A stretch of 64,000 bases of DNA. Origin: a virus (lineage: Duplodnaviria > Caudoviricetes). Shown here piece by piece: positions 1-64,000 of the stretch. How positions within the stretch are numbered: position 1 is the stretch's first letter; each line of letters opens with the position of its first letter. A program made the position numbers and the translations under genes. The notes beneath the pieces were generated by a model that had not been told where the DNA came from, did no database searches, and saw nothing but the letters and a program-made list of their open reading frames with translations. The DNA is taken from positions 64,001-128,000 of IMG/VR virus record IMGVR_UViG_3300028735_000004. The stretch is one strand, 5' to 3'.

Positions 1-247
1 TTATCTCTATTCACTAAATAATCACTTTCCCAAATTGAAATAATATTATATCCAATTTTTTTAACATCTTTTCTTTTTCCAAAGTGGCAGCATATAATTC
101 TTTAAAAGCAATATTACATTTTTTATTTATTTTATTACTATCAAAAACTTTAGGATTTACGTGCCAATAGTCGCCATAAAATTCATAAATAGTGTTGGTT
201 TCTGGCACATAAGCATTGATAAATTTTGAAGTAGATCTTTCAATCAT
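1..247 (-). pseudogene. Truncated, frameshifted PD-(D/E)XK/Vsr-like endonuclease remnant
   Basis: NAYVPETNTIYEFYGDYWHVNP resembles the DGYxxxxxxxYEFxGDYWHGNP endonuclease motif. One missing base near 52-54 restores KKLGYNIISIWESDY, the usual C-terminal motif. The N-terminal domains are absent. Confidence 0.55.
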
Positions 248-1206
248 TTAAATAAAGAAAATAATTTCTTAATTAAATCAAAAATAAAACCCAATGGATT
301 AAATGCATTCTTCATCAACAATGCATCAACATTATCTTCCGAATGAGATACCGCTTCTCTTGGTATCTCTAAAGGAATGCCTATTTCCTCAAGTTCTACT
401 GGTGAAAATTGAGACTCTGTTTTTGTTGGCCCTGGAGTTTCTTTATATAATTTTTCCAATACCGCCCAGACCTCTTTAGAACAAGCATCGTAAGAATACA
501 AGGAAATAGGAAGATCTGGATATGCTTTAACAAACTTGGCAACATCTTCTGGATTTAATACGGAAGGAGCTTTCGGTGCCATTGGTCCTTTGCCGTAAGT
601 ATTTCCAATTGGCCATACTGGTTTTGCAGATTGTGGATTTTTTTGATTAAATTTAACCCACTCATTATTGGTCCAAGATACTATTTTATCAACAGGACGG
701 CCTATCTCTGCCCAATAACTTTGTGGCATTACCGCATCCATATATTTCCCGAAACCAATATACGGAAAATCTAAATGATACGAGACGATAGGGAAAGGGG
801 CGTGCGCTATAAAAACATCTCCAACTTGCTTTCGGAGTTCAACCATATATTGTTCGGCAATTTGATTTGCATTTTTTGCCATTTGCCATTCGATCTCTGC
901 GTTAATAATTAAACCGTCCGCCCCATCATCTATGCATCCTTTAAGTACGGGGATTTCTTTCTGCCATACTTCAGGTTTTGAATAAACCCATACATAAACT
1001 TTAATATCATTATCATGGCAAAGTTTAACAATTTTTTTAGCATTTTCGTTATTAAATTGTTGATATCTTGTAGTCTCTCCACATTTAATAGCCAGCCATT
1101 TAACGCCAGTTTTTTTACACCGATCAATTATTTTATCCCAATTGCCATTGTCGCAATTTTTAATTTGCCAGATCCACATACCTAAACCAGATGGTGCTAT
1201 TTTCAT
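244..1206 (-). CDS. Putative endolysin / glycoside hydrolase (GH25-like TIM barrel)
   Basis: GMWIW...WLAIK...YVWVY...DGLIINAEIEW...DAVMPQSYW pattern of TIM-barrel muramidase-like proteins. ATG at 1206 has an AAGG SD. Amphipathic C-terminal helix. TGA stop overlaps the next ATG. Confidence 0.55.
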   Translation of the reverse strand: MKIAPSGLGMWIWQIKNCDNGNWDKIIDRCKKTGVKWLAIKCGETTRYQQFNNENAKKIVKLCHDNDIKVYVWVYSKPEVWQKEIPVLKGCIDDGADGLIINAEIEWQMAKNANQIAEQYMVELRKQVGDVFIAHAPFPIVSYHLDFPYIGFGKYMDAVMPQSYWAEIGRPVDKIVSWTNNEWVKFNQKNPQSAKPVWPIGNTYGKGPMAPKAPSVLNPEDVAKFVKAYPDLPISLYSYDACSKEVWAVLEKLYKETPGPTKTESQFSPVELEEIGIPLEIPREAVSHSEDNVDALLMKNAFNPLGFIFDLIKKLFSLFK

Positions 1207-1220
1207 TTTTACCTTATATC

Positions 1221-2120
1221 CTATATATCTTGCCAAGTTTTGTTTTCAACTATTAATTTTATAGTTCTTCTGCTAACATTAAATTGTTTTGATAAAATTG
1301 TTTTATTTTTGACAATTGGCCATAATTTTCTAATTTTTAACACATCTTCTTCAGTTAATTTATTACTTGGCGCTCCGGAACCTTTATATTTATTTTTACG
1401 CATCATAATGTCTCTATCAATAATTAACTTTTTAGATAAATTTGTGTCTAAATTTAGATTTTTCCAAGTTCGACCAGATAACATATCCCAGATCAAAAAT
1501 TTAGAAACATTGAATTTTTTAGAAGTTTCAAATATAGAAACATTATTATTAATAAAATAATTATAAATATCAATAATTTTACTTTCAGTTAATTTGGCTC
1601 CGGGTTTTCTTTTAATGGGGTGTTTATTTAATTCTGACCAACATTTACCTCTTATTATTCTATTGACTGTTGATTTAGATACATTGTATGTTTGTTTAAT
1701 ATCACTCACTTTAGCGCCACAATTATATGCTTCTAATATTTCTAATACTTGTTTTTTTGATAACTTTGCGGTATTTATTTTTTCTTTTTGTTTCGTGGTG
1801 TATTTATACCCAGAAATACCTTCACCGCCATCTGTTAAATTATAGCCATATTTATTACCGTATTTTTTAACATTAGTTTTATATAAACTAATGTAATAAA
1901 TTTCTCTATTAGTTAATTCATCTTGTATTAAATTTTCTTCCAAAATTTCAAATTTAAAATTATCTATGCCATATTTTTTGATAGCCTTATGAATCAAAGA
2001 TTTTTTAATATCTTTTTTAGATGTGTAAATATGTTTATACCATCTTTTTTTATAATCAGATGTTTTGCCAATATAAATTTTATTATTTAATAAATTGGTA
2101 ATTTTATAAACACAATTCAT
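1221..2120 (-). CDS. GIY-YIG homing endonuclease with C-terminal HTH/NUMOD-like repeats
   Basis: VYKITNLLNNKIYIGKT...KRWYKH...LTDGGEG, followed by three repeats AKLSKKQVLEI / AKLTESKIIDI / NKLTEEDVLKI. Confidence 0.88.
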   Translation of the reverse strand: MNCVYKITNLLNNKIYIGKTSDYKKRWYKHIYTSKKDIKKSLIHKAIKKYGIDNFKFEILEENLIQDELTNREIYYISLYKTNVKKYGNKYGYNLTDGGEGISGYKYTTKQKEKINTAKLSKKQVLEILEAYNCGAKVSDIKQTYNVSKSTVNRIIRGKCWSELNKHPIKRKPGAKLTESKIIDIYNYFINNNVSIFETSKKFNVSKFLIWDMLSGRTWKNLNLDTNLSKKLIIDRDIMMRKNKYKGSGAPSNKLTEEDVLKIRKLWPIVKNKTILSKQFNVSRRTIKLIVENKTWQDI

Positions 2121-2138
2121 AAATCAAATACCTAATAC

Positions 2139-2411
2139 TCAATTACTTTTTGGAACGCACATAAATTTTAACATAATTATTGCGTTCAATTCTTTTTGAC
2201 GCTGATTAAATTCAATTATAGCAGGTTCCATATTATTTATTTCACATATGTCAGTGGCTAAATCAACCGCTTTTCTTTTAAGCGTTTCAGTATCATCCCC
2301 AATTCCAGATAGAACATATATATTTTTATGTTCGGCGTCTTGGGCGACATTATATTGGAATGTTGGAGCACAACTGAATAGTAATGTTGAAATTAATAAA
2401 CTTACTCTCAT
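2139..2411 (-). CDS. Small lipoprotein (possible o-spanin)
   Basis: Likely start at 2411: MRVSLLISTLLFSC, a short signal peptide with lipobox Cys; about 90 aa. Confidence 0.5.
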   Translation of the reverse strand: MRVSLLISTLLFSCAPTFQYNVAQDAEHKNIYVLSGIGDDTETLKRKAVDLATDICEINNMEPAIIEFNQRQKELNAIIMLKFMCVPKSN

Positions 2412-2412
2412 A

Positions 2413-3774
2413 TCAACCTTTTCTACGATCAACCACACCTGTTGTAAATTTACCGAATGTAGAGGATTTTGCTGCAATCTTATTCTTTATTTCTTGAACT
2501 TTTGATACTGTTTCATCTTTGCCACTATCTAAATTCAAAGTTAAATTTCGTTGCTCGTCTTTAGTTTTTACTGTTTGCGTTAAAGTTTGAGCTTCTTTCT
2601 TTAGTTGTTCTACACGGCTCATAGGCAAACCTAAACCAGAAAACATAGAATAAACTTTTACACAATCTTCTGTATCTTCAGTTGTATAAACTCCTTTAAA
2701 AATACCTTTTGGAGTTCCACAATGATCTGAAATCATAGCTGTGGCATAATTAACTGCAACTGAAGGTATTTTTTTCCACACTTCTTTATTTGCAGTTAAT
2801 AATACGCCTACATATTTTGCTTGCTTAAGATCAAAACCACTTGCAAGAAGATTAGAGTTAAGATTTTCTACAACCGCTTCTGCTATTGCGGTTTCATCAG
2901 AATAATTTGAAACTTTAATTTCTCCATAAGTAGTTAAACCTTCACCGTCAATTAAAATTTTTGCTAATTCTGTTGGGTCTAATGGTTTAACATTAGATGG
3001 CATTGAAGATAATTTATTAAATACATCTAAAGGTTCTACGATTGCGCGGTTAGCAACATTATAGAAATCCATTTGACCAACATCGCTAAATAAACTTTCA
3101 ATCTTAGCATTATCAACTACAACAAGATTTGCTATTCGTTTTGTTTGAGCAAATTTTGTTAATTTAGATAAAGTTTCTAATGCATTATGTTTTGTTTGTG
3201 CATCCTCGGATTCCATAGGAAGAACCGTCATAACCATTAGTGGTTTTCCTGTTGATGTCAGAAGATCAACAATCGTTTCACAAGAGCCTGCACCAGAACC
3301 GCCACCTAAACTTAAACAAAACACTAAAACTTGAGCATCTGCAAGTTGATTATTGACCAACTCCATTATCTTATCTTTGTGAGCCTCTGCTGCAGCTTTA
3401 CCTAAGTCTAATTCTCGCGCAGCTCCACCTAAACCGAATTCTAATAATAATTTATTTGTTTCTGGAAGATTTAAAAATTTAAGATCTTGAGTAGCGGTAT
3501 TAACGGCAACTGCGTCATATCCTAAACGATAAAAAGTTTCAGCCAATCTGCCACCAGCCTGACCAGATCCAATAACTCCAAAATTTATACTTTTTTCAGA
3601 TTTTACAACTACTTTTGCAGGCATTTCATCCTCTTCTTTTTTTGCTAATTTTTTGCGCAATTCTGCTAATTTATCATTATCTATATCACTCATTTTATTT
3701 TTTTCCTTTTTATCTTCTAAATCATCAATAATATTTTCTTTTGGTAAATCTTCTATAAAAGTTTTAGATGTCAT
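2413..3774 (-). CDS. Tubulin/FtsZ-family GTPase (PhuZ/TubZ/CetZ-like)
   Basis: GSGQAGGRLA T1 loop, AVNT, LGGAA, SLGGGSGAG signature, VVDNAK, LDPTEL T7-like loop and a C-terminal coiled coil. TGAGG SD upstream. Confidence 0.9.
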   Translation of the reverse strand: MTSKTFIEDLPKENIIDDLEDKKEKNKMSDIDNDKLAELRKKLAKKEEDEMPAKVVVKSEKSINFGVIGSGQAGGRLAETFYRLGYDAVAVNTATQDLKFLNLPETNKLLLEFGLGGAARELDLGKAAAEAHKDKIMELVNNQLADAQVLVFCLSLGGGSGAGSCETIVDLLTSTGKPLMVMTVLPMESEDAQTKHNALETLSKLTKFAQTKRIANLVVVDNAKIESLFSDVGQMDFYNVANRAIVEPLDVFNKLSSMPSNVKPLDPTELAKILIDGEGLTTYGEIKVSNYSDETAIAEAVVENLNSNLLASGFDLKQAKYVGVLLTANKEVWKKIPSVAVNYATAMISDHCGTPKGIFKGVYTTEDTEDCVKVYSMFSGLGLPMSRVEQLKKEAQTLTQTVKTKDEQRNLTLNLDSGKDETVSKVQEIKNKIAAKSSTFGKFTTGVVDRRKG

Positions 3775-3848
3775 TTATACCTCACCAGCAAATATATCCT
3801 TATCTAAATTTATTTATTTTAAACCATATTATTATTTTGTATTTATTT

Positions 3849-4700
3849 ATGCTTAAAGGCTCTATTTTTAAATACTTCTTAGAATCAATGGATATTATTA
3901 AAAGTAATATGGCTAAGAGAATAATGTATAGTATTATACTAAGTCTTGCGACTCCTACAGAAATATATCACACTTCCGGAATTGTAGATTATAAAGCATT
4001 AAAAGCCGATACTGAAGGCATTGATGAACTTGTGAAATATGGTATAAAGCCTGCATTCACGAATTAATACATTATGGTGAGCAAGAAGATTATTATGAGG
4101 GTAATAAAGAAAGAGCTAATAAATCCAATCGATGTATATAAAGAAGTGGAAGATATTCTAACTGAAAGTGGAGATATTCATCGCTTCAAAGATTGGACTA
4201 CTAAAATTAGAAATAATTCAGAATATCATAAACAAAATCATAAAGAAAGACAAATTAATAAAGAGAAAATTGATATTAAAAAAACTCTATATAATCAATT
4301 TGTTAAACTAAATAATATACTTGATATTATAGATTATAATTTTAATATCATTAATAATAAAGAAGATTTAAAAACTAAATTTACTCAATATAAAAGATAT
4401 GAAGGTATTTATCTTCCAACTGTTGAAATAAATTATATAATATATGATATTGTGCAAACAATTAAAACAAGATCGTCAATTTATGACACAAAAAACGATG
4501 ATATAAGTGAATTATACTACTCTATAGAATTATATAATATATTAATAGAAAAATCAGGTATTAATTTATATGGGTTATTCAGCAAATATATGTATGAAGA
4601 AATGTCTACCGAAGGTATAACAAAATTAGAACAAGCATATAAAGAATACAATAAATTAATTAACGAATTCAGATATAAAATTGAATTTGCTTTAAGTTAA
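3849..4700 (+). pseudogene. Probable single interrupted gene with hidden HExxH metallopeptidase-like motif (listed as two ORFs, 3768..4067 and 4074..4700)
   Basis: The two ORFs share a frame and are separated by TAA. An alternative frame at 4058-4141 reads HELIHYGEQEDYYEGNKERANK with genome-typical codons, while the start of the second ORF is rich in atypical G-ending codons. Confidence 0.4.
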
Positions 4701-4708
4701 TTTAAACA

Positions 4709-5674
4709 TTATTTTCTAAACCACCACTGATTATTCATATACCACTCGCAAACTCCACCTATAGCTTCTTTAAACTTAAATTCTGGCTTCCATCCAAGTG
4801 CTCTTAACTTAGATGCATCAACAGAATATCTAAAATCGTGTCCTGGTCTTGGATCTTTAATATGAGTAATTAAAGAATGCCCATCACCGACAGCATTACA
4901 TACCATTTGAACAACTTCAATATTTCTATATTCTTGATTTGCGGAAATATTATATGTTTCATTAATTACATCTGAATTTAATATTTTTAATAAACCGGCG
5001 CAATTATCAAAAACATGTGTCCAATCTCTTATTTGTAAGCCTTGACCATAAATTGGTATAGGTTCTTTATTAATAATACTTTTAATTATTCTTGGTATTA
5101 ATTTATTTGATGTTTGTCTTGGACCATAGTTATTTGAAGATCTTGTTATCAAATATTGCAAGCCAAATGTGTTATGTGCCGCTTTAACAAGCAATTCGCC
5201 AGCCGCTTTTGATGCGCTGTATGGATTTTGAGGATCAATTGGATTATTTTCGGTCCAAGAAGCATCGTGTTCTGATTTTAACATACCGTATATTTCATCC
5301 GTAGATACATAAACAAATTTTTCTATTTTATGCTTTAATGAAGCCTCAATTATTACTTGAGTGCCAACTACATTATGCTCTACGAAAATACCAGGATCTT
5401 TTATAGAAGCATCTACCGAGCTTTCTGCAGCACCGTGAATAACAATATCTGGTTTTTCAAATTCAAAAATATTATTAATAATATGTCTGTCTCTAATATC
5501 AGCCAAATAAAAAGTATGATTTTTATTTGAATATATATTATTTAAGTCAGCAGGATTATTTACTCTATCAATGCTAATAAACTCATAGGGATATTTTTCA
5601 TATATTGCCTTACGAATAAAATTACTATAAATAAATCCACAACTTCCGGTAATTAAAATTTTTTTCTTACTCAT
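4709..5674 (-). CDS. rmlB: dTDP-glucose 4,6-dehydratase-like (extended SDR)
   Basis: ITGSCGFIYSNF, IHGAAESSVDASI, STDEIYG, YSASK, NNYGPRQ, RDWTHVFD and DPRPGHDFRYSVD motifs. Confidence 0.88.
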   Translation of the reverse strand: MSKKKILITGSCGFIYSNFIRKAIYEKYPYEFISIDRVNNPADLNNIYSNKNHTFYLADIRDRHIINNIFEFEKPDIVIHGAAESSVDASIKDPGIFVEHNVVGTQVIIEASLKHKIEKFVYVSTDEIYGMLKSEHDASWTENNPIDPQNPYSASKAAGELLVKAAHNTFGLQYLITRSSNNYGPRQTSNKLIPRIIKSIINKEPIPIYGQGLQIRDWTHVFDNCAGLLKILNSDVINETYNISANQEYRNIEVVQMVCNAVGDGHSLITHIKDPRPGHDFRYSVDASKLRALGWKPEFKFKEAIGGVCEWYMNNQWWFRK

Positions 5675-5697
5675 TATTCCTCATATCTATTATATCA

Positions 5698-6525
5698 TCA
5701 TTTATATAAATTATATTTTGGATCTTGATATTTTTCAGCTTCTTTAACATCAATGTGTTTGTGCCAATGTGTTATAAATGTTTTAATATTGTGGTTCATA
5801 AATAATTTATTAACTGGATTAACTTTTAAACTTCCACTTTCTTCGTGATAGATATTAGTTTGACCACAATTAACTATTTTTTTACCAAGAAGATATTTAA
5901 TTCTGAAGCTCATATCTATATCTTCAAAGGCCCAAATATAATCTTCACAAAAGCCTTTATTACCAGATTTATTAGTAAAACAATTTTCAAATACATCTGA
6001 CTTCATTAAAGCGACAGCACCAGTTACGGCCGGAAAAATTCTATTCTGCCTGTCCCTATCTTCTTCTTTTTGATTTAATCTGAAATGATATGGTAATCCT
6101 CTGGAAGACATTGAGCATAATACTCCGGCGTGTTGAATTTTATCCGTATCAAAATAATTTAATTTAGCTCCAACTTGACCAACCGAGGGATCCTTTTCAA
6201 TAATATTAATCATATTTTTTAAAGAAGTTCGATCGTTAAATTGAATATCATTATTTAATGTTAAAATTAAATCATTTGACTTGGATGCTGCTTCTTTAAA
6301 TAAGAAATTCATACCTTGTGCATAACTATCTCTATTATGAGGATATGAAATTGGTATAATGTTTTGATTATTCCAAGATTTTATTTCTTCTATAGATCCG
6401 TCTGTAGAAGCATTATCTTTGATTAACCATTTAAAATCAACATTTTCTAACGCTGGTAATAAAGAGTTTTTCAATCTAATTAATTTATTTTTACCCTGCC
6501 AATTTAATGTAAGTAAGTATAACAT
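5698..6525 (-). CDS. Glycosyltransferase family 2
   Basis: Likely start MLYLLTLNW at 6525. KDNASTDGS, LTLNNDI, KIQHAG, AVTGAVAL and FEDIDMSFR motifs. Confidence 0.85.
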   Translation of the reverse strand: MLYLLTLNWQGKNKLIRLKNSLLPALENVDFKWLIKDNASTDGSIEEIKSWNNQNIIPISYPHNRDSYAQGMNFLFKEAASKSNDLILTLNNDIQFNDRTSLKNMINIIEKDPSVGQVGAKLNYFDTDKIQHAGVLCSMSSRGLPYHFRLNQKEEDRDRQNRIFPAVTGAVALMKSDVFENCFTNKSGNKGFCEDYIWAFEDIDMSFRIKYLLGKKIVNCGQTNIYHEESGSLKVNPVNKLFMNHNIKTFITHWHKHIDVKEAEKYQDPKYNLYK

Positions 6526-6526
6526 T

Positions 6527-7525
6527 TTATAACCCCACTTGAATGCCAGCGCCAACTGATACTGCGCCATCAAAACCAACTTGAACTTGAGGGGCAACAT
6601 ATGTATTACGAATAACTTTTGGTATATGTTGTCCAACATTGTACGCAGCCGGAACAATTACGACTTGTGGTTGTTTTGATACTATATCATAACCCATACC
6701 TAATTGTAAAAATGACCAATCAGGACTATCGTTATATTTACCGTAAGTCATAAAACCAAATGTTGCATTGGGTGTAAATTCACCATTAACTCCTGGTTTA
6801 GCGGTTTGTATATTAATACCACCGCCTGCACCGATATAAAGTCTTGGATTCCAGAATTTAAATTTTGCTCCAGGATATTCTTGAATTAATTTCGCATTAT
6901 TAATATTTACTGGATATTCTTTACCGTCTACACTAACTGAAAATTTATTATAAATATACTGCTTGCCTTCTTCATCTTTGCCTATAACATTAACCATATT
7001 ATAAGATCTTTGTTTTACGCTAACATCCCAAGGTTTTTCTTTCCAGGCGCTAAAACTAACTGATCCGATAGGTACTGATGTTTCATTAAATTTCTCAGAT
7101 AATTCTAAATTTTGTTTGTTTTTCAAATAACCATATAGATCTACTGAGCAAGATGTAGGTTCAACCGGATCTGGTCGAGGATCTGTGCTTGTAGAAGGTA
7201 TATTTGTTCCAGATTGAGCTCTACTATATACAATTGTTTTATTTACTGCAACAACTGAAGCGTTCAATTTGCCTAAATCTTGCCTTATCACATTAAGATT
7301 TACATTATTTTCTTTAATAAATTCATCCATATCCTTTTTAGTAGCGTATTGGGACATAGATCTAACTATGTGATCGTTTAATTGTTTTTGTTCTACGATG
7401 CTTTCATTTATTGCTGCTTGTCGTGAAATAATTTGTTGTTGGAAATAAATTATAAAACCTAATCCACATAAAATTAAAACAAACGACAATACTACAATTA
7501 TTATATGTTTTAAAGATATTGTCAT
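6527..7525 (-). CDS. Membrane-anchored protein (N-terminal TM, coiled coil, C-terminal Gly/aromatic beta-strands)
   Basis: IIIVVLSFVLILCGLGFIIYF TM segment. C-terminus ends TYVAPQVQVGFDGAVSVGAGIQVGL. AAGGAG SD. Confidence 0.6.
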   Translation of the reverse strand: MTISLKHIIIVVLSFVLILCGLGFIIYFQQQIISRQAAINESIVEQKQLNDHIVRSMSQYATKKDMDEFIKENNVNLNVIRQDLGKLNASVVAVNKTIVYSRAQSGTNIPSTSTDPRPDPVEPTSCSVDLYGYLKNKQNLELSEKFNETSVPIGSVSFSAWKEKPWDVSVKQRSYNMVNVIGKDEEGKQYIYNKFSVSVDGKEYPVNINNAKLIQEYPGAKFKFWNPRLYIGAGGGINIQTAKPGVNGEFTPNATFGFMTYGKYNDSPDWSFLQLGMGYDIVSKQPQVVIVPAAYNVGQHIPKVIRNTYVAPQVQVGFDGAVSVGAGIQVGL

Positions 7526-7547
7526 TTTAGTACTCCTTTAGCCCCAT

Positions 7548-7575
7548 ACTATAACTCTGGTACCAAAGATGTCAA
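7548..7575 (-). promoter_or_regulatory. Sigma70-like promoter
   Basis: TTGACA (7575-7570), 16 nt spacer, TATAGT (7553-7548), followed by AAGGAG SD and ATG at 7525. Confidence 0.55.
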
Positions 7576-7580
7576 TACTT

Positions 7581-8722
7581 TTATTTTTTCCATACATTAT
7601 AATAAATTTCTTTAATATCAATATTATTTAAATTTAATTGTAAATTAAATACTTTAGATTGATTCTCAATAAGGCTACATAAATCTTCCAATTTTGTTCT
7701 ATAAAATAATGATGGTATAATGAATAATTTTATATTATATTTTTTGCATAATTTTATTTTTAACCTGTCTCTTTTTTTTAAATCCTCAAATTCTTTATTT
7801 GTTTTAAAAAATTTTCCTATCATCTCATAGTGTTGCTCACCTTGATGCTCAAAAGCAATTTTTAATTTTTCACAAAATCCATCTAACTGTAGTAAATAAC
7901 CAGTATTATGATTTTTTAACCATACCGGAAAACATTTTGGAAATTTTTCATCAAAAATTTTTTCAAATAGCAATCTGCATATTTCTTCTGATAAAAATTT
8001 ATTAGAACATTCTGGACACCACATATTTTTACTAACAATATTATTAGGCTTAATTTAAATTTATGATTATTTTTACATTCCCATTCAATTTTCTGGCCGG
8101 AGTTATAATATATATTAGAAATTAATTTACCTCCAAAATTAAATGCTATTTGTTGCAAATCATTAATTGATAATTTTGCATTACCAGCACATTTGGGGCA
8201 CCATTTGTTTTTTTTGATATTATTAGGAGTAGCTGACCAAATATGATTTTCAGAACATTTCCATAACAATTTATTATTCACCCCATTATAAATATCAGAT
8301 AAACAATCACCGTTTTTATTTTTCGCAAGTACCTTCATATCATCAATTGATAACTTTGCATTACCTGCGCATTTTGGACACCATATATTTCTATATATAA
8401 TCGAATCATATATAGCATACCATTTATGACCAAATTTACATTCCCATAATATTTTATCTTTACAATTTTTAACTGTATTGGATAAACATTTTCATTCTTT
8501 TAGTGAAGCAAAATATCTCAATTCGTCAATATTGATTTTGCCTTTTTTATTACAACTGGGGCACCATTCTCCGTTTTTTAATTTATAATAATTTTTACTA
8601 AAAGTATGATTAAATTTACATTTTATTAAAACTTTTTCATTATATTTAATATTATCTTTTATATCTGATAATAACTCTCCACCGTTATTAGATATAATTT
8701 CTATTATTTTGAAACTTTCCAT
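7581..8722 (-). pseudogene. Zinc-ribbon-repeat PD-(D/E)XK endonuclease pseudogene
   Basis: Three listed ORFs join into one protein. An in-frame TGA at 8492-8494 sits at the conserved Gly of the GGKCLS repeat, and one base is missing near 8045-8055. Four C-x3-H-x-W/F...WCPxC repeats precede a LQLDGF...AFEHQGEQHY nuclease domain. Confidence 0.8.
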
Positions 8723-9405
8723 TTGTTTATAAAAATCTTTCTCGCTTCTGTATATAATTTATTAGTGTTCAATTGAGAACTTGATATTTTTCCAAAATGT
8801 ATAACTGGAATTTGTACTAATTTAAATTTAAATTTTAATTTTTTGCTCCTAAAACCCATATCCGTATCTTCAAAATAAGCAATACCAAACTCTTCAGAAA
8901 ATGGTCCAATATAATTATTTATTATTAATTTATTAAATGTTCTTTTATTTCCAGCCAAGCACCAACCGCTCATATAATTAATATCTTTTTTAGAATCATT
9001 GGTTTCATATAAAAATTGAAAAGTTTTAGGATCTACCTTTCCACCAGTAGGACCAACGAGCGTATCTTCTTCTAATTCATTAATTAATAAATCTGTCCAA
9101 TTATTATGATTACATTTGACTCTAATATCATTATTTAAAAACAATACATTAGCATAGTGAGAAGCATTATAACCTCTATTACAGGCTTGTGCAAACCCAT
9201 AATTTTTATCATTTCTAATATAAATAATATTATAATGATCTTTCATAAAACTTCTAACAACTTCTTCTGTATTATCTTTGCTATCATTATCTATAATGAT
9301 TATTTCATTCTTATCTTTATCTAATTGACATAAATCTTGAAGACAACTTTTAGTAAAATTAGATTTATTAAATACTGGAATACAAATGCTTAACCGATCG
9401 GTCAT
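8704..9405 (-). CDS. Glycosyltransferase family 2
   Basis: Start MTDRLSICIPVFN at 9405 (ATGA overlap). IIDNDSKD, LFLNNDI and YFEDTD motifs. Confidence 0.85.
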   Translation of the reverse strand: MTDRLSICIPVFNKSNFTKSCLQDLCQLDKDKNEIIIIDNDSKDNTEEVVRSFMKDHYNIIYIRNDKNYGFAQACNRGYNASHYANVLFLNNDIRVKCNHNNWTDLLINELEEDTLVGPTGGKVDPKTFQFLYETNDSKKDINYMSGWCLAGNKRTFNKLIINNYIGPFSEEFGIAYFEDTDMGFRSKKLKFKFKLVQIPVIHFGKISSSQLNTNKLYTEARKIFINKWKVSK

Positions 9406-10073
9406 TTTATTAATTCCCAAATAAATTGATAAACATTACCATAAGGTTTTTTCTTTAAAAAATCAACAACTTCAGCTGGCAAATTATCATATGAATTATT
9501 AAACTCAGTATGTTCTGGCTCAACTCTTGTATCTTGCATTTCTTTTATTTTAAAACCACATCTTTTAATCATACTTTTTAAAGTTTTATATGTAAAAAAT
9601 CTAATGTGAGTATTATCACATAAGCCCAAATTACGATATTCAAAATTATTATTCAATAAGTCTATTATAACCGCGTTGTGAGCTATATTCGGTATAGATA
9701 TTAAAACAGAACCTTTATCTTTAATAAATTCTTTTGCTTCCATTAACACCTTTTCAGGATCATATAAATGTTCTAAAACATCTGCAAAAATAATATAATC
9801 AAAATCTTTAGGTAAAGTTTTCCAACTAAAATCTTCAATATCAGATCCTACAAAATTATAATTAGCATCAGCAAACTGTAATGCTTCAGACCCAGCATCT
9901 ATATCTTGCTCTACTATTACAACATTACAATTTAACTGCTCTTTCATATATTTTGTCATTCGACCGTGAGCGGAACCAAATTCCAAAACTTTAGAGTTAG
10001 GTTTTATCTTTTGTAATATCAAAGATGCAGAACTACCATCATTAATATCTAATGTAAAATTATATTTACTCAT
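9402..10073 (-). CDS. Class I SAM-dependent methyltransferase (glycan O-methyltransferase type)
   Basis: VLEFGSAHG motif I, FDYIIFADVLEHLYDP, IPNIAH, GLCDNTHIRFFT. Confidence 0.85.
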   Translation of the reverse strand: MSKYNFTLDINDGSSASLILQKIKPNSKVLEFGSAHGRMTKYMKEQLNCNVVIVEQDIDAGSEALQFADANYNFVGSDIEDFSWKTLPKDFDYIIFADVLEHLYDPEKVLMEAKEFIKDKGSVLISIPNIAHNAVIIDLLNNNFEYRNLGLCDNTHIRFFTYKTLKSMIKRCGFKIKEMQDTRVEPEHTEFNNSYDNLPAEVVDFLKKKPYGNVYQFIWELIK

Positions 10074-11191
10074 ACTTCTTTAGATAATTGTAAAATTTGT
10101 TGAGTGATATTATTCCAATTATATTTTTGAATAACATCTTGCTGTTGTAATTTGACTTTTTGTTTTAAATCATTTAGGTTATTTACAGCATATTGTAATT
10201 TATTAGCGGCATCGTTAATATCTGGAACAAACCATAAGGAAGGTTTGCTTTGCCAATACATCGATTTTGGATTTGCTTTCTCAATAGATCCATCAACTAA
10301 CAATGAATTAGTGTTGTTTAAAAAATCCAATTGACCCCCATAATTAGAGCAAACATTAACTAAACCAAATGCTAATGCCTCTAAACCCGGCATATAAAAA
10401 CCTTCACAATGATTTAAGCTAAACAAAATATCACAAGATTTATACAAACCTTCTATATCTGGAATAAATTCTTTTATCACTTTAATCTCTGCGTGATTTT
10501 TATATTTTTGTTGAAATGTTTTAAATATAGAGTTAAATGATACATCAAATGGTAATTTAGGCTCTTTATCAACAACTTTTAATATTAAACAAACATCATC
10601 TTTATTTGTAAAAGCCTTGCCGAATGCTTCTAAAGCCCCTGGAAGATTTTTTCGTAAATGTGGCTGAGCAATATTTAATAATATTTTCGTTTGTTTATTT
10701 GTTTTTATTTGAAGTGGTTGGGTTGTCTCAAATTTATCGACATTAACACCGTGAGGTATAACTATAATTTTTTCTTCAGGTACACCACTATCTATAAATG
10801 TTTGTTTAACGAAATTAGATGGTGCTAAAATTCTATGACAATATTTATAATTTTTTGCAAAACCATCTGGAAGGGAATTTTTCCCAGCCCACTCCCAAGC
10901 CCAAATACCAAATTTTTTAGACTTTTGGCTATGATTTAAATATACTGGAAAATTTTTCATAGCCGTATAACTTAACTCTAAATCATAATCATTGTCAAAA
11001 TTCTCAACTAAATATGGTTTTAAATCATCTGGAAAATGAAGCAAGCCATTGGTGGATTGCAAATGCACAGTGTGATTTTGATGTATTAAGCTACGAGCAA
11101 TATTTTGCCCAATAATACTCCAAGAATGCAATTCGCCTAAAAATTGTTGAATAGATATTTTCACACAAAGATTTATATCCTTGTATAACAA
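10070..11191 (-). CDS. Glycosyltransferase family 4 (GT-B)
   Basis: APSNFVK, IPHGVN, RKNLPGALEAF and EGFYMPGLEA (E-x7-E). The real start may be GTG at 11164. Confidence 0.85.
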   Translation of the reverse strand: MLYKDINLCVKISIQQFLGELHSWSIIGQNIARSLIHQNHTVHLQSTNGLLHFPDDLKPYLVENFDNDYDLELSYTAMKNFPVYLNHSQKSKKFGIWAWEWAGKNSLPDGFAKNYKYCHRILAPSNFVKQTFIDSGVPEEKIIVIPHGVNVDKFETTQPLQIKTNKQTKILLNIAQPHLRKNLPGALEAFGKAFTNKDDVCLILKVVDKEPKLPFDVSFNSIFKTFQQKYKNHAEIKVIKEFIPDIEGLYKSCDILFSLNHCEGFYMPGLEALAFGLVNVCSNYGGQLDFLNNTNSLLVDGSIEKANPKSMYWQSKPSLWFVPDINDAANKLQYAVNNLNDLKQKVKLQQQDVIQKYNWNNITQQILQLSKEV

Positions 11192-11205
11192 TATTTATTA
11201 AAATA

Positions 11206-13851
11206 TTATGATACAGTTAATGTATTGGTGCCTTGAGAGGACGAATAACAATTGGTTGGATTATATACCGCTCTAATAGTAAATATTCCAACATCATAGT
11301 CCCAAGGCGAAACGGTAATTGAGGCATAACTTGCAACTAATGTAGCTGAACTAATAAATACTTCTGGACCCGCCGGGTCTCCACCTATTGTTAATTGTTG
11401 ATAATAAAAATCAACAGTTCCATCAGGAGATCCTCCAGAAACATAGGCAGTAAATGTTGTTGTTCCGTGAATTGATATAAACATAGGATCAATTGTTAAA
11501 GTCGTTGTAGTTGAAGTTGGTGAATTAACCTGATATTCAGTAATAGTATCATTGCTGGTATTATAATTACTATCTCCTTGATAATAAGCCTTAATGCGCC
11601 AAGTTCCTGCCGGCACTATACTGTTGCTAATATTGCAGGTCGCCCCTCCAACCGACGGAACAAGTGTAGCTGAACCAATCGTAATTTCAGGAGTGCCCAC
11701 ACGAGGTGCGTATTTAAATATAACCGTTCCGGATGGAGTTCCTGAGCCTGGAAAATTTACAGATACATCAGCGGTGTATGTTGTATTAGAGCCAGCACAT
11801 CCGACACCAGGAGATGCAGATAAAGACACAGAAGTGTTTGCTTTATTCACAGTTTGTACAATAGGATCTGATGTTTTTGGACCAAATATACCGTCTCCAA
11901 GGTATGAAGCAGTTATATTAAATGTTCCGGCGCCAAAAAAAGTAATAGATCCATTACCAATACCCGCTAATAAAGAAGAGGTGGCGACCACAGTTCCATT
12001 TTTTTTAAATTGAACATTTCCGGTAGGAGTTCCATAAATACTTGAGACAGTTGCAATATAATTAATAGTTTCTCCAACTACAGATGGATTTGGATCCGCT
12101 ATCGCTTTTTCAATTGTTATAGATGTTCCATATCCAATTACTTGATGAACTAATGTAGAAGAATATGCCGGCAAATAATTATTATCACCGTAATAAATTG
12201 CTGACAAATAATATGTTCCAGCTGATAAAAATACAGGATTATAATTTAATTGACCTGAAGATAAAGTGCCAGAATACAATGCATCATATCCATCTTTAAA
12301 GAAAATCACATCACCTGTCGGGGTAGCAACAGAGCCGACCACATAAGCACTAAATGTTAAAGTATCGCCTAATTCAGATGGATTAGTGCCTAATGTTTGA
12401 TATAATAAAATAGTTGAAACTGATTTATAAATATCGTGATATAATTCTTGAGATAATCCATTATGATTGCTATCTCCAGAATAAATCGCTGTAAATAAAT
12501 GCGTTCCAGCATTAAAATCATAACCAGAAATAGATGCAGTAGCAACTCCATCGATATTGGACAGAATTGCAGAACCAATTAAATAATATCCGTCATAAAA
12601 ATTAATGCTACCAGAAGGAACGCTACCATAATCACCAGAAACTTTACATAATAAATATATATTAGAGCCATAACCAGATGGATTTGATCCAGGAATGCTA
12701 AAATCTAAATATACTCCGGCTTTACTAACCGTGTAATTTAATGTGGCTGTTTTTGTTTCAAAAACCTCAGTGCCTCTATATATCGCTCTTAAATAATGAG
12801 ATCCTGTAGATAATGAAGAAATTGATAATTCAGTATATCCATCAGATAAATATCCACTACCAAGAAAAGTATAATACCCATCATAAAAATCAACAATTCC
12901 ATCAGGAACCGATGTTGATGTTAATGTTGCATTTAATGTTATAAGTTGATTATAATAAGAAGAAGTTGGAGATGCGGTTAATGTCATACTTACTGGAGTA
13001 TAAACCGGATCTGTAATAACTTGACTTAAAATATTAGAAGTATTAGTTAAATGATTTCTGCTGCCTAAATAAACTGCTGTAATATAATGAGTACCTATAT
13101 CAGCAATTTTAGTAGTGAATACAACTGTACCAGAACCGTCTAATGTTCCAGTTGCTAATAATGTAGTATAGCCATCATAAAAACTTACTCTTCCTTGTGG
13201 TATTCCATAAGAAGAAGATACTTGTGCTGAAAAATTAACTAATTGATTATTGCCGGCCGGATTTAGATTGGATGTTAAATTTACTGTTGTTGAGATTGGT
13301 GAAATTAATTGAGATATTGGTAAAGTAATACTTGGACCATAAAAATCATTACCTACATAATACGCTTTAACTTCATATAATCCGCCTTCAAGGAAAACAT
13401 CTCCGGAATTAGCTACACCTAAATTATTTAACTCTACTTCCTTAATTTCTAAATTATTTGAATAAAATTTTACACGACCTTGAGGAATAGATCCGTCTGC
13501 AGATAATACAGTTGCAGTAAAATTAACAAACTCTCCATAATTAATTGAAAAGTTAGAGCTAATTAATGAAATTGAGGTAGAAATTGGAGTTCTACTAACC
13601 ACATTTTCTATAACAATTGAAGATACGCTTGTGTTGAAGCGGCCCTGACCATCATATTCGGCGATAATATTATTATTTCCTGGATTTAAATCAGATACTT
13701 CTAATTCTGCTTCTCCCCTGGAATTTAATTTTACCCTACCTATTTCTACATTACCATTTTTAAAAACAACAAATCCTTTGGGAATAACAGGAGTATCCAA
13801 AGATATTACTTTGGCTTTTACTTTTACCTTATCTCCTTGTTTAATAACCAT
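11206..13851 (-). CDS. Virion adhesin/fibre with about 9 tandem bacterial Ig-like (group 3) domains
   Basis: Repeats of T-x-L-T-x-S-P-N-P...P-x-G-x-V-x-F-x-D-G...G-x-H/Y-x-I-T-A-x-Y-x-G-D-x-N. Confidence 0.85.
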   Translation of the reverse strand: MVIKQGDKVKVKAKVISLDTPVIPKGFVVFKNGNVEIGRVKLNSRGEAELEVSDLNPGNNNIIAEYDGQGRFNTSVSSIVIENVVSRTPISTSISLISSNFSINYGEFVNFTATVLSADGSIPQGRVKFYSNNLEIKEVELNNLGVANSGDVFLEGGLYEVKAYYVGNDFYGPSITLPISQLISPISTTVNLTSNLNPAGNNQLVNFSAQVSSSYGIPQGRVSFYDGYTTLLATGTLDGSGTVVFTTKIADIGTHYITAVYLGSRNHLTNTSNILSQVITDPVYTPVSMTLTASPTSSYYNQLITLNATLTSTSVPDGIVDFYDGYYTFLGSGYLSDGYTELSISSLSTGSHYLRAIYRGTEVFETKTATLNYTVSKAGVYLDFSIPGSNPSGYGSNIYLLCKVSGDYGSVPSGSINFYDGYYLIGSAILSNIDGVATASISGYDFNAGTHLFTAIYSGDSNHNGLSQELYHDIYKSVSTILLYQTLGTNPSELGDTLTFSAYVVGSVATPTGDVIFFKDGYDALYSGTLSSGQLNYNPVFLSAGTYYLSAIYYGDNNYLPAYSSTLVHQVIGYGTSITIEKAIADPNPSVVGETINYIATVSSIYGTPTGNVQFKKNGTVVATSSLLAGIGNGSITFFGAGTFNITASYLGDGIFGPKTSDPIVQTVNKANTSVSLSASPGVGCAGSNTTYTADVSVNFPGSGTPSGTVIFKYAPRVGTPEITIGSATLVPSVGGATCNISNSIVPAGTWRIKAYYQGDSNYNTSNDTITEYQVNSPTSTTTTLTIDPMFISIHGTTTFTAYVSGGSPDGTVDFYYQQLTIGGDPAGPEVFISSATLVASYASITVSPWDYDVGIFTIRAVYNPTNCYSSSQGTNTLTVS

Positions 13852-16800
13852 TATGTTAAGATAATTAGGGTATCATTACCACAGTTGAAAGTTTCTGGAG
13901 TTAATTCAAGTATGTTTTGTGTTTTGCTTGCAGAAACAAATAATGGTTTATTGTTCCAACCTGCTTTTTTAAGATAAACAGTGATATTTAATTTTGTGCT
14001 TAAGGTTTGAAGTGTAAAATCATCAAACAAATTAGCAAAATTTAAATATAATAAACCGGTTTGATGGTCTAAATAAATACCCATTCTACCATCAACTATT
14101 GGACCGCTCATATTATCACAATAATACCCATCCAATAATGGAGAATTAGATTGTAATGAAACCGATATTCTAACCTGATCCTTAAGTAATGCATCCGATT
14201 CTACTACGGAACAATCCGCAAATTTCATAGAATTATATCCAAGTCGAGTTTTACCGTTTCCATCTTGATTGCATATAAAGTCAGCAAATAAGTTTATATA
14301 TTTTTCTTCAACAATCGCTGATGCAGGTAATTCTAAAGTAATTTGACCAACTTCAAAATCTACTTTATAGAAATAACCATCAGATCTTAAAATTTCTCCA
14401 CCTAAGTTCATAACCAAATTGTTAGGTATAAAGAAATCATTTTTGCCAGGATCAAATGCCTCTATAAATGGATAAATATCGCTTGACTTTCCGCTTACAT
14501 TACAGGTATTTATGTTATGACCACTTTGATATGTAAATGCAACTGGAACCATTCTTACATTTGGACTTGTTGTAATATAATAATCATTCCAAGATAATTG
14601 TTTTACTATATTAAATGCAACCGGACTTGTTAAAAGATCTTGGCCATATAAAGAGAAGCCTAAATTATAACCGTCTGCTAAAATATCTGGAACAATATGT
14701 ATTAATGAACTTCTATTATTTATGCTTGAACTATAATCATCATCTCTGTCGGTGAATTGTTCTAATGTTAATTTCAAAACATTAAACTTAGTACCAATTT
14801 TATTGGCAGGAGAGGATGTAGCGGGAAATGGAGGGTTTTTATAAATATAATCAGTTAGTAAGCTTGTATCTACGCTGCTTACGATCATATCTCCATTGAT
14901 ATCAGCCTTATACGCCTGCAATATTACTTCTGGACTATAATATAATTTTTTAATAGTAATATTATTTGGATCAAGTAATGCGGTAATACTAAATGAACCT
15001 ATATTTTTTGGATTAATAGCAGTAGGAATATGAACTTTTAAAGTAGATAAATTAGATAAAGCAGAAAAATTGGTTGATGCACTTGCAAAATTAGCCAAGG
15101 TGCCATCTAAAACATTTACGGTTAAAATACCATCAGTACCGCTTGCTACAACATTTACTCCATCTAATACTTGGAATGTAAGGGGACCATCATCAACGAA
15201 ATAATTAGTTAGAGAAATATAATCTTGTTGTGTTGGTACGGATGTTAAATTTACACCTAATAAATTTTGTGCTATCGCTAAATCATTTTCATCAACAACA
15301 CCATCATCATTTAAATCACCGTATGTTAATGAAATTAATTCACTTCTACAAATTCTATAAAAATTTGTAGGATTAGATATGTTAGGAATAAATTTTGCGT
15401 TATTTAAATTGCCATTTAAGAATTCTGTTACTAAATTTAAAACATCTAAATCATATCGCGGATCTGTAGGATCGTCTATAATTTTAATTAATAATTCGTT
15501 TTTAACTATACAGTATTCTCTTAAATAAGCCGATATAGCGGCCGATAATGCATTATAAGATTTGACATTTTTATCTGAAACAGTGCCTAAAATCAATGGA
15601 TCTGATGTTTGAGTTAATTTTAATAACTCACTATCTTTAATTAAAGATAAGGACGGTTCATATTGTTTAATACTATCTATTGTATTGCCAGTTCTTGCAT
15701 CTTGAACAGGCACGCTTGTATTTTCAACAGCAGAAAGATGAGCGTAATATACATCGTTTCTGACAAAGGATACATTATCTAAACAATAATCAATATTTAC
15801 ACCAGTATTATTATCTAATTTAACTTTCGGTACAGAAACACCCACACCTGCATCATAAGCCTGACCATCTGAAATTTTAACTGCATCAGACCATACTTGA
15901 AACCATAAACTTTCTTCAGAAACATCTACCCAATCATTACCATCAAATAATGTTAATCTGCTTTCTGAAAAAATATTTTCTCCGACAGCAAATTTAATAC
16001 TACACTTATTTGCCGAACCTGCTCTTTTAACGGTTATTACATAATATTTATCTGCAGATATAGCGGTTCCTGCACCAACCGCAGTATTACTGAAAATAAA
16101 ATCAACAGGTTGTGGAACAGTATCTAATACAACTCCACGATCTGCTAAACTATTATAATTAAAACTTAATTGTGCTAAAGGAATATTTGATGGTGGGAAA
16201 TCTATTGCTAATGTCGGTGATATTTCAACCGGACAATCTAATACAGATTGCAATGGATATAAACTAACTATTAAATCACCATTCCATACTAAATCTGCTG
16301 GATTAGATGAATTATCTACGGACATCAATAAGGTAATTTTTTGAATATTACTATTTGATGCTAAAAATTTTTGACCTATTTGAGAAACTACATCATTTTC
16401 TGCCAATTCTCTTAATTGTCTATATCCAGTTTTAATATTTAAGGTATCTAAATTATAACTTGGTAAGGCTTGTTGTAGCATACTTGATAATGAACCGCCT
16501 CCAGAAACAAAGAAATCTCTAAAAAATAAATTTGGTTCTACATCTTGCGCTAACATTAAACTATCTCGAGAAATAGTTAATGGATTAGTTTCTTTAATAA
16601 CAATTCTGCCACCCAAATTAAAAGATAAATTAGCGTCCCCAATGAAATCATTAAAAAATACTTTTAATACTCTAACATAATGGTTTTTAGAAAATTGTTT
16701 TTCATTTGTATGAAACACAAATCTATCATACTGTAATGTATTTTCAAAATTTAAACCTATAATTAATACTTTAACTGTTCTTTTACCAGTAGCCAAAGAT

Positions 16801-17075
16801 CCAGATAATTCAACTTCTAATTGAGATCCTTGATTTTGATCTCTGGGCTGATTTTGAAAATCTATACCCTTGCCATCTAATACGCCAGAAACCAATAAAG
16901 AATCAAATAATTGTTTTTGAGATAATACATCTGGAACTACACCGGATCCAAAATGATTATTAATAATTCCAGTTTGAATTTGATTGTTATAACTTTGTTC
17001 AGTTAATAAATCAGCATCATCAATATTTTGACCATTAAACCATTTATTTTGTGGAGCTGATACCGGTATTCTCAT
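13851..17075 (-). CDS. Baseplate/fibre-anchor structural protein with two dockerin/EF-hand-like motifs
   Basis: N-terminal WFNGQNIDDADLLTEQSY is typical of baseplate-attached fibre proteins. GDLNDDGVVDEND and ADINGDMIVSSVD motifs. Position follows the wedge gene. Confidence 0.6.
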   Translation of the reverse strand: MRIPVSAPQNKWFNGQNIDDADLLTEQSYNNQIQTGIINNHFGSGVVPDVLSQKQLFDSLLVSGVLDGKGIDFQNQPRDQNQGSQLEVELSGSLATGKRTVKVLIIGLNFENTLQYDRFVFHTNEKQFSKNHYVRVLKVFFNDFIGDANLSFNLGGRIVIKETNPLTISRDSLMLAQDVEPNLFFRDFFVSGGGSLSSMLQQALPSYNLDTLNIKTGYRQLRELAENDVVSQIGQKFLASNSNIQKITLLMSVDNSSNPADLVWNGDLIVSLYPLQSVLDCPVEISPTLAIDFPPSNIPLAQLSFNYNSLADRGVVLDTVPQPVDFIFSNTAVGAGTAISADKYYVITVKRAGSANKCSIKFAVGENIFSESRLTLFDGNDWVDVSEESLWFQVWSDAVKISDGQAYDAGVGVSVPKVKLDNNTGVNIDYCLDNVSFVRNDVYYAHLSAVENTSVPVQDARTGNTIDSIKQYEPSLSLIKDSELLKLTQTSDPLILGTVSDKNVKSYNALSAAISAYLREYCIVKNELLIKIIDDPTDPRYDLDVLNLVTEFLNGNLNNAKFIPNISNPTNFYRICRSELISLTYGDLNDDGVVDENDLAIAQNLLGVNLTSVPTQQDYISLTNYFVDDGPLTFQVLDGVNVVASGTDGILTVNVLDGTLANFASASTNFSALSNLSTLKVHIPTAINPKNIGSFSITALLDPNNITIKKLYYSPEVILQAYKADINGDMIVSSVDTSLLTDYIYKNPPFPATSSPANKIGTKFNVLKLTLEQFTDRDDDYSSSINNRSSLIHIVPDILADGYNLGFSLYGQDLLTSPVAFNIVKQLSWNDYYITTSPNVRMVPVAFTYQSGHNINTCNVSGKSSDIYPFIEAFDPGKNDFFIPNNLVMNLGGEILRSDGYFYKVDFEVGQITLELPASAIVEEKYINLFADFICNQDGNGKTRLGYNSMKFADCSVVESDALLKDQVRISVSLQSNSPLLDGYYCDNMSGPIVDGRMGIYLDHQTGLLYLNFANLFDDFTLQTLSTKLNITVYLKKAGWNNKPLFVSASKTQNILELTPETFNCGNDTLIILT

Positions 17076-17106
17076 TTTTATCTCTTTATTATATATATCT
17101 TAAAAA

Positions 17107-20100
17107 TCATTTGTATATGATAAAACTTCTAGAGTTAGCTGGTTTTAATTTTTTAACTAAAATTTCTAATATTTCTTGTAATTTATCATTTTGACTAATT
17201 AATTTAAATGAATCAAATACTGTGATAGTAAAATCAAATAAACCTATCTCATCGTTGCGCAATTTAGCGAAATCTTCAACTTTTTCAATTACTTTATCAA
17301 AGTCTAAAAGTAAAGTTGTATATAAATCTTCGACAACCGGCAACACTATCTCGGTATTAGAACTGTAATTTACATCTAATGATTCGCCATAAGGCATATA
17401 TAAAGGCCTTGATACATTACTAATTCTTAAATTATCTATTAAGGCAAATGCACCATTTTTACCACTATGATCTGTTCCAATATAAAATTCATTTATAGTA
17501 TCTTTAAAGGTAATTGAAGAAATAATGCTTGATTCTCCAACATAAGATGAGCCCATAACTACACCTTGACCTAATAGTAAGCCGCTTCCAAATAAAACAT
17601 TGCCTCTTTCATATCCATCTACAAATAATCTAATTTCATCTTTACCTAATCCGCCATTAACTTTGTAAGATGCCTTTACTCTATGCCAAGAGTTTCTGGT
17701 CCAGAAAATAGGTGCTCTAATTTGGTAATCTAATGAATCGGCTCTTATATTAAAATTAATATATCCAGATGGATCTTTATATATAGAAATTCGATCTCCA
17801 TTTGTACCAGTTGGTTCATAACTTACTATTACCGGTGTATTTGGGCTTGGTAGTGGTTTTCTTAAATAAATAGTTTGTTTATCACTGGAAATAGTTCCGT
17901 TAATAAAGTAATCATAATCTTTATCACCGTAAAGTAATTTGACACTAACAATTTTTGATGCCCTACCTTTAATTTTAACTTCCACATTATTTACGCTTGT
18001 GGTTTTTTCTGATACTACCGAAGATGCGTCAAAGTAGAAACGATATGCTATATCGTTCCAGGAATCAAACAATGTATTAATCCAAAACTCTATAGTTCCT
18101 TCATTTTTGTTTAAAATTCCAAGATTTTCGAATTTCAAAGGAGCATTAGTAAAACAAATACTTTGATTAAATTTATCATTTACTTTCTCAGAAGCCTGAA
18201 TGTATTGATGGTTTGAAGTAATGTAAAAATCAGCCTTATTAACGAATGGTTTTTCATCAAATGTAGAATAAAAAATCAAATTCGATGTTAATTTAGGAGG
18301 TTTAACCGAATTATAATGTTTGGTAATAGTTTCTTTTGAAGAACTAACTACCTCTCCAATTCTAACATCACTATACATAGCAGAAGATATTCTTACTTCA
18401 TCTAAAATCCCACCTAATTGATTTTTTTCATCATAACTGGATCCAAGATAAAAATAAGGAATGTTAGATTTAAATGGTATTGTTAAATATGTATAATAAT
18501 CAAACTCATACATTCCTTTAGTTAGAATATATGGAATGCCAGCAAACCTATCTTCTTCAAATGTAAAGAAGCCGTTTTGTAATCCACTACTATAAGTATG
18601 TAAATTCAAAACTTCATATACGCCATCGGTAAATGTGGTTAATGGTAATGGATAAGAAGATGACAATTGAGATAAAGTTAAACTCATTCTATCAGAAGAA
18701 ACTCCAGTTATATTATAGAAACCGGCAACTGCAGACGGAGATATTATTCTTAAATAATTACCAATTAAAGTATCTGAAAAATGAGCGTTTTCGTCTCTAA
18801 CTACATATCCATCTGATCCATCATTATAAAGAGTATTACCTACAGAAACTTGATAACTAAATCTAATGACTGGAGAAACTATCTCATATCCATCAGCAAG
18901 ATATGCCGTATTTATATCTTTATATGTAATAGCATTCGCTTCTTTAACCGCTAATAATAAACAGTCTTTGGAAGTATCTATTGGTTTGCAATTAACTTGT
19001 ACTGTATTAACTAATAAAAATAAATTAGAAGTATTAAGAGAGCCAACATCAGTAAAAGTTAAAGTTTCGATAACATTTTCTTGCAATCCAGAAATTGGAT
19101 TTAATCTAATGCCATCTATATTAACGCTAACTGATGTGCTAAAATCTATATTGGTGCCATTAATTTCTACAGTTAAAAATCTTCCGCTGTCTGTATTAGA
19201 TGGCTGATCCGTTTTTAAATTATTAGAATTGAATACACCGAATGATAAGGTGGAATTGCTTGGTCCTATTGCTGTTCTATCTAATAATACTTTATAAATT
19301 TTAACATCATTTAAAGAAACGGGTGGAGGTAATCTTGTCGGTATTACATTAGCATTATTACCCCAAATATAATATTTTTGTTTTAACCTTCTATTATTAA
19401 TACCTAATGTATTAATTAATACTATATCGTTAATTAGTGCTTTATCTCTAATTGTCAAAACCGCGTTATAATAACCATCTGTGCTTTCACTTATTTCGTA
19501 CGCTGGATGCAAGGCTCTAACGCCTGGTATTTCTTCATCTTCATTTTTATAAATATAAAAATTGGTGCCAGAAAAAGATGATGGAAGAGTGTCATTTATA
19601 ATTAACGAATTGGCTGATACACTTAAAATAGTATAGACATCACTTAAACCATCTATTTTAATTAAATATCCTGGATTAATTTTAGAGCTTATAAAATTAG
19701 ATGATGAAGAATAAACAATGCTGGCGCCAATAGTACCTTGCAAATCATTATTAGTTAAGCTTGTGTGTAATAAAGAAACAGCAATATTGGGATAAATATC
19801 AATAGGAGTTTTAACACTGAATGATGTTTTATTTACTGAAAACTTACCATTCTGTATTGTTAATGGCATAACAGATGCTAATGTTAAATTATTTCCATTA
19901 ACAAATGTAATATTATATCCAGTAGTTGAAAAACCCTCTTCTTCTATATATAAAGTATCACCAATATTAATGCCATAAGCACCAAAATTAATTGATGAAT
20001 TAACGATATTAGATCCGAAAGTTGTCGATAAATCAGTAGATGAAACAATATTATTATTAATGAAACCTATTATTTGTTCCGGATTAATAGTTCTATATTT

Positions 20101-23100
20101 TTCGTGCAGATATGGTTTAAGTTTTTCACCATATTTAAAAATATTTGGAACCTCTTGTCCATCAACAAATAAATGAATTTCGTCTCTTCCGGTTTTTGCG
20201 TTGAGTTTCCAAGATGTGGCAACAAAATGTTTTTCTCCGGCTTTCCAGGCAGAGATATCAGAACTAATTAAATAAGATGTTTTATTGCTATCGAAAATTT
20301 TGAAATTTAAATATCCGGTCTCATCTTTAAATAAAGAAATTCTATTTTTATTTTCATTTTCGGCATAATCTAAAATATAATGAGTTGTATCAGCCAAAAA
20401 TGTTATTTCTTGCTGAGGATTAATATCATTGGTTATTTTGTAATTTATTTTGCTAACAGATGTGAATAAACTTCCAGAATATGGTTTCGAAACTGAAGTA
20501 AATTTTGAATCATAAAATTTACCGTTAGTTTCTATTGTAATATCATAATTTTTTACAATATACCCATCATCATATCCGTCTTGAATAGCAAGATACCATC
20601 TGGAAAAATCGCCAGATAAATCTTTATCGTAGTAAATAAATACACCATCTTTATATTTATTAGGAGTCCCATCAACTCTATCGTTTTTATTTAATTTAAT
20701 AACATATTTATTATTTTCGACAACATATGACGGGTGATATTCGGCCGCTCCTATAAAAATTTGATTTTCTGGTAAAGGAACACCATTTTTTAAAATAGAA
20801 ATTGTTAAATCTGCTAAATTATCTAAACCGTTCCATTCAGGTATAATCCAACTCTCAAATGTTCCTTCTTCTATTTTTAAATTTCCTGCTATTGGTAATT
20901 TAATATATTCATCACTATTTTTAATTAAAACTCCACTACCATATTTAGATGGCAAAAGATTTAAATCGCCGGATGTTATAATTTCTTCTTGAGATAATAA
21001 ATTATATCCTAATGACCAATTAGTAAAAGCTGATTCTTTAACTTCGGCCGGAGTATGAGATATAATTGATGCAATATTTTTGATTGCAGTTAATGATGGA
21101 CCACTAATAAATGATTGCATTGCTGCAATTAAACAATCTCTATATCTTTCCCTATCAAACAATGTATCAAAAGTGGAAAGTATTGGGATATCGATTAATA
21201 AACCGAAATTCTTTAATAATGCATCTCTTAAAGCACCAACTTTATAACTTACATAATAATCTTCATTAGGATTAAGAGCAGAACTATTTCTAAAATCTAA
21301 AACATTATCTCCATATTCATAACTAATAACAATTTCATCTGCCAAATAAGTATAATCTATATAAAAATCACCTTTATTATAATCAATTACCAAAGAAGAT
21401 AAATCGTTAATAGTAAATGAATAATTAACTACTACATAATCTCCGTTTTGAGGATTATTAATTCCGGATAAAACTAAAGTCAAATTATTGCCAAGTACAT
21501 AAGATCCAGAATTATCCCATAATTCATATCCATCAGAAGCTTTAATTACGCTTATATTTAAAGATATATTTGGTGATAAATAATATAATGGATTATTTAA
21601 TGTAATATAGTATTGATATCCATCATATTGAACTATTTGATATTCTTCAAAATCAAGAGAAGATACGCTTACTATTTTACCAGAAGCTGACGCCGCATTA
21701 GCAAAATTTATTGGCTGTATATTATTATATAAATCATTTAATTCATATAATCCTCTAATATACTTAACATTATTGCTAACGCCTGGTACAAATTCAGAAT
21801 TATCAAAAGATCCTATTTTATTATTTAATAATACATAAGGATACAATTGATCGTTATTTAAAAATCTTTCATTTAAATATTCCAAATTTTCAACATATGC
21901 AGATCCGTCAAAGATATCAGAATAAGCAAAAGTTTTTTCTTTTTGAGAAATTGAGCTAAATTGATAATATAAATCTTCTACACTTAATATGTGAGGGTAT
22001 TGTGTATTGATATAAGATCGTTTATAAGAAACAGAGCCAATATTAAAATCTTGATTTATATCTACTGCGCAATAAATTACACCATTTTTATAATCAACTT
22101 GATAATAACCAACTTGATTTAATCTTGTCAAATTATCAGTTTCAGATATAAAATTATCAAAATACAACTCATTAACAAAAATATTTAAATCTGAAAAATT
22201 AACAGTAGAGTTTTCTGAAAAACCTAAACCGTCTTCACTTGAACCAACTATATTATTATTATTTAATAAAATTTTAAATATTTTTATATTAGGATCAACA
22301 GTAGTAATTATAGTGTTAATAAATAAAGTTTCGTTAGAGACATAATCAAACGAAGCCCTTTCTCTAACTAATGATTGAATGTTTGGTGGTATATTATAAG
22401 AAAAATATATTTTATCATTATTAAATCTTACAAATTTATATAATTCTCCAGAAGTTTCATTATATATTCTAAATACATTTGTAATAGGACTATTTTGTGC
22501 TTTAAGTGCATTTAAGGCAATTAAATTATTTCCTATTCTTTCGTTTAAAGCCTCTTTATGTATATTTGCAATATAATCAATATCTTTAGCCAACACATTT
22601 TCAAAACTAAAACTAATGTCAGCTGATATTTCTTTTAAATTTCCGTTAGGTAATGAAACTAACTCTAACAAGCTTTCGTCATAAACATAATCGATATCTT
22701 CTTTAAAGGAATATTTGTAATTATATACTATTACTGGTGGAGTAGCTCCAGTACCAGACATTTCTTGACTTTCACCATATACATATACAGTTCCGGTTTC
22801 ATAATCTATCGCATATTCCCCAACACGAGATGGCAAATAATCAACTCTATAAGGTATCTCATATAAAAATGCCGGATGTTTTACATTAGAGTTTGGAGGA
22901 GCACTTAAATTATAAAAAACCACATCTCCAACACTACCAATCTTACCATTTGCTTTAGTGATTGGAGCGTGTTTTAAATTGAAAATATTCTTTAACGGAG
23001 GGAGAGTTTCTCTGCCGGAAGATAAAACGGTGCTAACCTCAATCGTTGTAGGATCTATAGAAATAGATGTATCTTTATATTGATATTTAACCGAAATATT

Positions 23101-24063
23101 AAAAATATTTTCTAAAGAAAAATTGGTGTCATTTAAAATTAAATCACTTATTTTTACTTGATTATTTTTTAAAAGTAAATAAGTAAAAGCATATTGGCTA
23201 TCATATTTTGATTCAAGTAATTGGTAGCCGTATTTTTCTATATCGTAAGTATATGGAGATTTATCAGTATAATTAAAAACTATACTATTTACTTTTGTAA
23301 TAAATTTTTTATTTAAACTTAATACAAATGTTTTTAAATTAAAAAATCCGTTTTTATTTTCTGAGGCCGTCTTTAAATCTTCAGAATAATCAATTCCTTG
23401 TAAAGTAATTGGATCAATTGGAAAATCATCAAAAGATAATGTTTTTGACAATTTTGTGCCAGTTAATTGTTTTCCAACTCTTATTATTTCGTAAGCGCCC
23501 TCTTCTGATAATCTATCAAATGGACCTCTACCTCTTGTCTTTTTTTCATCTTTAATTTCTACCGAGAGATAGTTTTCATTCTTAACTTGCCTAATATCGT
23601 ATAAACCTTTAGAAAGATTTATCGCTAAACTATCTATATATTTACTAATTACTGAAGTATTATCGGTGTTATAAATACTGTCTCGTAAATAATTATTTAT
23701 ATTAGTTTTTATAACATTATCATTTTCTACTGGACCAATAATTAAATACCTGTTAGTAATACCATCTTCAAATAATAAAGCATCTCCGTTTAAAGATTTA
23801 AATTTACTGTCAGATGTTGAATTAAAAGTTAAGAAAAATGCTGCAGATGGTGTTAAAGGATAGGAATTAATAGTTAGAATATCATCAACTACTGATACGC
23901 TTAAAACACCGGGATTATCTACACCTGGCGTCTGAGAAACAATGCTTACATTAGAGGTATCTATACTTAAAGCCAATTTTTCAGTAAATCTGGCTTTAAT
24001 TTCAGTATTACTTACTATTTCTACACCTATTAAACGAAGATTTTTCAAATTAAACACTCTCAA
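17107..24063 (-). CDS. Giant baseplate wedge protein (tail protein I / gp7-like) with LamG/ConA-like domains
   Basis: GTFESWIIP, HFVATSW, LFVDG, LDEVRIS, GTIEFWI, WHRVKAS and IDNLRIS LamG motifs. C-terminal LKPANSRSFIIY resembles the KPAH wedge terminus. No ATG is available; start is probably TTG at 24048 or 24063. Confidence 0.7.
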   Translation of the reverse strand: MRVFNLKNLRLIGVEIVSNTEIKARFTEKLALSIDTSNVSIVSQTPGVDNPGVLSVSVVDDILTINSYPLTPSAAFFLTFNSTSDSKFKSLNGDALLFEDGITNRYLIIGPVENDNVIKTNINNYLRDSIYNTDNTSVISKYIDSLAINLSKGLYDIRQVKNENYLSVEIKDEKKTRGRGPFDRLSEEGAYEIIRVGKQLTGTKLSKTLSFDDFPIDPITLQGIDYSEDLKTASENKNGFFNLKTFVLSLNKKFITKVNSIVFNYTDKSPYTYDIEKYGYQLLESKYDSQYAFTYLLLKNNQVKISDLILNDTNFSLENIFNISVKYQYKDTSISIDPTTIEVSTVLSSGRETLPPLKNIFNLKHAPITKANGKIGSVGDVVFYNLSAPPNSNVKHPAFLYEIPYRVDYLPSRVGEYAIDYETGTVYVYGESQEMSGTGATPPVIVYNYKYSFKEDIDYVYDESLLELVSLPNGNLKEISADISFSFENVLAKDIDYIANIHKEALNERIGNNLIALNALKAQNSPITNVFRIYNETSGELYKFVRFNNDKIYFSYNIPPNIQSLVRERASFDYVSNETLFINTIITTVDPNIKIFKILLNNNNIVGSSEDGLGFSENSTVNFSDLNIFVNELYFDNFISETDNLTRLNQVGYYQVDYKNGVIYCAVDINQDFNIGSVSYKRSYINTQYPHILSVEDLYYQFSSISQKEKTFAYSDIFDGSAYVENLEYLNERFLNNDQLYPYVLLNNKIGSFDNSEFVPGVSNNVKYIRGLYELNDLYNNIQPINFANAASASGKIVSVSSLDFEEYQIVQYDGYQYYITLNNPLYYLSPNISLNISVIKASDGYELWDNSGSYVLGNNLTLVLSGINNPQNGDYVVVNYSFTINDLSSLVIDYNKGDFYIDYTYLADEIVISYEYGDNVLDFRNSSALNPNEDYYVSYKVGALRDALLKNFGLLIDIPILSTFDTLFDRERYRDCLIAAMQSFISGPSLTAIKNIASIISHTPAEVKESAFTNWSLGYNLLSQEEIITSGDLNLLPSKYGSGVLIKNSDEYIKLPIAGNLKIEEGTFESWIIPEWNGLDNLADLTISILKNGVPLPENQIFIGAAEYHPSYVVENNKYVIKLNKNDRVDGTPNKYKDGVFIYYDKDLSGDFSRWYLAIQDGYDDGYIVKNYDITIETNGKFYDSKFTSVSKPYSGSLFTSVSKINYKITNDINPQQEITFLADTTHYILDYAENENKNRISLFKDETGYLNFKIFDSNKTSYLISSDISAWKAGEKHFVATSWKLNAKTGRDEIHLFVDGQEVPNIFKYGEKLKPYLHEKYRTINPEQIIGFINNNIVSSTDLSTTFGSNIVNSSINFGAYGINIGDTLYIEEEGFSTTGYNITFVNGNNLTLASVMPLTIQNGKFSVNKTSFSVKTPIDIYPNIAVSLLHTSLTNNDLQGTIGASIVYSSSSNFISSKINPGYLIKIDGLSDVYTILSVSANSLIINDTLPSSFSGTNFYIYKNEDEEIPGVRALHPAYEISESTDGYYNAVLTIRDKALINDIVLINTLGINNRRLKQKYYIWGNNANVIPTRLPPPVSLNDVKIYKVLLDRTAIGPSNSTLSFGVFNSNNLKTDQPSNTDSGRFLTVEINGTNIDFSTSVSVNIDGIRLNPISGLQENVIETLTFTDVGSLNTSNLFLLVNTVQVNCKPIDTSKDCLLLAVKEANAITYKDINTAYLADGYEIVSPVIRFSYQVSVGNTLYNDGSDGYVVRDENAHFSDTLIGNYLRIISPSAVAGFYNITGVSSDRMSLTLSQLSSSYPLPLTTFTDGVYEVLNLHTYSSGLQNGFFTFEEDRFAGIPYILTKGMYEFDYYTYLTIPFKSNIPYFYLGSSYDEKNQLGGILDEVRISSAMYSDVRIGEVVSSSKETITKHYNSVKPPKLTSNLIFYSTFDEKPFVNKADFYITSNHQYIQASEKVNDKFNQSICFTNAPLKFENLGILNKNEGTIEFWINTLFDSWNDIAYRFYFDASSVVSEKTTSVNNVEVKIKGRASKIVSVKLLYGDKDYDYFINGTISSDKQTIYLRKPLPSPNTPVIVSYEPTGTNGDRISIYKDPSGYINFNIRADSLDYQIRAPIFWTRNSWHRVKASYKVNGGLGKDEIRLFVDGYERGNVLFGSGLLLGQGVVMGSSYVGESSIISSITFKDTINEFYIGTDHSGKNGAFALIDNLRISNVSRPLYMPYGESLDVNYSSNTEIVLPVVEDLYTTLLLDFDKVIEKVEDFAKLRNDEIGLFDFTITVFDSFKLISQNDKLQEILEILVKKLKPANSRSFIIYK

Positions 24064-27000
24064 TATTAATTATAATATTATTTGCTAAAAAATATTCATT
24101 TTTTTGAGCAGTAATAGTTAAAACTTGACCAACCTCTCCTGTTTTATTAAAATATATTACCCGAGAACGACTTACTCCAGCTACAGATTGAGCTACACTT
24201 ATTAGATCTGAACTATTAATTGTATCACCAAGCACATTTGTATTTATAGCATTGGTAATTTGATCTTTTACATTCTGAACCACAGTTGTAGATGAGCTAA
24301 GGAAATCTGCTTTAATAACTATATTCATAGTAAGATCTATACTTAATGCATTTGCTGATTTTACTAAAACATCAGCATTAATGGGACGGCTACTTTCAAC
24401 TGTTAATGTAGTATCTCCAATTAATCTGTTATAATTATATCGTATAGTAATTCTTTCATTTTGTTTTGGCGCCAAATAATCATAAAATACCTTATATCTC
24501 GATCCTGTAGCAGGTTGATTAAAATAAGATAATGTAAATTTTGTAGATAAAGATGAGGAAAACCCTCCAGATATGTAGAATTTTTCTATAAATGCAAAAT
24601 TTTTATTTGTATATAACGATCCATTTCTTGTAAATTGAATATCTTCATACTGGTTATCTAATATATAGTAGAATGTAATTCTAAACTTATCTCCAATTTT
24701 AGGCTCGTTAGCAATATTTTTTGCTGTTGAAGGTAATATGAACTCAAAATTATTCAATGAAACATCATTTAATACTTCATCAGAATAATACACATTATTC
24801 TTGATTTTACTACCAATTAAATCATAATCATTTAATACTGATAAAACCTCATCATTTGTAGAAACTGAAACTTTTTCTAAATTAGTAATTCTAACTAATG
24901 ATAAATAAGATGATAACGAAGATACGGAGGACAAACCAAGATATTTCTTTAACGCCTCAATAACATTTTGTTTTAATCCATTATTGACTGCGGTAAATAC
25001 AATATCTGAAACTTTATTTAAAGTTTTACCCCTAACTGTTAAAATACCAGAGTTATTAATTTGATCTGACACAATAAGATTTAATTTAGATGGAGCTTGT
25101 CTTAAAGGTTTAGATCTAAAAAATAAAACATAAACTCTATCTCCAACTGACGCTAAAGTATCTTTTGGTAAATATAGTTTATAATTATTAAAATCAATAG
25201 AACAACTATAAGTCCATAAATCTTTACCATCTGCAATTCTAATAACTGAAATTTGACTTATATCTAAGTTTTCTAAATTATTTGCTATAACAATACTATT
25301 ATTTGTTAAATCATAACTAATAATATCATACATAGCATTATTAAACGGATATAAAGAATTTTTAATATTAACTTTCTTACCTAAAATATTCGAAATTGAA
25401 CTAAGAATTAAAGTGGGAGCATAAAATGAGGCTTGTCTATCGTTTATCAATGGAACTAAATAACCGTCTGTTCCAGAAAGTATAGATAAATTAGTAGTAG
25501 GATCAATTATGTCAAATGATACTGATGTTTCCGCTGTAAATTGATAAAATGGTATAAAAAATTTATCGGCAGAAAAATCATAATCTAATAACTGAATATC
25601 TCCTCTAATAAATGAATTTGCAAAAGTAAATGGCTGAGTTCTTCTTAAATCATCTGAATAATAAAGAACTAATACATTTTGTCCTATCGCCGGTGAGTTA
25701 AGACCGCCTAATATAATTTGATATGTATTATTTGTATCTGTAGTAATGGTGCCTTTATTATTTGCGTTCCATAATTCAACATTATCAATTAATCTTATTA
25801 TAGAAACAATATGTTTGTCAGTAATATTATAATCTGTTGATTTTGCGTTTAATGTAATAAAAAATTCATTAAATGCATTTTGCTGTATTACTTGATTTTC
25901 TTTAATTAAGGTGTTGTTAGCAAAATTATTTAAAAACCCAACAGTAGAATTGGTTATAAACCCATTACCCAATCTGCTTAAAGGCATATTAGCAATACCG
26001 CATACCAAAGCATCCTGTGTATTAGCAATATAATTAACCTTAATCATATAAGATGAAATTGTGGAGCTAAAATTAGAGACAGGAATAGTTATTTGGTTAT
26101 TAATAAAATTACCATTAATATTATTTACTTTAAAAACATCAGTTGTATTATAAAATACAGTAAGTCTTGTATTTTCGGTTGCTGCAGTATCTGTTGGTAA
26201 AATAATCGTAATATTATATTTAATTTGAGATCCAACAACAACTCTGTCATTAAAGAATACCCCATCACCTTCAGATGTATTATAAACCTCTAAATCAGTG
26301 TTTTGTAATTTTATGCTATCTATATTTAATAACTCAGAATTTAAAGCGTATAAATTAACCGCTAATCTTCCAGTAAAAGTGCCAGAAGAAACAACTGTAG
26401 TAATACCATCGATTTGATTAAATAAATTTGTAGAAATAACCGAATTAATATTATGTTTTACTGTTCCAACATAAAAAGTATTATCATTGTTTAATTCAAA
26501 CAAAACATCTTCTTGTCTGATTTGATTTGATAGACCCCAATCAACGCTATCTTCTACCGATCTTAAATTATCATTAAATGTAATACCGTCATAATCACTA
26601 TATCTATCATAATCTACAACCCAAGTATAATCTACCTGCAAAATATCACTTGATGATGGTAATGTGTTTCCGGAGATCTTAATTCTTCCAGTGGTATTTA
26701 GTGTGCCATCACCATCTGGGTTTTGATCCGTAATTAAATATCTCTCTCCGGTATTAGTATTAAAAACTCTTGTTATTGATGTCGCCGGAGTGTGTAATAA
26801 CTGAACTACAGATCTATCAGATGATACCTGGCTATTTTCATTAGTAATTAAAATATTTTGTTGAATTTTAGGTATAGCCAACACATCAGTAAATGTTAAG
26901 TTATCTTGTCCTGCAAATTTACCTTTAACTTTATCTTCTTGATATAATGATATACGATCTGATACCCATTTGAATTTATCAAACCCCCAAGGGCTACCGC

Positions 27001-28129
27001 CGTATAATCCTTCATCTTTAATTAATTCATAATTTCCAGAAACTCTACCAAGACTATCAACACTTTTAGGAACAAAATTATTTCCACTTAATGATCCTGA
27101 AACTTCAACTATTTCTTGTACTGGTTGCGCTGGTAAAACTGAATTTGCTATATTATCTATTCTTTTTCTATTAATAGTTTTATTAACATCATCTGCTATT
27201 TGCCCAAGAATATAATCATTTTTATCATCAGCTGGGTTATTATTATTACTTTTGTCTTGATAAATAAAACTATCTATATATTCAGCAATTCTATTTCCTA
27301 ATATGATAATATCTACCTTACCGCCTTGACCTTCTGACAATATTGTATAACTGCCGTCGTTATTCTTTTTAACTACCGTTCCATCTCTTGTCATTAATGG
27401 ATCGCCTGGCTCAATTACTAATGCATCTAATACGCTTGGATCCGATAAAGCAGTATTTCTATATCCTAAGCTGGTTCCAATATTTGAACCACTAAAAATT
27501 GCTAAAACTCTATTTCTAAAAGTAGCATCATCTTCTTGATCTGAGCCACCAAAAAATGGCAATGGGTTCATTACATTAGAAACGCCAGAAATAAAAGTTT
27601 TATTAATACTGTATTTAGATATATTGCCGGATGAACCAGGAGCTGTTGCCTGAACCGCAACTTCAACAGCATATTGATCTGAAATATTTAAGAAATCTAA
27701 ATCTGCTTGATATTTAGCGGCAAGAGATCTATAAGCATTTAAAGAGTTAGGATTAACTGTTATTGAGTTTAAAATAGCAAAAGTTGCTCCATTTGAAGCA
27801 TAAACCAAATCACCTTTAACCAAAGATACTGTGGCCGGAATAGAACTAAATGTAAAAATAACTGTTCCAGAGGATTTAACGGAACTTTTCCTGGTGGCAC
27901 CGAAATTTTTGGCTAATTTATCTAAATCACTACCGCTAACTAATCGTAAGGATTGTAAGTTTGATATTTTAGATAATTCGTCATATAGCAAGGATAATTG
28001 GCTTGCTGGCATTTCAACAAATAAATCTCTAATAACACTACCTGGGTTAAGCGTAGCATCTGGCTGAACTGTTTTAAAATAATCTAATAAATTTAAAATT
28101 ATTTCATTAGCACTACGAATATTTACCAT
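24050..28129 (-). CDS. Baseplate J-like wedge protein with large internal insertions
   Basis: PGSVIRDL...SGSDLDKLAKNFGATRK...SGTVIF, GGSDQEDDATFRNR, and C-terminal GDTINSSDLISVAQSVAGV. Confidence 0.85.
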   Translation of the reverse strand: MVNIRSANEIILNLLDYFKTVQPDATLNPGSVIRDLFVEMPASQLSLLYDELSKISNLQSLRLVSGSDLDKLAKNFGATRKSSVKSSGTVIFTFSSIPATVSLVKGDLVYASNGATFAILNSITVNPNSLNAYRSLAAKYQADLDFLNISDQYAVEVAVQATAPGSSGNISKYSINKTFISGVSNVMNPLPFFGGSDQEDDATFRNRVLAIFSGSNIGTSLGYRNTALSDPSVLDALVIEPGDPLMTRDGTVVKKNNDGSYTILSEGQGGKVDIIILGNRIAEYIDSFIYQDKSNNNNPADDKNDYILGQIADDVNKTINRKRIDNIANSVLPAQPVQEIVEVSGSLSGNNFVPKSVDSLGRVSGNYELIKDEGLYGGSPWGFDKFKWVSDRISLYQEDKVKGKFAGQDNLTFTDVLAIPKIQQNILITNENSQVSSDRSVVQLLHTPATSITRVFNTNTGERYLITDQNPDGDGTLNTTGRIKISGNTLPSSSDILQVDYTWVVDYDRYSDYDGITFNDNLRSVEDSVDWGLSNQIRQEDVLFELNNDNTFYVGTVKHNINSVISTNLFNQIDGITTVVSSGTFTGRLAVNLYALNSELLNIDSIKLQNTDLEVYNTSEGDGVFFNDRVVVGSQIKYNITIILPTDTAATENTRLTVFYNTTDVFKVNNINGNFINNQITIPVSNFSSTISSYMIKVNYIANTQDALVCGIANMPLSRLGNGFITNSTVGFLNNFANNTLIKENQVIQQNAFNEFFITLNAKSTDYNITDKHIVSIIRLIDNVELWNANNKGTITTDTNNTYQIILGGLNSPAIGQNVLVLYYSDDLRRTQPFTFANSFIRGDIQLLDYDFSADKFFIPFYQFTAETSVSFDIIDPTTNLSILSGTDGYLVPLINDRQASFYAPTLILSSISNILGKKVNIKNSLYPFNNAMYDIISYDLTNNSIVIANNLENLDISQISVIRIADGKDLWTYSCSIDFNNYKLYLPKDTLASVGDRVYVLFFRSKPLRQAPSKLNLIVSDQINNSGILTVRGKTLNKVSDIVFTAVNNGLKQNVIEALKKYLGLSSVSSLSSYLSLVRITNLEKVSVSTNDEVLSVLNDYDLIGSKIKNNVYYSDEVLNDVSLNNFEFILPSTAKNIANEPKIGDKFRITFYYILDNQYEDIQFTRNGSLYTNKNFAFIEKFYISGGFSSSLSTKFTLSYFNQPATGSRYKVFYDYLAPKQNERITIRYNYNRLIGDTTLTVESSRPINADVLVKSANALSIDLTMNIVIKADFLSSSTTVVQNVKDQITNAINTNVLGDTINSSDLISVAQSVAGVSRSRVIYFNKTGEVGQVLTITAQKNEYFLANNIIINIESV

Positions 28130-28136
28130 TTTTGCC

Positions 28137-28571
28137 TTATGTTAGATTATTTGCCGTAAATCCGGTACTTACCAATTTAAAAGCTTTATTGAAAACTTTA
28201 ATTAAAACTTCTATTAGCCTTGGGTCTACATTGTTCCTAATTATAGATATATCACTAATTAGCGCTATTTGTTCTTGAGGAGATACTTTTTGCCCACTTA
28301 TAACCTGTAATTCTTGAAGTTTCTTTAAATTCTCTAAGGCATTCTGTAATTGGCTACTGGCAAGGGTAAATGATATATTGTCGTCTAATACTGATCCTAC
28401 TAAACTTTGACCAATAGCAGAGCCGTACCAAGGTTGATATAAATTACTACCAGCTTTTGTCAAACATATTTTTAATATATCTTGAACTAATTTGTCTTCA
28501 TTTGTCGTAGTAACCAGCTCACCACTATTAATAACTAAATCTCCAGCAGATATTTTTAAATCAAAAGACAT
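28137..28571 (-). CDS. gp25/GPW-like baseplate wedge (sheath initiator)
   Basis: MSFDLKISAGDLVI...KLVQDILKICLT...QPWYGS pattern, size, and position before baseplate J. Confidence 0.75.
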   Translation of the reverse strand: MSFDLKISAGDLVINSGELVTTTNEDKLVQDILKICLTKAGSNLYQPWYGSAIGQSLVGSVLDDNISFTLASSQLQNALENLKKLQELQVISGQKVSPQEQIALISDISIIRNNVDPRLIEVLIKVFNKAFKLVSTGFTANNLT

Positions 28572-28623
28572 AATTAACCTTAACATTATACCAAATTATT
28601 AGAAAAATTTAAAATAAATATAA

Positions 28624-30213
28624 TTATTGGTTAAACTGAGGATCTGTATAATATTTTTGAACTATTTTATATATTTCGGCGGCTTTTTTCTCAAAACTTT
28701 TAAGTGCATCATTTACGCTTAATCTATTTACATTTGTTGCAGAAATTAAAGAAGTATATCTTTTAAAAGCATCGTCATCAATTAATCCTAATAAAACGCT
28801 TAAGTCAGAACCCCATAAAGCAGCTTGTATTACGAAAATATCAATTAATCCAAGACCACTAAACTCTCCCAAAAGCATTTCTATTTCTTGAAAAGCATTT
28901 ATTCCATCAAGACCAATTTTATTGCGTTTTTTAACAAGTTTATCTAATTGATCGGCGTAAAAATCATCAATATTATGAGTTTCTCCAAGAATTATATCAT
29001 CTATATTAGCAAAAGAAAATTTACCTAAATCGTTATTTTTTCTGCCAATTTTTAACTGAATGTCAGCCAAAATCTTCTTGTTTTTTAATTCTGCAATATT
29101 TTTTTCAATTTCTTTATTTCTGACAGTATCTCCATAATCAACATCATTTAAAGTTAAACCATATTCTGGACCAAATTTATTATTCGGTATTGGTTGAAAA
29201 TTAATTTTAATATTAGTATTATTAATAATATGTATATTTGAAATTAACGATTTAACCAATGCTCTAATTATATTTAAGAATTTTTTTAATATAATAAGAT
29301 CTGCTTTGTTTAAATCTTGTAATAAAACAGCTCTAATAGTTTCCTTTTCATCATCCAATGTTGAACTGTTTTGAGTAATTGCATTTAACGCATCATCAAT
29401 TACTTTATCCAAATTGTCAGTTGTTTCATCTTTAAAACTTGAATTATAATATTTAGTTTTAATTACCTTTTCAATGTATGGACGCCTAAGGATATCTGCT
29501 TCGCTTATCATAGCATCATTTTTAGATAAAAATGGCTTACAAATTAAATTTTTTAATGGAACTACTGTAAAATCAATTTTTGGATTAACGATAAATGGTT
29601 TAATAATATGTTTTGCTTTAAAATCCACTGTAATTTCACTTGACTTATCTTGAAATACTGATGTTTTAATAAAATTTTTGCTGGATACATTAAATAATTG
29701 GGCGCTAAATGCCTGAGGATCATTTAATTCAAGTATTTGATCTGAAAAATCTCTTACATAAATATTTGCCAAATTTAACGCCACTGCATTAATATCTTGT
29801 TTAGAAAAAATTTGAGAATATTTTTTATATATATCTTCTCTATCATTTAATAACTTAATAACATTTTTGTTTAAATTTCCCGCTATCTTAATATGTTTTT
29901 CGTATTTATCATTATCTAAATTAACATTTTTATCAAATCCTGGACTATAAAAATTATTATCTTTATCTACTATTGGAAATCCTATCATTCTGTAAAAAGC
30001 ATTACATCTGCTTTCTTGATAATCTGGAGAATACCTATCTCCGGCTCTTATTTCATCTATATTGTTAATGGTTAATGATCCAGATATATCATTTATATTT
30101 CTATGGCTTCTATAATTATCAATTTCAGACACTATTGTAGTAAATAAATTTTTTATATTTATATTTACAACATCCTGATCTTGATAATTAATTTTTTTAT
30201 CATTATTAACCAT
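28624..30213 (-). CDS. Hypothetical protein, helical, in baseplate cluster
   Basis: Intact 529-aa ORF translationally coupled (TAATG) to the upstream gene; no recognised motif. Confidence 0.55.
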   Translation of the reverse strand: MVNNDKKINYQDQDVVNINIKNLFTTIVSEIDNYRSHRNINDISGSLTINNIDEIRAGDRYSPDYQESRCNAFYRMIGFPIVDKDNNFYSPGFDKNVNLDNDKYEKHIKIAGNLNKNVIKLLNDREDIYKKYSQIFSKQDINAVALNLANIYVRDFSDQILELNDPQAFSAQLFNVSSKNFIKTSVFQDKSSEITVDFKAKHIIKPFIVNPKIDFTVVPLKNLICKPFLSKNDAMISEADILRRPYIEKVIKTKYYNSSFKDETTDNLDKVIDDALNAITQNSSTLDDEKETIRAVLLQDLNKADLIILKKFLNIIRALVKSLISNIHIINNTNIKINFQPIPNNKFGPEYGLTLNDVDYGDTVRNKEIEKNIAELKNKKILADIQLKIGRKNNDLGKFSFANIDDIILGETHNIDDFYADQLDKLVKKRNKIGLDGINAFQEIEMLLGEFSGLGLIDIFVIQAALWGSDLSVLLGLIDDDAFKRYTSLISATNVNRLSVNDALKSFEKKAAEIYKIVQKYYTDPQFNQ

Positions 30214-32285
30214 TAACTACCTGCATCCAAAGCAACATCACCCTCATCTCTTCTAACCGCAGCATCAGGTACAGAAGTAAGAACGAATGTATATAATAAT
30301 TCTTTAATAGACACTGATGGTAATTCGTTTATATTTGAAGGATTATTAAAAATACTAATATAGTTATTATTAAATGAAACTTTTATATTACCATTACCTG
30401 GTTCTGAACTGGTAATATTGGCTATAAAAGCACCATATCCATCATAAGCAAAATTTGATATCTCGCCTAAAGTAATATCTGCCTTTAATTTTTCCGCTAA
30501 TTGAGATGCGATACTTGAAGGTAATTTATTAATTAAAGTTGCACCATTATTATCTGCCAAAACAACTGATACTTGAATTGGAAGGGATGTAAATTGAATT
30601 GACGGATCTAATTCAAAATTACTTTTATAAGGGTTATATGCGTTTAATATAATGTCTAAAGCCGCTTGCTCTGTATCTTGTTGTAATTTACCTAAACAAT
30701 CTGTAATATCGGTTTGAAGCTTATCTGCAGTTTCGAGAGAGATATTTTCTCTAAAATTGTTAATAGCATTTAATACACATTGATTTGCTGCATCTATGTC
30801 GGGCAGCGGAATATTTTTAATAGCATTAAAATCTACATTTGAGAAAATAGTTGAATTTATTAAATTTTTATTCTGACTTACTTCTGGGATACATCCTGAA
30901 GTTATAAGTGATTCACCAATTAATACATAATGATTAATTTTAAACGAATACTCTACATCAGAGAATAAAATACCATCATTTACTAATGTTGGACTGGCTG
31001 AAATATTGTCTGGTAAATGAATTAATGTATTTAATGTTGCTTGATAACCGTCTGATGGAAGAACTTTCATTACCGTAGTTCCATCGTCCTCAAATACTAA
31101 ACCGCCTTCTAAAGAAACAGTTCCGTTATAGGGTGCAATTAAATTATTTTTATAATCTTTAACGCCATCTGTGGGTGGAGCTACCATTATGCAATTTTTA
31201 ATTCTTAAATATCTTGGTCCTAATAAATCTACTCTTCCAAATACAACTGGATCATAAAACACTCTAATATCAACAGTATATGGGGCTTGATCTGGCGGTG
31301 TATCTTTGCTGTAAAATTTAGTTAAAGGAAAGAAAATCTTTTGCTTTTCTAAATCTTGAGGATCGGTAATATTATTAAATTGCATCAATCCAGTTAATGC
31401 CGGATCATATAATTGCCAACTTTCATTTCGTAAAGAATTATAAATTGGTGGGAAGCCTGGAGGTAATGATAATCCTGAATCTACTCCAACTCTACTAAAA
31501 TATTGAAGAAATCCTGCCGAACCAACAATCTCTTTATTATTTTTAATAAAAGCAGGACAAACATCTGGGGTACAACAACCATCCGAAGAACTATCGCTGC
31601 AAGGAGGTAAGCTAAAATTAGCTAATCTTAAAGCATTGATTATTTGAAACAGTATTGCTACAACTCCTAATACTGCAAATAAATTTTGAAATAAACATAG
31701 TAAATCACCAATTTTTTTAGTAATTGCGAAAATACTATCATTATCTAATCTTTGAACTGCTTTACTTAAAATATCGATGTTTTGTTTGATTAAAAGAATA
31801 ATTGTTAATAATCTATCTAAAATATATGTTAATAATAACAATATTAATAATAAAATAGATAAAATCATTATTGGTAATGCAAATAATGGAAATAAAGCCA
31901 AAAATTCTGGCAAACAAACTCTAAAAAGTTTAGTTATTGCACTGGCTATTTTAAAAGGATTTGGTATGCTACAAACAACTTCAATTAAACATAATATTAA
32001 ATTTAATACCGGAGTAAAAAATTTATATAGCATTAAAAATGGCGCAAATTGACTTAATAAACTAACTACACCATCTAATATATTTTTGGAAAAAGTTGCG
32101 CTTAATGATGGTTTTAATATTCCCGGAGGTAATATTACATCTAAAGCATTAAAAACTTCTAATAAATCTTCAAAGGGTAAGGCCGGAAAAGGTATATTAA
32201 TTGCTAATGGCTGATGGGCAAAACCAGTAATACCAGGTATAGTTGGTGTTGTAATTTTGGTTTTATCTAACGGTTGGCAAGGCAT
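30213..32285 (-). CDS. Baseplate-associated protein with strongly hydrophobic N-terminal helices and a Cys cluster
   Basis: FLALFPLFALPIMILSILLLILLLLTYILDRLLTIILLI, LFAVLGVVAILFQII and PPCSDSSSDGCCTPDVCP; directly downstream of the spike gene. Confidence 0.55.
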   Translation of the reverse strand: MPCQPLDKTKITTPTIPGITGFAHQPLAINIPFPALPFEDLLEVFNALDVILPPGILKPSLSATFSKNILDGVVSLLSQFAPFLMLYKFFTPVLNLILCLIEVVCSIPNPFKIASAITKLFRVCLPEFLALFPLFALPIMILSILLLILLLLTYILDRLLTIILLIKQNIDILSKAVQRLDNDSIFAITKKIGDLLCLFQNLFAVLGVVAILFQIINALRLANFSLPPCSDSSSDGCCTPDVCPAFIKNNKEIVGSAGFLQYFSRVGVDSGLSLPPGFPPIYNSLRNESWQLYDPALTGLMQFNNITDPQDLEKQKIFFPLTKFYSKDTPPDQAPYTVDIRVFYDPVVFGRVDLLGPRYLRIKNCIMVAPPTDGVKDYKNNLIAPYNGTVSLEGGLVFEDDGTTVMKVLPSDGYQATLNTLIHLPDNISASPTLVNDGILFSDVEYSFKINHYVLIGESLITSGCIPEVSQNKNLINSTIFSNVDFNAIKNIPLPDIDAANQCVLNAINNFRENISLETADKLQTDITDCLGKLQQDTEQAALDIILNAYNPYKSNFELDPSIQFTSLPIQVSVVLADNNGATLINKLPSSIASQLAEKLKADITLGEISNFAYDGYGAFIANITSSEPGNGNIKVSFNNNYISIFNNPSNINELPSVSIKELLYTFVLTSVPDAAVRRDEGDVALDAGS

Positions 32286-32305
32286 TATTAAATCTTTCTT
32301 TTAAT

Positions 32306-32313
32306 ATATATCA
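32306..32313 (-). promoter_or_regulatory. TGATATAT putative late-promoter element
   Basis: Exact motif in a short intergenic gap 21 nt upstream of ATG 32285; recurs at 42988, 43687 and 47815. Confidence 0.35.
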
Positions 32314-32319
32314 AAATAT

Positions 32320-34359
32320 TTAAATACTTCCTGCACCGGTATCTCTTATTACAAGTCTTCCTTGTAATTTTAATACTTCTGCTTCTAAATTCATTTCACC
32401 CTTAGATCTTAAGAAAACATCTTGATTAGAGTACATAACAATTCTTCCGGGAGTACTTACTGTTAAGCCTTCATTATCTATTCTGAAAACAGTAATTTCA
32501 TTGGTATTATTATTAAATACCCTAATATCTACCGCTCCAGAAATATGTGCAGTATTTTTGCCTTCAAATCTGGAATCTTTAGATGGAGTTGTGCCTCCGC
32601 TTTGAATAATAATTTCTCCATCACAATCTAATGCTACGCTAATATTATTTCTTAAATCTCTGCCTACATTGCTAATAATTGCTCCCTGAGTATCTAACCA
32701 CAATGAATGTCGATCTACTGTATTAGCTCCTATATTAACTTCTAAAGATCCGTCAAAATTTAAACTACCAGATCTACCGCCTGCATTAGCATTTGGTCCA
32801 GAAACTATTATATTAGGGCTAACTATATCTTTTTTATATGGAATTAAATTTAATTGAATTTTAGTAGTTGCTTCATATTCATTTACGGTCCAATTTTTAC
32901 CTTCCTGAAATGTCCAACAAGTATCCGCTATGTTATGATATACTGTGCCGTGCTTAATATGTATTGGATTATTAGTTGAAAATCTATCAATTGGAGCTAC
33001 ATTGATGCCTTTATCGTCAATTAATGAAATAACAGCATTTTCTTCTGGAGAAAATCTATCTAATAGAATATCAACATTATTATCATTTGATACGAAGTCA
33101 TTTGGATTCTTAGTATCATCTTTAGGGTTAATTGTTGAATAATTTTCATACCTTGTTAAGAGAGGAATATTGCCGGTCTCACTGGATGCGGGAACATTTA
33201 GTTTTAATTGACCCTCTTTATCTATATCTAAGAAAAATCTGCTTCTATCTCTGGAGTAATTTTTTGTCGCTATTTCTTGATCATTTGTTTCTGGAGGTCC
33301 TAATAAATCTTTTCTGGCGTTAATTTCAAAATGGTATGCTAAAGTTTTTCGTTCCAATCTTTTAATATTTAAATAAACATTACTTCCGTCATCTGGATTT
33401 GAAGATGTTTTTTTGATTAACTTAATAGAAGTTTCGTTATCTTTACCAATAGGAACTATATTTCTATTTAAATCTAATAAATTACCATAAATATCAACGC
33501 CGGTTCCTTGAATTGATTCAATTAAATAATTTGGCTCGACTAAACTTAAACTAAACGCGTCCGATCTACTAATTCGTCTATTATAATTGTTAGAACTAAC
33601 TATATTTTCATTTCTGGAATATGATAATAGCTCTTTATCATTACTGGAGACATTAAAAGATTTTGCAAATTCATAAACTATTTCTCTTTTTTCAACTCTT
33701 GAAGGATTTTTAGTATGATTTTCATAATTAGAATAATCTAATTTTACTGTTGGATCTAACGCCACAACCTCCATTGTGTCATTATATGATAAATCAGTAT
33801 CTCTTAATGAAGTGGCATAATTTTTATTTGGATTTTTGTCTCTTAAAATAATACCATCGATTAATCTGCTGGATTCAGTAAAAGAATAAAAATTATCAAA
33901 AGTATTACTTAATACTGTTCGTTTTGTATCTAAATTTAAAGAGTTGTTGGGTTCTCCAATTAAAATACCAGTTTTTTTATTTAAAATAATAGTATTGTTA
34001 TCATCAGATTTAATTTCAAGTTGGCCTGGAATTAAATCCGGTATAATTGCCGGTTTATTTGATGTAGATAGACCCGGATGATTTGCGAAAAATGATAAAA
34101 TAAACCAAACATTACCTTCTCCCTGACATATAATAACAGGAGTGCCATTTTCCGGATATCCACCTATAAAAGACCCCGATGATCCCAGAAAAGATATTGG
34201 TAATTGAACATTTTTTATTTTTTCAGAACCAGGAGTAATTCGATCTCCAACCTGCACATCGACAGATAAGGTCTCAGGATCAAAACCAACTATTACCCCG
34301 GTTTTTAATAACCCAATTGGTTTTTGAATATTGGTTGTAGTAATACCTTTATTTATCAT
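32320..34359 (-). CDS. Baseplate central spike (gp5/gpV/gp45-like)
   Basis: N-terminal OB-fold pattern GVIVGFDPETLSVDVQVG...GGYPENGTPVII, C-terminal short beta repeats, and position after the hub. Confidence 0.65.
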   Translation of the reverse strand: MINKGITTTNIQKPIGLLKTGVIVGFDPETLSVDVQVGDRITPGSEKIKNVQLPISFLGSSGSFIGGYPENGTPVIICQGEGNVWFILSFFANHPGLSTSNKPAIIPDLIPGQLEIKSDDNNTIILNKKTGILIGEPNNSLNLDTKRTVLSNTFDNFYSFTESSRLIDGIILRDKNPNKNYATSLRDTDLSYNDTMEVVALDPTVKLDYSNYENHTKNPSRVEKREIVYEFAKSFNVSSNDKELLSYSRNENIVSSNNYNRRISRSDAFSLSLVEPNYLIESIQGTGVDIYGNLLDLNRNIVPIGKDNETSIKLIKKTSSNPDDGSNVYLNIKRLERKTLAYHFEINARKDLLGPPETNDQEIATKNYSRDRSRFFLDIDKEGQLKLNVPASSETGNIPLLTRYENYSTINPKDDTKNPNDFVSNDNNVDILLDRFSPEENAVISLIDDKGINVAPIDRFSTNNPIHIKHGTVYHNIADTCWTFQEGKNWTVNEYEATTKIQLNLIPYKKDIVSPNIIVSGPNANAGGRSGSLNFDGSLEVNIGANTVDRHSLWLDTQGAIISNVGRDLRNNISVALDCDGEIIIQSGGTTPSKDSRFEGKNTAHISGAVDIRVFNNNTNEITVFRIDNEGLTVSTPGRIVMYSNQDVFLRSKGEMNLEAEVLKLQGRLVIRDTGAGSI

Positions 34360-37300
34360 TATGAGACCGAGGAATTTTTAACTTCTTTAAAATAAACCCA
34401 ACAATCAACTATATAATTATATATAACTTGATCTATATTTTTTGCATTAACATCATCTTCTGAACTTCTATTGTTAATTATCTGTCTTGCTAAAGCATAT
34501 GCTTGTCTAGAAGGATATCTAAAATCCTTCTTTTTGGGACTTGTATCTACTGTTTGAACTTGAACTTTAGCTTCCTTTAATGATGGTGATATCAACGGTT
34601 TTAATGAATCTGTCAACATTAAAGCATTACCTTTTAACAACTTTTCTACTTCACTGGCTATGCTATTTGCCGTTGAAGAAACTGTTTTGTATTCTGTACG
34701 ATAGCTATTATAAAATATTCTTAATTCTAAAATTACTTTGGTAGTATCTGATGTTAGCGGAACTGTTGATTTTGCTGATTCAATGATTTTTTGTAAATTA
34801 TAAATATTAGATGAAGCAAAAATATTTTTAGTTAAAATATCAGATGGATTATTTGAATCAAAAGATCCTACAATTGTTCCAACATACTCTTGATTATTAA
34901 CATCATCTTGACGATTATGAATAAACTTAGTAATTTCTTTATTTTTATATAGAGTTTTGCCTATAATATCAAATTTAGTTGGAATATATTCTCCAACATT
35001 ATGACCATAAGATAAATTTAAATTAGTGGTAAAATTACCAAAACTAAAAGTATGTGACACACTTTCAACATAAAATAAAAGATCTTTATCTTCTATATAA
35101 ATTACTTCTCCTGGTTGCATATATTCATTACCAGCAATTGTTAAAGATCCTTTTAAAATTTCTTTTCTTGCTTTATTTAATAAGGCAACCGCAAATGGAG
35201 CACATTGAGTTTCGGCATTATGTAAATAAGGAGCAGAAACGCTTTGCGGAATTTTTATACCATACATTCTCCATAAATCATAATCTACTGCCGCAGCTGT
35301 TGACAACCCGCTGGAAGTTGTATTAAATGCAGTTAAAGATGGTTCTTCTAATAATAAATCCATTCTGCCTTCAACTTCAACCGCGGTATATGGCGGCGAC
35401 TCTTCATAAATTTCCATATTAATAATTTGATGGTTTTTAATTACATATCTTTTGCCAGCATCAGGTCCATAATCATCAAAATCTTCATATTCTATCATAT
35501 GTTGGAATGATTCTGGGATAGCAGAAGAGTTAATATTAGGGGCCAACATTTTATTAGCAAAATCTTCTTTATTAGAAGATAACGCTGTCGCTTCTTTTAA
35601 ATGTCTTAATGATTTTGATGCAATTTTTAATAATTTCTGTCTTTCTGATATTCTGATTGAAATTTGTTGAAATATTTCTAATAAATCAGAATTTGAAACT
35701 TGATTTGTCGTTTTATTAATATTATTTTTTTGATTTATAAACTGCTTAATATCAAAATATTGTCCTGTTTTTGAAAATAATCTATTTTTAATTTTTTCTT
35801 CTAAAGCGCTTGAATCTATTTGTTTAAATCCAACCCTTTCATATTTAAAGTCATTATCTCCAATTTTATAAACATAAAAATCTTTTGATAATAAATTATA
35901 TTTATTTACAGTATTAAACACTGATGATAATTGAGATTGCTGATTAATTGTGTCTAATTTACCTCCTTGAATTAAATAATCGGGATCTGATGATTTTTTA
36001 AATGCATCCAAATTAGGCACATATCCTTCATACGAAACAAATTTAAACTTTACATCTCCTCCGTTAATACCGTTTTCCGAATTAATATATTCCTCTAAAT
36101 CTTTATCAGATCCTTTACCAAACATTAATCCAAATAATCTAATTTCATCTTCTATTACTTCAATTTTGCTTAATAAACCAGTAATTTGTGTAGAATATAA
36201 ATCTTCTAAAAATTTTGGATATAATTCTATCCCAAAATCATTTTTTAATCTAATCATTCTATAAAATACACTGCTGGGTATTTTATTATATTGAGGAGGT
36301 CTAACTTGAATATTTCCTTGAGTATCAGCAAAAATTTCTAAATCTAATAGTGCCGCAACAGTTCTAATTTTTTCACCAACAGTAGCATATTCACTTTTCC
36401 ATATTTCTGGACTGCTGATAAAAGATGTCTCAAAAGCTTGAATATCATAATCTTTATCATAAATATCATCTACAATAAAAAGATTGATATCTTCATTACT
36501 TCTAACTCTCCAGGCCAATCTTCTTGTTAGTAAATTATTTTTTCTAATAAGTTCTTTATAACGCTCTGAACTTAATCTATTTTTATCATCATTTTCAAAA
36601 GTATCATAATCAAAAACAACTTCATTACCAATTAAATCAATATATGGTCTTCCTGTAGAAGATTGAGCTGATGATATTGATTTTAAAATATCACTTTGTA
36701 ATTTTTGAATTTCTTCATCCAATTTTTGAATTTGAATTGCTAAAGTATTTGCATTATTTTTATCTTCAGCATTGCTTGATGCTATCATAGCGTCTGATAA
36801 ACTTGCTCTTTCTTTTAATTTATCATTCAATTGATTATTAAAATTATCTACGGTTAATTTTGAAATAACCATATTTTTATAAGCATCTTGATTAATAGTT
36901 AATTTTTTAAAGGGAATGAAATTTCCATAAATTAAATTTCTATATTTTAAGCTTGACTCTAATGTTTTATAATAAGAAACTGATGGATCTTGTTGGGTAT
37001 TAGGATCTCTGGAGTAGCTATCAACTTGAGAAGCTGCGTCATAATAAGTGATAAAATTATATGGCTGTCCAGTAATTAATAATGACAAAACATTCATTAC
37101 ATCTTGTCCGGCAAATTCATCTTTAGTTAAGGTTATTCCAGATATATCGTTTGGATTTTTGTCAGAATACTCTCTCCCGCTTAAAGTTAAAGATCCTATA
37201 CCCTCTTTCCATTTATAAACAAATCCATCAGGATCATAATAAACTTTATTTACAACATTATTTTTAATTTTTTTAGCATCTTGTTGAAAGTTTTTTTCCG

Positions 37301-39164
37301 TTGGTATTCTTCCCACATAAGCTCCACTTTTATATTTAATAAAAGCAGAGTTTAATATTTTTTTATTTTCATCCAATAGCTGAGGGTCATCTTGAGGAAC
37401 TCCAGTAATTGAGTCAAATTGCAAATCAAATGGCGTCAACGGATCATATAAAGACCCATTAAAAACATCTACGGATGGTTTAAAATTAACTATACCAAAA
37501 TTAAAATAAGATGTATTATCTTGGCAGGATACGCTTACTCTTGAGAAACCTCCGCTATAAGTTGCTTTCGCTTGAGAAACAACACCCGCAAATACATGTG
37601 TTCCAGAGGCATCCTTAACAAATTGGTTTCTTAACATCATCCATAACCAATTTGGAAAATCATTACCAACAAATACCGATTTTTCAATAGAATGATCTTC
37701 TAATATATCAAATGAATTTCTTAAATCAGCAACAATATTATCTGCTGTTTGCAAAAATCCTAATGCATTGAATGCTGATTTTAATCCACCAGTAATTTTA
37801 TCATCAACCTTAGATTTAGATTCCATATATATATGCACAACATCCATTGGTTGAATAATTAATTTATTACCATAATGTAATCTTAATTTATTTCTAACAT
37901 ATTTAATTTTTGGATCTTGATTAAAATCTTTAATTTCAGATTTGGAATTTGCTTGAATTTGCATAAGATTAAAATATAAAGCAACTAATTGAGAAAATAT
38001 TGCTATTTCATTTTCATTCAATCCATCATTACCTAAAAGCTCACTATTAAGTTTAGCAGATGCATCTAAATTTAAACTACTACCACTACTATCGGTTCCT
38101 ATAGCGGCAGCAATAGCGGTTCCAATATCACCGTTTGTTTCGGAAAAAGGCCCATAATTAAATAGAATTTCTTGACCCCTAATATCGACTAATGCTCTTA
38201 ATCTTTTATCTAATAAAGCATCTGGATTAGCAATAAAAATAATTTTATTTGCGCCCCTCGCTTTCCTACTTTGATTTAAAAGAGTTGTTGTATTTTGAAT
38301 GGTTTCTTGAATTGCATCTGTTCCTAATTGAACTACGCCTCTATTATAAAAAATATTTGTTGCATCAGCAAGCGCTTTATCTATATCTATATTAGTAATT
38401 GTCATTAAATTATAAGGATCTTCTATTGTTAATGAACAATTACCTTGACCAAAATTAGTAGATACAGTTGTGTTTATATTAGTAATATTTGTTAATTCGA
38501 TAACACCGGTACCCTCACCAAAATTAGTTTTAAACATATTTTGAACATTGGTAATCCAAGTAGATGTTTTAGCAACTTGAGATAAAGATACTATTTGTCT
38601 TACACGGTCAGTTATGTTTTTAAATTTTCCAAATGCACTTTGAACAGATGGAGATAATAAAGATAATCCCGAATTTATAGCATCGGTTGCTTCAAAAATA
38701 ATTGGTAATAAATTATAATCAACTCTGCCTAATTCACTTGATATTGATTCAATTTTTGTTAATTTCTCAAATGCTGCAATTTGATTTGTTTTATTTTGAA
38801 ATAAAATTTTAGTTGCCCTAATAAACAATCTTTCTTTTTCATCAGATAAATCTATTCGATAATTTTCGGCTAAAGAAGAAAAAGCTCGTTTTTTTACAAA
38901 AACGGTAGCGGTAGGTTCTTGCATTAAAACTTCTAAATTATTTGATTTTATATTGAATTGATCTAAACGACTATACCCAGCTTCTAACCACTGACGATCT
39001 GCAGATTGATCTATACGATCTGCAAAATCTCCTAATTTCCCATATTTTTGAAAATGGCCGTCTTGAGATAAATTCAAATTATCTAATTTATTTTCACCAA
39101 TGAGGAATTGTTGTTCTAACATTCCTCCCAAATTTGACATAAAATTATCAACTTCTTTACTCAT
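34359..39164 (-). CDS. Baseplate hub protein (gp27/gp44/gpD-like), enlarged
   Basis: LEIFADTQGNIQVRPP and C-terminal GSLTIAGNEYMQPGEVIYI...FYVESVSHTFSFGNFTTNLNLSYG. Confidence 0.7.
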   Translation of the reverse strand: MSKEVDNFMSNLGGMLEQQFLIGENKLDNLNLSQDGHFQKYGKLGDFADRIDQSADRQWLEAGYSRLDQFNIKSNNLEVLMQEPTATVFVKKRAFSSLAENYRIDLSDEKERLFIRATKILFQNKTNQIAAFEKLTKIESISSELGRVDYNLLPIIFEATDAINSGLSLLSPSVQSAFGKFKNITDRVRQIVSLSQVAKTSTWITNVQNMFKTNFGEGTGVIELTNITNINTTVSTNFGQGNCSLTIEDPYNLMTITNIDIDKALADATNIFYNRGVVQLGTDAIQETIQNTTTLLNQSRKARGANKIIFIANPDALLDKRLRALVDIRGQEILFNYGPFSETNGDIGTAIAAAIGTDSSGSSLNLDASAKLNSELLGNDGLNENEIAIFSQLVALYFNLMQIQANSKSEIKDFNQDPKIKYVRNKLRLHYGNKLIIQPMDVVHIYMESKSKVDDKITGGLKSAFNALGFLQTADNIVADLRNSFDILEDHSIEKSVFVGNDFPNWLWMMLRNQFVKDASGTHVFAGVVSQAKATYSGGFSRVSVSCQDNTSYFNFGIVNFKPSVDVFNGSLYDPLTPFDLQFDSITGVPQDDPQLLDENKKILNSAFIKYKSGAYVGRIPTEKNFQQDAKKIKNNVVNKVYYDPDGFVYKWKEGIGSLTLSGREYSDKNPNDISGITLTKDEFAGQDVMNVLSLLITGQPYNFITYYDAASQVDSYSRDPNTQQDPSVSYYKTLESSLKYRNLIYGNFIPFKKLTINQDAYKNMVISKLTVDNFNNQLNDKLKERASLSDAMIASSNAEDKNNANTLAIQIQKLDEEIQKLQSDILKSISSAQSSTGRPYIDLIGNEVVFDYDTFENDDKNRLSSERYKELIRKNNLLTRRLAWRVRSNEDINLFIVDDIYDKDYDIQAFETSFISSPEIWKSEYATVGEKIRTVAALLDLEIFADTQGNIQVRPPQYNKIPSSVFYRMIRLKNDFGIELYPKFLEDLYSTQITGLLSKIEVIEDEIRLFGLMFGKGSDKDLEEYINSENGINGGDVKFKFVSYEGYVPNLDAFKKSSDPDYLIQGGKLDTINQQSQLSSVFNTVNKYNLLSKDFYVYKIGDNDFKYERVGFKQIDSSALEEKIKNRLFSKTGQYFDIKQFINQKNNINKTTNQVSNSDLLEIFQQISIRISERQKLLKIASKSLRHLKEATALSSNKEDFANKMLAPNINSSAIPESFQHMIEYEDFDDYGPDAGKRYVIKNHQIINMEIYEESPPYTAVEVEGRMDLLLEEPSLTAFNTTSSGLSTAAAVDYDLWRMYGIKIPQSVSAPYLHNAETQCAPFAVALLNKARKEILKGSLTIAGNEYMQPGEVIYIEDKDLLFYVESVSHTFSFGNFTTNLNLSYGHNVGEYIPTKFDIIGKTLYKNKEITKFIHNRQDDVNNQEYVGTIVGSFDSNNPSDILTKNIFASSNIYNLQKIIESAKSTVPLTSDTTKVILELRIFYNSYRTEYKTVSSTANSIASEVEKLLKGNALMLTDSLKPLISPSLKEAKVQVQTVDTSPKKKDFRYPSRQAYALARQIINNRSSEDDVNAKNIDQVIYNYIVDCWVYFKEVKNSSVS

Positions 39165-39171
39165 TTAAACC

Positions 39172-40029
39172 TTAATAAGTTAATCTACCATCAAATGTTA
39201 ATTCTGGACCGGTACCATTAGGATCGTTATTGCTTGGACCCTGAGTAGCACTTCTATGCCACGGAAGATAATTAGTTCTATAACCTCTTTTTTGAGTTAC
39301 TACAAAATTCATAATATAATCAAAAAGTCCTAATTTATCAGCAGCTTCAGTAAATTGAAAATCTTTAAAATAACCTCTAAATACCCATCCAGAATAAAAA
39401 ATTTCTACACCGAACGCTAATGATCCTAAAGTTGGTATATTTCTTGGTAAAACATTTTGAGTAACAGGATTTAAGCCAAATAAACCACCAGTCGCTTCTC
39501 CAACTGTATTACCAAAAACATTAGAAACTAAATCCCCTAATCCAGATATAGATGCCGCTGATGCTACAGTTAAACCAATTGAATCAAATGTATATTGTTC
39601 TGCTCTATAAACTTCATATAAAACATTTAAACCCTCTACTCCAGAACTTCCAGTATGTCCGCTAATAGTAAGGGTAGGTAATTCTTCTCCCCAATACTGA
39701 AGTATATAACCGCCTTTTGTTCTTTGTTGATCAATAACCTTATCAAATCTATATTGAATATTTTGCGGATTAATATACATATTAACTACACCAACTTGAG
39801 GAACAAAAAAATGTACTATATTTCTAACATTTTGTGCTTTAAGGCCAGCTGGTATTTTGGAAGATGGTAATCCAGAACGATCTGCGGATGGAGTTGGCGG
39901 TAAAGTAAATCCACTTTGAGCATAAGAAGAATTTTGTGCTTGATTTACTTTTTGATCAAAATCAGACCCACCATTTAATATATTTGCAAACTGTTCAGAT
40001 TTTTGTATTATAGATACCATATTTACCAC
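39172..40029 (-). CDS. Tail tube initiator / baseplate tube-like protein
   Basis: YINPQNIQY...RTKGGYILQYWGEELPTLTISGHTG...VFRGYFKDFQF; immediately downstream of the tape measure gene. Confidence 0.65.
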   Translation of the reverse strand: MVNMVSIIQKSEQFANILNGGSDFDQKVNQAQNSSYAQSGFTLPPTPSADRSGLPSSKIPAGLKAQNVRNIVHFFVPQVGVVNMYINPQNIQYRFDKVIDQQRTKGGYILQYWGEELPTLTISGHTGSSGVEGLNVLYEVYRAEQYTFDSIGLTVASAASISGLGDLVSNVFGNTVGEATGGLFGLNPVTQNVLPRNIPTLGSLAFGVEIFYSGWVFRGYFKDFQFTEAADKLGLFDYIMNFVVTQKRGYRTNYLPWHRSATQGPSNNDPNGTGPELTFDGRLTY

Positions 40030-40031
40030 CG

Positions 40032-41978
40032 TTATTGAACTATAACATTAACTCCTGAACCAGTATAATCTTGAACCGTTGCTTTGGTGCCAGGATCTGC
40101 TTGTAATTTAATAGTTATTTCAGATTTTACAGTTTGAGGCTCTTGTTTAGATACTGCTACTGCAGCTTTTGTTTCTTGTATTCCCACTTCAACATTTTTT
40201 TGTAATGATTGATTTTTAACTTCATCAACTAAACTTTTAGAAAAAGCAGTAAAATCTTGAAACATTGATTTCATATTTTGAGTTAAATCACCTATAGATG
40301 TTGTTCCTATATTAACTGCATCTTTAAAAAAATCTTTTATTGCTAATGCGTTTGTTTTAGCTAAGTCAGCTTCATTTCTGCCTATTATTGGAGTTTCGGC
40401 TGCCGCCTTATTCATACTTTCTGATAATTCGATATTTTTATTTGCATATAAATTTGAAATTTTCGCTAATTCTCCAGCACCAAAAGATATCATTTGAGAG
40501 GTATTTGCTTCTATTTTTGATAACAAAGAAGTATGTTGTTGTTGGACATCAAGGCCCTTTGCAAATATATCAACAACAGCGCTATTAGCCTCTTTTATTG
40601 CAGTTGCACCAGTTCCCTTTTGCAAAGCTTCTAATAATTTTGTGGCCTGGTCTTCATCTAACCTTTTAAAACCTAAAGCCCCACTCTGTAATAACATTCT
40701 TTGACGCATAAATTGAAATGCTGCTTCTGGGCTTTGTGTTGCTTCTTCACGAGTATAAATTCTACCTCCAAATTGACGCTTTAGATTACTAATCATCATA
40801 TTAGCAACTTCATCAGTTTTTCCCTGAGCAATCATCTGCTCTATTCTAAAAGCGCCCTGTAATCCTCCTGGGCCACCAGAACGGGCAGAAATAAGTGCCT
40901 TGGTTCCTATCTCTAAACCTTTAACACTTGAAATCATATTTTTAATTACATCAATAGAAGCGGTAGTTGTTAATCCGGTACTACGAAGAGCATTCATAAA
41001 ATTACCAAGCATTTTGGTAGCAGCTTCGGTATTATCACCCATATTCTTAAATTCAACTGAAACATCAGTTAAGAATTTTTTCGTATCATTAAATCTAATA
41101 TTTAGTGTATTAGATGCTTCAGACATCATTGAAAATAATTTAAAACCTTTTTCAATACTATCATTAACTGTTCCGGTAGCATTACCTAAATTATCATAAG
41201 CGGTTTCTAATGTTCTAGTGATTTCTTCAACACTGACATGTGCTCCGGCCGCTAATCTCAATGATGCAGTCAAAGCATTAGTTCCACCAACCAATTTATT
41301 TCCAGATTCAAAATTTTTATCTAATAAACCTGGAATTGTGCCTAATGTAGATGCATATCTGGATACCTCATTAGTTGTTAAACCGGTTGCCTTAGCGGTG
41401 TTTGTAAATGAAGTTCCCATTTCTTGAGCCATATCAGTAATATTAGAAATAATATGACCTTGTTGATCAAAAAATTTATTTAAATTTCCGGTTGATGCAG
41501 CCAAATTCATCATTTCAGCTTGCACTTTCTTATTTAAATCCAACATTTCAAAATAATTTCTAACAGCGCCTTTACCCATATTAATTACACGGCTCTCAAC
41601 TCCCATAGCTGCTGCTGCCGTTTTAAAATTACCTAATCTTTCGGACAAAGTATCAAAATGACCAACGAGAGTAGATACTGCCGCTCCGCCTTGAGCATCA
41701 AAAGATTTAAAAGGATTATTGTTAGCTATTAATGCAAAAATTTTTGATGTTTGACCCCCAACTTTAACAAAACTGTCTCCGATTCCGGAAACATCAGAAG
41801 TCATTTTTTTAAAAGCATTAGATATATCTATAAATTGTGTTCCAATTTTCTTAATTGCTTCAGCGCTTCCGCCGGCTTGATTTGTAAACCAAGTCCAAAA
41901 ATCTTCAAAATTAGCTTTTGCTATTTCTGCAGCTTCTTTAGTACTTTTATCAACTGCATCTTTGATTCCATCAACCAT
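40032..41978 (-). CDS. Tape measure protein
   Basis: Ala/Gly/Ser-rich helical composition; follows the G/GT chaperone pair. Confidence 0.7.
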   Translation of the reverse strand: MVDGIKDAVDKSTKEAAEIAKANFEDFWTWFTNQAGGSAEAIKKIGTQFIDISNAFKKMTSDVSGIGDSFVKVGGQTSKIFALIANNNPFKSFDAQGGAAVSTLVGHFDTLSERLGNFKTAAAAMGVESRVINMGKGAVRNYFEMLDLNKKVQAEMMNLAASTGNLNKFFDQQGHIISNITDMAQEMGTSFTNTAKATGLTTNEVSRYASTLGTIPGLLDKNFESGNKLVGGTNALTASLRLAAGAHVSVEEITRTLETAYDNLGNATGTVNDSIEKGFKLFSMMSEASNTLNIRFNDTKKFLTDVSVEFKNMGDNTEAATKMLGNFMNALRSTGLTTTASIDVIKNMISSVKGLEIGTKALISARSGGPGGLQGAFRIEQMIAQGKTDEVANMMISNLKRQFGGRIYTREEATQSPEAAFQFMRQRMLLQSGALGFKRLDEDQATKLLEALQKGTGATAIKEANSAVVDIFAKGLDVQQQHTSLLSKIEANTSQMISFGAGELAKISNLYANKNIELSESMNKAAAETPIIGRNEADLAKTNALAIKDFFKDAVNIGTTSIGDLTQNMKSMFQDFTAFSKSLVDEVKNQSLQKNVEVGIQETKAAVAVSKQEPQTVKSEITIKLQADPGTKATVQDYTGSGVNVIVQ

Positions 41979-42321
41979 TATGATCCTTTAATTTTCTTTT
42001 TGCGGCGCCTTTTCGGTTTTTCTGTTTCTATATTATTATTATGTTTTAATACCATCTCAAATGATTTTTCAAAATCTTCATCTGTTGTAGATACTGTATT
42101 TGTTTCAAGTATTTTTTTAACCATTTCTGGATTAATGAAAGATCCTATTAAATAAGATAAATTTTTATTTACCTCAACCTGTTCATTATAATCTTCTATC
42201 CAATTAGAAAACATCCACATTCTAACAAACGGATCCATTTCTTCCAGCTCAGGATCATCTGGCATTTTACGAAAAGTTTTACATAGGAACCAAAGAAACC
42301 GTGTCTCTGGGTCCTTTGTTA
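41978..42321 (-). CDS. Tail assembly chaperone C-terminal (T) segment, made by -1 frameshift
   Basis: The open frame extends upstream of the listed ATG (ITKDPETRFLWFLCKTFRKMPDDP) to the slippery site at the end of the G ORF. Confidence 0.72.
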
Positions 42322-42954
42322 TTTTTTTAAATTTTCAATCACCTCCTTTGCATCATCCGAATTTTTAATAGCAAATTGAGAGGCGGCCTGATTTCTTAAT
42401 TCTTCATATGCACTGTATAAAACATTTGTTATAGTTTCTTCTAATTCATCAATAAATTTTAATTTTGATTCTAACGAATTAGAACCTAAAATCATTTCTA
42501 TCTCAATACCATCTATTTGAAAAACAGATCTTGCCAAAACCTGTCTTCTAATCTCAAATCCAAGCTCCATATCATTTGTAGAAGTTTTAAGAGCACTTAA
42601 TGATATTTCTTTATTTTCTTTATTTTTCAAAGTTCTTAATGCAAAAACCGAATTACCTAAAGTGATTTCTTTAGTTAATCTACCTATATTAGCCAAATAA
42701 TTAATTCTTTCTTTTAAAGAATTATTAACCATATTATTATTTTGTTGCGCTTTTCTAAGTCTGGCTAACTCTTCTATTTCAGCTGGAGATAATTGTCTTT
42801 GCTGAAATTGTTCTTGAACTTGTCCCTGTTGATTAAATGGAAAGGTAGGATCTTCAAAATCAGGATCACTAACTGTAAATTGTTTTAATGGTTTTTCTGT
42901 TTGCGGTTGGCTGGTAAATGATTTTTTAGAGATGGGGCTATCAAAATTAGACAT
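42319..42954 (-). CDS. Tail assembly chaperone (gpG-like)
   Basis: Lies between tube and tape measure genes. AGGAG SD. Ends AAT TTA AAA AAA TAA. Confidence 0.75.
   Translation of the reverse strand: MSNFDSPISKKSFTSQPQTEKPLKQFTVSDPDFEDPTFPFNQQGQVQEQFQQRQLSPAEIEELARLRKAQQNNNMVNNSLKERINYLANIGRLTKEITLGNSVFALRTLKNKENKEISLSALKTSTNDMELGFEIRRQVLARSVFQIDGIEIEMILGSNSLESKLKFIDELEETITNVLYSAYEELRNQAASQFAIKNSDDAKEVIENLKK
42322..42331 (-). other. Programmed -1 ribosomal frameshift slippery site
   Basis: T TTA AAA and A AAA AAA heptamers in the correct X XXY YYZ phase just before the stop. The -1 frame is open into the T segment. Confidence 0.75.
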
Positions 42955-42959
42955 TAAAA

Positions 42960-43004
42960 AACTCCTAATATTATATTACTATTAATAATATATCATCAGG
43001 AGTT
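42960..43004 (-). promoter_or_regulatory. Hairpin that pairs with the chaperone RBS
   Basis: AACTCCT (43004-42998 on minus) pairs with AGGAGTT (42966-42960, containing the SD). Inner stem ATATTAT/ATAATAT at 42968-42974 and 42985-42991. Confidence 0.5.
42988..42995 (-). promoter_or_regulatory. TGATATAT putative late-promoter element
   Basis: Exact motif upstream of the chaperone gene, inside the RBS hairpin. Confidence 0.35.
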
Positions 43005-43023
43005 AAATATTATTTTTAAATTA

Positions 43024-43650
43024 TTAGAAATTACCAAAAACTGCGTTAATTAAGTTTGGAGCATCTAAGGCGCCTCTACGAACACCACGATCTGCTTGTC
43101 TTTCAATGCCTAAAGTATCTGTTTGTAATACAAGATTACGAGCTCCACCTGTAGCAGCATTAGCTCCTTGAATTGTACTATAAATATCTTCGGCTTGCCA
43201 TCCCATTTCATCTGCTATAATAAAATTATCAGCACCATATGAATAAGAAATTGATTCTATCCAAACATTTTTGATAGTCGTGATGATCATACTTTCTCCA
43301 TCACCGGCCCATTTATCATAAATATCTATATCAAATGGAATGCGTTGAGATTTGGCGTGTAAGAATCCTCTACTAAAAGCTTCTGACACACGAAGACGAT
43401 CAAATCTAATGCGACGGCAGTTACCAGAAATATCAGCAGATTTACTTGGAGCACTATCAATATGACCATCAGTTCCAACTTCATCAATCATAGTAATACT
43501 TCTACGCTCATTAATCGATAGTGTTTGAACCGCACCTACTGGATTAGGACCTACACGAATAACAATGTTAGTTGAAAGTGCGGTACCAGTACGGTTGCTT
43601 CCATTGGGATTTTCTATGATCGAACCTGTCTGTGGTGTTAAAATAGCCAT
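43024..43650 (-). CDS. Tail tube protein
   Basis: About 200 aa after the sheath. IVIRVGPNPVGAVQTLSINERR...EVG...RIPFDIDI pattern of myovirus tube proteins. AGGA SD. Confidence 0.8.
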   Translation of the reverse strand: MAILTPQTGSIIENPNGSNRTGTALSTNIVIRVGPNPVGAVQTLSINERRSITMIDEVGTDGHIDSAPSKSADISGNCRRIRFDRLRVSEAFSRGFLHAKSQRIPFDIDIYDKWAGDGESMIITTIKNVWIESISYSYGADNFIIADEMGWQAEDIYSTIQGANAATGGARNLVLQTDTLGIERQADRGVRRGALDAPNLINAVFGNF

Positions 43651-43668
43651 TATTTTATCCTATCCAAA

Positions 43669-43703
43669 AAGAAATATTTTATTATAATATATCAATATTT
43701 CTT
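43669..43703 (-). promoter_or_regulatory. Perfect 10-bp inverted repeat enclosing a TGATATAT element (promoter, operator or weak terminator)
   Basis: AAGAAATATT...AATATTTCTT with TGATATAT at 43687-43694, followed by a T-run on the minus strand. Confidence 0.4.
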
Positions 43704-43724
43704 ATTTTATACAAAAATATTACA

Positions 43725-44187
43725 TTATTTTTTAGTATGTCTTATTTTTCTGCATCCATCTAATATGTTTTGTTTTGCAGAGTAAGATCGTAGATTCTCA
43801 AGAGCCCAACACTTCTTAAAATTTTCATCATCTAAAGATTCATACTTTAATTCACTTTGAGGTATAATATGATCGATATTCCAAGTCCAAGTAGCGGGAT
43901 TATTATCATCCCAAGTTTTAGAATTATATTTTTTCCAATTATCCCAGTTCATCCAAGGCTCAAATTGTTTTTCAAGATGTTGTTTTAATTCCTCGGAAGA
44001 GTAGCCTAATTTTTTTCATAATTTACTATAATTGGTATTAGAATTACCATTTTTAATAGTGAATAGAATTTTTGATTTTATAACAGGTTTTAATTTAAAA
44101 AAAGGATCGTTTTGAGTTCTTTTTTTAATTCTTTCATAAGCCTGCCATATTGAACTATATAACAGCGCCAAGAGTGTTAAATTATGA
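43725..44187 (-). pseudogene. Degenerate HNH endonuclease, paralog of 47069..47806
   Basis: One frame across the two listed ORFs with an in-frame TGA at 44016-44018 (YSKL*KKLGYSSEELKQHLEKQF vs YRLIFNMLGYSELELKQHLEKQF). No start codon; N-terminal zinc finger absent. Confidence 0.78.
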
Positions 44188-46986
44188 TTATAAAGTTCCG
44201 ATACCAACTTTAATATAAATCCAGTTGATAGGATATACGGGGGCCACTCTTACTGCAATATTCCATTGACGAGGATCAACTTCATCACGCTTAACTACAA
44301 GATCTCTCCAATCTGTAATTAATTTCTGTGTAATGAAGGATCTTAACAATCCGACTGCACGAGCGGTAAGCATTGGAATTGTATCGAGATCTTCTGGCAA
44401 GCCAATAAACCCGGCGAAACCAGCTCGCATTGATTTGGCTATACGATCTCTAATGAATACAATTGAAATTTCTTCTTCTTCTGGGAAACCACTTTGTGTA
44501 GTTGTTTTGCCCCAAATTACTCTTCCGCCACCAGCAACTGGTTGTAATACAGATACGCCAGCAGTTGCTAATGATTCTAATGTGCTTTGTGGTAATTGTT
44601 TATCACGAAGGATTGTGAAGCCACTTAACACTTTATTAGTAATAGGCATTGATATTAATGCTGTTCCAGAGAAGAAACCACCGGCTGCAGCTGCAAGATA
44701 GAAGCCATCGATTAATTGATTTTCTCCACCAACATTAACAACTATTTCGTCTGGATAGAAGTAGGCACATCTGTAAGTTGTACCAAATGCATCTGGAACT
44801 GAATAATTAGTTAAATCTTCAGTTGTTCCGGCTAATACTTCTGTTACTTCATCGCCTTGAATTCCTTCTAACACTCCTATATCTTCTACTGCTGCTAATT
44901 TAGCTCCAGTTAAATTATCTGGAATTAATCCTTTAATTGCACCAGTGAACAATACTCTTTCGCGTTTATTACGAATATTACTCATTGTCTTACAGTGTGT
45001 TAGTGCATTTTGGAAAATAACAGAATAGGTTTGGTTAGGAAGTGGAACTAAGATGTCTAATTCAAATGCCTCTAATGTTTGGAATGCGGTTTGCCATCCA
45101 GCATCATAGAAAGAAGCATCTTTAGTATCTATAAGAGTTACACGCAATGAATGACCATCTGGCATAACATTGTGATTTAATACAATATAGCTGCTTGTGT
45201 CAGCAGGATCTAATACTTCAAATTTAAGATTTGCTTCTGACACAAATGATTTAGCTATTGTTAAAACATCTCCAATTGGATTATAACTTATGATATCAAA
45301 AGTACCTAAATTGGTTGCTGTTGCGGATGCGGTAATTTTGATTTTCATACTTGTTAAGTTAGAAACTGCACCAAAATTAATTGCTACGCTGGAGAATGTT
45401 CCAGTTGCACTTGATGGAATGGCTGTTAAGATACCATCAGTTCCAGTAGTGCCTGCAATTGTAGTGCCGGTATTTGGATTAATCAAGTGGAAATAAACTC
45501 CGGTATCATTAACATAGTCAGAGAATGGCGGCGACGCGGATGCTTTAACAATTAATTTACCATTGCTGACTCCAACGATATCAAATGTTCCATTATTTGC
45601 TAAGTTAGTTGCATCAAAGATTTTTAGTTTTTTGCCAATATAACTTAAATCAAATGTAGCAGTACCAGTACTAAATGTACCTAACACTTGAGATGTTAAA
45701 CTACGATTTAAATATCCATCTGTTGCAAAATTTAATGCGGCTTGCCTTTGAACAACTGTATAGTAGAAAGAATATCCACCAGGAGCAGGTGTATCATCAA
45801 AAACAAATGAATTAGTTGTTGGATAACCTGCTGTATCTAAAGTATAGTAAGTTAATTTGTTTGGTAATAATTGTGTTTCTACGCCAGTTACAGGATTAGT
45901 TGCAAAAAAGTGAATAGATGAATTAACATCTGGTACTACACCGTATGGAAGTGGTATAATGAAATCATCAACATTTGTAGAAAGAGCATCAAAACTGTCT
46001 AATAAGTTATATGATGTTCTTCTTGGTAATGGAGGTGCCGCTTGCATTGCTAATACACCAGGAGTACCGTTATCAAATGCTAATTGAGCTCCTAATGATA
46101 AAGTATTATCTAAACTAACTGCACCATGTTTCTTTGTTAAACTATCCATTTCGGTGAAGAATACCGGATCGTTTATATCAGTAGAAGCAATATAAGTTGC
46201 AGTTAAAGTATCATTTTTAATTAAAGCACCACCTTTAACTTTAATTGTAAAATAATCTCCTTCTCTAAAAGGTGATATAGAATTTCCGCTACCATCTTTT
46301 GTTTCAGAAATGGCAAAACTTAAGATACCATTATTATATTCTTGACCATTAGCAATCCAAACTGAAGGATTACCATTTGCGTCTAATATATTTCCTGAAA
46401 CAGAACCGAAAGCAATAAATTTGGCTGTATTTTGAATTGGTTGATTAAAAGCATTTCTTTGAACAGATACACATTTAATAGACCAAGTTTCTGTTGGAGC
46501 ATTAGCATCTAAAAGTTTAATACCTGTAGCATTATAACCATCAATTGTACCAACACCTATATTGGTTGCGCCAGATGAATAATAAGAACCGCCTAAATCA
46601 ACTAATGCAGCAGTTTGTAATTCAATTCTTCCGGTTGCGGGATCTATACGATAATCATATTTGTTAGAGAATTTATTTGCGTTTATCTGCTCTTCTAATC
46701 CTACTAATGGAACTCCGTTTTTATATAAAGTAGTTCTATTATTTACAAGAGGAAAAAGCGATAGTTTGAAATGTCTTCCATCACTACCGTTTGTAGAAGT
46801 ATATGTGGAATTAAATCCATCTTTACCATTACCTAAAGCAGATGAAACAATTACTTCAGATCTTGAGCCTAAACCTACTATTGATAAAACTCTTATTCCA
46901 CCCGGTACGGAAACACCGCGGGATTGGGTAACAACATCGGTATATACTCCGGGTAAAACTCCTGAAGCGCCTGGTATATTAGCCAT
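44188..46986 (-). CDS. Contractile tail sheath protein with inserted domains
   Basis: N-terminal PGVYTDVVT; C-terminal GKTT...EISIVFIRDRIAK...VKRDEVDPRQWNIAVRVAPVYPINWIYI. AAGGA SD. Confidence 0.9.
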   Translation of the reverse strand: MANIPGASGVLPGVYTDVVTQSRGVSVPGGIRVLSIVGLGSRSEVIVSSALGNGKDGFNSTYTSTNGSDGRHFKLSLFPLVNNRTTLYKNGVPLVGLEEQINANKFSNKYDYRIDPATGRIELQTAALVDLGGSYYSSGATNIGVGTIDGYNATGIKLLDANAPTETWSIKCVSVQRNAFNQPIQNTAKFIAFGSVSGNILDANGNPSVWIANGQEYNNGILSFAISETKDGSGNSISPFREGDYFTIKVKGGALIKNDTLTATYIASTDINDPVFFTEMDSLTKKHGAVSLDNTLSLGAQLAFDNGTPGVLAMQAAPPLPRRTSYNLLDSFDALSTNVDDFIIPLPYGVVPDVNSSIHFFATNPVTGVETQLLPNKLTYYTLDTAGYPTTNSFVFDDTPAPGGYSFYYTVVQRQAALNFATDGYLNRSLTSQVLGTFSTGTATFDLSYIGKKLKIFDATNLANNGTFDIVGVSNGKLIVKASASPPFSDYVNDTGVYFHLINPNTGTTIAGTTGTDGILTAIPSSATGTFSSVAINFGAVSNLTSMKIKITASATATNLGTFDIISYNPIGDVLTIAKSFVSEANLKFEVLDPADTSSYIVLNHNVMPDGHSLRVTLIDTKDASFYDAGWQTAFQTLEAFELDILVPLPNQTYSVIFQNALTHCKTMSNIRNKRERVLFTGAIKGLIPDNLTGAKLAAVEDIGVLEGIQGDEVTEVLAGTTEDLTNYSVPDAFGTTYRCAYFYPDEIVVNVGGENQLIDGFYLAAAAGGFFSGTALISMPITNKVLSGFTILRDKQLPQSTLESLATAGVSVLQPVAGGGRVIWGKTTTQSGFPEEEEISIVFIRDRIAKSMRAGFAGFIGLPEDLDTIPMLTARAVGLLRSFITQKLITDWRDLVVKRDEVDPRQWNIAVRVAPVYPINWIYIKVGIGTL

Positions 46987-47068
46987 AATTTATTCCTTTA
47001 ACAAATTGATTCATTCCTAACCAATAAAATATCAAAATATTATTAGTTCTCACTTTATATTATTAATT

Positions 47069-47806
47069 TTATACCTTTTTATGCCGAGTTCTTCTTGTTC
47101 CGTCTAAAATATTCTGTTTTGCTGAATAAGGTCTTAAATTTTCAAGAGCCCAACATTTTTTAAAATCTTCATCATTTGGAGATGTGTAATTAAAGGTTGA
47201 ATGTGGTATAATATGATCTAATTGCCACTTCCAAGTTAATGGATTATTATCGTCCCACTTGTTAGCGTCATATTGACCATAATTTTCCCAGCTCATCCAA
47301 GATTCAAATTGTTTTTCAAGATGTTGCTTTAATTCTAATTCAGAATAACCAAGCATATTAAATATCAATCTATACTTGCCATTTTTTCCGAGTATTTCGT
47401 GAATAGACTTGGATACATTTCTTCTTAATTTATTGGATGGTATTTGCCTTTTTTCTTTAGCTTGTTCTCTTCTTCTTTGTTTATTTATTGGATTGGCGTT
47501 ATATTGTTTAATTTTTTCAATATTTTTAATATATCTTTCTTGCCGATATTTTCTTTTTTTATCAGCATATATCGGATCTTTTAATTTTTCTTTCTCCCAA
47601 TTTAATTTTCTTTGTCTCACATTCTCTCTTGCATTATATTTTTTATTATAATCATTTTTAAACCTTTGCTCTTTTGCCTTAATTTTATCACATTCTTTAC
47701 AATAAATTTTATAATATTGTTTTTTACTGCCATCACGCATTTTTCTCATATATAAGTAATATTCTGAAAGATCTTTTTCTACTTTACATTTAGTACACAT
47801 CTTCAT
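47069..47806 (-). CDS. Free-standing HNH-type endonuclease with N-terminal CxxC...CxxC zinc finger
   Basis: CTKC...CKEC, WQLDHIIP and CWALENLRPYSAKQN motifs. Confidence 0.82.
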   Translation of the reverse strand: MKMCTKCKVEKDLSEYYLYMRKMRDGSKKQYYKIYCKECDKIKAKEQRFKNDYNKKYNARENVRQRKLNWEKEKLKDPIYADKKRKYRQERYIKNIEKIKQYNANPINKQRRREQAKEKRQIPSNKLRRNVSKSIHEILGKNGKYRLIFNMLGYSELELKQHLEKQFESWMSWENYGQYDANKWDDNNPLTWKWQLDHIIPHSTFNYTSPNDEDFKKCWALENLRPYSAKQNILDGTRRTRHKKV

Positions 47807-47814
47807 ATTTAGAA

Positions 47815-47822
47815 ATATATCA
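47815..47822 (-). promoter_or_regulatory. TGATATAT putative promoter element
   Basis: Exact motif 9 nt upstream of the HNH ATG, which has no obvious SD (possibly leaderless). Confidence 0.3.
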
Positions 47823-48611
47823 TAAATTAGTTATAATTTCAGTTAGATTCATATTAGTCTTAATTCTTAGATTTAATGCATCTTGGTAATTTGGAACATC
47901 AACTCTACCAAATTCAACTATCATATTTATAATTTCTATTATATTGCCGATAGGTATCATTCTTCTCCATTCTGATCTAATTTGCAATGTTATTGTTTGT
48001 TTAAATAACATATCAGTTCTATCTAATGTTTCTGAAGGAGAGGATATTGAAACACCTTTTATTACTATGCCTTCTTTTTGCAAATCATTAAAGGCAATAT
48101 CTGTAAATAATAAAGATACTAGTTCGGTCAAATCATCTCTGGCACGCAAATCTCTCGCCAATACATCAACGGAAATAGAACCTTCCCAAGCGCCAGCAAA
48201 AATAAAAAATTTAGGAACTTTATAAGCTTTAGAATTCCCATAACCGTCTTCATAAACCACATAATCCCATTGTACTGATCCGGTTTCTCTGTTCATAGAA
48301 ATTGGTACATAATTAGAACCGCCAAATCTAACTATAATGGCTGGGTAATAAACGATATCATACCTAAATGCTTCTCCAATAAAAACTCTGGTGGTTAAAT
48401 TATCATTTAATCCAGCTGTTCTATCTAAATCTGTATGATCTGGAGTTTCAGGAAAACCAAACACATCTGTGGCAAAATGATACCAACTATCGCGAGAAAA
48501 AAAATCTCGTAAAGTTGCTATTACCATTTCTTTAGGATGCATAATCATAGCGTTTTGAACTATGTTATGTATCCTTGGTAAATCTGATCTGATAATATTA
48601 TTTGATACCAT
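47820..48611 (-). CDS. Tail terminator / completion protein
   Basis: YPAIIVRFGG...WEGSISVDVLARDLRARDDLTELVSLLF...LQIRSEWRR; directly upstream of the sheath. Confidence 0.6.
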   Translation of the reverse strand: MVSNNIIRSDLPRIHNIVQNAMIMHPKEMVIATLRDFFSRDSWYHFATDVFGFPETPDHTDLDRTAGLNDNLTTRVFIGEAFRYDIVYYPAIIVRFGGSNYVPISMNRETGSVQWDYVVYEDGYGNSKAYKVPKFFIFAGAWEGSISVDVLARDLRARDDLTELVSLLFTDIAFNDLQKEGIVIKGVSISSPSETLDRTDMLFKQTITLQIRSEWRRMIPIGNIIEIINMIVEFGRVDVPNYQDALNLRIKTNMNLTEIITNL

Positions 48612-49706
48612 TTAAATCCATCTGTATTTGATGCGAATTGGTGATATTCTCATAAAAGCATAATGAGCTGCAATTATAGAAGAAACATTAAAATATACAG
48701 TAAAATATAATCTTATATTACTGGAATATGAATTAATATATGTATTAATAGAAGGTGTAACGCTTATCGGATAATTTACTGTCGTAAGAGCATTAGTTCC
48801 GGTTTTATTATGATCTAAAGCCGCATCTCCTCCAGATTCCATTAAAACACTATCACTTGTAACAGTAGCGGGGCTCATTACAGAAGACGAATCTCTTTTA
48901 ATTATTCTAATAAATGCATCTCCAGAATATGTTATAGATGATGCTACAACAGAGCCGGTTGCCTGACAATTAGTGGCAATATTAACCATAGCGTTTAATA
49001 TTTGAACATTTTTAGGCAAAACTGTATCTAAATCTATCATTTTACCAAAATGTACCATACCATCATTACCAATGGTATTAGTTGATAATTCAAGAAATGC
49101 AAGATAATTTGTATTATTGGGAGTTGCTAAAGATACACCTGCTCTTTTAGAAGTATTAGCATTAAATGTCAAAGGATCTGTATAATAATCCATATTATGA
49201 ACATCTAACTGATATCTGTTGTCTTTCATAGGATAAGCGGGATCAGGAAGATGTTGAACAGTATAATACGGATTGTGTTTTAATCCGTCGTGATTTAACA
49301 AACTATAAAATGCATACGCAGTTTGATTGACATTTCTTTCGTAAATAGTACCTTCTGTATTATTTTTTACTAAATTTTCATCGGTTCCATCTACTGTGGC
49401 TTGATCAAAAGCATTTTCTGTTATTACGGAATTTTTTGTGCCGGCGGGTTTAAAATATATATATGCTAATATATTTGAATTACCTCTTGTAAAAGTATTT
49501 TTTGTAATATGAGATCTTGTGTCATTTACAAAAACCATAGATTTAGTAACATCATCTTTTATACCAGCAAAAAAATTATTTACTACAACTACATCTGCAT
49601 CAATATGTAAAATACGATCGTAAGTATAGGTAGTAGTTGTAGTACCGTTTGTGGTAATACCATAGTCTGTATGATTACCATCAATTATAAAATTACCATA
49701 TACCAT
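48612..49706 (-). CDS. Virion structural protein with beta-helix-like N-terminus
   Basis: VVNNFF, ITKNTF and ITENAF repeats; coupled by TAATG to the 1488-aa gene. Confidence 0.5.
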   Translation of the reverse strand: MVYGNFIIDGNHTDYGITTNGTTTTTYTYDRILHIDADVVVVNNFFAGIKDDVTKSMVFVNDTRSHITKNTFTRGNSNILAYIYFKPAGTKNSVITENAFDQATVDGTDENLVKNNTEGTIYERNVNQTAYAFYSLLNHDGLKHNPYYTVQHLPDPAYPMKDNRYQLDVHNMDYYTDPLTFNANTSKRAGVSLATPNNTNYLAFLELSTNTIGNDGMVHFGKMIDLDTVLPKNVQILNAMVNIATNCQATGSVVASSITYSGDAFIRIIKRDSSSVMSPATVTSDSVLMESGGDAALDHNKTGTNALTTVNYPISVTPSINTYINSYSSNIRLYFTVYFNVSSIIAAHYAFMRISPIRIKYRWI

Positions 49707-52700
49707 TATGAACCCTCTACTCTTTGAGCAACAAGTGCGTAATTAAGTGCATTGCTTGATTGATTAACATAATTTAATAATATTGATGAATCAGAAGCAA
49801 ATAACTTGTTATTTCTAATAATACAAACTCCCATAGGTTCTCTAAAGAAATTTGGCAATTTTGCTGACACTTGTATCCAACTAACAGTATTATTAATTAT
49901 TTCTACTGAACTGGTGAATAATCCGCTCGCCAATAATAATCCTACTTTGGAACTTCCGGAAGTATTATCATATTTACCTTTGTTGTCGCCACAGTAAATA
50001 TATTTGCAGTAATTTCCATCAATTATAAGTCTATCCTCTTTATCTAATATTACTAAAGAATTAACTGTATTAAACGGTTGAGATCTTCTAACAAGATAAT
50101 TAATTGATCCGCATATATTATCTGAAATATATACATTAATTGGAGATATTGCATTTAATACATTTCCGCTAACACCATCTACAGAAGAAGTAATTGCAAT
50201 CATTTGATTTCTGTTGCAAATATTTTCTGATATTGCACAATTAATTAACTTAGGTGCATTATAATCATTGACGGGGGGAGATACAGATGGTCCAACAAAT
50301 GCAACTGCAGCACTTAAATCATCTCCGCCTCCAACGAATGTAGATATAAATTGATTTCTTTTAATGAAAATATTTTGTCCGAAACTTGAATTAGAAGTTA
50401 AACTTGCTCCAATAAATGCGAAGTGATTTGCATATGGGGTTTTAAAAGTACAATCTTCTATTGTAATATTTTTTGCGCCAGATGAACCTATATTCATATT
50501 AATACAAGATTTACCTATATTAATTAATGAAGAAGATGCAAATAATGGATCAGATGTAGCATCATAAATATAATTAAATGTTATATTTTTGAATTCAATA
50601 TTATTTCCTATATTAAATCCAGTACCAACTGAAATATCAAATGTTCCGTTATCTCCAACAAATTCTACTTTGTTATTATAATTAAATGTTAGTGTAGAAG
50701 TAATTGGGAATGTACCTTTAACTAATACTTTAGCTCCTATTAAATTAAGTACATTTTGAGCAGATCTTAATCCATTTAAATTAACCATCCAATTATTTAA
50801 AGCTTCTACGCTTCTAAAACTTCCATCTGGACTTAATACAAACGGGTGATCCATTCCGATATATCCGTTTGATACATATCTTCTTAAATCAGTAATTGTT
50901 GATGTTGTTACAGCGTATTTACCATTAACAATTCCAACAGTTGCTGATATGGTATATAAAGGAACAAGATCTCTCCATTTAACATAAAGATTTTGTAAAT
51001 ATGTTCCTCTTACATTATATGGAGTTGGTGAGATAGCGTTTGGATTTTTAACATAAAATAATCTATTGTGATCTAAAGATCCATATATTCCTGATAAGCT
51101 TAAATCATAATCTGTTGATGCCACTAATTCTATTTCAGATTTATCATTAACACAAACAAACCAAGTAATAGTATTTACATTGGTAGTAAATGTTGGCGAT
51201 AAAGTTTCTTGTAAAATAGGTATAATATTAGTTGTTTCATTCATATATACCAATTTACCATTTACTAATACAACTCCACCTGTTAACGATAAAACATTTT
51301 GTGGAGTTCCGCCTATAATTTCAAAACCTCTAACAACACCATTTTCGTGAATTAATTTATCTGATGCAGAAATATAATCTAAAGCAGAAGAAGATAAATG
51401 TTTTTCGCTTATATTACCAAAAGTTCTTCCGTCTCTAATATATTTTATTGTTTTATTTGAATCATTAACTTGACAACTTCCTATAAAGAATTTTTCTTCA
51501 TCTAACATTAATGATGGGTAAAGCTGAATATCTATACCTTTATTAACAAAAGAAGAAATTGTGTCATCAAAACTAAAAATTATATCAATATAATCTATAT
51601 TAGATTCGTCATAAAATCTAACTTTTTCACCTTTTTTACCAGTTGTAGTTGGTCCAAAATTTGTATAACTTACACCATCGAACTTACAAAGATATCCGTT
51701 AAATACTCCAGTTGTTCCATCAAAATCAGTAATAAATAAATGAATTTTACGATAAACTAATGATTTATATCCTCTTAATTTAGGAGATATTTCATAAATA
51801 TTAAGATGCTGCATTTCAGTAGTAGCATATAATGTAAATGAATTTGCTGCATCTACCAAAACATTTGAGCCAGAAATTGAAAATCTTGCTCTTTCGTGAG
51901 AAAATACTTTACCATCAGTATTTACAAGAATTTCGAAATGTCTCTTAAACGGTATTACAGATACTGAATTTCCAACATTTTCTGAATTAAACGATACTGA
52001 ATCATCACAGAAATATAAATTAACCCCAGTGCCTACATTTGCTGATTGGTATGGAGATGTGCCGGTACCGTGGATCGCATCATATACAGTAATATATGTT
52101 TCTGGATTTGGTCCGGGGCAATTATTAAATACAACATTACTAATTAAAAATCTACCATAATCAACAAAGTTAGATAAAGCTGGTGAAGCATTTGGATAAA
52201 CAACAATTGTCTTACCTTTTTTCAAACCAGATGTAGAAAGATCATATGGAACCATATATGTTATTTCTACACGATTACCAAGAATAGTTTTATTATTTAT
52301 TGTAGCTGGCCAATAACCATCTCCAAATGTATCTTCAGAAGTAAATATTTCTTTATTTAATAAATCTTTTTCAGTTCCATTTACATAGAAGAATTTTCTT
52401 TTTTGTGGAGCTAAAATAACAGTTGGTACTTGAGCTACTATTGGATTTGTATATGAGGTAGAATATGGTGGACTTGCGACACCGGAACCGTTAGGACCAA
52501 ACCCAAGAGCATCCAAATTATTATATCCGTCAATAACATTAAATGGGTAGGAACTTAATGAACCAGAATAATAATTTCCTGAAGAATCTAATGTTCCACT
52601 GATTATGGAAAAACTAGCATTATTATAGTGATCGGCCAGCATTATACCGAATTCACCTTTATATGAATATGCTATAAATCTATAATTATATCCAGTTTGT

Positions 52701-54172
52701 CTAAACGCATTATTTGTTGAATCTACTAAACTATCTAAAGTATATTTTCCTGGAGTAGAACCTTTATTACCGGTAATATCTATAGGCGGTAAATTAATAG
52801 ATTTTTCTAATGGATTACCGGTTGGATAAAATGTTAAATATAAATTATAATGAGTTGAATCTATTTTTTCAGGATTAAAACCTATACCTAAAGCAGAAGC
52901 CGATCTTGGATGAGCTACAATTAAACTATCTTGTTCGCTAAATTGATTATGTGCTCTGGCCATTGCCAAAACACCGTATTTATTTTCAGTAAAAAATGAT
53001 TTATAAATATTAACTGTTGCGGTAGATGAAGAAAATAAATTTTTACCATTAATTCTAACGGCATAAGTTCTATTAGGACCATTAATAATAGCCTTAGTTG
53101 AATCTATAGTGAATGCAACAGAGCTTGTAGCATTACCATAATCTACTACTATTATATCTCCCGGTTTTACTAAAGCGAAATCAGCATCAAAAGTATTATT
53201 ATTTAATACCGTTGATGATGGATTTAATAAAATAACATCATCACCATTACTAAAATTATCCACTGGGACATTTGATCCGCTAAATAATAAATAAGTAGTC
53301 GCAGGAGATGTTAAAATAAACTGTCCTCCATTATCACTTAATAATGAAGTTGCCCTTGCGCTTCTTGATACACCGTTAGAAAATAAAGTTTGGGTTTTTG
53401 TTCCCAATAATAATAAGCTGGAATTATCAACAAATTCTGCAAAACTTTGTACATCTTCTACTGTTGATGGAATTGTTGCAAAGTTAGCAGAATTGACATA
53501 AACTCCAGCCGCCATATGTGCATAATTTTCTGGAGGTATAGTTCCGCCTAATGATGCCGATGTAATTGGATTTCCATCTGCTTTTTGGTGAATAGTTAAT
53601 TCATCACTGATATCTTGTAATAATGTTTGACCATTTGTAATATCTCTTGATACAACTGCGGACCCAGGAGATGAAACATTTGGAATTGGCGCGGGTTTAA
53701 CATAAGAAGCGGAAGTATCAATATCTAAATGAGAGAATTTATGACGATAAGCAGTACCCGCAATATGAGGTTCTACTTTAATTCCGGTAATACTTAGAAA
53801 GCCATTAAGTACATCAACTGAATTTTTTAAATTTTGATAAAGATTATAAAGATATTGGGTACTATAATTTAATTGTAATTTAGATTCTTGTATTCCAGCA
53901 ATAGCGGATACTTGAGAATCAGTAATTGGTAATACAACTAAACCCAAACCAGTTAATGCAGATGCTTTTATAGTACCATCTTGGTTTAATGATTGATCTA
54001 ATCTGTCAGCAATAGAGGCTTTACTACCATTTGCCAAAATTCCTATATTAGATTGAATAGCAAAAACAGCAGATCTTAAAGCATTTAATAATTCTTCGCC
54101 TATTTCAGTAAGATTATTATTTACTGGCGGCAATACATTATCATCATCTAATTGATTTGGGAAGTTTGACAT
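49706..54172 (-). CDS. Long tail fibre/spike-like structural protein with C-terminal pectin-lyase-like beta-helix
   Basis: MSNFPNQLD...LNALRSAVFAIQ head-domain pattern; C-terminal ITIEDCTF, ISENIC and IIDGNYC repeats. Confidence 0.6.
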   Translation of the reverse strand: MSNFPNQLDDDNVLPPVNNNLTEIGEELLNALRSAVFAIQSNIGILANGSKASIADRLDQSLNQDGTIKASALTGLGLVVLPITDSQVSAIAGIQESKLQLNYSTQYLYNLYQNLKNSVDVLNGFLSITGIKVEPHIAGTAYRHKFSHLDIDTSASYVKPAPIPNVSSPGSAVVSRDITNGQTLLQDISDELTIHQKADGNPITSASLGGTIPPENYAHMAAGVYVNSANFATIPSTVEDVQSFAEFVDNSSLLLLGTKTQTLFSNGVSRSARATSLLSDNGGQFILTSPATTYLLFSGSNVPVDNFSNGDDVILLNPSSTVLNNNTFDADFALVKPGDIIVVDYGNATSSVAFTIDSTKAIINGPNRTYAVRINGKNLFSSSTATVNIYKSFFTENKYGVLAMARAHNQFSEQDSLIVAHPRSASALGIGFNPEKIDSTHYNLYLTFYPTGNPLEKSINLPPIDITGNKGSTPGKYTLDSLVDSTNNAFRQTGYNYRFIAYSYKGEFGIMLADHYNNASFSIISGTLDSSGNYYSGSLSSYPFNVIDGYNNLDALGFGPNGSGVASPPYSTSYTNPIVAQVPTVILAPQKRKFFYVNGTEKDLLNKEIFTSEDTFGDGYWPATINNKTILGNRVEITYMVPYDLSTSGLKKGKTIVVYPNASPALSNFVDYGRFLISNVVFNNCPGPNPETYITVYDAIHGTGTSPYQSANVGTGVNLYFCDDSVSFNSENVGNSVSVIPFKRHFEILVNTDGKVFSHERARFSISGSNVLVDAANSFTLYATTEMQHLNIYEISPKLRGYKSLVYRKIHLFITDFDGTTGVFNGYLCKFDGVSYTNFGPTTTGKKGEKVRFYDESNIDYIDIIFSFDDTISSFVNKGIDIQLYPSLMLDEEKFFIGSCQVNDSNKTIKYIRDGRTFGNISEKHLSSSALDYISASDKLIHENGVVRGFEIIGGTPQNVLSLTGGVVLVNGKLVYMNETTNIIPILQETLSPTFTTNVNTITWFVCVNDKSEIELVASTDYDLSLSGIYGSLDHNRLFYVKNPNAISPTPYNVRGTYLQNLYVKWRDLVPLYTISATVGIVNGKYAVTTSTITDLRRYVSNGYIGMDHPFVLSPDGSFRSVEALNNWMVNLNGLRSAQNVLNLIGAKVLVKGTFPITSTLTFNYNNKVEFVGDNGTFDISVGTGFNIGNNIEFKNITFNYIYDATSDPLFASSSLINIGKSCINMNIGSSGAKNITIEDCTFKTPYANHFAFIGASLTSNSSFGQNIFIKRNQFISTFVGGGDDLSAAVAFVGPSVSPPVNDYNAPKLINCAISENICNRNQMIAITSSVDGVSGNVLNAISPINVYISDNICGSINYLVRRSQPFNTVNSLVILDKEDRLIIDGNYCKYIYCGDNKGKYDNTSGSSKVGLLLASGLFTSSVEIINNTVSWIQVSAKLPNFFREPMGVCIIRNNKLFASDSSILLNYVNQSSNALNYALVAQRVEGS

Positions 54173-54290
54173 CTAATTTCCATTCTGGTTTATCATTATA
54201 ATACCAAAAAATAGATATTTTGATATTTATAAGGATAAATAAAGTTTGAATAATTACTTAATATTAGATATAACCGATAAATATTATTAT

Positions 54291-54626
54291 TTACGGATCT
54301 TCTGGTAATGTATCTTTAGATTTTATAATACTTTTAATTGTGCGATAAACATTTCCACCAAGCATACCGGCTACAACGCCAAATATCACTCTTCCACTTA
54401 AAGATTTAACATCGGCTGGGTAAGGATACATTTTTGCAACCAATCCAATTAATCCACCAAATATTATAGGCATTATTGGTAATAAAAGATCTCTCCACCA
54501 TTTTGTTGCATTTGCTTTAGACCAAAAATGTTCTACAACTTTTCTAACAACAAAAACAAAAGCTGCGGTCATTATACAAAACATTACAAAAGAAAAACTT
54601 AATAATATATTAATTATGTTATCCAT
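54291..54626 (-). CDS. Holin-like small membrane protein
   Basis: 111 aa, three hydrophobic segments and a charged C-terminus. Confidence 0.55.
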   Translation of the reverse strand: MDNIINILLSFSFVMFCIMTAAFVFVVRKVVEHFWSKANATKWWRDLLLPIMPIIFGGLIGLVAKMYPYPADVKSLSGRVIFGVVAGMLGGNVYRTIKSIIKSKDTLPEDP

Positions 54627-54635
54627 TTAAACCTC

Positions 54636-55526
54636 TTAAGAAACCCAAATTATCCATAGTATTCCGGGAGCACCATCTCCACCATTACCACCATTTCCTC
54701 CGGTACCAGCTCCTGCACCGGCTCCTCCTCCGCCTCCTCCACCAGATCCATATCCAGTAGCTGAAGCTCCACCAACACCGTCTCCTCCGGCTCCAAAGGC
54801 ATTACCATTTCCACCATTACCACCATCACCAGCTGTAGATATAGGATAATTACTAAGGGCCCCTCCACCTCCAGCACCACCGCCATCTTTACCAGTATCC
54901 GGAGTTCCGTCTATCCCCTGTTCTCCAACGGCACCGCCAGTTTGAGTATATCCAAATAACGGAACACCTGTAAAAGCAGCATTTAAACCTGTGGCTCCGT
55001 ATCTGGCACCATTTCCACCTTGTCCAGGAAGTGTTGGCTGAACAGAAGTTGCTAAAACCGTACCATTAGATCTGACTGATCCAACTCTTTGAAGAAATCT
55101 TGTTGGAGCCCCCCCTAAACTAATTGATTGAGAAGTGGAAAGACCCACATTACTTCCTCCGGCACCACCTGCGGCTCCAACAAAAGTAAATAATGATGTT
55201 ATAACTGTACTACCACCATTACCACCATTACTTCCAGCATTTGGTATTGTTAATCCAGAAACTGCAGTTCCGCCAGAACCTCCGGTACCACCCGTTCCAA
55301 TAGTAATAGTATAAGTTGTTCCTGGAGAAACATTTACAACTGCAAAATTCATCATTGCGGCTCCACCACCGCCTCCACCATCTCCAGAAATTGAATCTCC
55401 GTGGCTTCCAGAACCTCCGCCACCTCCACCGCCTCCACCACAGCCATATAATATAACTGTCTTAACGCCAGCGGGAGCCGTCCAAGTACCATTAGAAGTA
55501 AAAACTTTATATGTTATTTTAGCCAT
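54636..55526 (-). CDS. Glycine-rich tail-fibre-associated protein
   Basis: VFTSNGTWTAPAGVKTVILYGCGGGGGGG...GGxGAPGILWIIW, typical of phage Gly-rich domains. Confidence 0.72.
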   Translation of the reverse strand: MAKITYKVFTSNGTWTAPAGVKTVILYGCGGGGGGGGGSGSHGDSISGDGGGGGGAAMMNFAVVNVSPGTTYTITIGTGGTGGSGGTAVSGLTIPNAGSNGGNGGSTVITSLFTFVGAAGGAGGSNVGLSTSQSISLGGAPTRFLQRVGSVRSNGTVLATSVQPTLPGQGGNGARYGATGLNAAFTGVPLFGYTQTGGAVGEQGIDGTPDTGKDGGGAGGGGALSNYPISTAGDGGNGGNGNAFGAGGDGVGGASATGYGSGGGGGGGAGAGAGTGGNGGNGGDGAPGILWIIWVS

Positions 55527-55535
55527 TATTAACCT

Positions 55536-57173
55536 TTAAATAAACCACCAACTATCAACACCATTACTAACTATAGTCCAAGATCCATAATCAGTATTTA
55601 AAATATAATTGGCTGCAAGTCCCTCAATATTTCCGGTACCACCATTTCGTGATAAAGTAATATTATTTGTGCTTGCTAATCCATATATATCTTTGATTAT
55701 AATTTTCCTACCAGCAGTTGCGGAAGAATGAGCTGGTAAATTAATTGTTTTAGCACTGGAAGTATCTACAAATAACAACACATCAGGATAAATATCACTA
55801 TCGACAGTATATGGTGTTGTAGTAATAGTAAGAGGGTTGTATCTTACTGCTCCATAAAATCCAACGCCATATTGATCTACTAAAAATCTGGGTCTGTTAG
55901 AATTTGCAGTTATAGAAAAAACATTATCATTTCTAAAATTATTTCCAAATAATAATGATGTTAATTTAGAAGAAACATTTGTAATAGAAGGGTTAAATCC
56001 CAAAAATAAAAATGTATTATTTACTGATGTGTCTCCTCTATCAACTGTAAAATTATTGTTAGTAATTAAAATTCTACTATAAGATTGAAGCGGTACAGAT
56101 CCGGCAATAGCACTTTCTATATATACAAATAGGGCAACTGTAGTATCATAGCCTAAAATGAAATTATTAGAAGCATTTATATTTGCGGCCGATAATCTTA
56201 ATACGCAATTATTTTCGGGATTAACAAAATCTGAATTTAAATATCCATAAGCTCTCACATAATTGTTTTCAAAATTTAAATAATCTAATACTCCGGTAGA
56301 AGTTGTAGTTCTTACTGGTACAGCGAACCCGTCAATGAAGCAATTTTTAACATTAATAATTGTTCCAGTAGTAGATGGTATAGTTGAATCAGTTGCAATT
56401 GCGTAAGCAGAAACATTTGTTAAAACACTTCCGGAATAAGTTGTTTTACCTATAAATTTAACATATTCACAGGAGAAATGACATCCTTCTTCTACGGAAA
56501 CTAACGCAGTTGGAGTTGCAGTTGCTGTATTTTTAGGAGTTAAATATGCGGTATCTCCCAAAAATCTTGGTTGAATAAAATTATCCGCTATAGTTAAATC
56601 TACAAATTTAGTTTCTTTAGAAAACATAAATCTACCATTAATAGAATCAATATTATCTTCTAATCTGGTAGCGTTTGCCTTTATCTTGAACAATGGTTTA
56701 GGTGTAGAAATAGCGTTAATTATTTTTGTACCAAATCCCTCGCCAACTATAGTTATGCCAGCCGGAACATTAACTGTATCAATAAATTTATAAGTTCCAG
56801 ATTTAATAACTATCACTCCTCCATTTTTAATACGATCGTGTAATGGATTAGAGGTATTATTTAATAAATCATCTAAGTAAAAATTGAACGCTGGAACGGA
56901 TCCATCATAAGGATTATTTGGATCTATCAAATAATTTTTATAAGTATCGTATCCATCACCTACTGATAAAAATGTGCCAGTGAAATTAGATACAAAACCA
57001 GATACTGCATAAAGAAGATCGTATAAATTATTATAATCTGTTGCACGGAAACTTATTGGAGGTAATACATCTATACCATCTGCATTATGACGAAAATCGT
57101 ATCCATCAATATGATTTTGAAAATCGAACCTGTCTGTGGATAATCTTCCCGATCCTCTTTTGAAATTAACCAT
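55536..57173 (-). CDS. Tailspike with pectate-lyase-3-like beta-helix and fibre-type C-terminal domain
   Basis: GGVIVIKSGTYKF...VPAGITIVGEG; C-terminal TINLPA...GRKIIIKD...NITL. Confidence 0.7.
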   Translation of the reverse strand: MVNFKRGSGRLSTDRFDFQNHIDGYDFRHNADGIDVLPPISFRATDYNNLYDLLYAVSGFVSNFTGTFLSVGDGYDTYKNYLIDPNNPYDGSVPAFNFYLDDLLNNTSNPLHDRIKNGGVIVIKSGTYKFIDTVNVPAGITIVGEGFGTKIINAISTPKPLFKIKANATRLEDNIDSINGRFMFSKETKFVDLTIADNFIQPRFLGDTAYLTPKNTATATPTALVSVEEGCHFSCEYVKFIGKTTYSGSVLTNVSAYAIATDSTIPSTTGTIINVKNCFIDGFAVPVRTTTSTGVLDYLNFENNYVRAYGYLNSDFVNPENNCVLRLSAANINASNNFILGYDTTVALFVYIESAIAGSVPLQSYSRILITNNNFTVDRGDTSVNNTFLFLGFNPSITNVSSKLTSLLFGNNFRNDNVFSITANSNRPRFLVDQYGVGFYGAVRYNPLTITTTPYTVDSDIYPDVLLFVDTSSAKTINLPAHSSATAGRKIIIKDIYGLASTNNITLSRNGGTGNIEGLAANYILNTDYGSWTIVSNGVDSWWFI

Positions 57174-57271
57174 AATATCTCCGTGCTAATATTATGCATT
57201 ATTATTATTAAAAATATTTTTTTCAATTATTATAATAACTTTTATTTATATCTATAAATAGGTATTTTAAT

Positions 57272-58705
57272 ATGCAATCCGGATATAATTATTTACCTGT
57301 TGATAATAAATCAAGGTTTATTGTCAAAATATTACAAATAAGGTAATAATTGTATTCGGTATGCCAATTGCGCCTAATAATTCTTATAATTTAATGGCTA
57401 TTCCAGAAGTATCAGAAGCAATCATTAAACATTCATTATTAAAAGGAGAATTAAAACAAGCATTAAGTAGTGCTAAAATACAAATAACATTAACTGATAT
57501 AGATTTAACTACATTTAATATAGATGCTCTTACTGATTTTACAAATTATGGTTTAAGTAATAGTATATATGACGGCACAATATCTGTATTTTCTTTAAAT
57601 AATTTACCACCACCAGTTGATGGATACATTACATTAAGTAATAAAATTTATATATTTTATGGAACTGTAGATATTGGTTTAAATACATATTATTAATTAA
57701 TGATGGAAGCATTCTTATAGGAAGAAGTTCTACTTATGATAAACTTATAGGTAATAGCAATAAACCGTTAATTTTAGTAAATACCCACGAAATTTTTACT
57801 CTTAATAATTTGCAGCTAAATAATCCTTCCGGAATTGGCTTATATATAAATGGGAATTCTACCGGTATATCAACAATAAGTAAAATAAGCGTAATAAATT
57901 GTAAAACATGTATATTTGCAACTGATTATCAATTTCATATTGGACTTCATTAAATATAAATAATTGTTTAACTGGAATTAAATATGATGGATATTGCGAT
58001 TCTTTTTATTTGAATGAAACATTATTTAATAATTTTCAATATAATGGAACTATGCTTGATATTAATTCAAATACATTAAATATTAATAATATTTTTATTA
58101 ATAGTTTATTTATAACAACTAACAGTACTCATAAAGCAATATTATGGTCTGGCGCTAATTTATCTCGTGGATTTTTGGAATCAAATACTTTTAGTGGTCC
58201 AGGATCTTATATTAATTTTCAAAAATCAAATATTTATTGGCACATCGATTCTAACAATGGAATAGTAGACGGGGCAATAGTTGCTGACTTAAGATATACG
58301 GCCATTACTCCAGTTGGATGGACTAACCTTGGACAAAATAATTGGGTAGATATTCCTGGTACCTTTGCATTATCTCCTGTTACAGAAAGATTCATTCAAT
58401 ATGTACCCAATACCGGAGAGCTTCAGTATATAGGTTTAGAAGATATTGAAATAATGATTACCGGTTTAGCCGCAGTAGAGGCAAGTAGCGGAAATCCAAT
58501 ATTTGGAATATGTGTAGCAATTAACGATGCGGAACAGGCTAACTCAGAAATAATAGCTTAGTTAGCCAATCAATCTCGAATTTTATCTATATCTTATATA
58601 ATTCAAATCAAGAAAAATGATAGAATTAAATTAAGATTAAGAAATAGAACGAGTGCTTCAAATGCATCGGTTCATTCCGCTATGTTAATGACACATAGAT
58701 TATAA
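57272..58705 (+). pseudogene. Decayed fibre-like gene with C1q/BclA-like C-terminus, opposite strand
   Basis: A continuous reading from ATG 57272 to TAA 58705 needs three +1-base repairs (near 57310, 57690, 57933) and read-through of TAG at 58559-58561. It then ends ...IQIKKNDRIKLRLRNRTSASN...THRL and abuts the GH18 stop exactly. Confidence 0.7.
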
Positions 58706-60025
58706 TTATTGTAAATTATTTTTAAATGCTGTTAATAATGGATTTTTGTCTTGCGCTCCGGATAAATAACCTTGATTGATAGTCCAAATCATTGCTCCGC
58801 CAAGATTATTTTGTTTTATATACTGTGATTTAAGAGCAATAGATTGTGGATCTTCATAACTTATGTAAGAGCATCCGTTTGGACCTAACGCTGTATTAAA
58901 CGAAAGATAAGGAACATATGCGTTATTATCCCATTTAAGAGCATTTTGATTATAATATAAATTCATAATATTTGTATATGACATATCATTATCGCCAGCC
59001 ACTATCCAAGAACCGTTTAAATCTTGTAACGGCGCAGTTACTGGAGGAGAATAACATAAACCATAAAATCCAGAACCAACTCCAATCTTTTTAGACGGTA
59101 ATCCTTTATTTAAATAATATTTAACAGAGCCATCTATTGACATTGGTGTTGATAAACTTTGATGATATAAGGCACTTGAATGCCAGGTTTTCCAACCATC
59201 ATAAGGACCAGCCATACCATAAGACATAATATTAAATTGATCTACATATGGTATCATTGGTGGATATGATGCAACCTGCTCTCCCAAATTAACATTAATA
59301 GAATTAACTGGTACTGTAATAATAGCATTAGGGTGGGCGAGTTTAATTTGTTGAACAATTTCTAATAACATTGGGGCATCAACATCATATGCCGGTTCCC
59401 AATCTAAATCAATACCATCGTAATTATATTTAGTAATAAGATTATTTATATTACTAATGAATTTAACTTTATTATTTGTCATAGCATAAACAAATCCCGC
59501 TCTTGTTCCAGCACCACCAATAGATGCCAATGCTTTTTTATTATTTGAATGAGCAGCCTGGGTGATTGAATTTGCTAAAGCCGGTCCATTTACATTATCA
59601 ATAAATAATGATTCATCTAAAGTTCCATCATTTTTTGGTAAATAAAATGCGACAGCTAAATGAGTTAAAGATGACCAATCTATAGCATTAACTGGATAAA
59701 TCCAAGTTTGATAACCAGCATAATATCCAGTAATCCAGTAATTGGAGGTACCAGAATCAATTGGTAAAACATCTGACGAACTATCTATTAAAACATCTGT
59801 TGAGGCGTCTGATAAAGAACTATCACTTGTGTCCGACATTACATCTAAAGATGAATCGTAAATAACAGAAGAATCTAAAACAGTTCCAGCATCTTTCCTT
59901 CTTCTAATTTTATGTGCATCTATAGTATTTTCTGAATCAGAAACAACTGGTCCTGCACAAGCACCAATTAAACCAAATGCAAAAATGAATGGAAGAGCTG
60001 AAATATAAAATGATTTTCTTAACAT
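58706..60025 (-). CDS. GH18 (chitinase-like) lipoprotein
   Basis: Lipobox LIGAC, Asp/Ser-rich linker, LASIGG, catalytic DGIDLDWE intact, NIMSYG, GFYG, SYED and GAMIW. AGGAG SD. Confidence 0.9.
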   Translation of the reverse strand: MLRKSFYISALPFIFAFGLIGACAGPVVSDSENTIDAHKIRRRKDAGTVLDSSVIYDSSLDVMSDTSDSSLSDASTDVLIDSSSDVLPIDSGTSNYWITGYYAGYQTWIYPVNAIDWSSLTHLAVAFYLPKNDGTLDESLFIDNVNGPALANSITQAAHSNNKKALASIGGAGTRAGFVYAMTNNKVKFISNINNLITKYNYDGIDLDWEPAYDVDAPMLLEIVQQIKLAHPNAIITVPVNSINVNLGEQVASYPPMIPYVDQFNIMSYGMAGPYDGWKTWHSSALYHQSLSTPMSIDGSVKYYLNKGLPSKKIGVGSGFYGLCYSPPVTAPLQDLNGSWIVAGDNDMSYTNIMNLYYNQNALKWDNNAYVPYLSFNTALGPNGCSYISYEDPQSIALKSQYIKQNNLGGAMIWTINQGYLSGAQDKNPLLTAFKNNLQ

Positions 60026-60087
60026 TATTTCTCCTAAGTTGAATTCGAAATCTACTATAACAGTAGATAGAAGAAATAATTATAATA

Positions 60088-61689
60088 TTATATAATCAAA
60101 GCGTGTGTATGACCTAATTCTGGCTCTACCCTTAAAATACCAGATATAGGATCTCGACTAACCACATGCGAATGTCCTTGATCTTGACTTGTTATTTGGG
60201 CAAAAGTAATAGGATTTTTTTCATTTACAACTATAGTATGTGTGTGAGGAGGAATGCCAGGAATTGCTGAGCCTGAACCAGTCGTAATGGTATTTGGAAA
60301 CATTGCTGTATTTCTAAATACTTTAATTTGATAAGCAGGATCTGTTTTACGAATTCTTTGTAAAGTAAGTTTTTGCGAACCAGAATAACTGTTTAAAAGT
60401 TTATTTCTATTGACCGAAATAACTTCATATCTAAATTCATCGTTATCAATTTCATCAAATCTAACAATAATATCTCTACTTTTAATAGCCGGGATAACGA
60501 GCGTCCAAGATCGTGCATTAAATTCACTTTCCATACCATTTTCGGTTGTTTTAACTTGATCTTCAGCCGGCTCAAATCTCATCATTATACGACTGTCAGA
60601 TCTTCTTGGATTAAAATATTGCTGATATCCTACAACCATACCTGTTCCATAACATTTAATACATCTATTTTCTGGATATTCTCGTCCAGGAATGTAGCAA
60701 TCACAAGTTATACCGGTCCAAACTCTTTTAATCAATACTACGGGCTCACCAGTTAAATCTAATAATTGCTCTTGGCGTTGAGTATTAATGTCTTGTAAAT
60801 TCATTCCTCTCAAAATTCTACCGACTCCATCATAACCATCGGCACAATAATATTCTCCTCCAATATAACTACCTACGCATTCTCCGTTTAATAAAGCAAC
60901 CGGATCTGTTCTGTGCCATCCACTATAATCGTAGGAGGGAAAATCTGCATTAGAGGTATCACTGGCTGACAAATCGGTATTTAATAAATCTTTTGTTTTT
61001 TGATGATATCCATCCGCAATAGTAAATGAATAATTTCCAGAATCAAATCTATTTTGTGATTCATATACTACTGTGTTTTGATCTTCATCGAAAACTGGCC
61101 AAAAAACAACTTTAGGATCCCAATAAGTATAACCATCATAACCGTCAATGTTATGGATAGCTACAGTTGTATCAGAATAACCTCTTTGAGCAGAGCTTAT
61201 TAATACTAAATTATTTCCAGATACATAAGAATAATTGATTAATTCGCCACCAATTTTAACTGTTCCCCCAGATATCGGAAATAAATCTGCATCAATTAAA
61301 GGTACAATTAAATCATTTTCTAAAATATTAGCCGCCAATAAACTTTCTGGATAAAATCTTAAACCATTAAAAGTTTGTGGTAAATTTTGTAAATCAAAAA
61401 AAGTAGAATTATATTCAACAGCTCTAACTGCAAAATGATATAAATATCCTGGGGTTAAATCTAATATGGTAGCAGTTGTTGCTGTACCTATAGAAATAAA
61501 AGAAGGTGTTTTATTAAAATAGTCAGTTTCAAAAACAAAAGGTTCTGTATCTACATAAATGTGATACGCTATGGAGTTGCTGCGATTTGATGGATAAGCA
61601 CTATACCACTCTAATTTTATAGAATATCCATCTCCTAAAGACTGAACTCTTTTTAATCCTGCATTTACCGGGTTTAAATAATAAACCAT
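60088..61689 (-). CDS. Head-tail connector (neck) protein with N-terminal Fn3 domain and His-rich C-terminus
   Basis: Fn3 pattern LEW...YHIY...LTPGYLYHFAVRAV. TGEPVVLIKR...CDC...CIKCYGTG zinc-motif neck domain. C-terminal HTH/GHSH/GHTH repeats. Confidence 0.6.
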   Translation of the reverse strand: MVYYLNPVNAGLKRVQSLGDGYSIKLEWYSAYPSNRSNSIAYHIYVDTEPFVFETDYFNKTPSFISIGTATTATILDLTPGYLYHFAVRAVEYNSTFFDLQNLPQTFNGLRFYPESLLAANILENDLIVPLIDADLFPISGGTVKIGGELINYSYVSGNNLVLISSAQRGYSDTTVAIHNIDGYDGYTYWDPKVVFWPVFDEDQNTVVYESQNRFDSGNYSFTIADGYHQKTKDLLNTDLSASDTSNADFPSYDYSGWHRTDPVALLNGECVGSYIGGEYYCADGYDGVGRILRGMNLQDINTQRQEQLLDLTGEPVVLIKRVWTGITCDCYIPGREYPENRCIKCYGTGMVVGYQQYFNPRRSDSRIMMRFEPAEDQVKTTENGMESEFNARSWTLVIPAIKSRDIIVRFDEIDNDEFRYEVISVNRNKLLNSYSGSQKLTLQRIRKTDPAYQIKVFRNTAMFPNTITTGSGSAIPGIPPHTHTIVVNEKNPITFAQITSQDQGHSHVVSRDPISGILRVEPELGHTHALII

Positions 61690-61714
61690 TTAGCCTCAAA
61701 GAAATGCGATATTA

Positions 61715-62309
<595 letters not shown>

Positions 62310-62310
<1 letters not shown>

Positions 62311-64000
62311 TATACGCCTAATATTATTCTTCTTAATTGCCTAATAAATGATTGTTTTAATTGCTCTGTTTGTTGAGGTATTATCTCGTCCTTAAGAGCA
62401 GTTGTATCAAATTTGGGGGATAATAAATCAATGCTGCTTTTTTCATTAAAATCTGTATAAAAATTTCTTTTGGAAGGAGTTAAAACTCTTTTATCAAAAT
62501 ATCTTGGATCTTGACCATCTATTTTATATGTTTTAAATTTATTTCCTTCTTTATCTATTTTAGAATAACCTTTACCTGATAAGAAATATTTAACTTTTAA
62601 TTTATTTTTTGCATTTTGAGCAAGATATGCATAAGCCTTATCTAAATCTACGCGACTATTTCTAACATTTAATGCATTTTCTTCAACATTATCTAATATA
62701 TAACTATTATCTTCTGGAACATAATAAAAATAACTTTGAGATAAAAGTTTCCATTGACCTTCTGGATTTTTGTATTCTAAGATAAGAACTCCAGCTAAAG
62801 GATTAATAAAGGAATCCCGAGCTGCAACTTCTCCGTATCCGCCAATTCTTTGACAACAATTTGTCTCTATACCTACTCTTAACATTCTCGGATCTTTATC
62901 TTTTAAAACTCTAAATCTTAAATTATCAAATATTTGAAGATCTAATTTAAATAGTTGTTTATTTTTTGGTTTATAGTCTGCCAAAAATTCTTTAATCACA
63001 TTAGCATTTTCTAATGTTTCAAGGTCGGTTTCAAATGTCGCCACCGCTTCTTTAATCTTATTAAAATCAGGATCTTATAAAGATAAAATACGATTTTCAT
63101 TACCTATTTTTTCAATTAATAATAAATTTTCTTTAAAATTTTGACTTATATATTTTTTTCTTTTCAATTCTGTTAATAATGTACCTAAATCTTTAATTAA
63201 TTTTTTAGAGCCGCCTTTATTCATTATTCCAAGATAAGCATTTAAAAATTTTGCAACTATATCTAAAGATTTTCTATTTATAAAATTTTTACTTTTAATA
63301 ATTTTTATAATAATATTTTTATCAACATTTCCAAATTTATTATGTATATCAGATATAAAACTCTGTAAAGAACCAGTATCTTTAGCAAGAGTATCTAAAC
63401 TTCTGATAACAGATAGGTAAATATCGATAGTATCATCTTCATTGTTACTAAAATCTAAATCTTCTTGAATTTTGTAACAGAATCGAAAATTATATCAAAA
63501 TTCTCTTCACATAAATTAACAAAACTATTATTATTTAATTTGCCAAATTTTTCTAATAATTTTACTATTATTTTAAAAGTAGTAATTTGAAAAGAACTTG
63601 GATTTGTAATAATTGATATTTTGTCTAAATCATAATTTTTATATAAATTTTTAATTAAAAATAATAATAAATCTTTTGGAATAAAAGATAATTTTTCTTG
63701 AGATATTTTTAAAATATTTTCTATATTTAATTTTGGCACGCTTGAGACAATATTGAAAATTTTATTAATTTTATTTTTAGGATGCTCCATATATCTACAT
63801 CCTTCAATTCTGGAATAATCATTTGCTGAAGGAAAAGATTCTCGAAAAATTATAGCCACATTTTGTGCAGCAAGATTGTCAAGATATTGGGTTGTTATTT
63901 TGTTATAATCATCTAATTGTAAATAATAAGGTAATCTTATTTTTGTGGTTGGATAAGCTAAATTATAAAATAAGTTTTTTAATAAAAGCAATATGTATTT
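62310..64000 (-). pseudogene. Large hypothetical gene broken by a frameshift and a nonsense codon, running off the window edge
   Basis: Open at the window edge. One missing A at 63470-63473 joins ORF 63455..63991 to a frame that stays open to an in-frame TAA at 63075-63077, which is in frame with ORF 62310..63044 (TNCCQRIGG...LDNVE domain). Confidence 0.68.

What the first reader, a model, noticed from the sequence alone, without database searches (positions are those of the whole stretch)
11206..61689. Recurrent DGY tripeptide confined to outer virion proteins: candidate virion-modification or docking sequon
Seen (hand count, about 33 DGY): Ig-array 5, 1074-aa protein 3, 2318-aa wedge 8 (incl. 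DGYDDGY), baseplate J 1, 690-aa protein 2, sheath 2, terminator 1, 1488-aa fibre 2, tailspike 2, decayed fibre 2, neck 5 (incl. DGYDGY). There are none in the tube, tape measure, chaperones, hub, spike or any non-structural enzyme, although those contain many other DG-x. A rough expectation (D about 7%, G 6%, Y 5% over about 15,000 aa) is only about 3. Codons vary (GAT/GAC, GGN), so selection acts on the protein. In the Ig domains, Tyr occupies the variable position of the F-x-D-G-x turn in several repeats. Established: Tyr O-glycosylation occurs on some Firmicute S-layers, and phage-encoded glycosyltransferases glycosylate some mycobacteriophage virions. Inference: DGY is a surface-turn sequon modified by the adjacent GT/methyltransferase cassette, or a short motif bound by a decoration protein. 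This would be a virion-wide tagging system I do not recognise from the literature.
Basis: partly seen in the sequence, partly recalled or inferred. Interest (0 to 1): 0.8.

Follow-up and report, generated by a model that had tools for sequence, protein, structure and literature searches.

The report
DGY tag on huge-phage tail proteins
The outward-facing tail, baseplate, fibre and neck proteins of this uncultured huge phage and its whole clade carry the tripeptide Asp-Gly-Tyr about eight times more often than chance, while inner tail proteins carry none; this suggests an undescribed mark that something reads, perhaps the phage's own sugar-adding enzymes, though no modification has been shown.

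Summary
The window has 32 in-frame DGY in 47 ORFs, or 33 counting a decayed fibre frame. Composition predicts 4.0 and a first-order Markov model 8.0. DGY is the most over-represented of all tripeptides (DG-aware P about 2e-12).

The excess is exact: NGY, EGY, SGY, DGF and DGW are all at about 1x. Codons vary, so selection acts on the protein.

It is specific to this clade. About 100 related huge-phage loci show 681 DGY against 83 expected. A random sample of viral contigs shows 0.8x, and T4 shows no real excess.

In relatives, DGY arose in many separate alignment columns of outer proteins (74 of 316 DG states). It never arose in inner tail proteins (0 of 210, 6.4 expected).

One syntenic sister contig has no DGY at all and replaces the otherwise conserved sites. 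Predicted local structures differ from site to site. A fold-dictated turn is therefore unlikely.

A GT4/GT2/GT2/RmlB-like cassette lies directly after the baseplate genes in four fully fetched relatives. The GT4 is present in all five near-complete relatives searched. A distant lineage has a similar cassette but almost no DGY.

The glycosylation reading stays unproven. Exposure could not be computed and no modification is shown. This scan had already noted the same motif on other DNA of this clade.

The parts
11206..13851 (-). 881-aa array of nine Big_3_5 Ig-like domains, with 5 DGY (aa 226, 324, 337, 420, 520), four of them in the F-x-D-G turn. Among the four relatives fetched in full, a homologue was found only in G004.
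13851..17075 (-). 1074-aa baseplate or fibre-associated protein, with 3 DGY (801, 899, 982). Orthologues carry 3-8.
17107..24063 (-). 2318-aa wedge-like protein with a C-terminal Laminin_G_3 domain, with 8 DGY. Positions 1162 and 2149 are conserved in 4 of 4 orthologues.
24050..28129 (-). 1359-aa Baseplate_J protein, with 1 DGY (888, conserved in 4 of 4 orthologues).
30213..32285 (-). 690-aa baseplate protein of unknown family, with 2 DGY (412, 615).
32320..43952 (-). Block of presumed inner tail proteins: 679-aa, 1601-aa, 285-aa tube-initiator-like, 648-aa Tyr-poor, 95-aa, 211-aa and the 208-aa tube. It has no DGY here, and 1 DGY in about 190,000 aa of their relatives.
   Evidence: the roles are inferred from synteny
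44188..46986 (-). 932-aa tail sheath, with DGY at 149 and 423. The family has 19 separate DGY columns, 18 of them in the inserted domains (145-610) and none in the C-terminal core.
47820..48611 (-). 263-aa protein, terminator by position, with DGY at 122. This is DGY in 37 of 41 relatives.
49706..54172 (-). 1488-aa fibre, with DGY at 548 and 618. The family has 44 separate DGY columns and a mean of 4.7 per protein.
55536..57173 (-). 545-aa tailspike-like protein, with DGY at 23 and 73.
57310..58561 (+). Decayed fibre-like gene split over three frames, with 2 DGY (57619-57627 and 57986-57994).
60088..61689 (-). 533-aa neck (stopper fold) protein with an N-terminal FN3 domain, with 5 DGY (20, 182, 185, 226, 284). 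DGY226 is invariant in 41 homologues.
4709..11191 (-). Sugar cassette on the same strand, starting 14 bp after the Ig-array gene. It holds GT4 (10070-11191), a SAM methyltransferase (9402-10073, no homologue in the four relatives fetched in full), GT2 (8704-9420), a 332-aa unknown (6527-7525), GT2 (5698-6657) and an RmlB-like dTDP-glucose 4,6-dehydratase (4709-5674). It has no DGY. It is the candidate reader of the motif.

Best explanation
DGY is a clade-specific, positively selected tag on the outward-facing parts of the virion: neck, sheath insert domains, terminator, baseplate wedge, fibres and Ig array. It is not dictated by the folds. It is kept because some factor peculiar to this phage clade recognises Asp-Gly-Tyr. 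The most likely reader is a phage enzyme that modifies the tyrosine. The leading candidate is O-glycosylation by the GT4/GT2/GT2/dehydratase cassette, which lies next to the baseplate genes on the same strand. Shown here: the enrichment, its exactness, its restriction to the clade and to outer proteins, repeated independent gains, and the conserved cassette.
For: Enrichment survives all backgrounds tried. It is exact for all three residues, with NGY, EGY, SGY, DGF, DGW and DGH at about 1x in five genomes. It is absent from a random viral sample (29 against 37 expected; proteins of 500 aa or more, 11 against 12.7) and from T4 once the Seg paralogues are set aside. A universal turn preference is therefore excluded. 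It is present across relatives with GC from 30 to 48%. DGY arose in 19 sheath columns and 44 fibre columns, and 118 of 119 sheath homologues keep at least one. Inner tail families show 0 Y among 210 distinct DG states against 6.4 expected, P about 0.002. This hints at a cost of DGY where reading it would do harm. The syntenic sister contig L283 has 0 DGY in 6,271 aa and replaces the conserved sites (DGY to DVH, NAI and N-Y), so the folds do not need DGY. Local structure differs between sites: loop, strand end, mid-strand, low confidence. The full GT cassette is syntenic directly after the baseplate genes in G001-G004. Its GT4 is present in 5 of 5 near-complete relatives. Its position is that of a late gene.
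Against: No modification has been observed. Side-chain exposure could not be computed. A distant lineage (L281/L305) has the same order of tail protein, GT4/GT2/GT4 fusion, NTP-transferase, TubZ and sheath. Yet its large outer proteins have 0 DGY in 41 DG. No cassette-less DGY-rich genome and no complete DGY-free genome could be examined. The GT families here (GT2, GT4) usually build glycans and are not known tyrosine transferases. The depletion in inner proteins rests on related sequences and on Tyr-poor proteins. Two Kelch-repeat proteins of relative G002, of unknown location, also carry DGY.
Confidence: 0.35

Rival explanations
1. DGY is itself a small binding patch. Asp hydrogen-bonds and Tyr stacks on a sugar, as in many lectin sites. 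This would give the whole outer virion weak multivalent adhesion to host capsule, biofilm matrix or mucus. No enzyme reads it.
For: It is restricted to outward-facing domains. Numbers are kept while positions turn over. Both the carboxylate and the phenol are required. Fibres and Ig or LamG domains are the richest.
Against: It does not explain why Asn cannot replace Asp. It does not explain single, nearly invariant sites in the neck and terminator proteins. It does not explain the hint of avoidance in inner proteins. No known lectin site is a bare D-G-Y.
Confidence: 0.2
2. DGY is a lineage-specific structural habit. It is a stable turn or strand-edge element, with an Asx cap and Tyr packing on a cross-strand hydrophobic residue. 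It spread by descent and domain shuffling among the beta-rich outer proteins, and nothing reads it.
For: Hydrophobic residues are favoured at -4 and -2. Many sites are conserved at about 50% identity. Four of the five Ig-array sites lie in the known F-x-D-G turn. Kelch blades of a relative carry it at the blade hairpin.
Against: Physical preferences are universal, yet controls show none. D-to-N and Y-to-F equivalents are not enriched. Predicted contexts differ between sites. There are dozens of independent gains. A sister lineage with the same folds has no DGY.
Confidence: 0.2
3. DGY is a docking site for a clade-specific protein, such as a decoration or cement protein or an assembly chaperone, that binds outer virion proteins.
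For: The same distribution arguments apply as for a reader. The all-or-none pattern between lineages also fits.
Against: No candidate partner was identified. Three residues are few for a specific protein-protein contact. Copy numbers vary widely between orthologues.
Confidence: 0.12
4. The excess is an artefact of composition, repeats or paralogous domains.
For: Five sites lie in repeated Ig domains. In T4, four of eleven DGY come from Seg paralogues.
Against: Removing the Ig repeats still leaves 27 sites with unrelated flanks. Shuffles and the Markov background are exceeded by far. There are 74 separate columns in four families.
Confidence: 0.03

Closest known systems
Short bacterial glycosylation sequons: Campylobacter PglB D/E-X-N-X-S/T, and the Bacteroidetes general O-glycosylation motif D-(S/T)-(A/I/L/V/M/T) (from my own knowledge; the Bacteroidetes system appears in PMC8698959, listed)
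   Same: Both are three-to-five-residue motifs that begin with an acidic residue. Both are scattered over many unrelated surface proteins, are gained and lost in evolution, and are read by one transferase system.
   Different: The known systems act on Asn or Ser/Thr in the periplasm through lipid-linked glycans. Here the candidate acceptor is Tyr, the proteins assemble in the cytoplasm, and no glycan has been shown.
Virion glycosylation of mycobacteriophages by phage-encoded glycosyltransferases (Freeman et al. 2023, as cited in PMC12619734; the paper itself is not held)
   Same: Phage-encoded glycosyltransferases are thought or shown to decorate the phage's own structural proteins.
   Different: There, glycans sit at the C-termini of the capsid and tail-tube subunits. 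Here the tube has no DGY, the motif is internal and scattered over a dozen proteins, and no modification is shown.
Tyrosine O-glycosylation of S-layer proteins of Firmicutes such as Paenibacillus alvei and Thermoanaerobacter (PMC2943079, listed; details from my own knowledge)
   Same: Tyr is the glycan acceptor on a self-assembling surface protein.
   Different: That system uses a membrane oligosaccharyl transferase outside the cell, with few sites per protein, and no DGY context is described.
Asp-Gly beta-turns and tyrosine corners of beta-sandwich proteins (my own knowledge)
   Same: D-G is a common turn, and Tyr near a strand end can cap a sheet. Four of the five Ig-array sites fit this.
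   Different: These preferences are universal and tolerate Asn or Phe. The excess here is confined to one clade, is exact for D, G and Y, and occurs in varied local structures.

Membership tests
Sequon-directed protein glycosylation | A short linear motif shared by many otherwise unrelated target proteins | tested here: met
   There are 32 DGY in 11 proteins with unrelated flanks. The excess holds across the clade.
Sequon-directed protein glycosylation | A dedicated transferase encoded by the same genome | tested here: inconclusive
   GT4, two GT2 and an RmlB-like enzyme lie beside the baseplate genes and are conserved. Their acceptor is unknown, and a distant lineage has similar genes with almost no DGY.
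Sequon-directed protein glycosylation | A glycan covalently bound to the motif's acceptor residue | not testable with these tools
   This needs mass spectrometry of virions or of co-expressed proteins.
Sequon-directed protein glycosylation | The acceptor side chain is accessible on the folded or folding protein | not testable with these tools
   The models come without coordinates. The only evidence is at domain level: sheath DGY columns lie in the inserted domains.
Mycobacteriophage-type virion glycosylation | Phage-encoded glycosyltransferases | tested here: met
Mycobacteriophage-type virion glycosylation | Targets are the C-terminal tails of the capsid and tail-tube subunits | tested here: not met
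   The tube family has 0 DGY in 96 members. The motif is internal. The capsid is not in the window.
Generic Asp-Gly beta-turn motif | The preference is seen in unrelated proteins | tested here: not met
   A random viral sample gives 0.8x, and proteins of 500 aa or more give 11 against 12.7. The T4 long fibres have 0. The L305 outer proteins have 0 of 41 DG.
Generic Asp-Gly beta-turn motif | One recurring local conformation | tested here: not met
   The neck sites lie in loops and low-confidence stretches. Sheath DGY149 lies at a strand end and DGY423 inside a long strand. This rests on model-based DSSP only.
Generic Asp-Gly beta-turn motif | Chemically similar residues (Asn for Asp, Phe for Tyr) serve equally | tested here: not met
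   NGY and DGF are at expectation in five genomes.

The most novel reading that the evidence does not exclude
Asp-Gly-Tyr is the sequon of a previously unknown cytoplasmic tyrosine-modifying system, glycosylation or another adduct. A large clade of huge phages would use it to coat the entire outer surface of their tails, with selection keeping the motif off the inner tail proteins.
Probability: 0.3. Interest if true: 0.9.

Novelty: new variant of a known kind. Interest (0 to 1): 0.72.

Why it matters
If something reads DGY, this would be the first sequence tag known to mark the outer surface of a phage virion as a whole. It could also be a new tyrosine-directed protein modification. That would bear on how huge phages shield or stick their tails, on phage recognition by hosts and immune systems, and on tools for site-specific protein labelling. 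The pattern is strong, simple and directly testable by co-expression and mass spectrometry, although the phages are uncultured. I found no description of it in the searchable literature.

Tried and rejected
- **DNA-level motif:** rejected. There are seven codon combinations and only 2 out-of-frame copies.
- **GC or composition bias:** rejected. The excess holds in relatives with 30-48% GC, and the DGY-free sister contig has 29% GC.
- **Longer consensus around DGY:** none found beyond weak hydrophobic preferences at -4 and -2.
- **Tandem DGYxDGY pairs as a signal:** not robustly above chance.
- **Exposure from models:** not possible, because no coordinates are delivered.
- **Function of the 332-aa cassette protein:** no Pfam, NCBIfam or Atlas lead.
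- **Longer contigs of the DGY-free sister lineage:** none exist in IMG/VR or in the 5.8-billion-protein collection.
- **IMG/VR relatives of the distant GT-bearing lineage:** none found, and its record cannot be searched whole.
- **Capsid protein search in relative G002 with PF07068:** no match, and the controls did not match either, so it is uninformative.
- **GenBank phages:** no near relative. The only match is a 35% hit to the sheath C-terminus of an Eggerthella phage.
Full report
**What the window is**

All long genes lie on the minus strand of a 29% GC sequence. Family and fold searches identify the following:
- a tail sheath at 44188-46986, with VIA-align Z 29-33 to the phage 812 and pyocin sheaths;
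- a Baseplate_J protein, a 2318-aa wedge-like protein with a LamG domain, and an array of nine Big_3_5 Ig domains;
- a neck protein with a stopper fold and an FN3 domain;
- a GH18 protein;
- at the low-coordinate end, a TubZ-like tubulin, a GIY-YIG endonuclease and a sugar cassette.

The cassette holds an RmlB-like dehydratase, GT2, a 332-aa unknown, GT2, a SAM methyltransferase and GT4. No GenBank phage is close. Relatives are IMG/VR contigs of up to 480 kb. The window's own contig is 244 kb. This is therefore the late structural block of an uncultured huge myovirus.

**The observation**

The 33rd lies in a decayed plus-strand fibre gene.

| Background | Expected DGY | Source |
|---|---|---|
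| Composition | 4.0 | |
| First-order Markov | 8.0 | |
| Per-protein shuffles (2000) | mean 3.7, maximum 12 | |
| DG dipeptides kept fixed | 6.7 (P about 2e-12) | |

DGY is the top tripeptide by both z-scores. Codons vary and out-of-frame copies are rare. The flanks share no longer motif, apart from the Ig repeats and a weak hydrophobic preference at -4 and -2.

**Specificity**

Only Tyr is favoured after DG, at 5x. Phe, Ile, Val, Thr and Ser are at 1-1.4x. NGY, EGY, SGY, TGY, DGF, DGW and DGH are at expectation in the window and in four related genomes.

**Controls**
- A quasi-random sample of 80 IMG/VR contig pieces (210,000 aa) has 29 DGY against 37 expected. Its proteins of 500 aa or more have 11 against 12.7.
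- T4 between 70 and 169 kb has 12 against 5.1. Four of these are one conserved motif in the Seg paralogues, and the long fibres have none.
- The excess is therefore not a general property of phage or beta-rich proteins.

**The clade**

In 102 sheath-centred loci of relatives (GC 30-48%), DGY occurs 681 times against 83 expected. In each of the four relatives fetched in full (209-480 kb and an 80-kb fragment), DGY is again the most over-represented tripeptide and clusters in the late blocks.

| Family | Result in relatives |
|---|---|
| Sheath | observed/expected 13.5 |
| Terminator | 16 |
| 1488-aa fibre | 13.5 |
| Neck | 22 |
| Seven low- or zero-DGY tail families: 1601-aa, 285-aa, 648-aa, 95-aa, 211-aa, 208-aa tube and 111-aa (54291-54626, outside the inner block) | 1 DGY in about 195,000 aa, despite about 800 DG |

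Orthologues are not independent, so I also counted distinct (DG column, next residue) states:
- outer families: 74 Tyr states of 316, against 13.9 expected;
- inner families: 0 of 210, against 6.4 expected (P about 0.002).

DGY thus arose many times, in 19 sheath columns and 44 fibre columns. It never arose in the inner proteins.

Some sites are almost invariant:
- sheath 423, 38 of 41;
- terminator 122, 37 of 41;
- fibre 618, 36 of 41;
- neck 226, 41 of 41.

Other sites turn over while the number per protein is kept. Of 119 sheath homologues, 118 have at least one DGY.

**Where the sites sit**

In the sheath family, 18 of 19 DGY columns lie between residues 145 and 610. The invariant DG at 56, 69 and 760 is never followed by Tyr, and the C-terminal core has no DGY column. 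About 320 residues of the model align to minimal sheaths such as pyocin R2. From published sheath structures (my own knowledge), the extra domains face outward.

The two models give varied local structure:
- neck DGY20 lies in an FN3 loop;
- neck DGY182 and DGY185 lie in loops;
- neck DGY226 and DGY284 lie in low-confidence stretches;
- sheath DGY149 lies at a strand end;
- sheath DGY423 lies inside a long strand.

Coordinates are not delivered, so side-chain exposure was not computed.

**A natural control**

Contig IMGVR_UViG_3300033069_001735 (L282/L283, 21.5 kb, 29% GC) is syntenic with the window. Identities to the window are sheath 42%, terminator 54%, tube 50% and fibre 35%. It has no DGY in 6,271 aa. 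The otherwise conserved sites read DVH, NAI and N-Y. These folds therefore do not need DGY. The lineage is a singleton in every collection searched, so its sugar genes are unknown.

**The cassette**

GT4, GT2, the 332-aa protein, GT2, the dehydratase and TubZ follow the baseplate genes in the same order in G001-G004, at 42-64% identity. The GT4 is found in 17 of 19 related records and in 5 of 5 that are at least 90% complete. The methyltransferase has no homologue in the four relatives fetched in full. Position and strand suggest late co-expression with the virion genes; this is an inference.

Against a simple link, a distant lineage (L281/L305) has this order: tail protein, a GT4/GT2/GT4 fusion (27% identical to the window's GT4), NTP-transferase, TubZ, sheath. 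Its four large outer proteins have 0 DGY in 41 DG, and only a 443-aa protein has three.

**Reading**

Several findings together argue against a fold-dictated turn and for a clade-specific reader:
- the preference is exact for all three residues;
- it is limited to one clade and to outward-facing proteins;
- it was gained repeatedly;
- it is absent from a sister lineage with the same folds;
- it has no single local structure.

I rank the readings as follows:

| Reading | Confidence |
|---|---|
| Tyrosine-modification sequon, with the late GT cassette as leading candidate | 0.35 |
| Intrinsic sugar-binding or adhesive patch | 0.2 |
| Lineage-specific structural habit | 0.2 |
| Docking site for a protein | 0.12 |
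| Artefact | 0.03 |

Nothing here shows a modification.

**Prior record**

I found no paper on a DGY or Asp-Gly-Tyr motif in phages. Earlier AI notes of this scan describe the same motif in at least 16 genomes of this clade, including one upstream in this same genome. I treated them as leads and re-tested the main claims.

Noticed in passing
window 2413-3774 (-): A TubZ/PhuZ-like tubulin (Tubulin plus TubZ-like_C) lies next to the sugar cassette. It is 62-63% identical in four relatives, and it is also linked to GT genes and the sheath in a distant lineage (L305).
   Followed up: partly
window 47069-47806 (-): An endonuclease VII-like gene sits between the sheath and the terminator. It is present in only about a third of related loci, so it is probably a mobile homing endonuclease. 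A GIY-YIG endonuclease lies at 1221-2120.
   Followed up: no
window 57310-58561 (+): A fibre-like gene on the opposite strand is broken into three overlapping frames. It still carries two DGY.
   Followed up: partly
window 58706-60025 (-): A GH18 chitinase-like protein (E 2e-46) with a hydrophobic N-terminus sits among the tail genes. It has no homologue in the relatives fetched and no DGY.
   Followed up: no
window 54636-55526 (-): A 296-aa protein with 33% glycine, collagen-like, matches a 'tail fiber assembly' PHROG. It has no homologue in the relatives fetched.
   Followed up: no
window 60088-61689 (-), aa 329-529: The neck protein has four invariant Cys (329, 331, 343, 346) and three invariant H-x-H pairs (482/484, 506/508, 527/529). 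These look like metal sites of the kind seen in fibre tips.
   Followed up: no
L283 (IMGVR_UViG_3300033069_001735) 1-19517: This is the only close syntenic relative without any DGY. It also has fewer DG than expected (16 against 23). It is a singleton lineage in all collections searched.
   Followed up: yes
G010 (contig of L279) 165175-166295: The GT4 homologue of this 92%-complete, DGY-rich relative matches in two pieces, with a TGA in the second. This could be a frameshift, an assembly error or a broken gene.
   Followed up: no
L040:18306-19550 and L039:14787-15689 (relative G002): Two Kelch-repeat proteins outside the tail block carry 6 and 2 DGY, several of them just before the Kelch G-G doublet. 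It is unknown whether they are virion proteins.
   Followed up: partly
window, DGY codons: Asp in DGY is encoded by GAC in 8 of 32 cases, against 10% GAC overall. This is unexplained.
   Followed up: no
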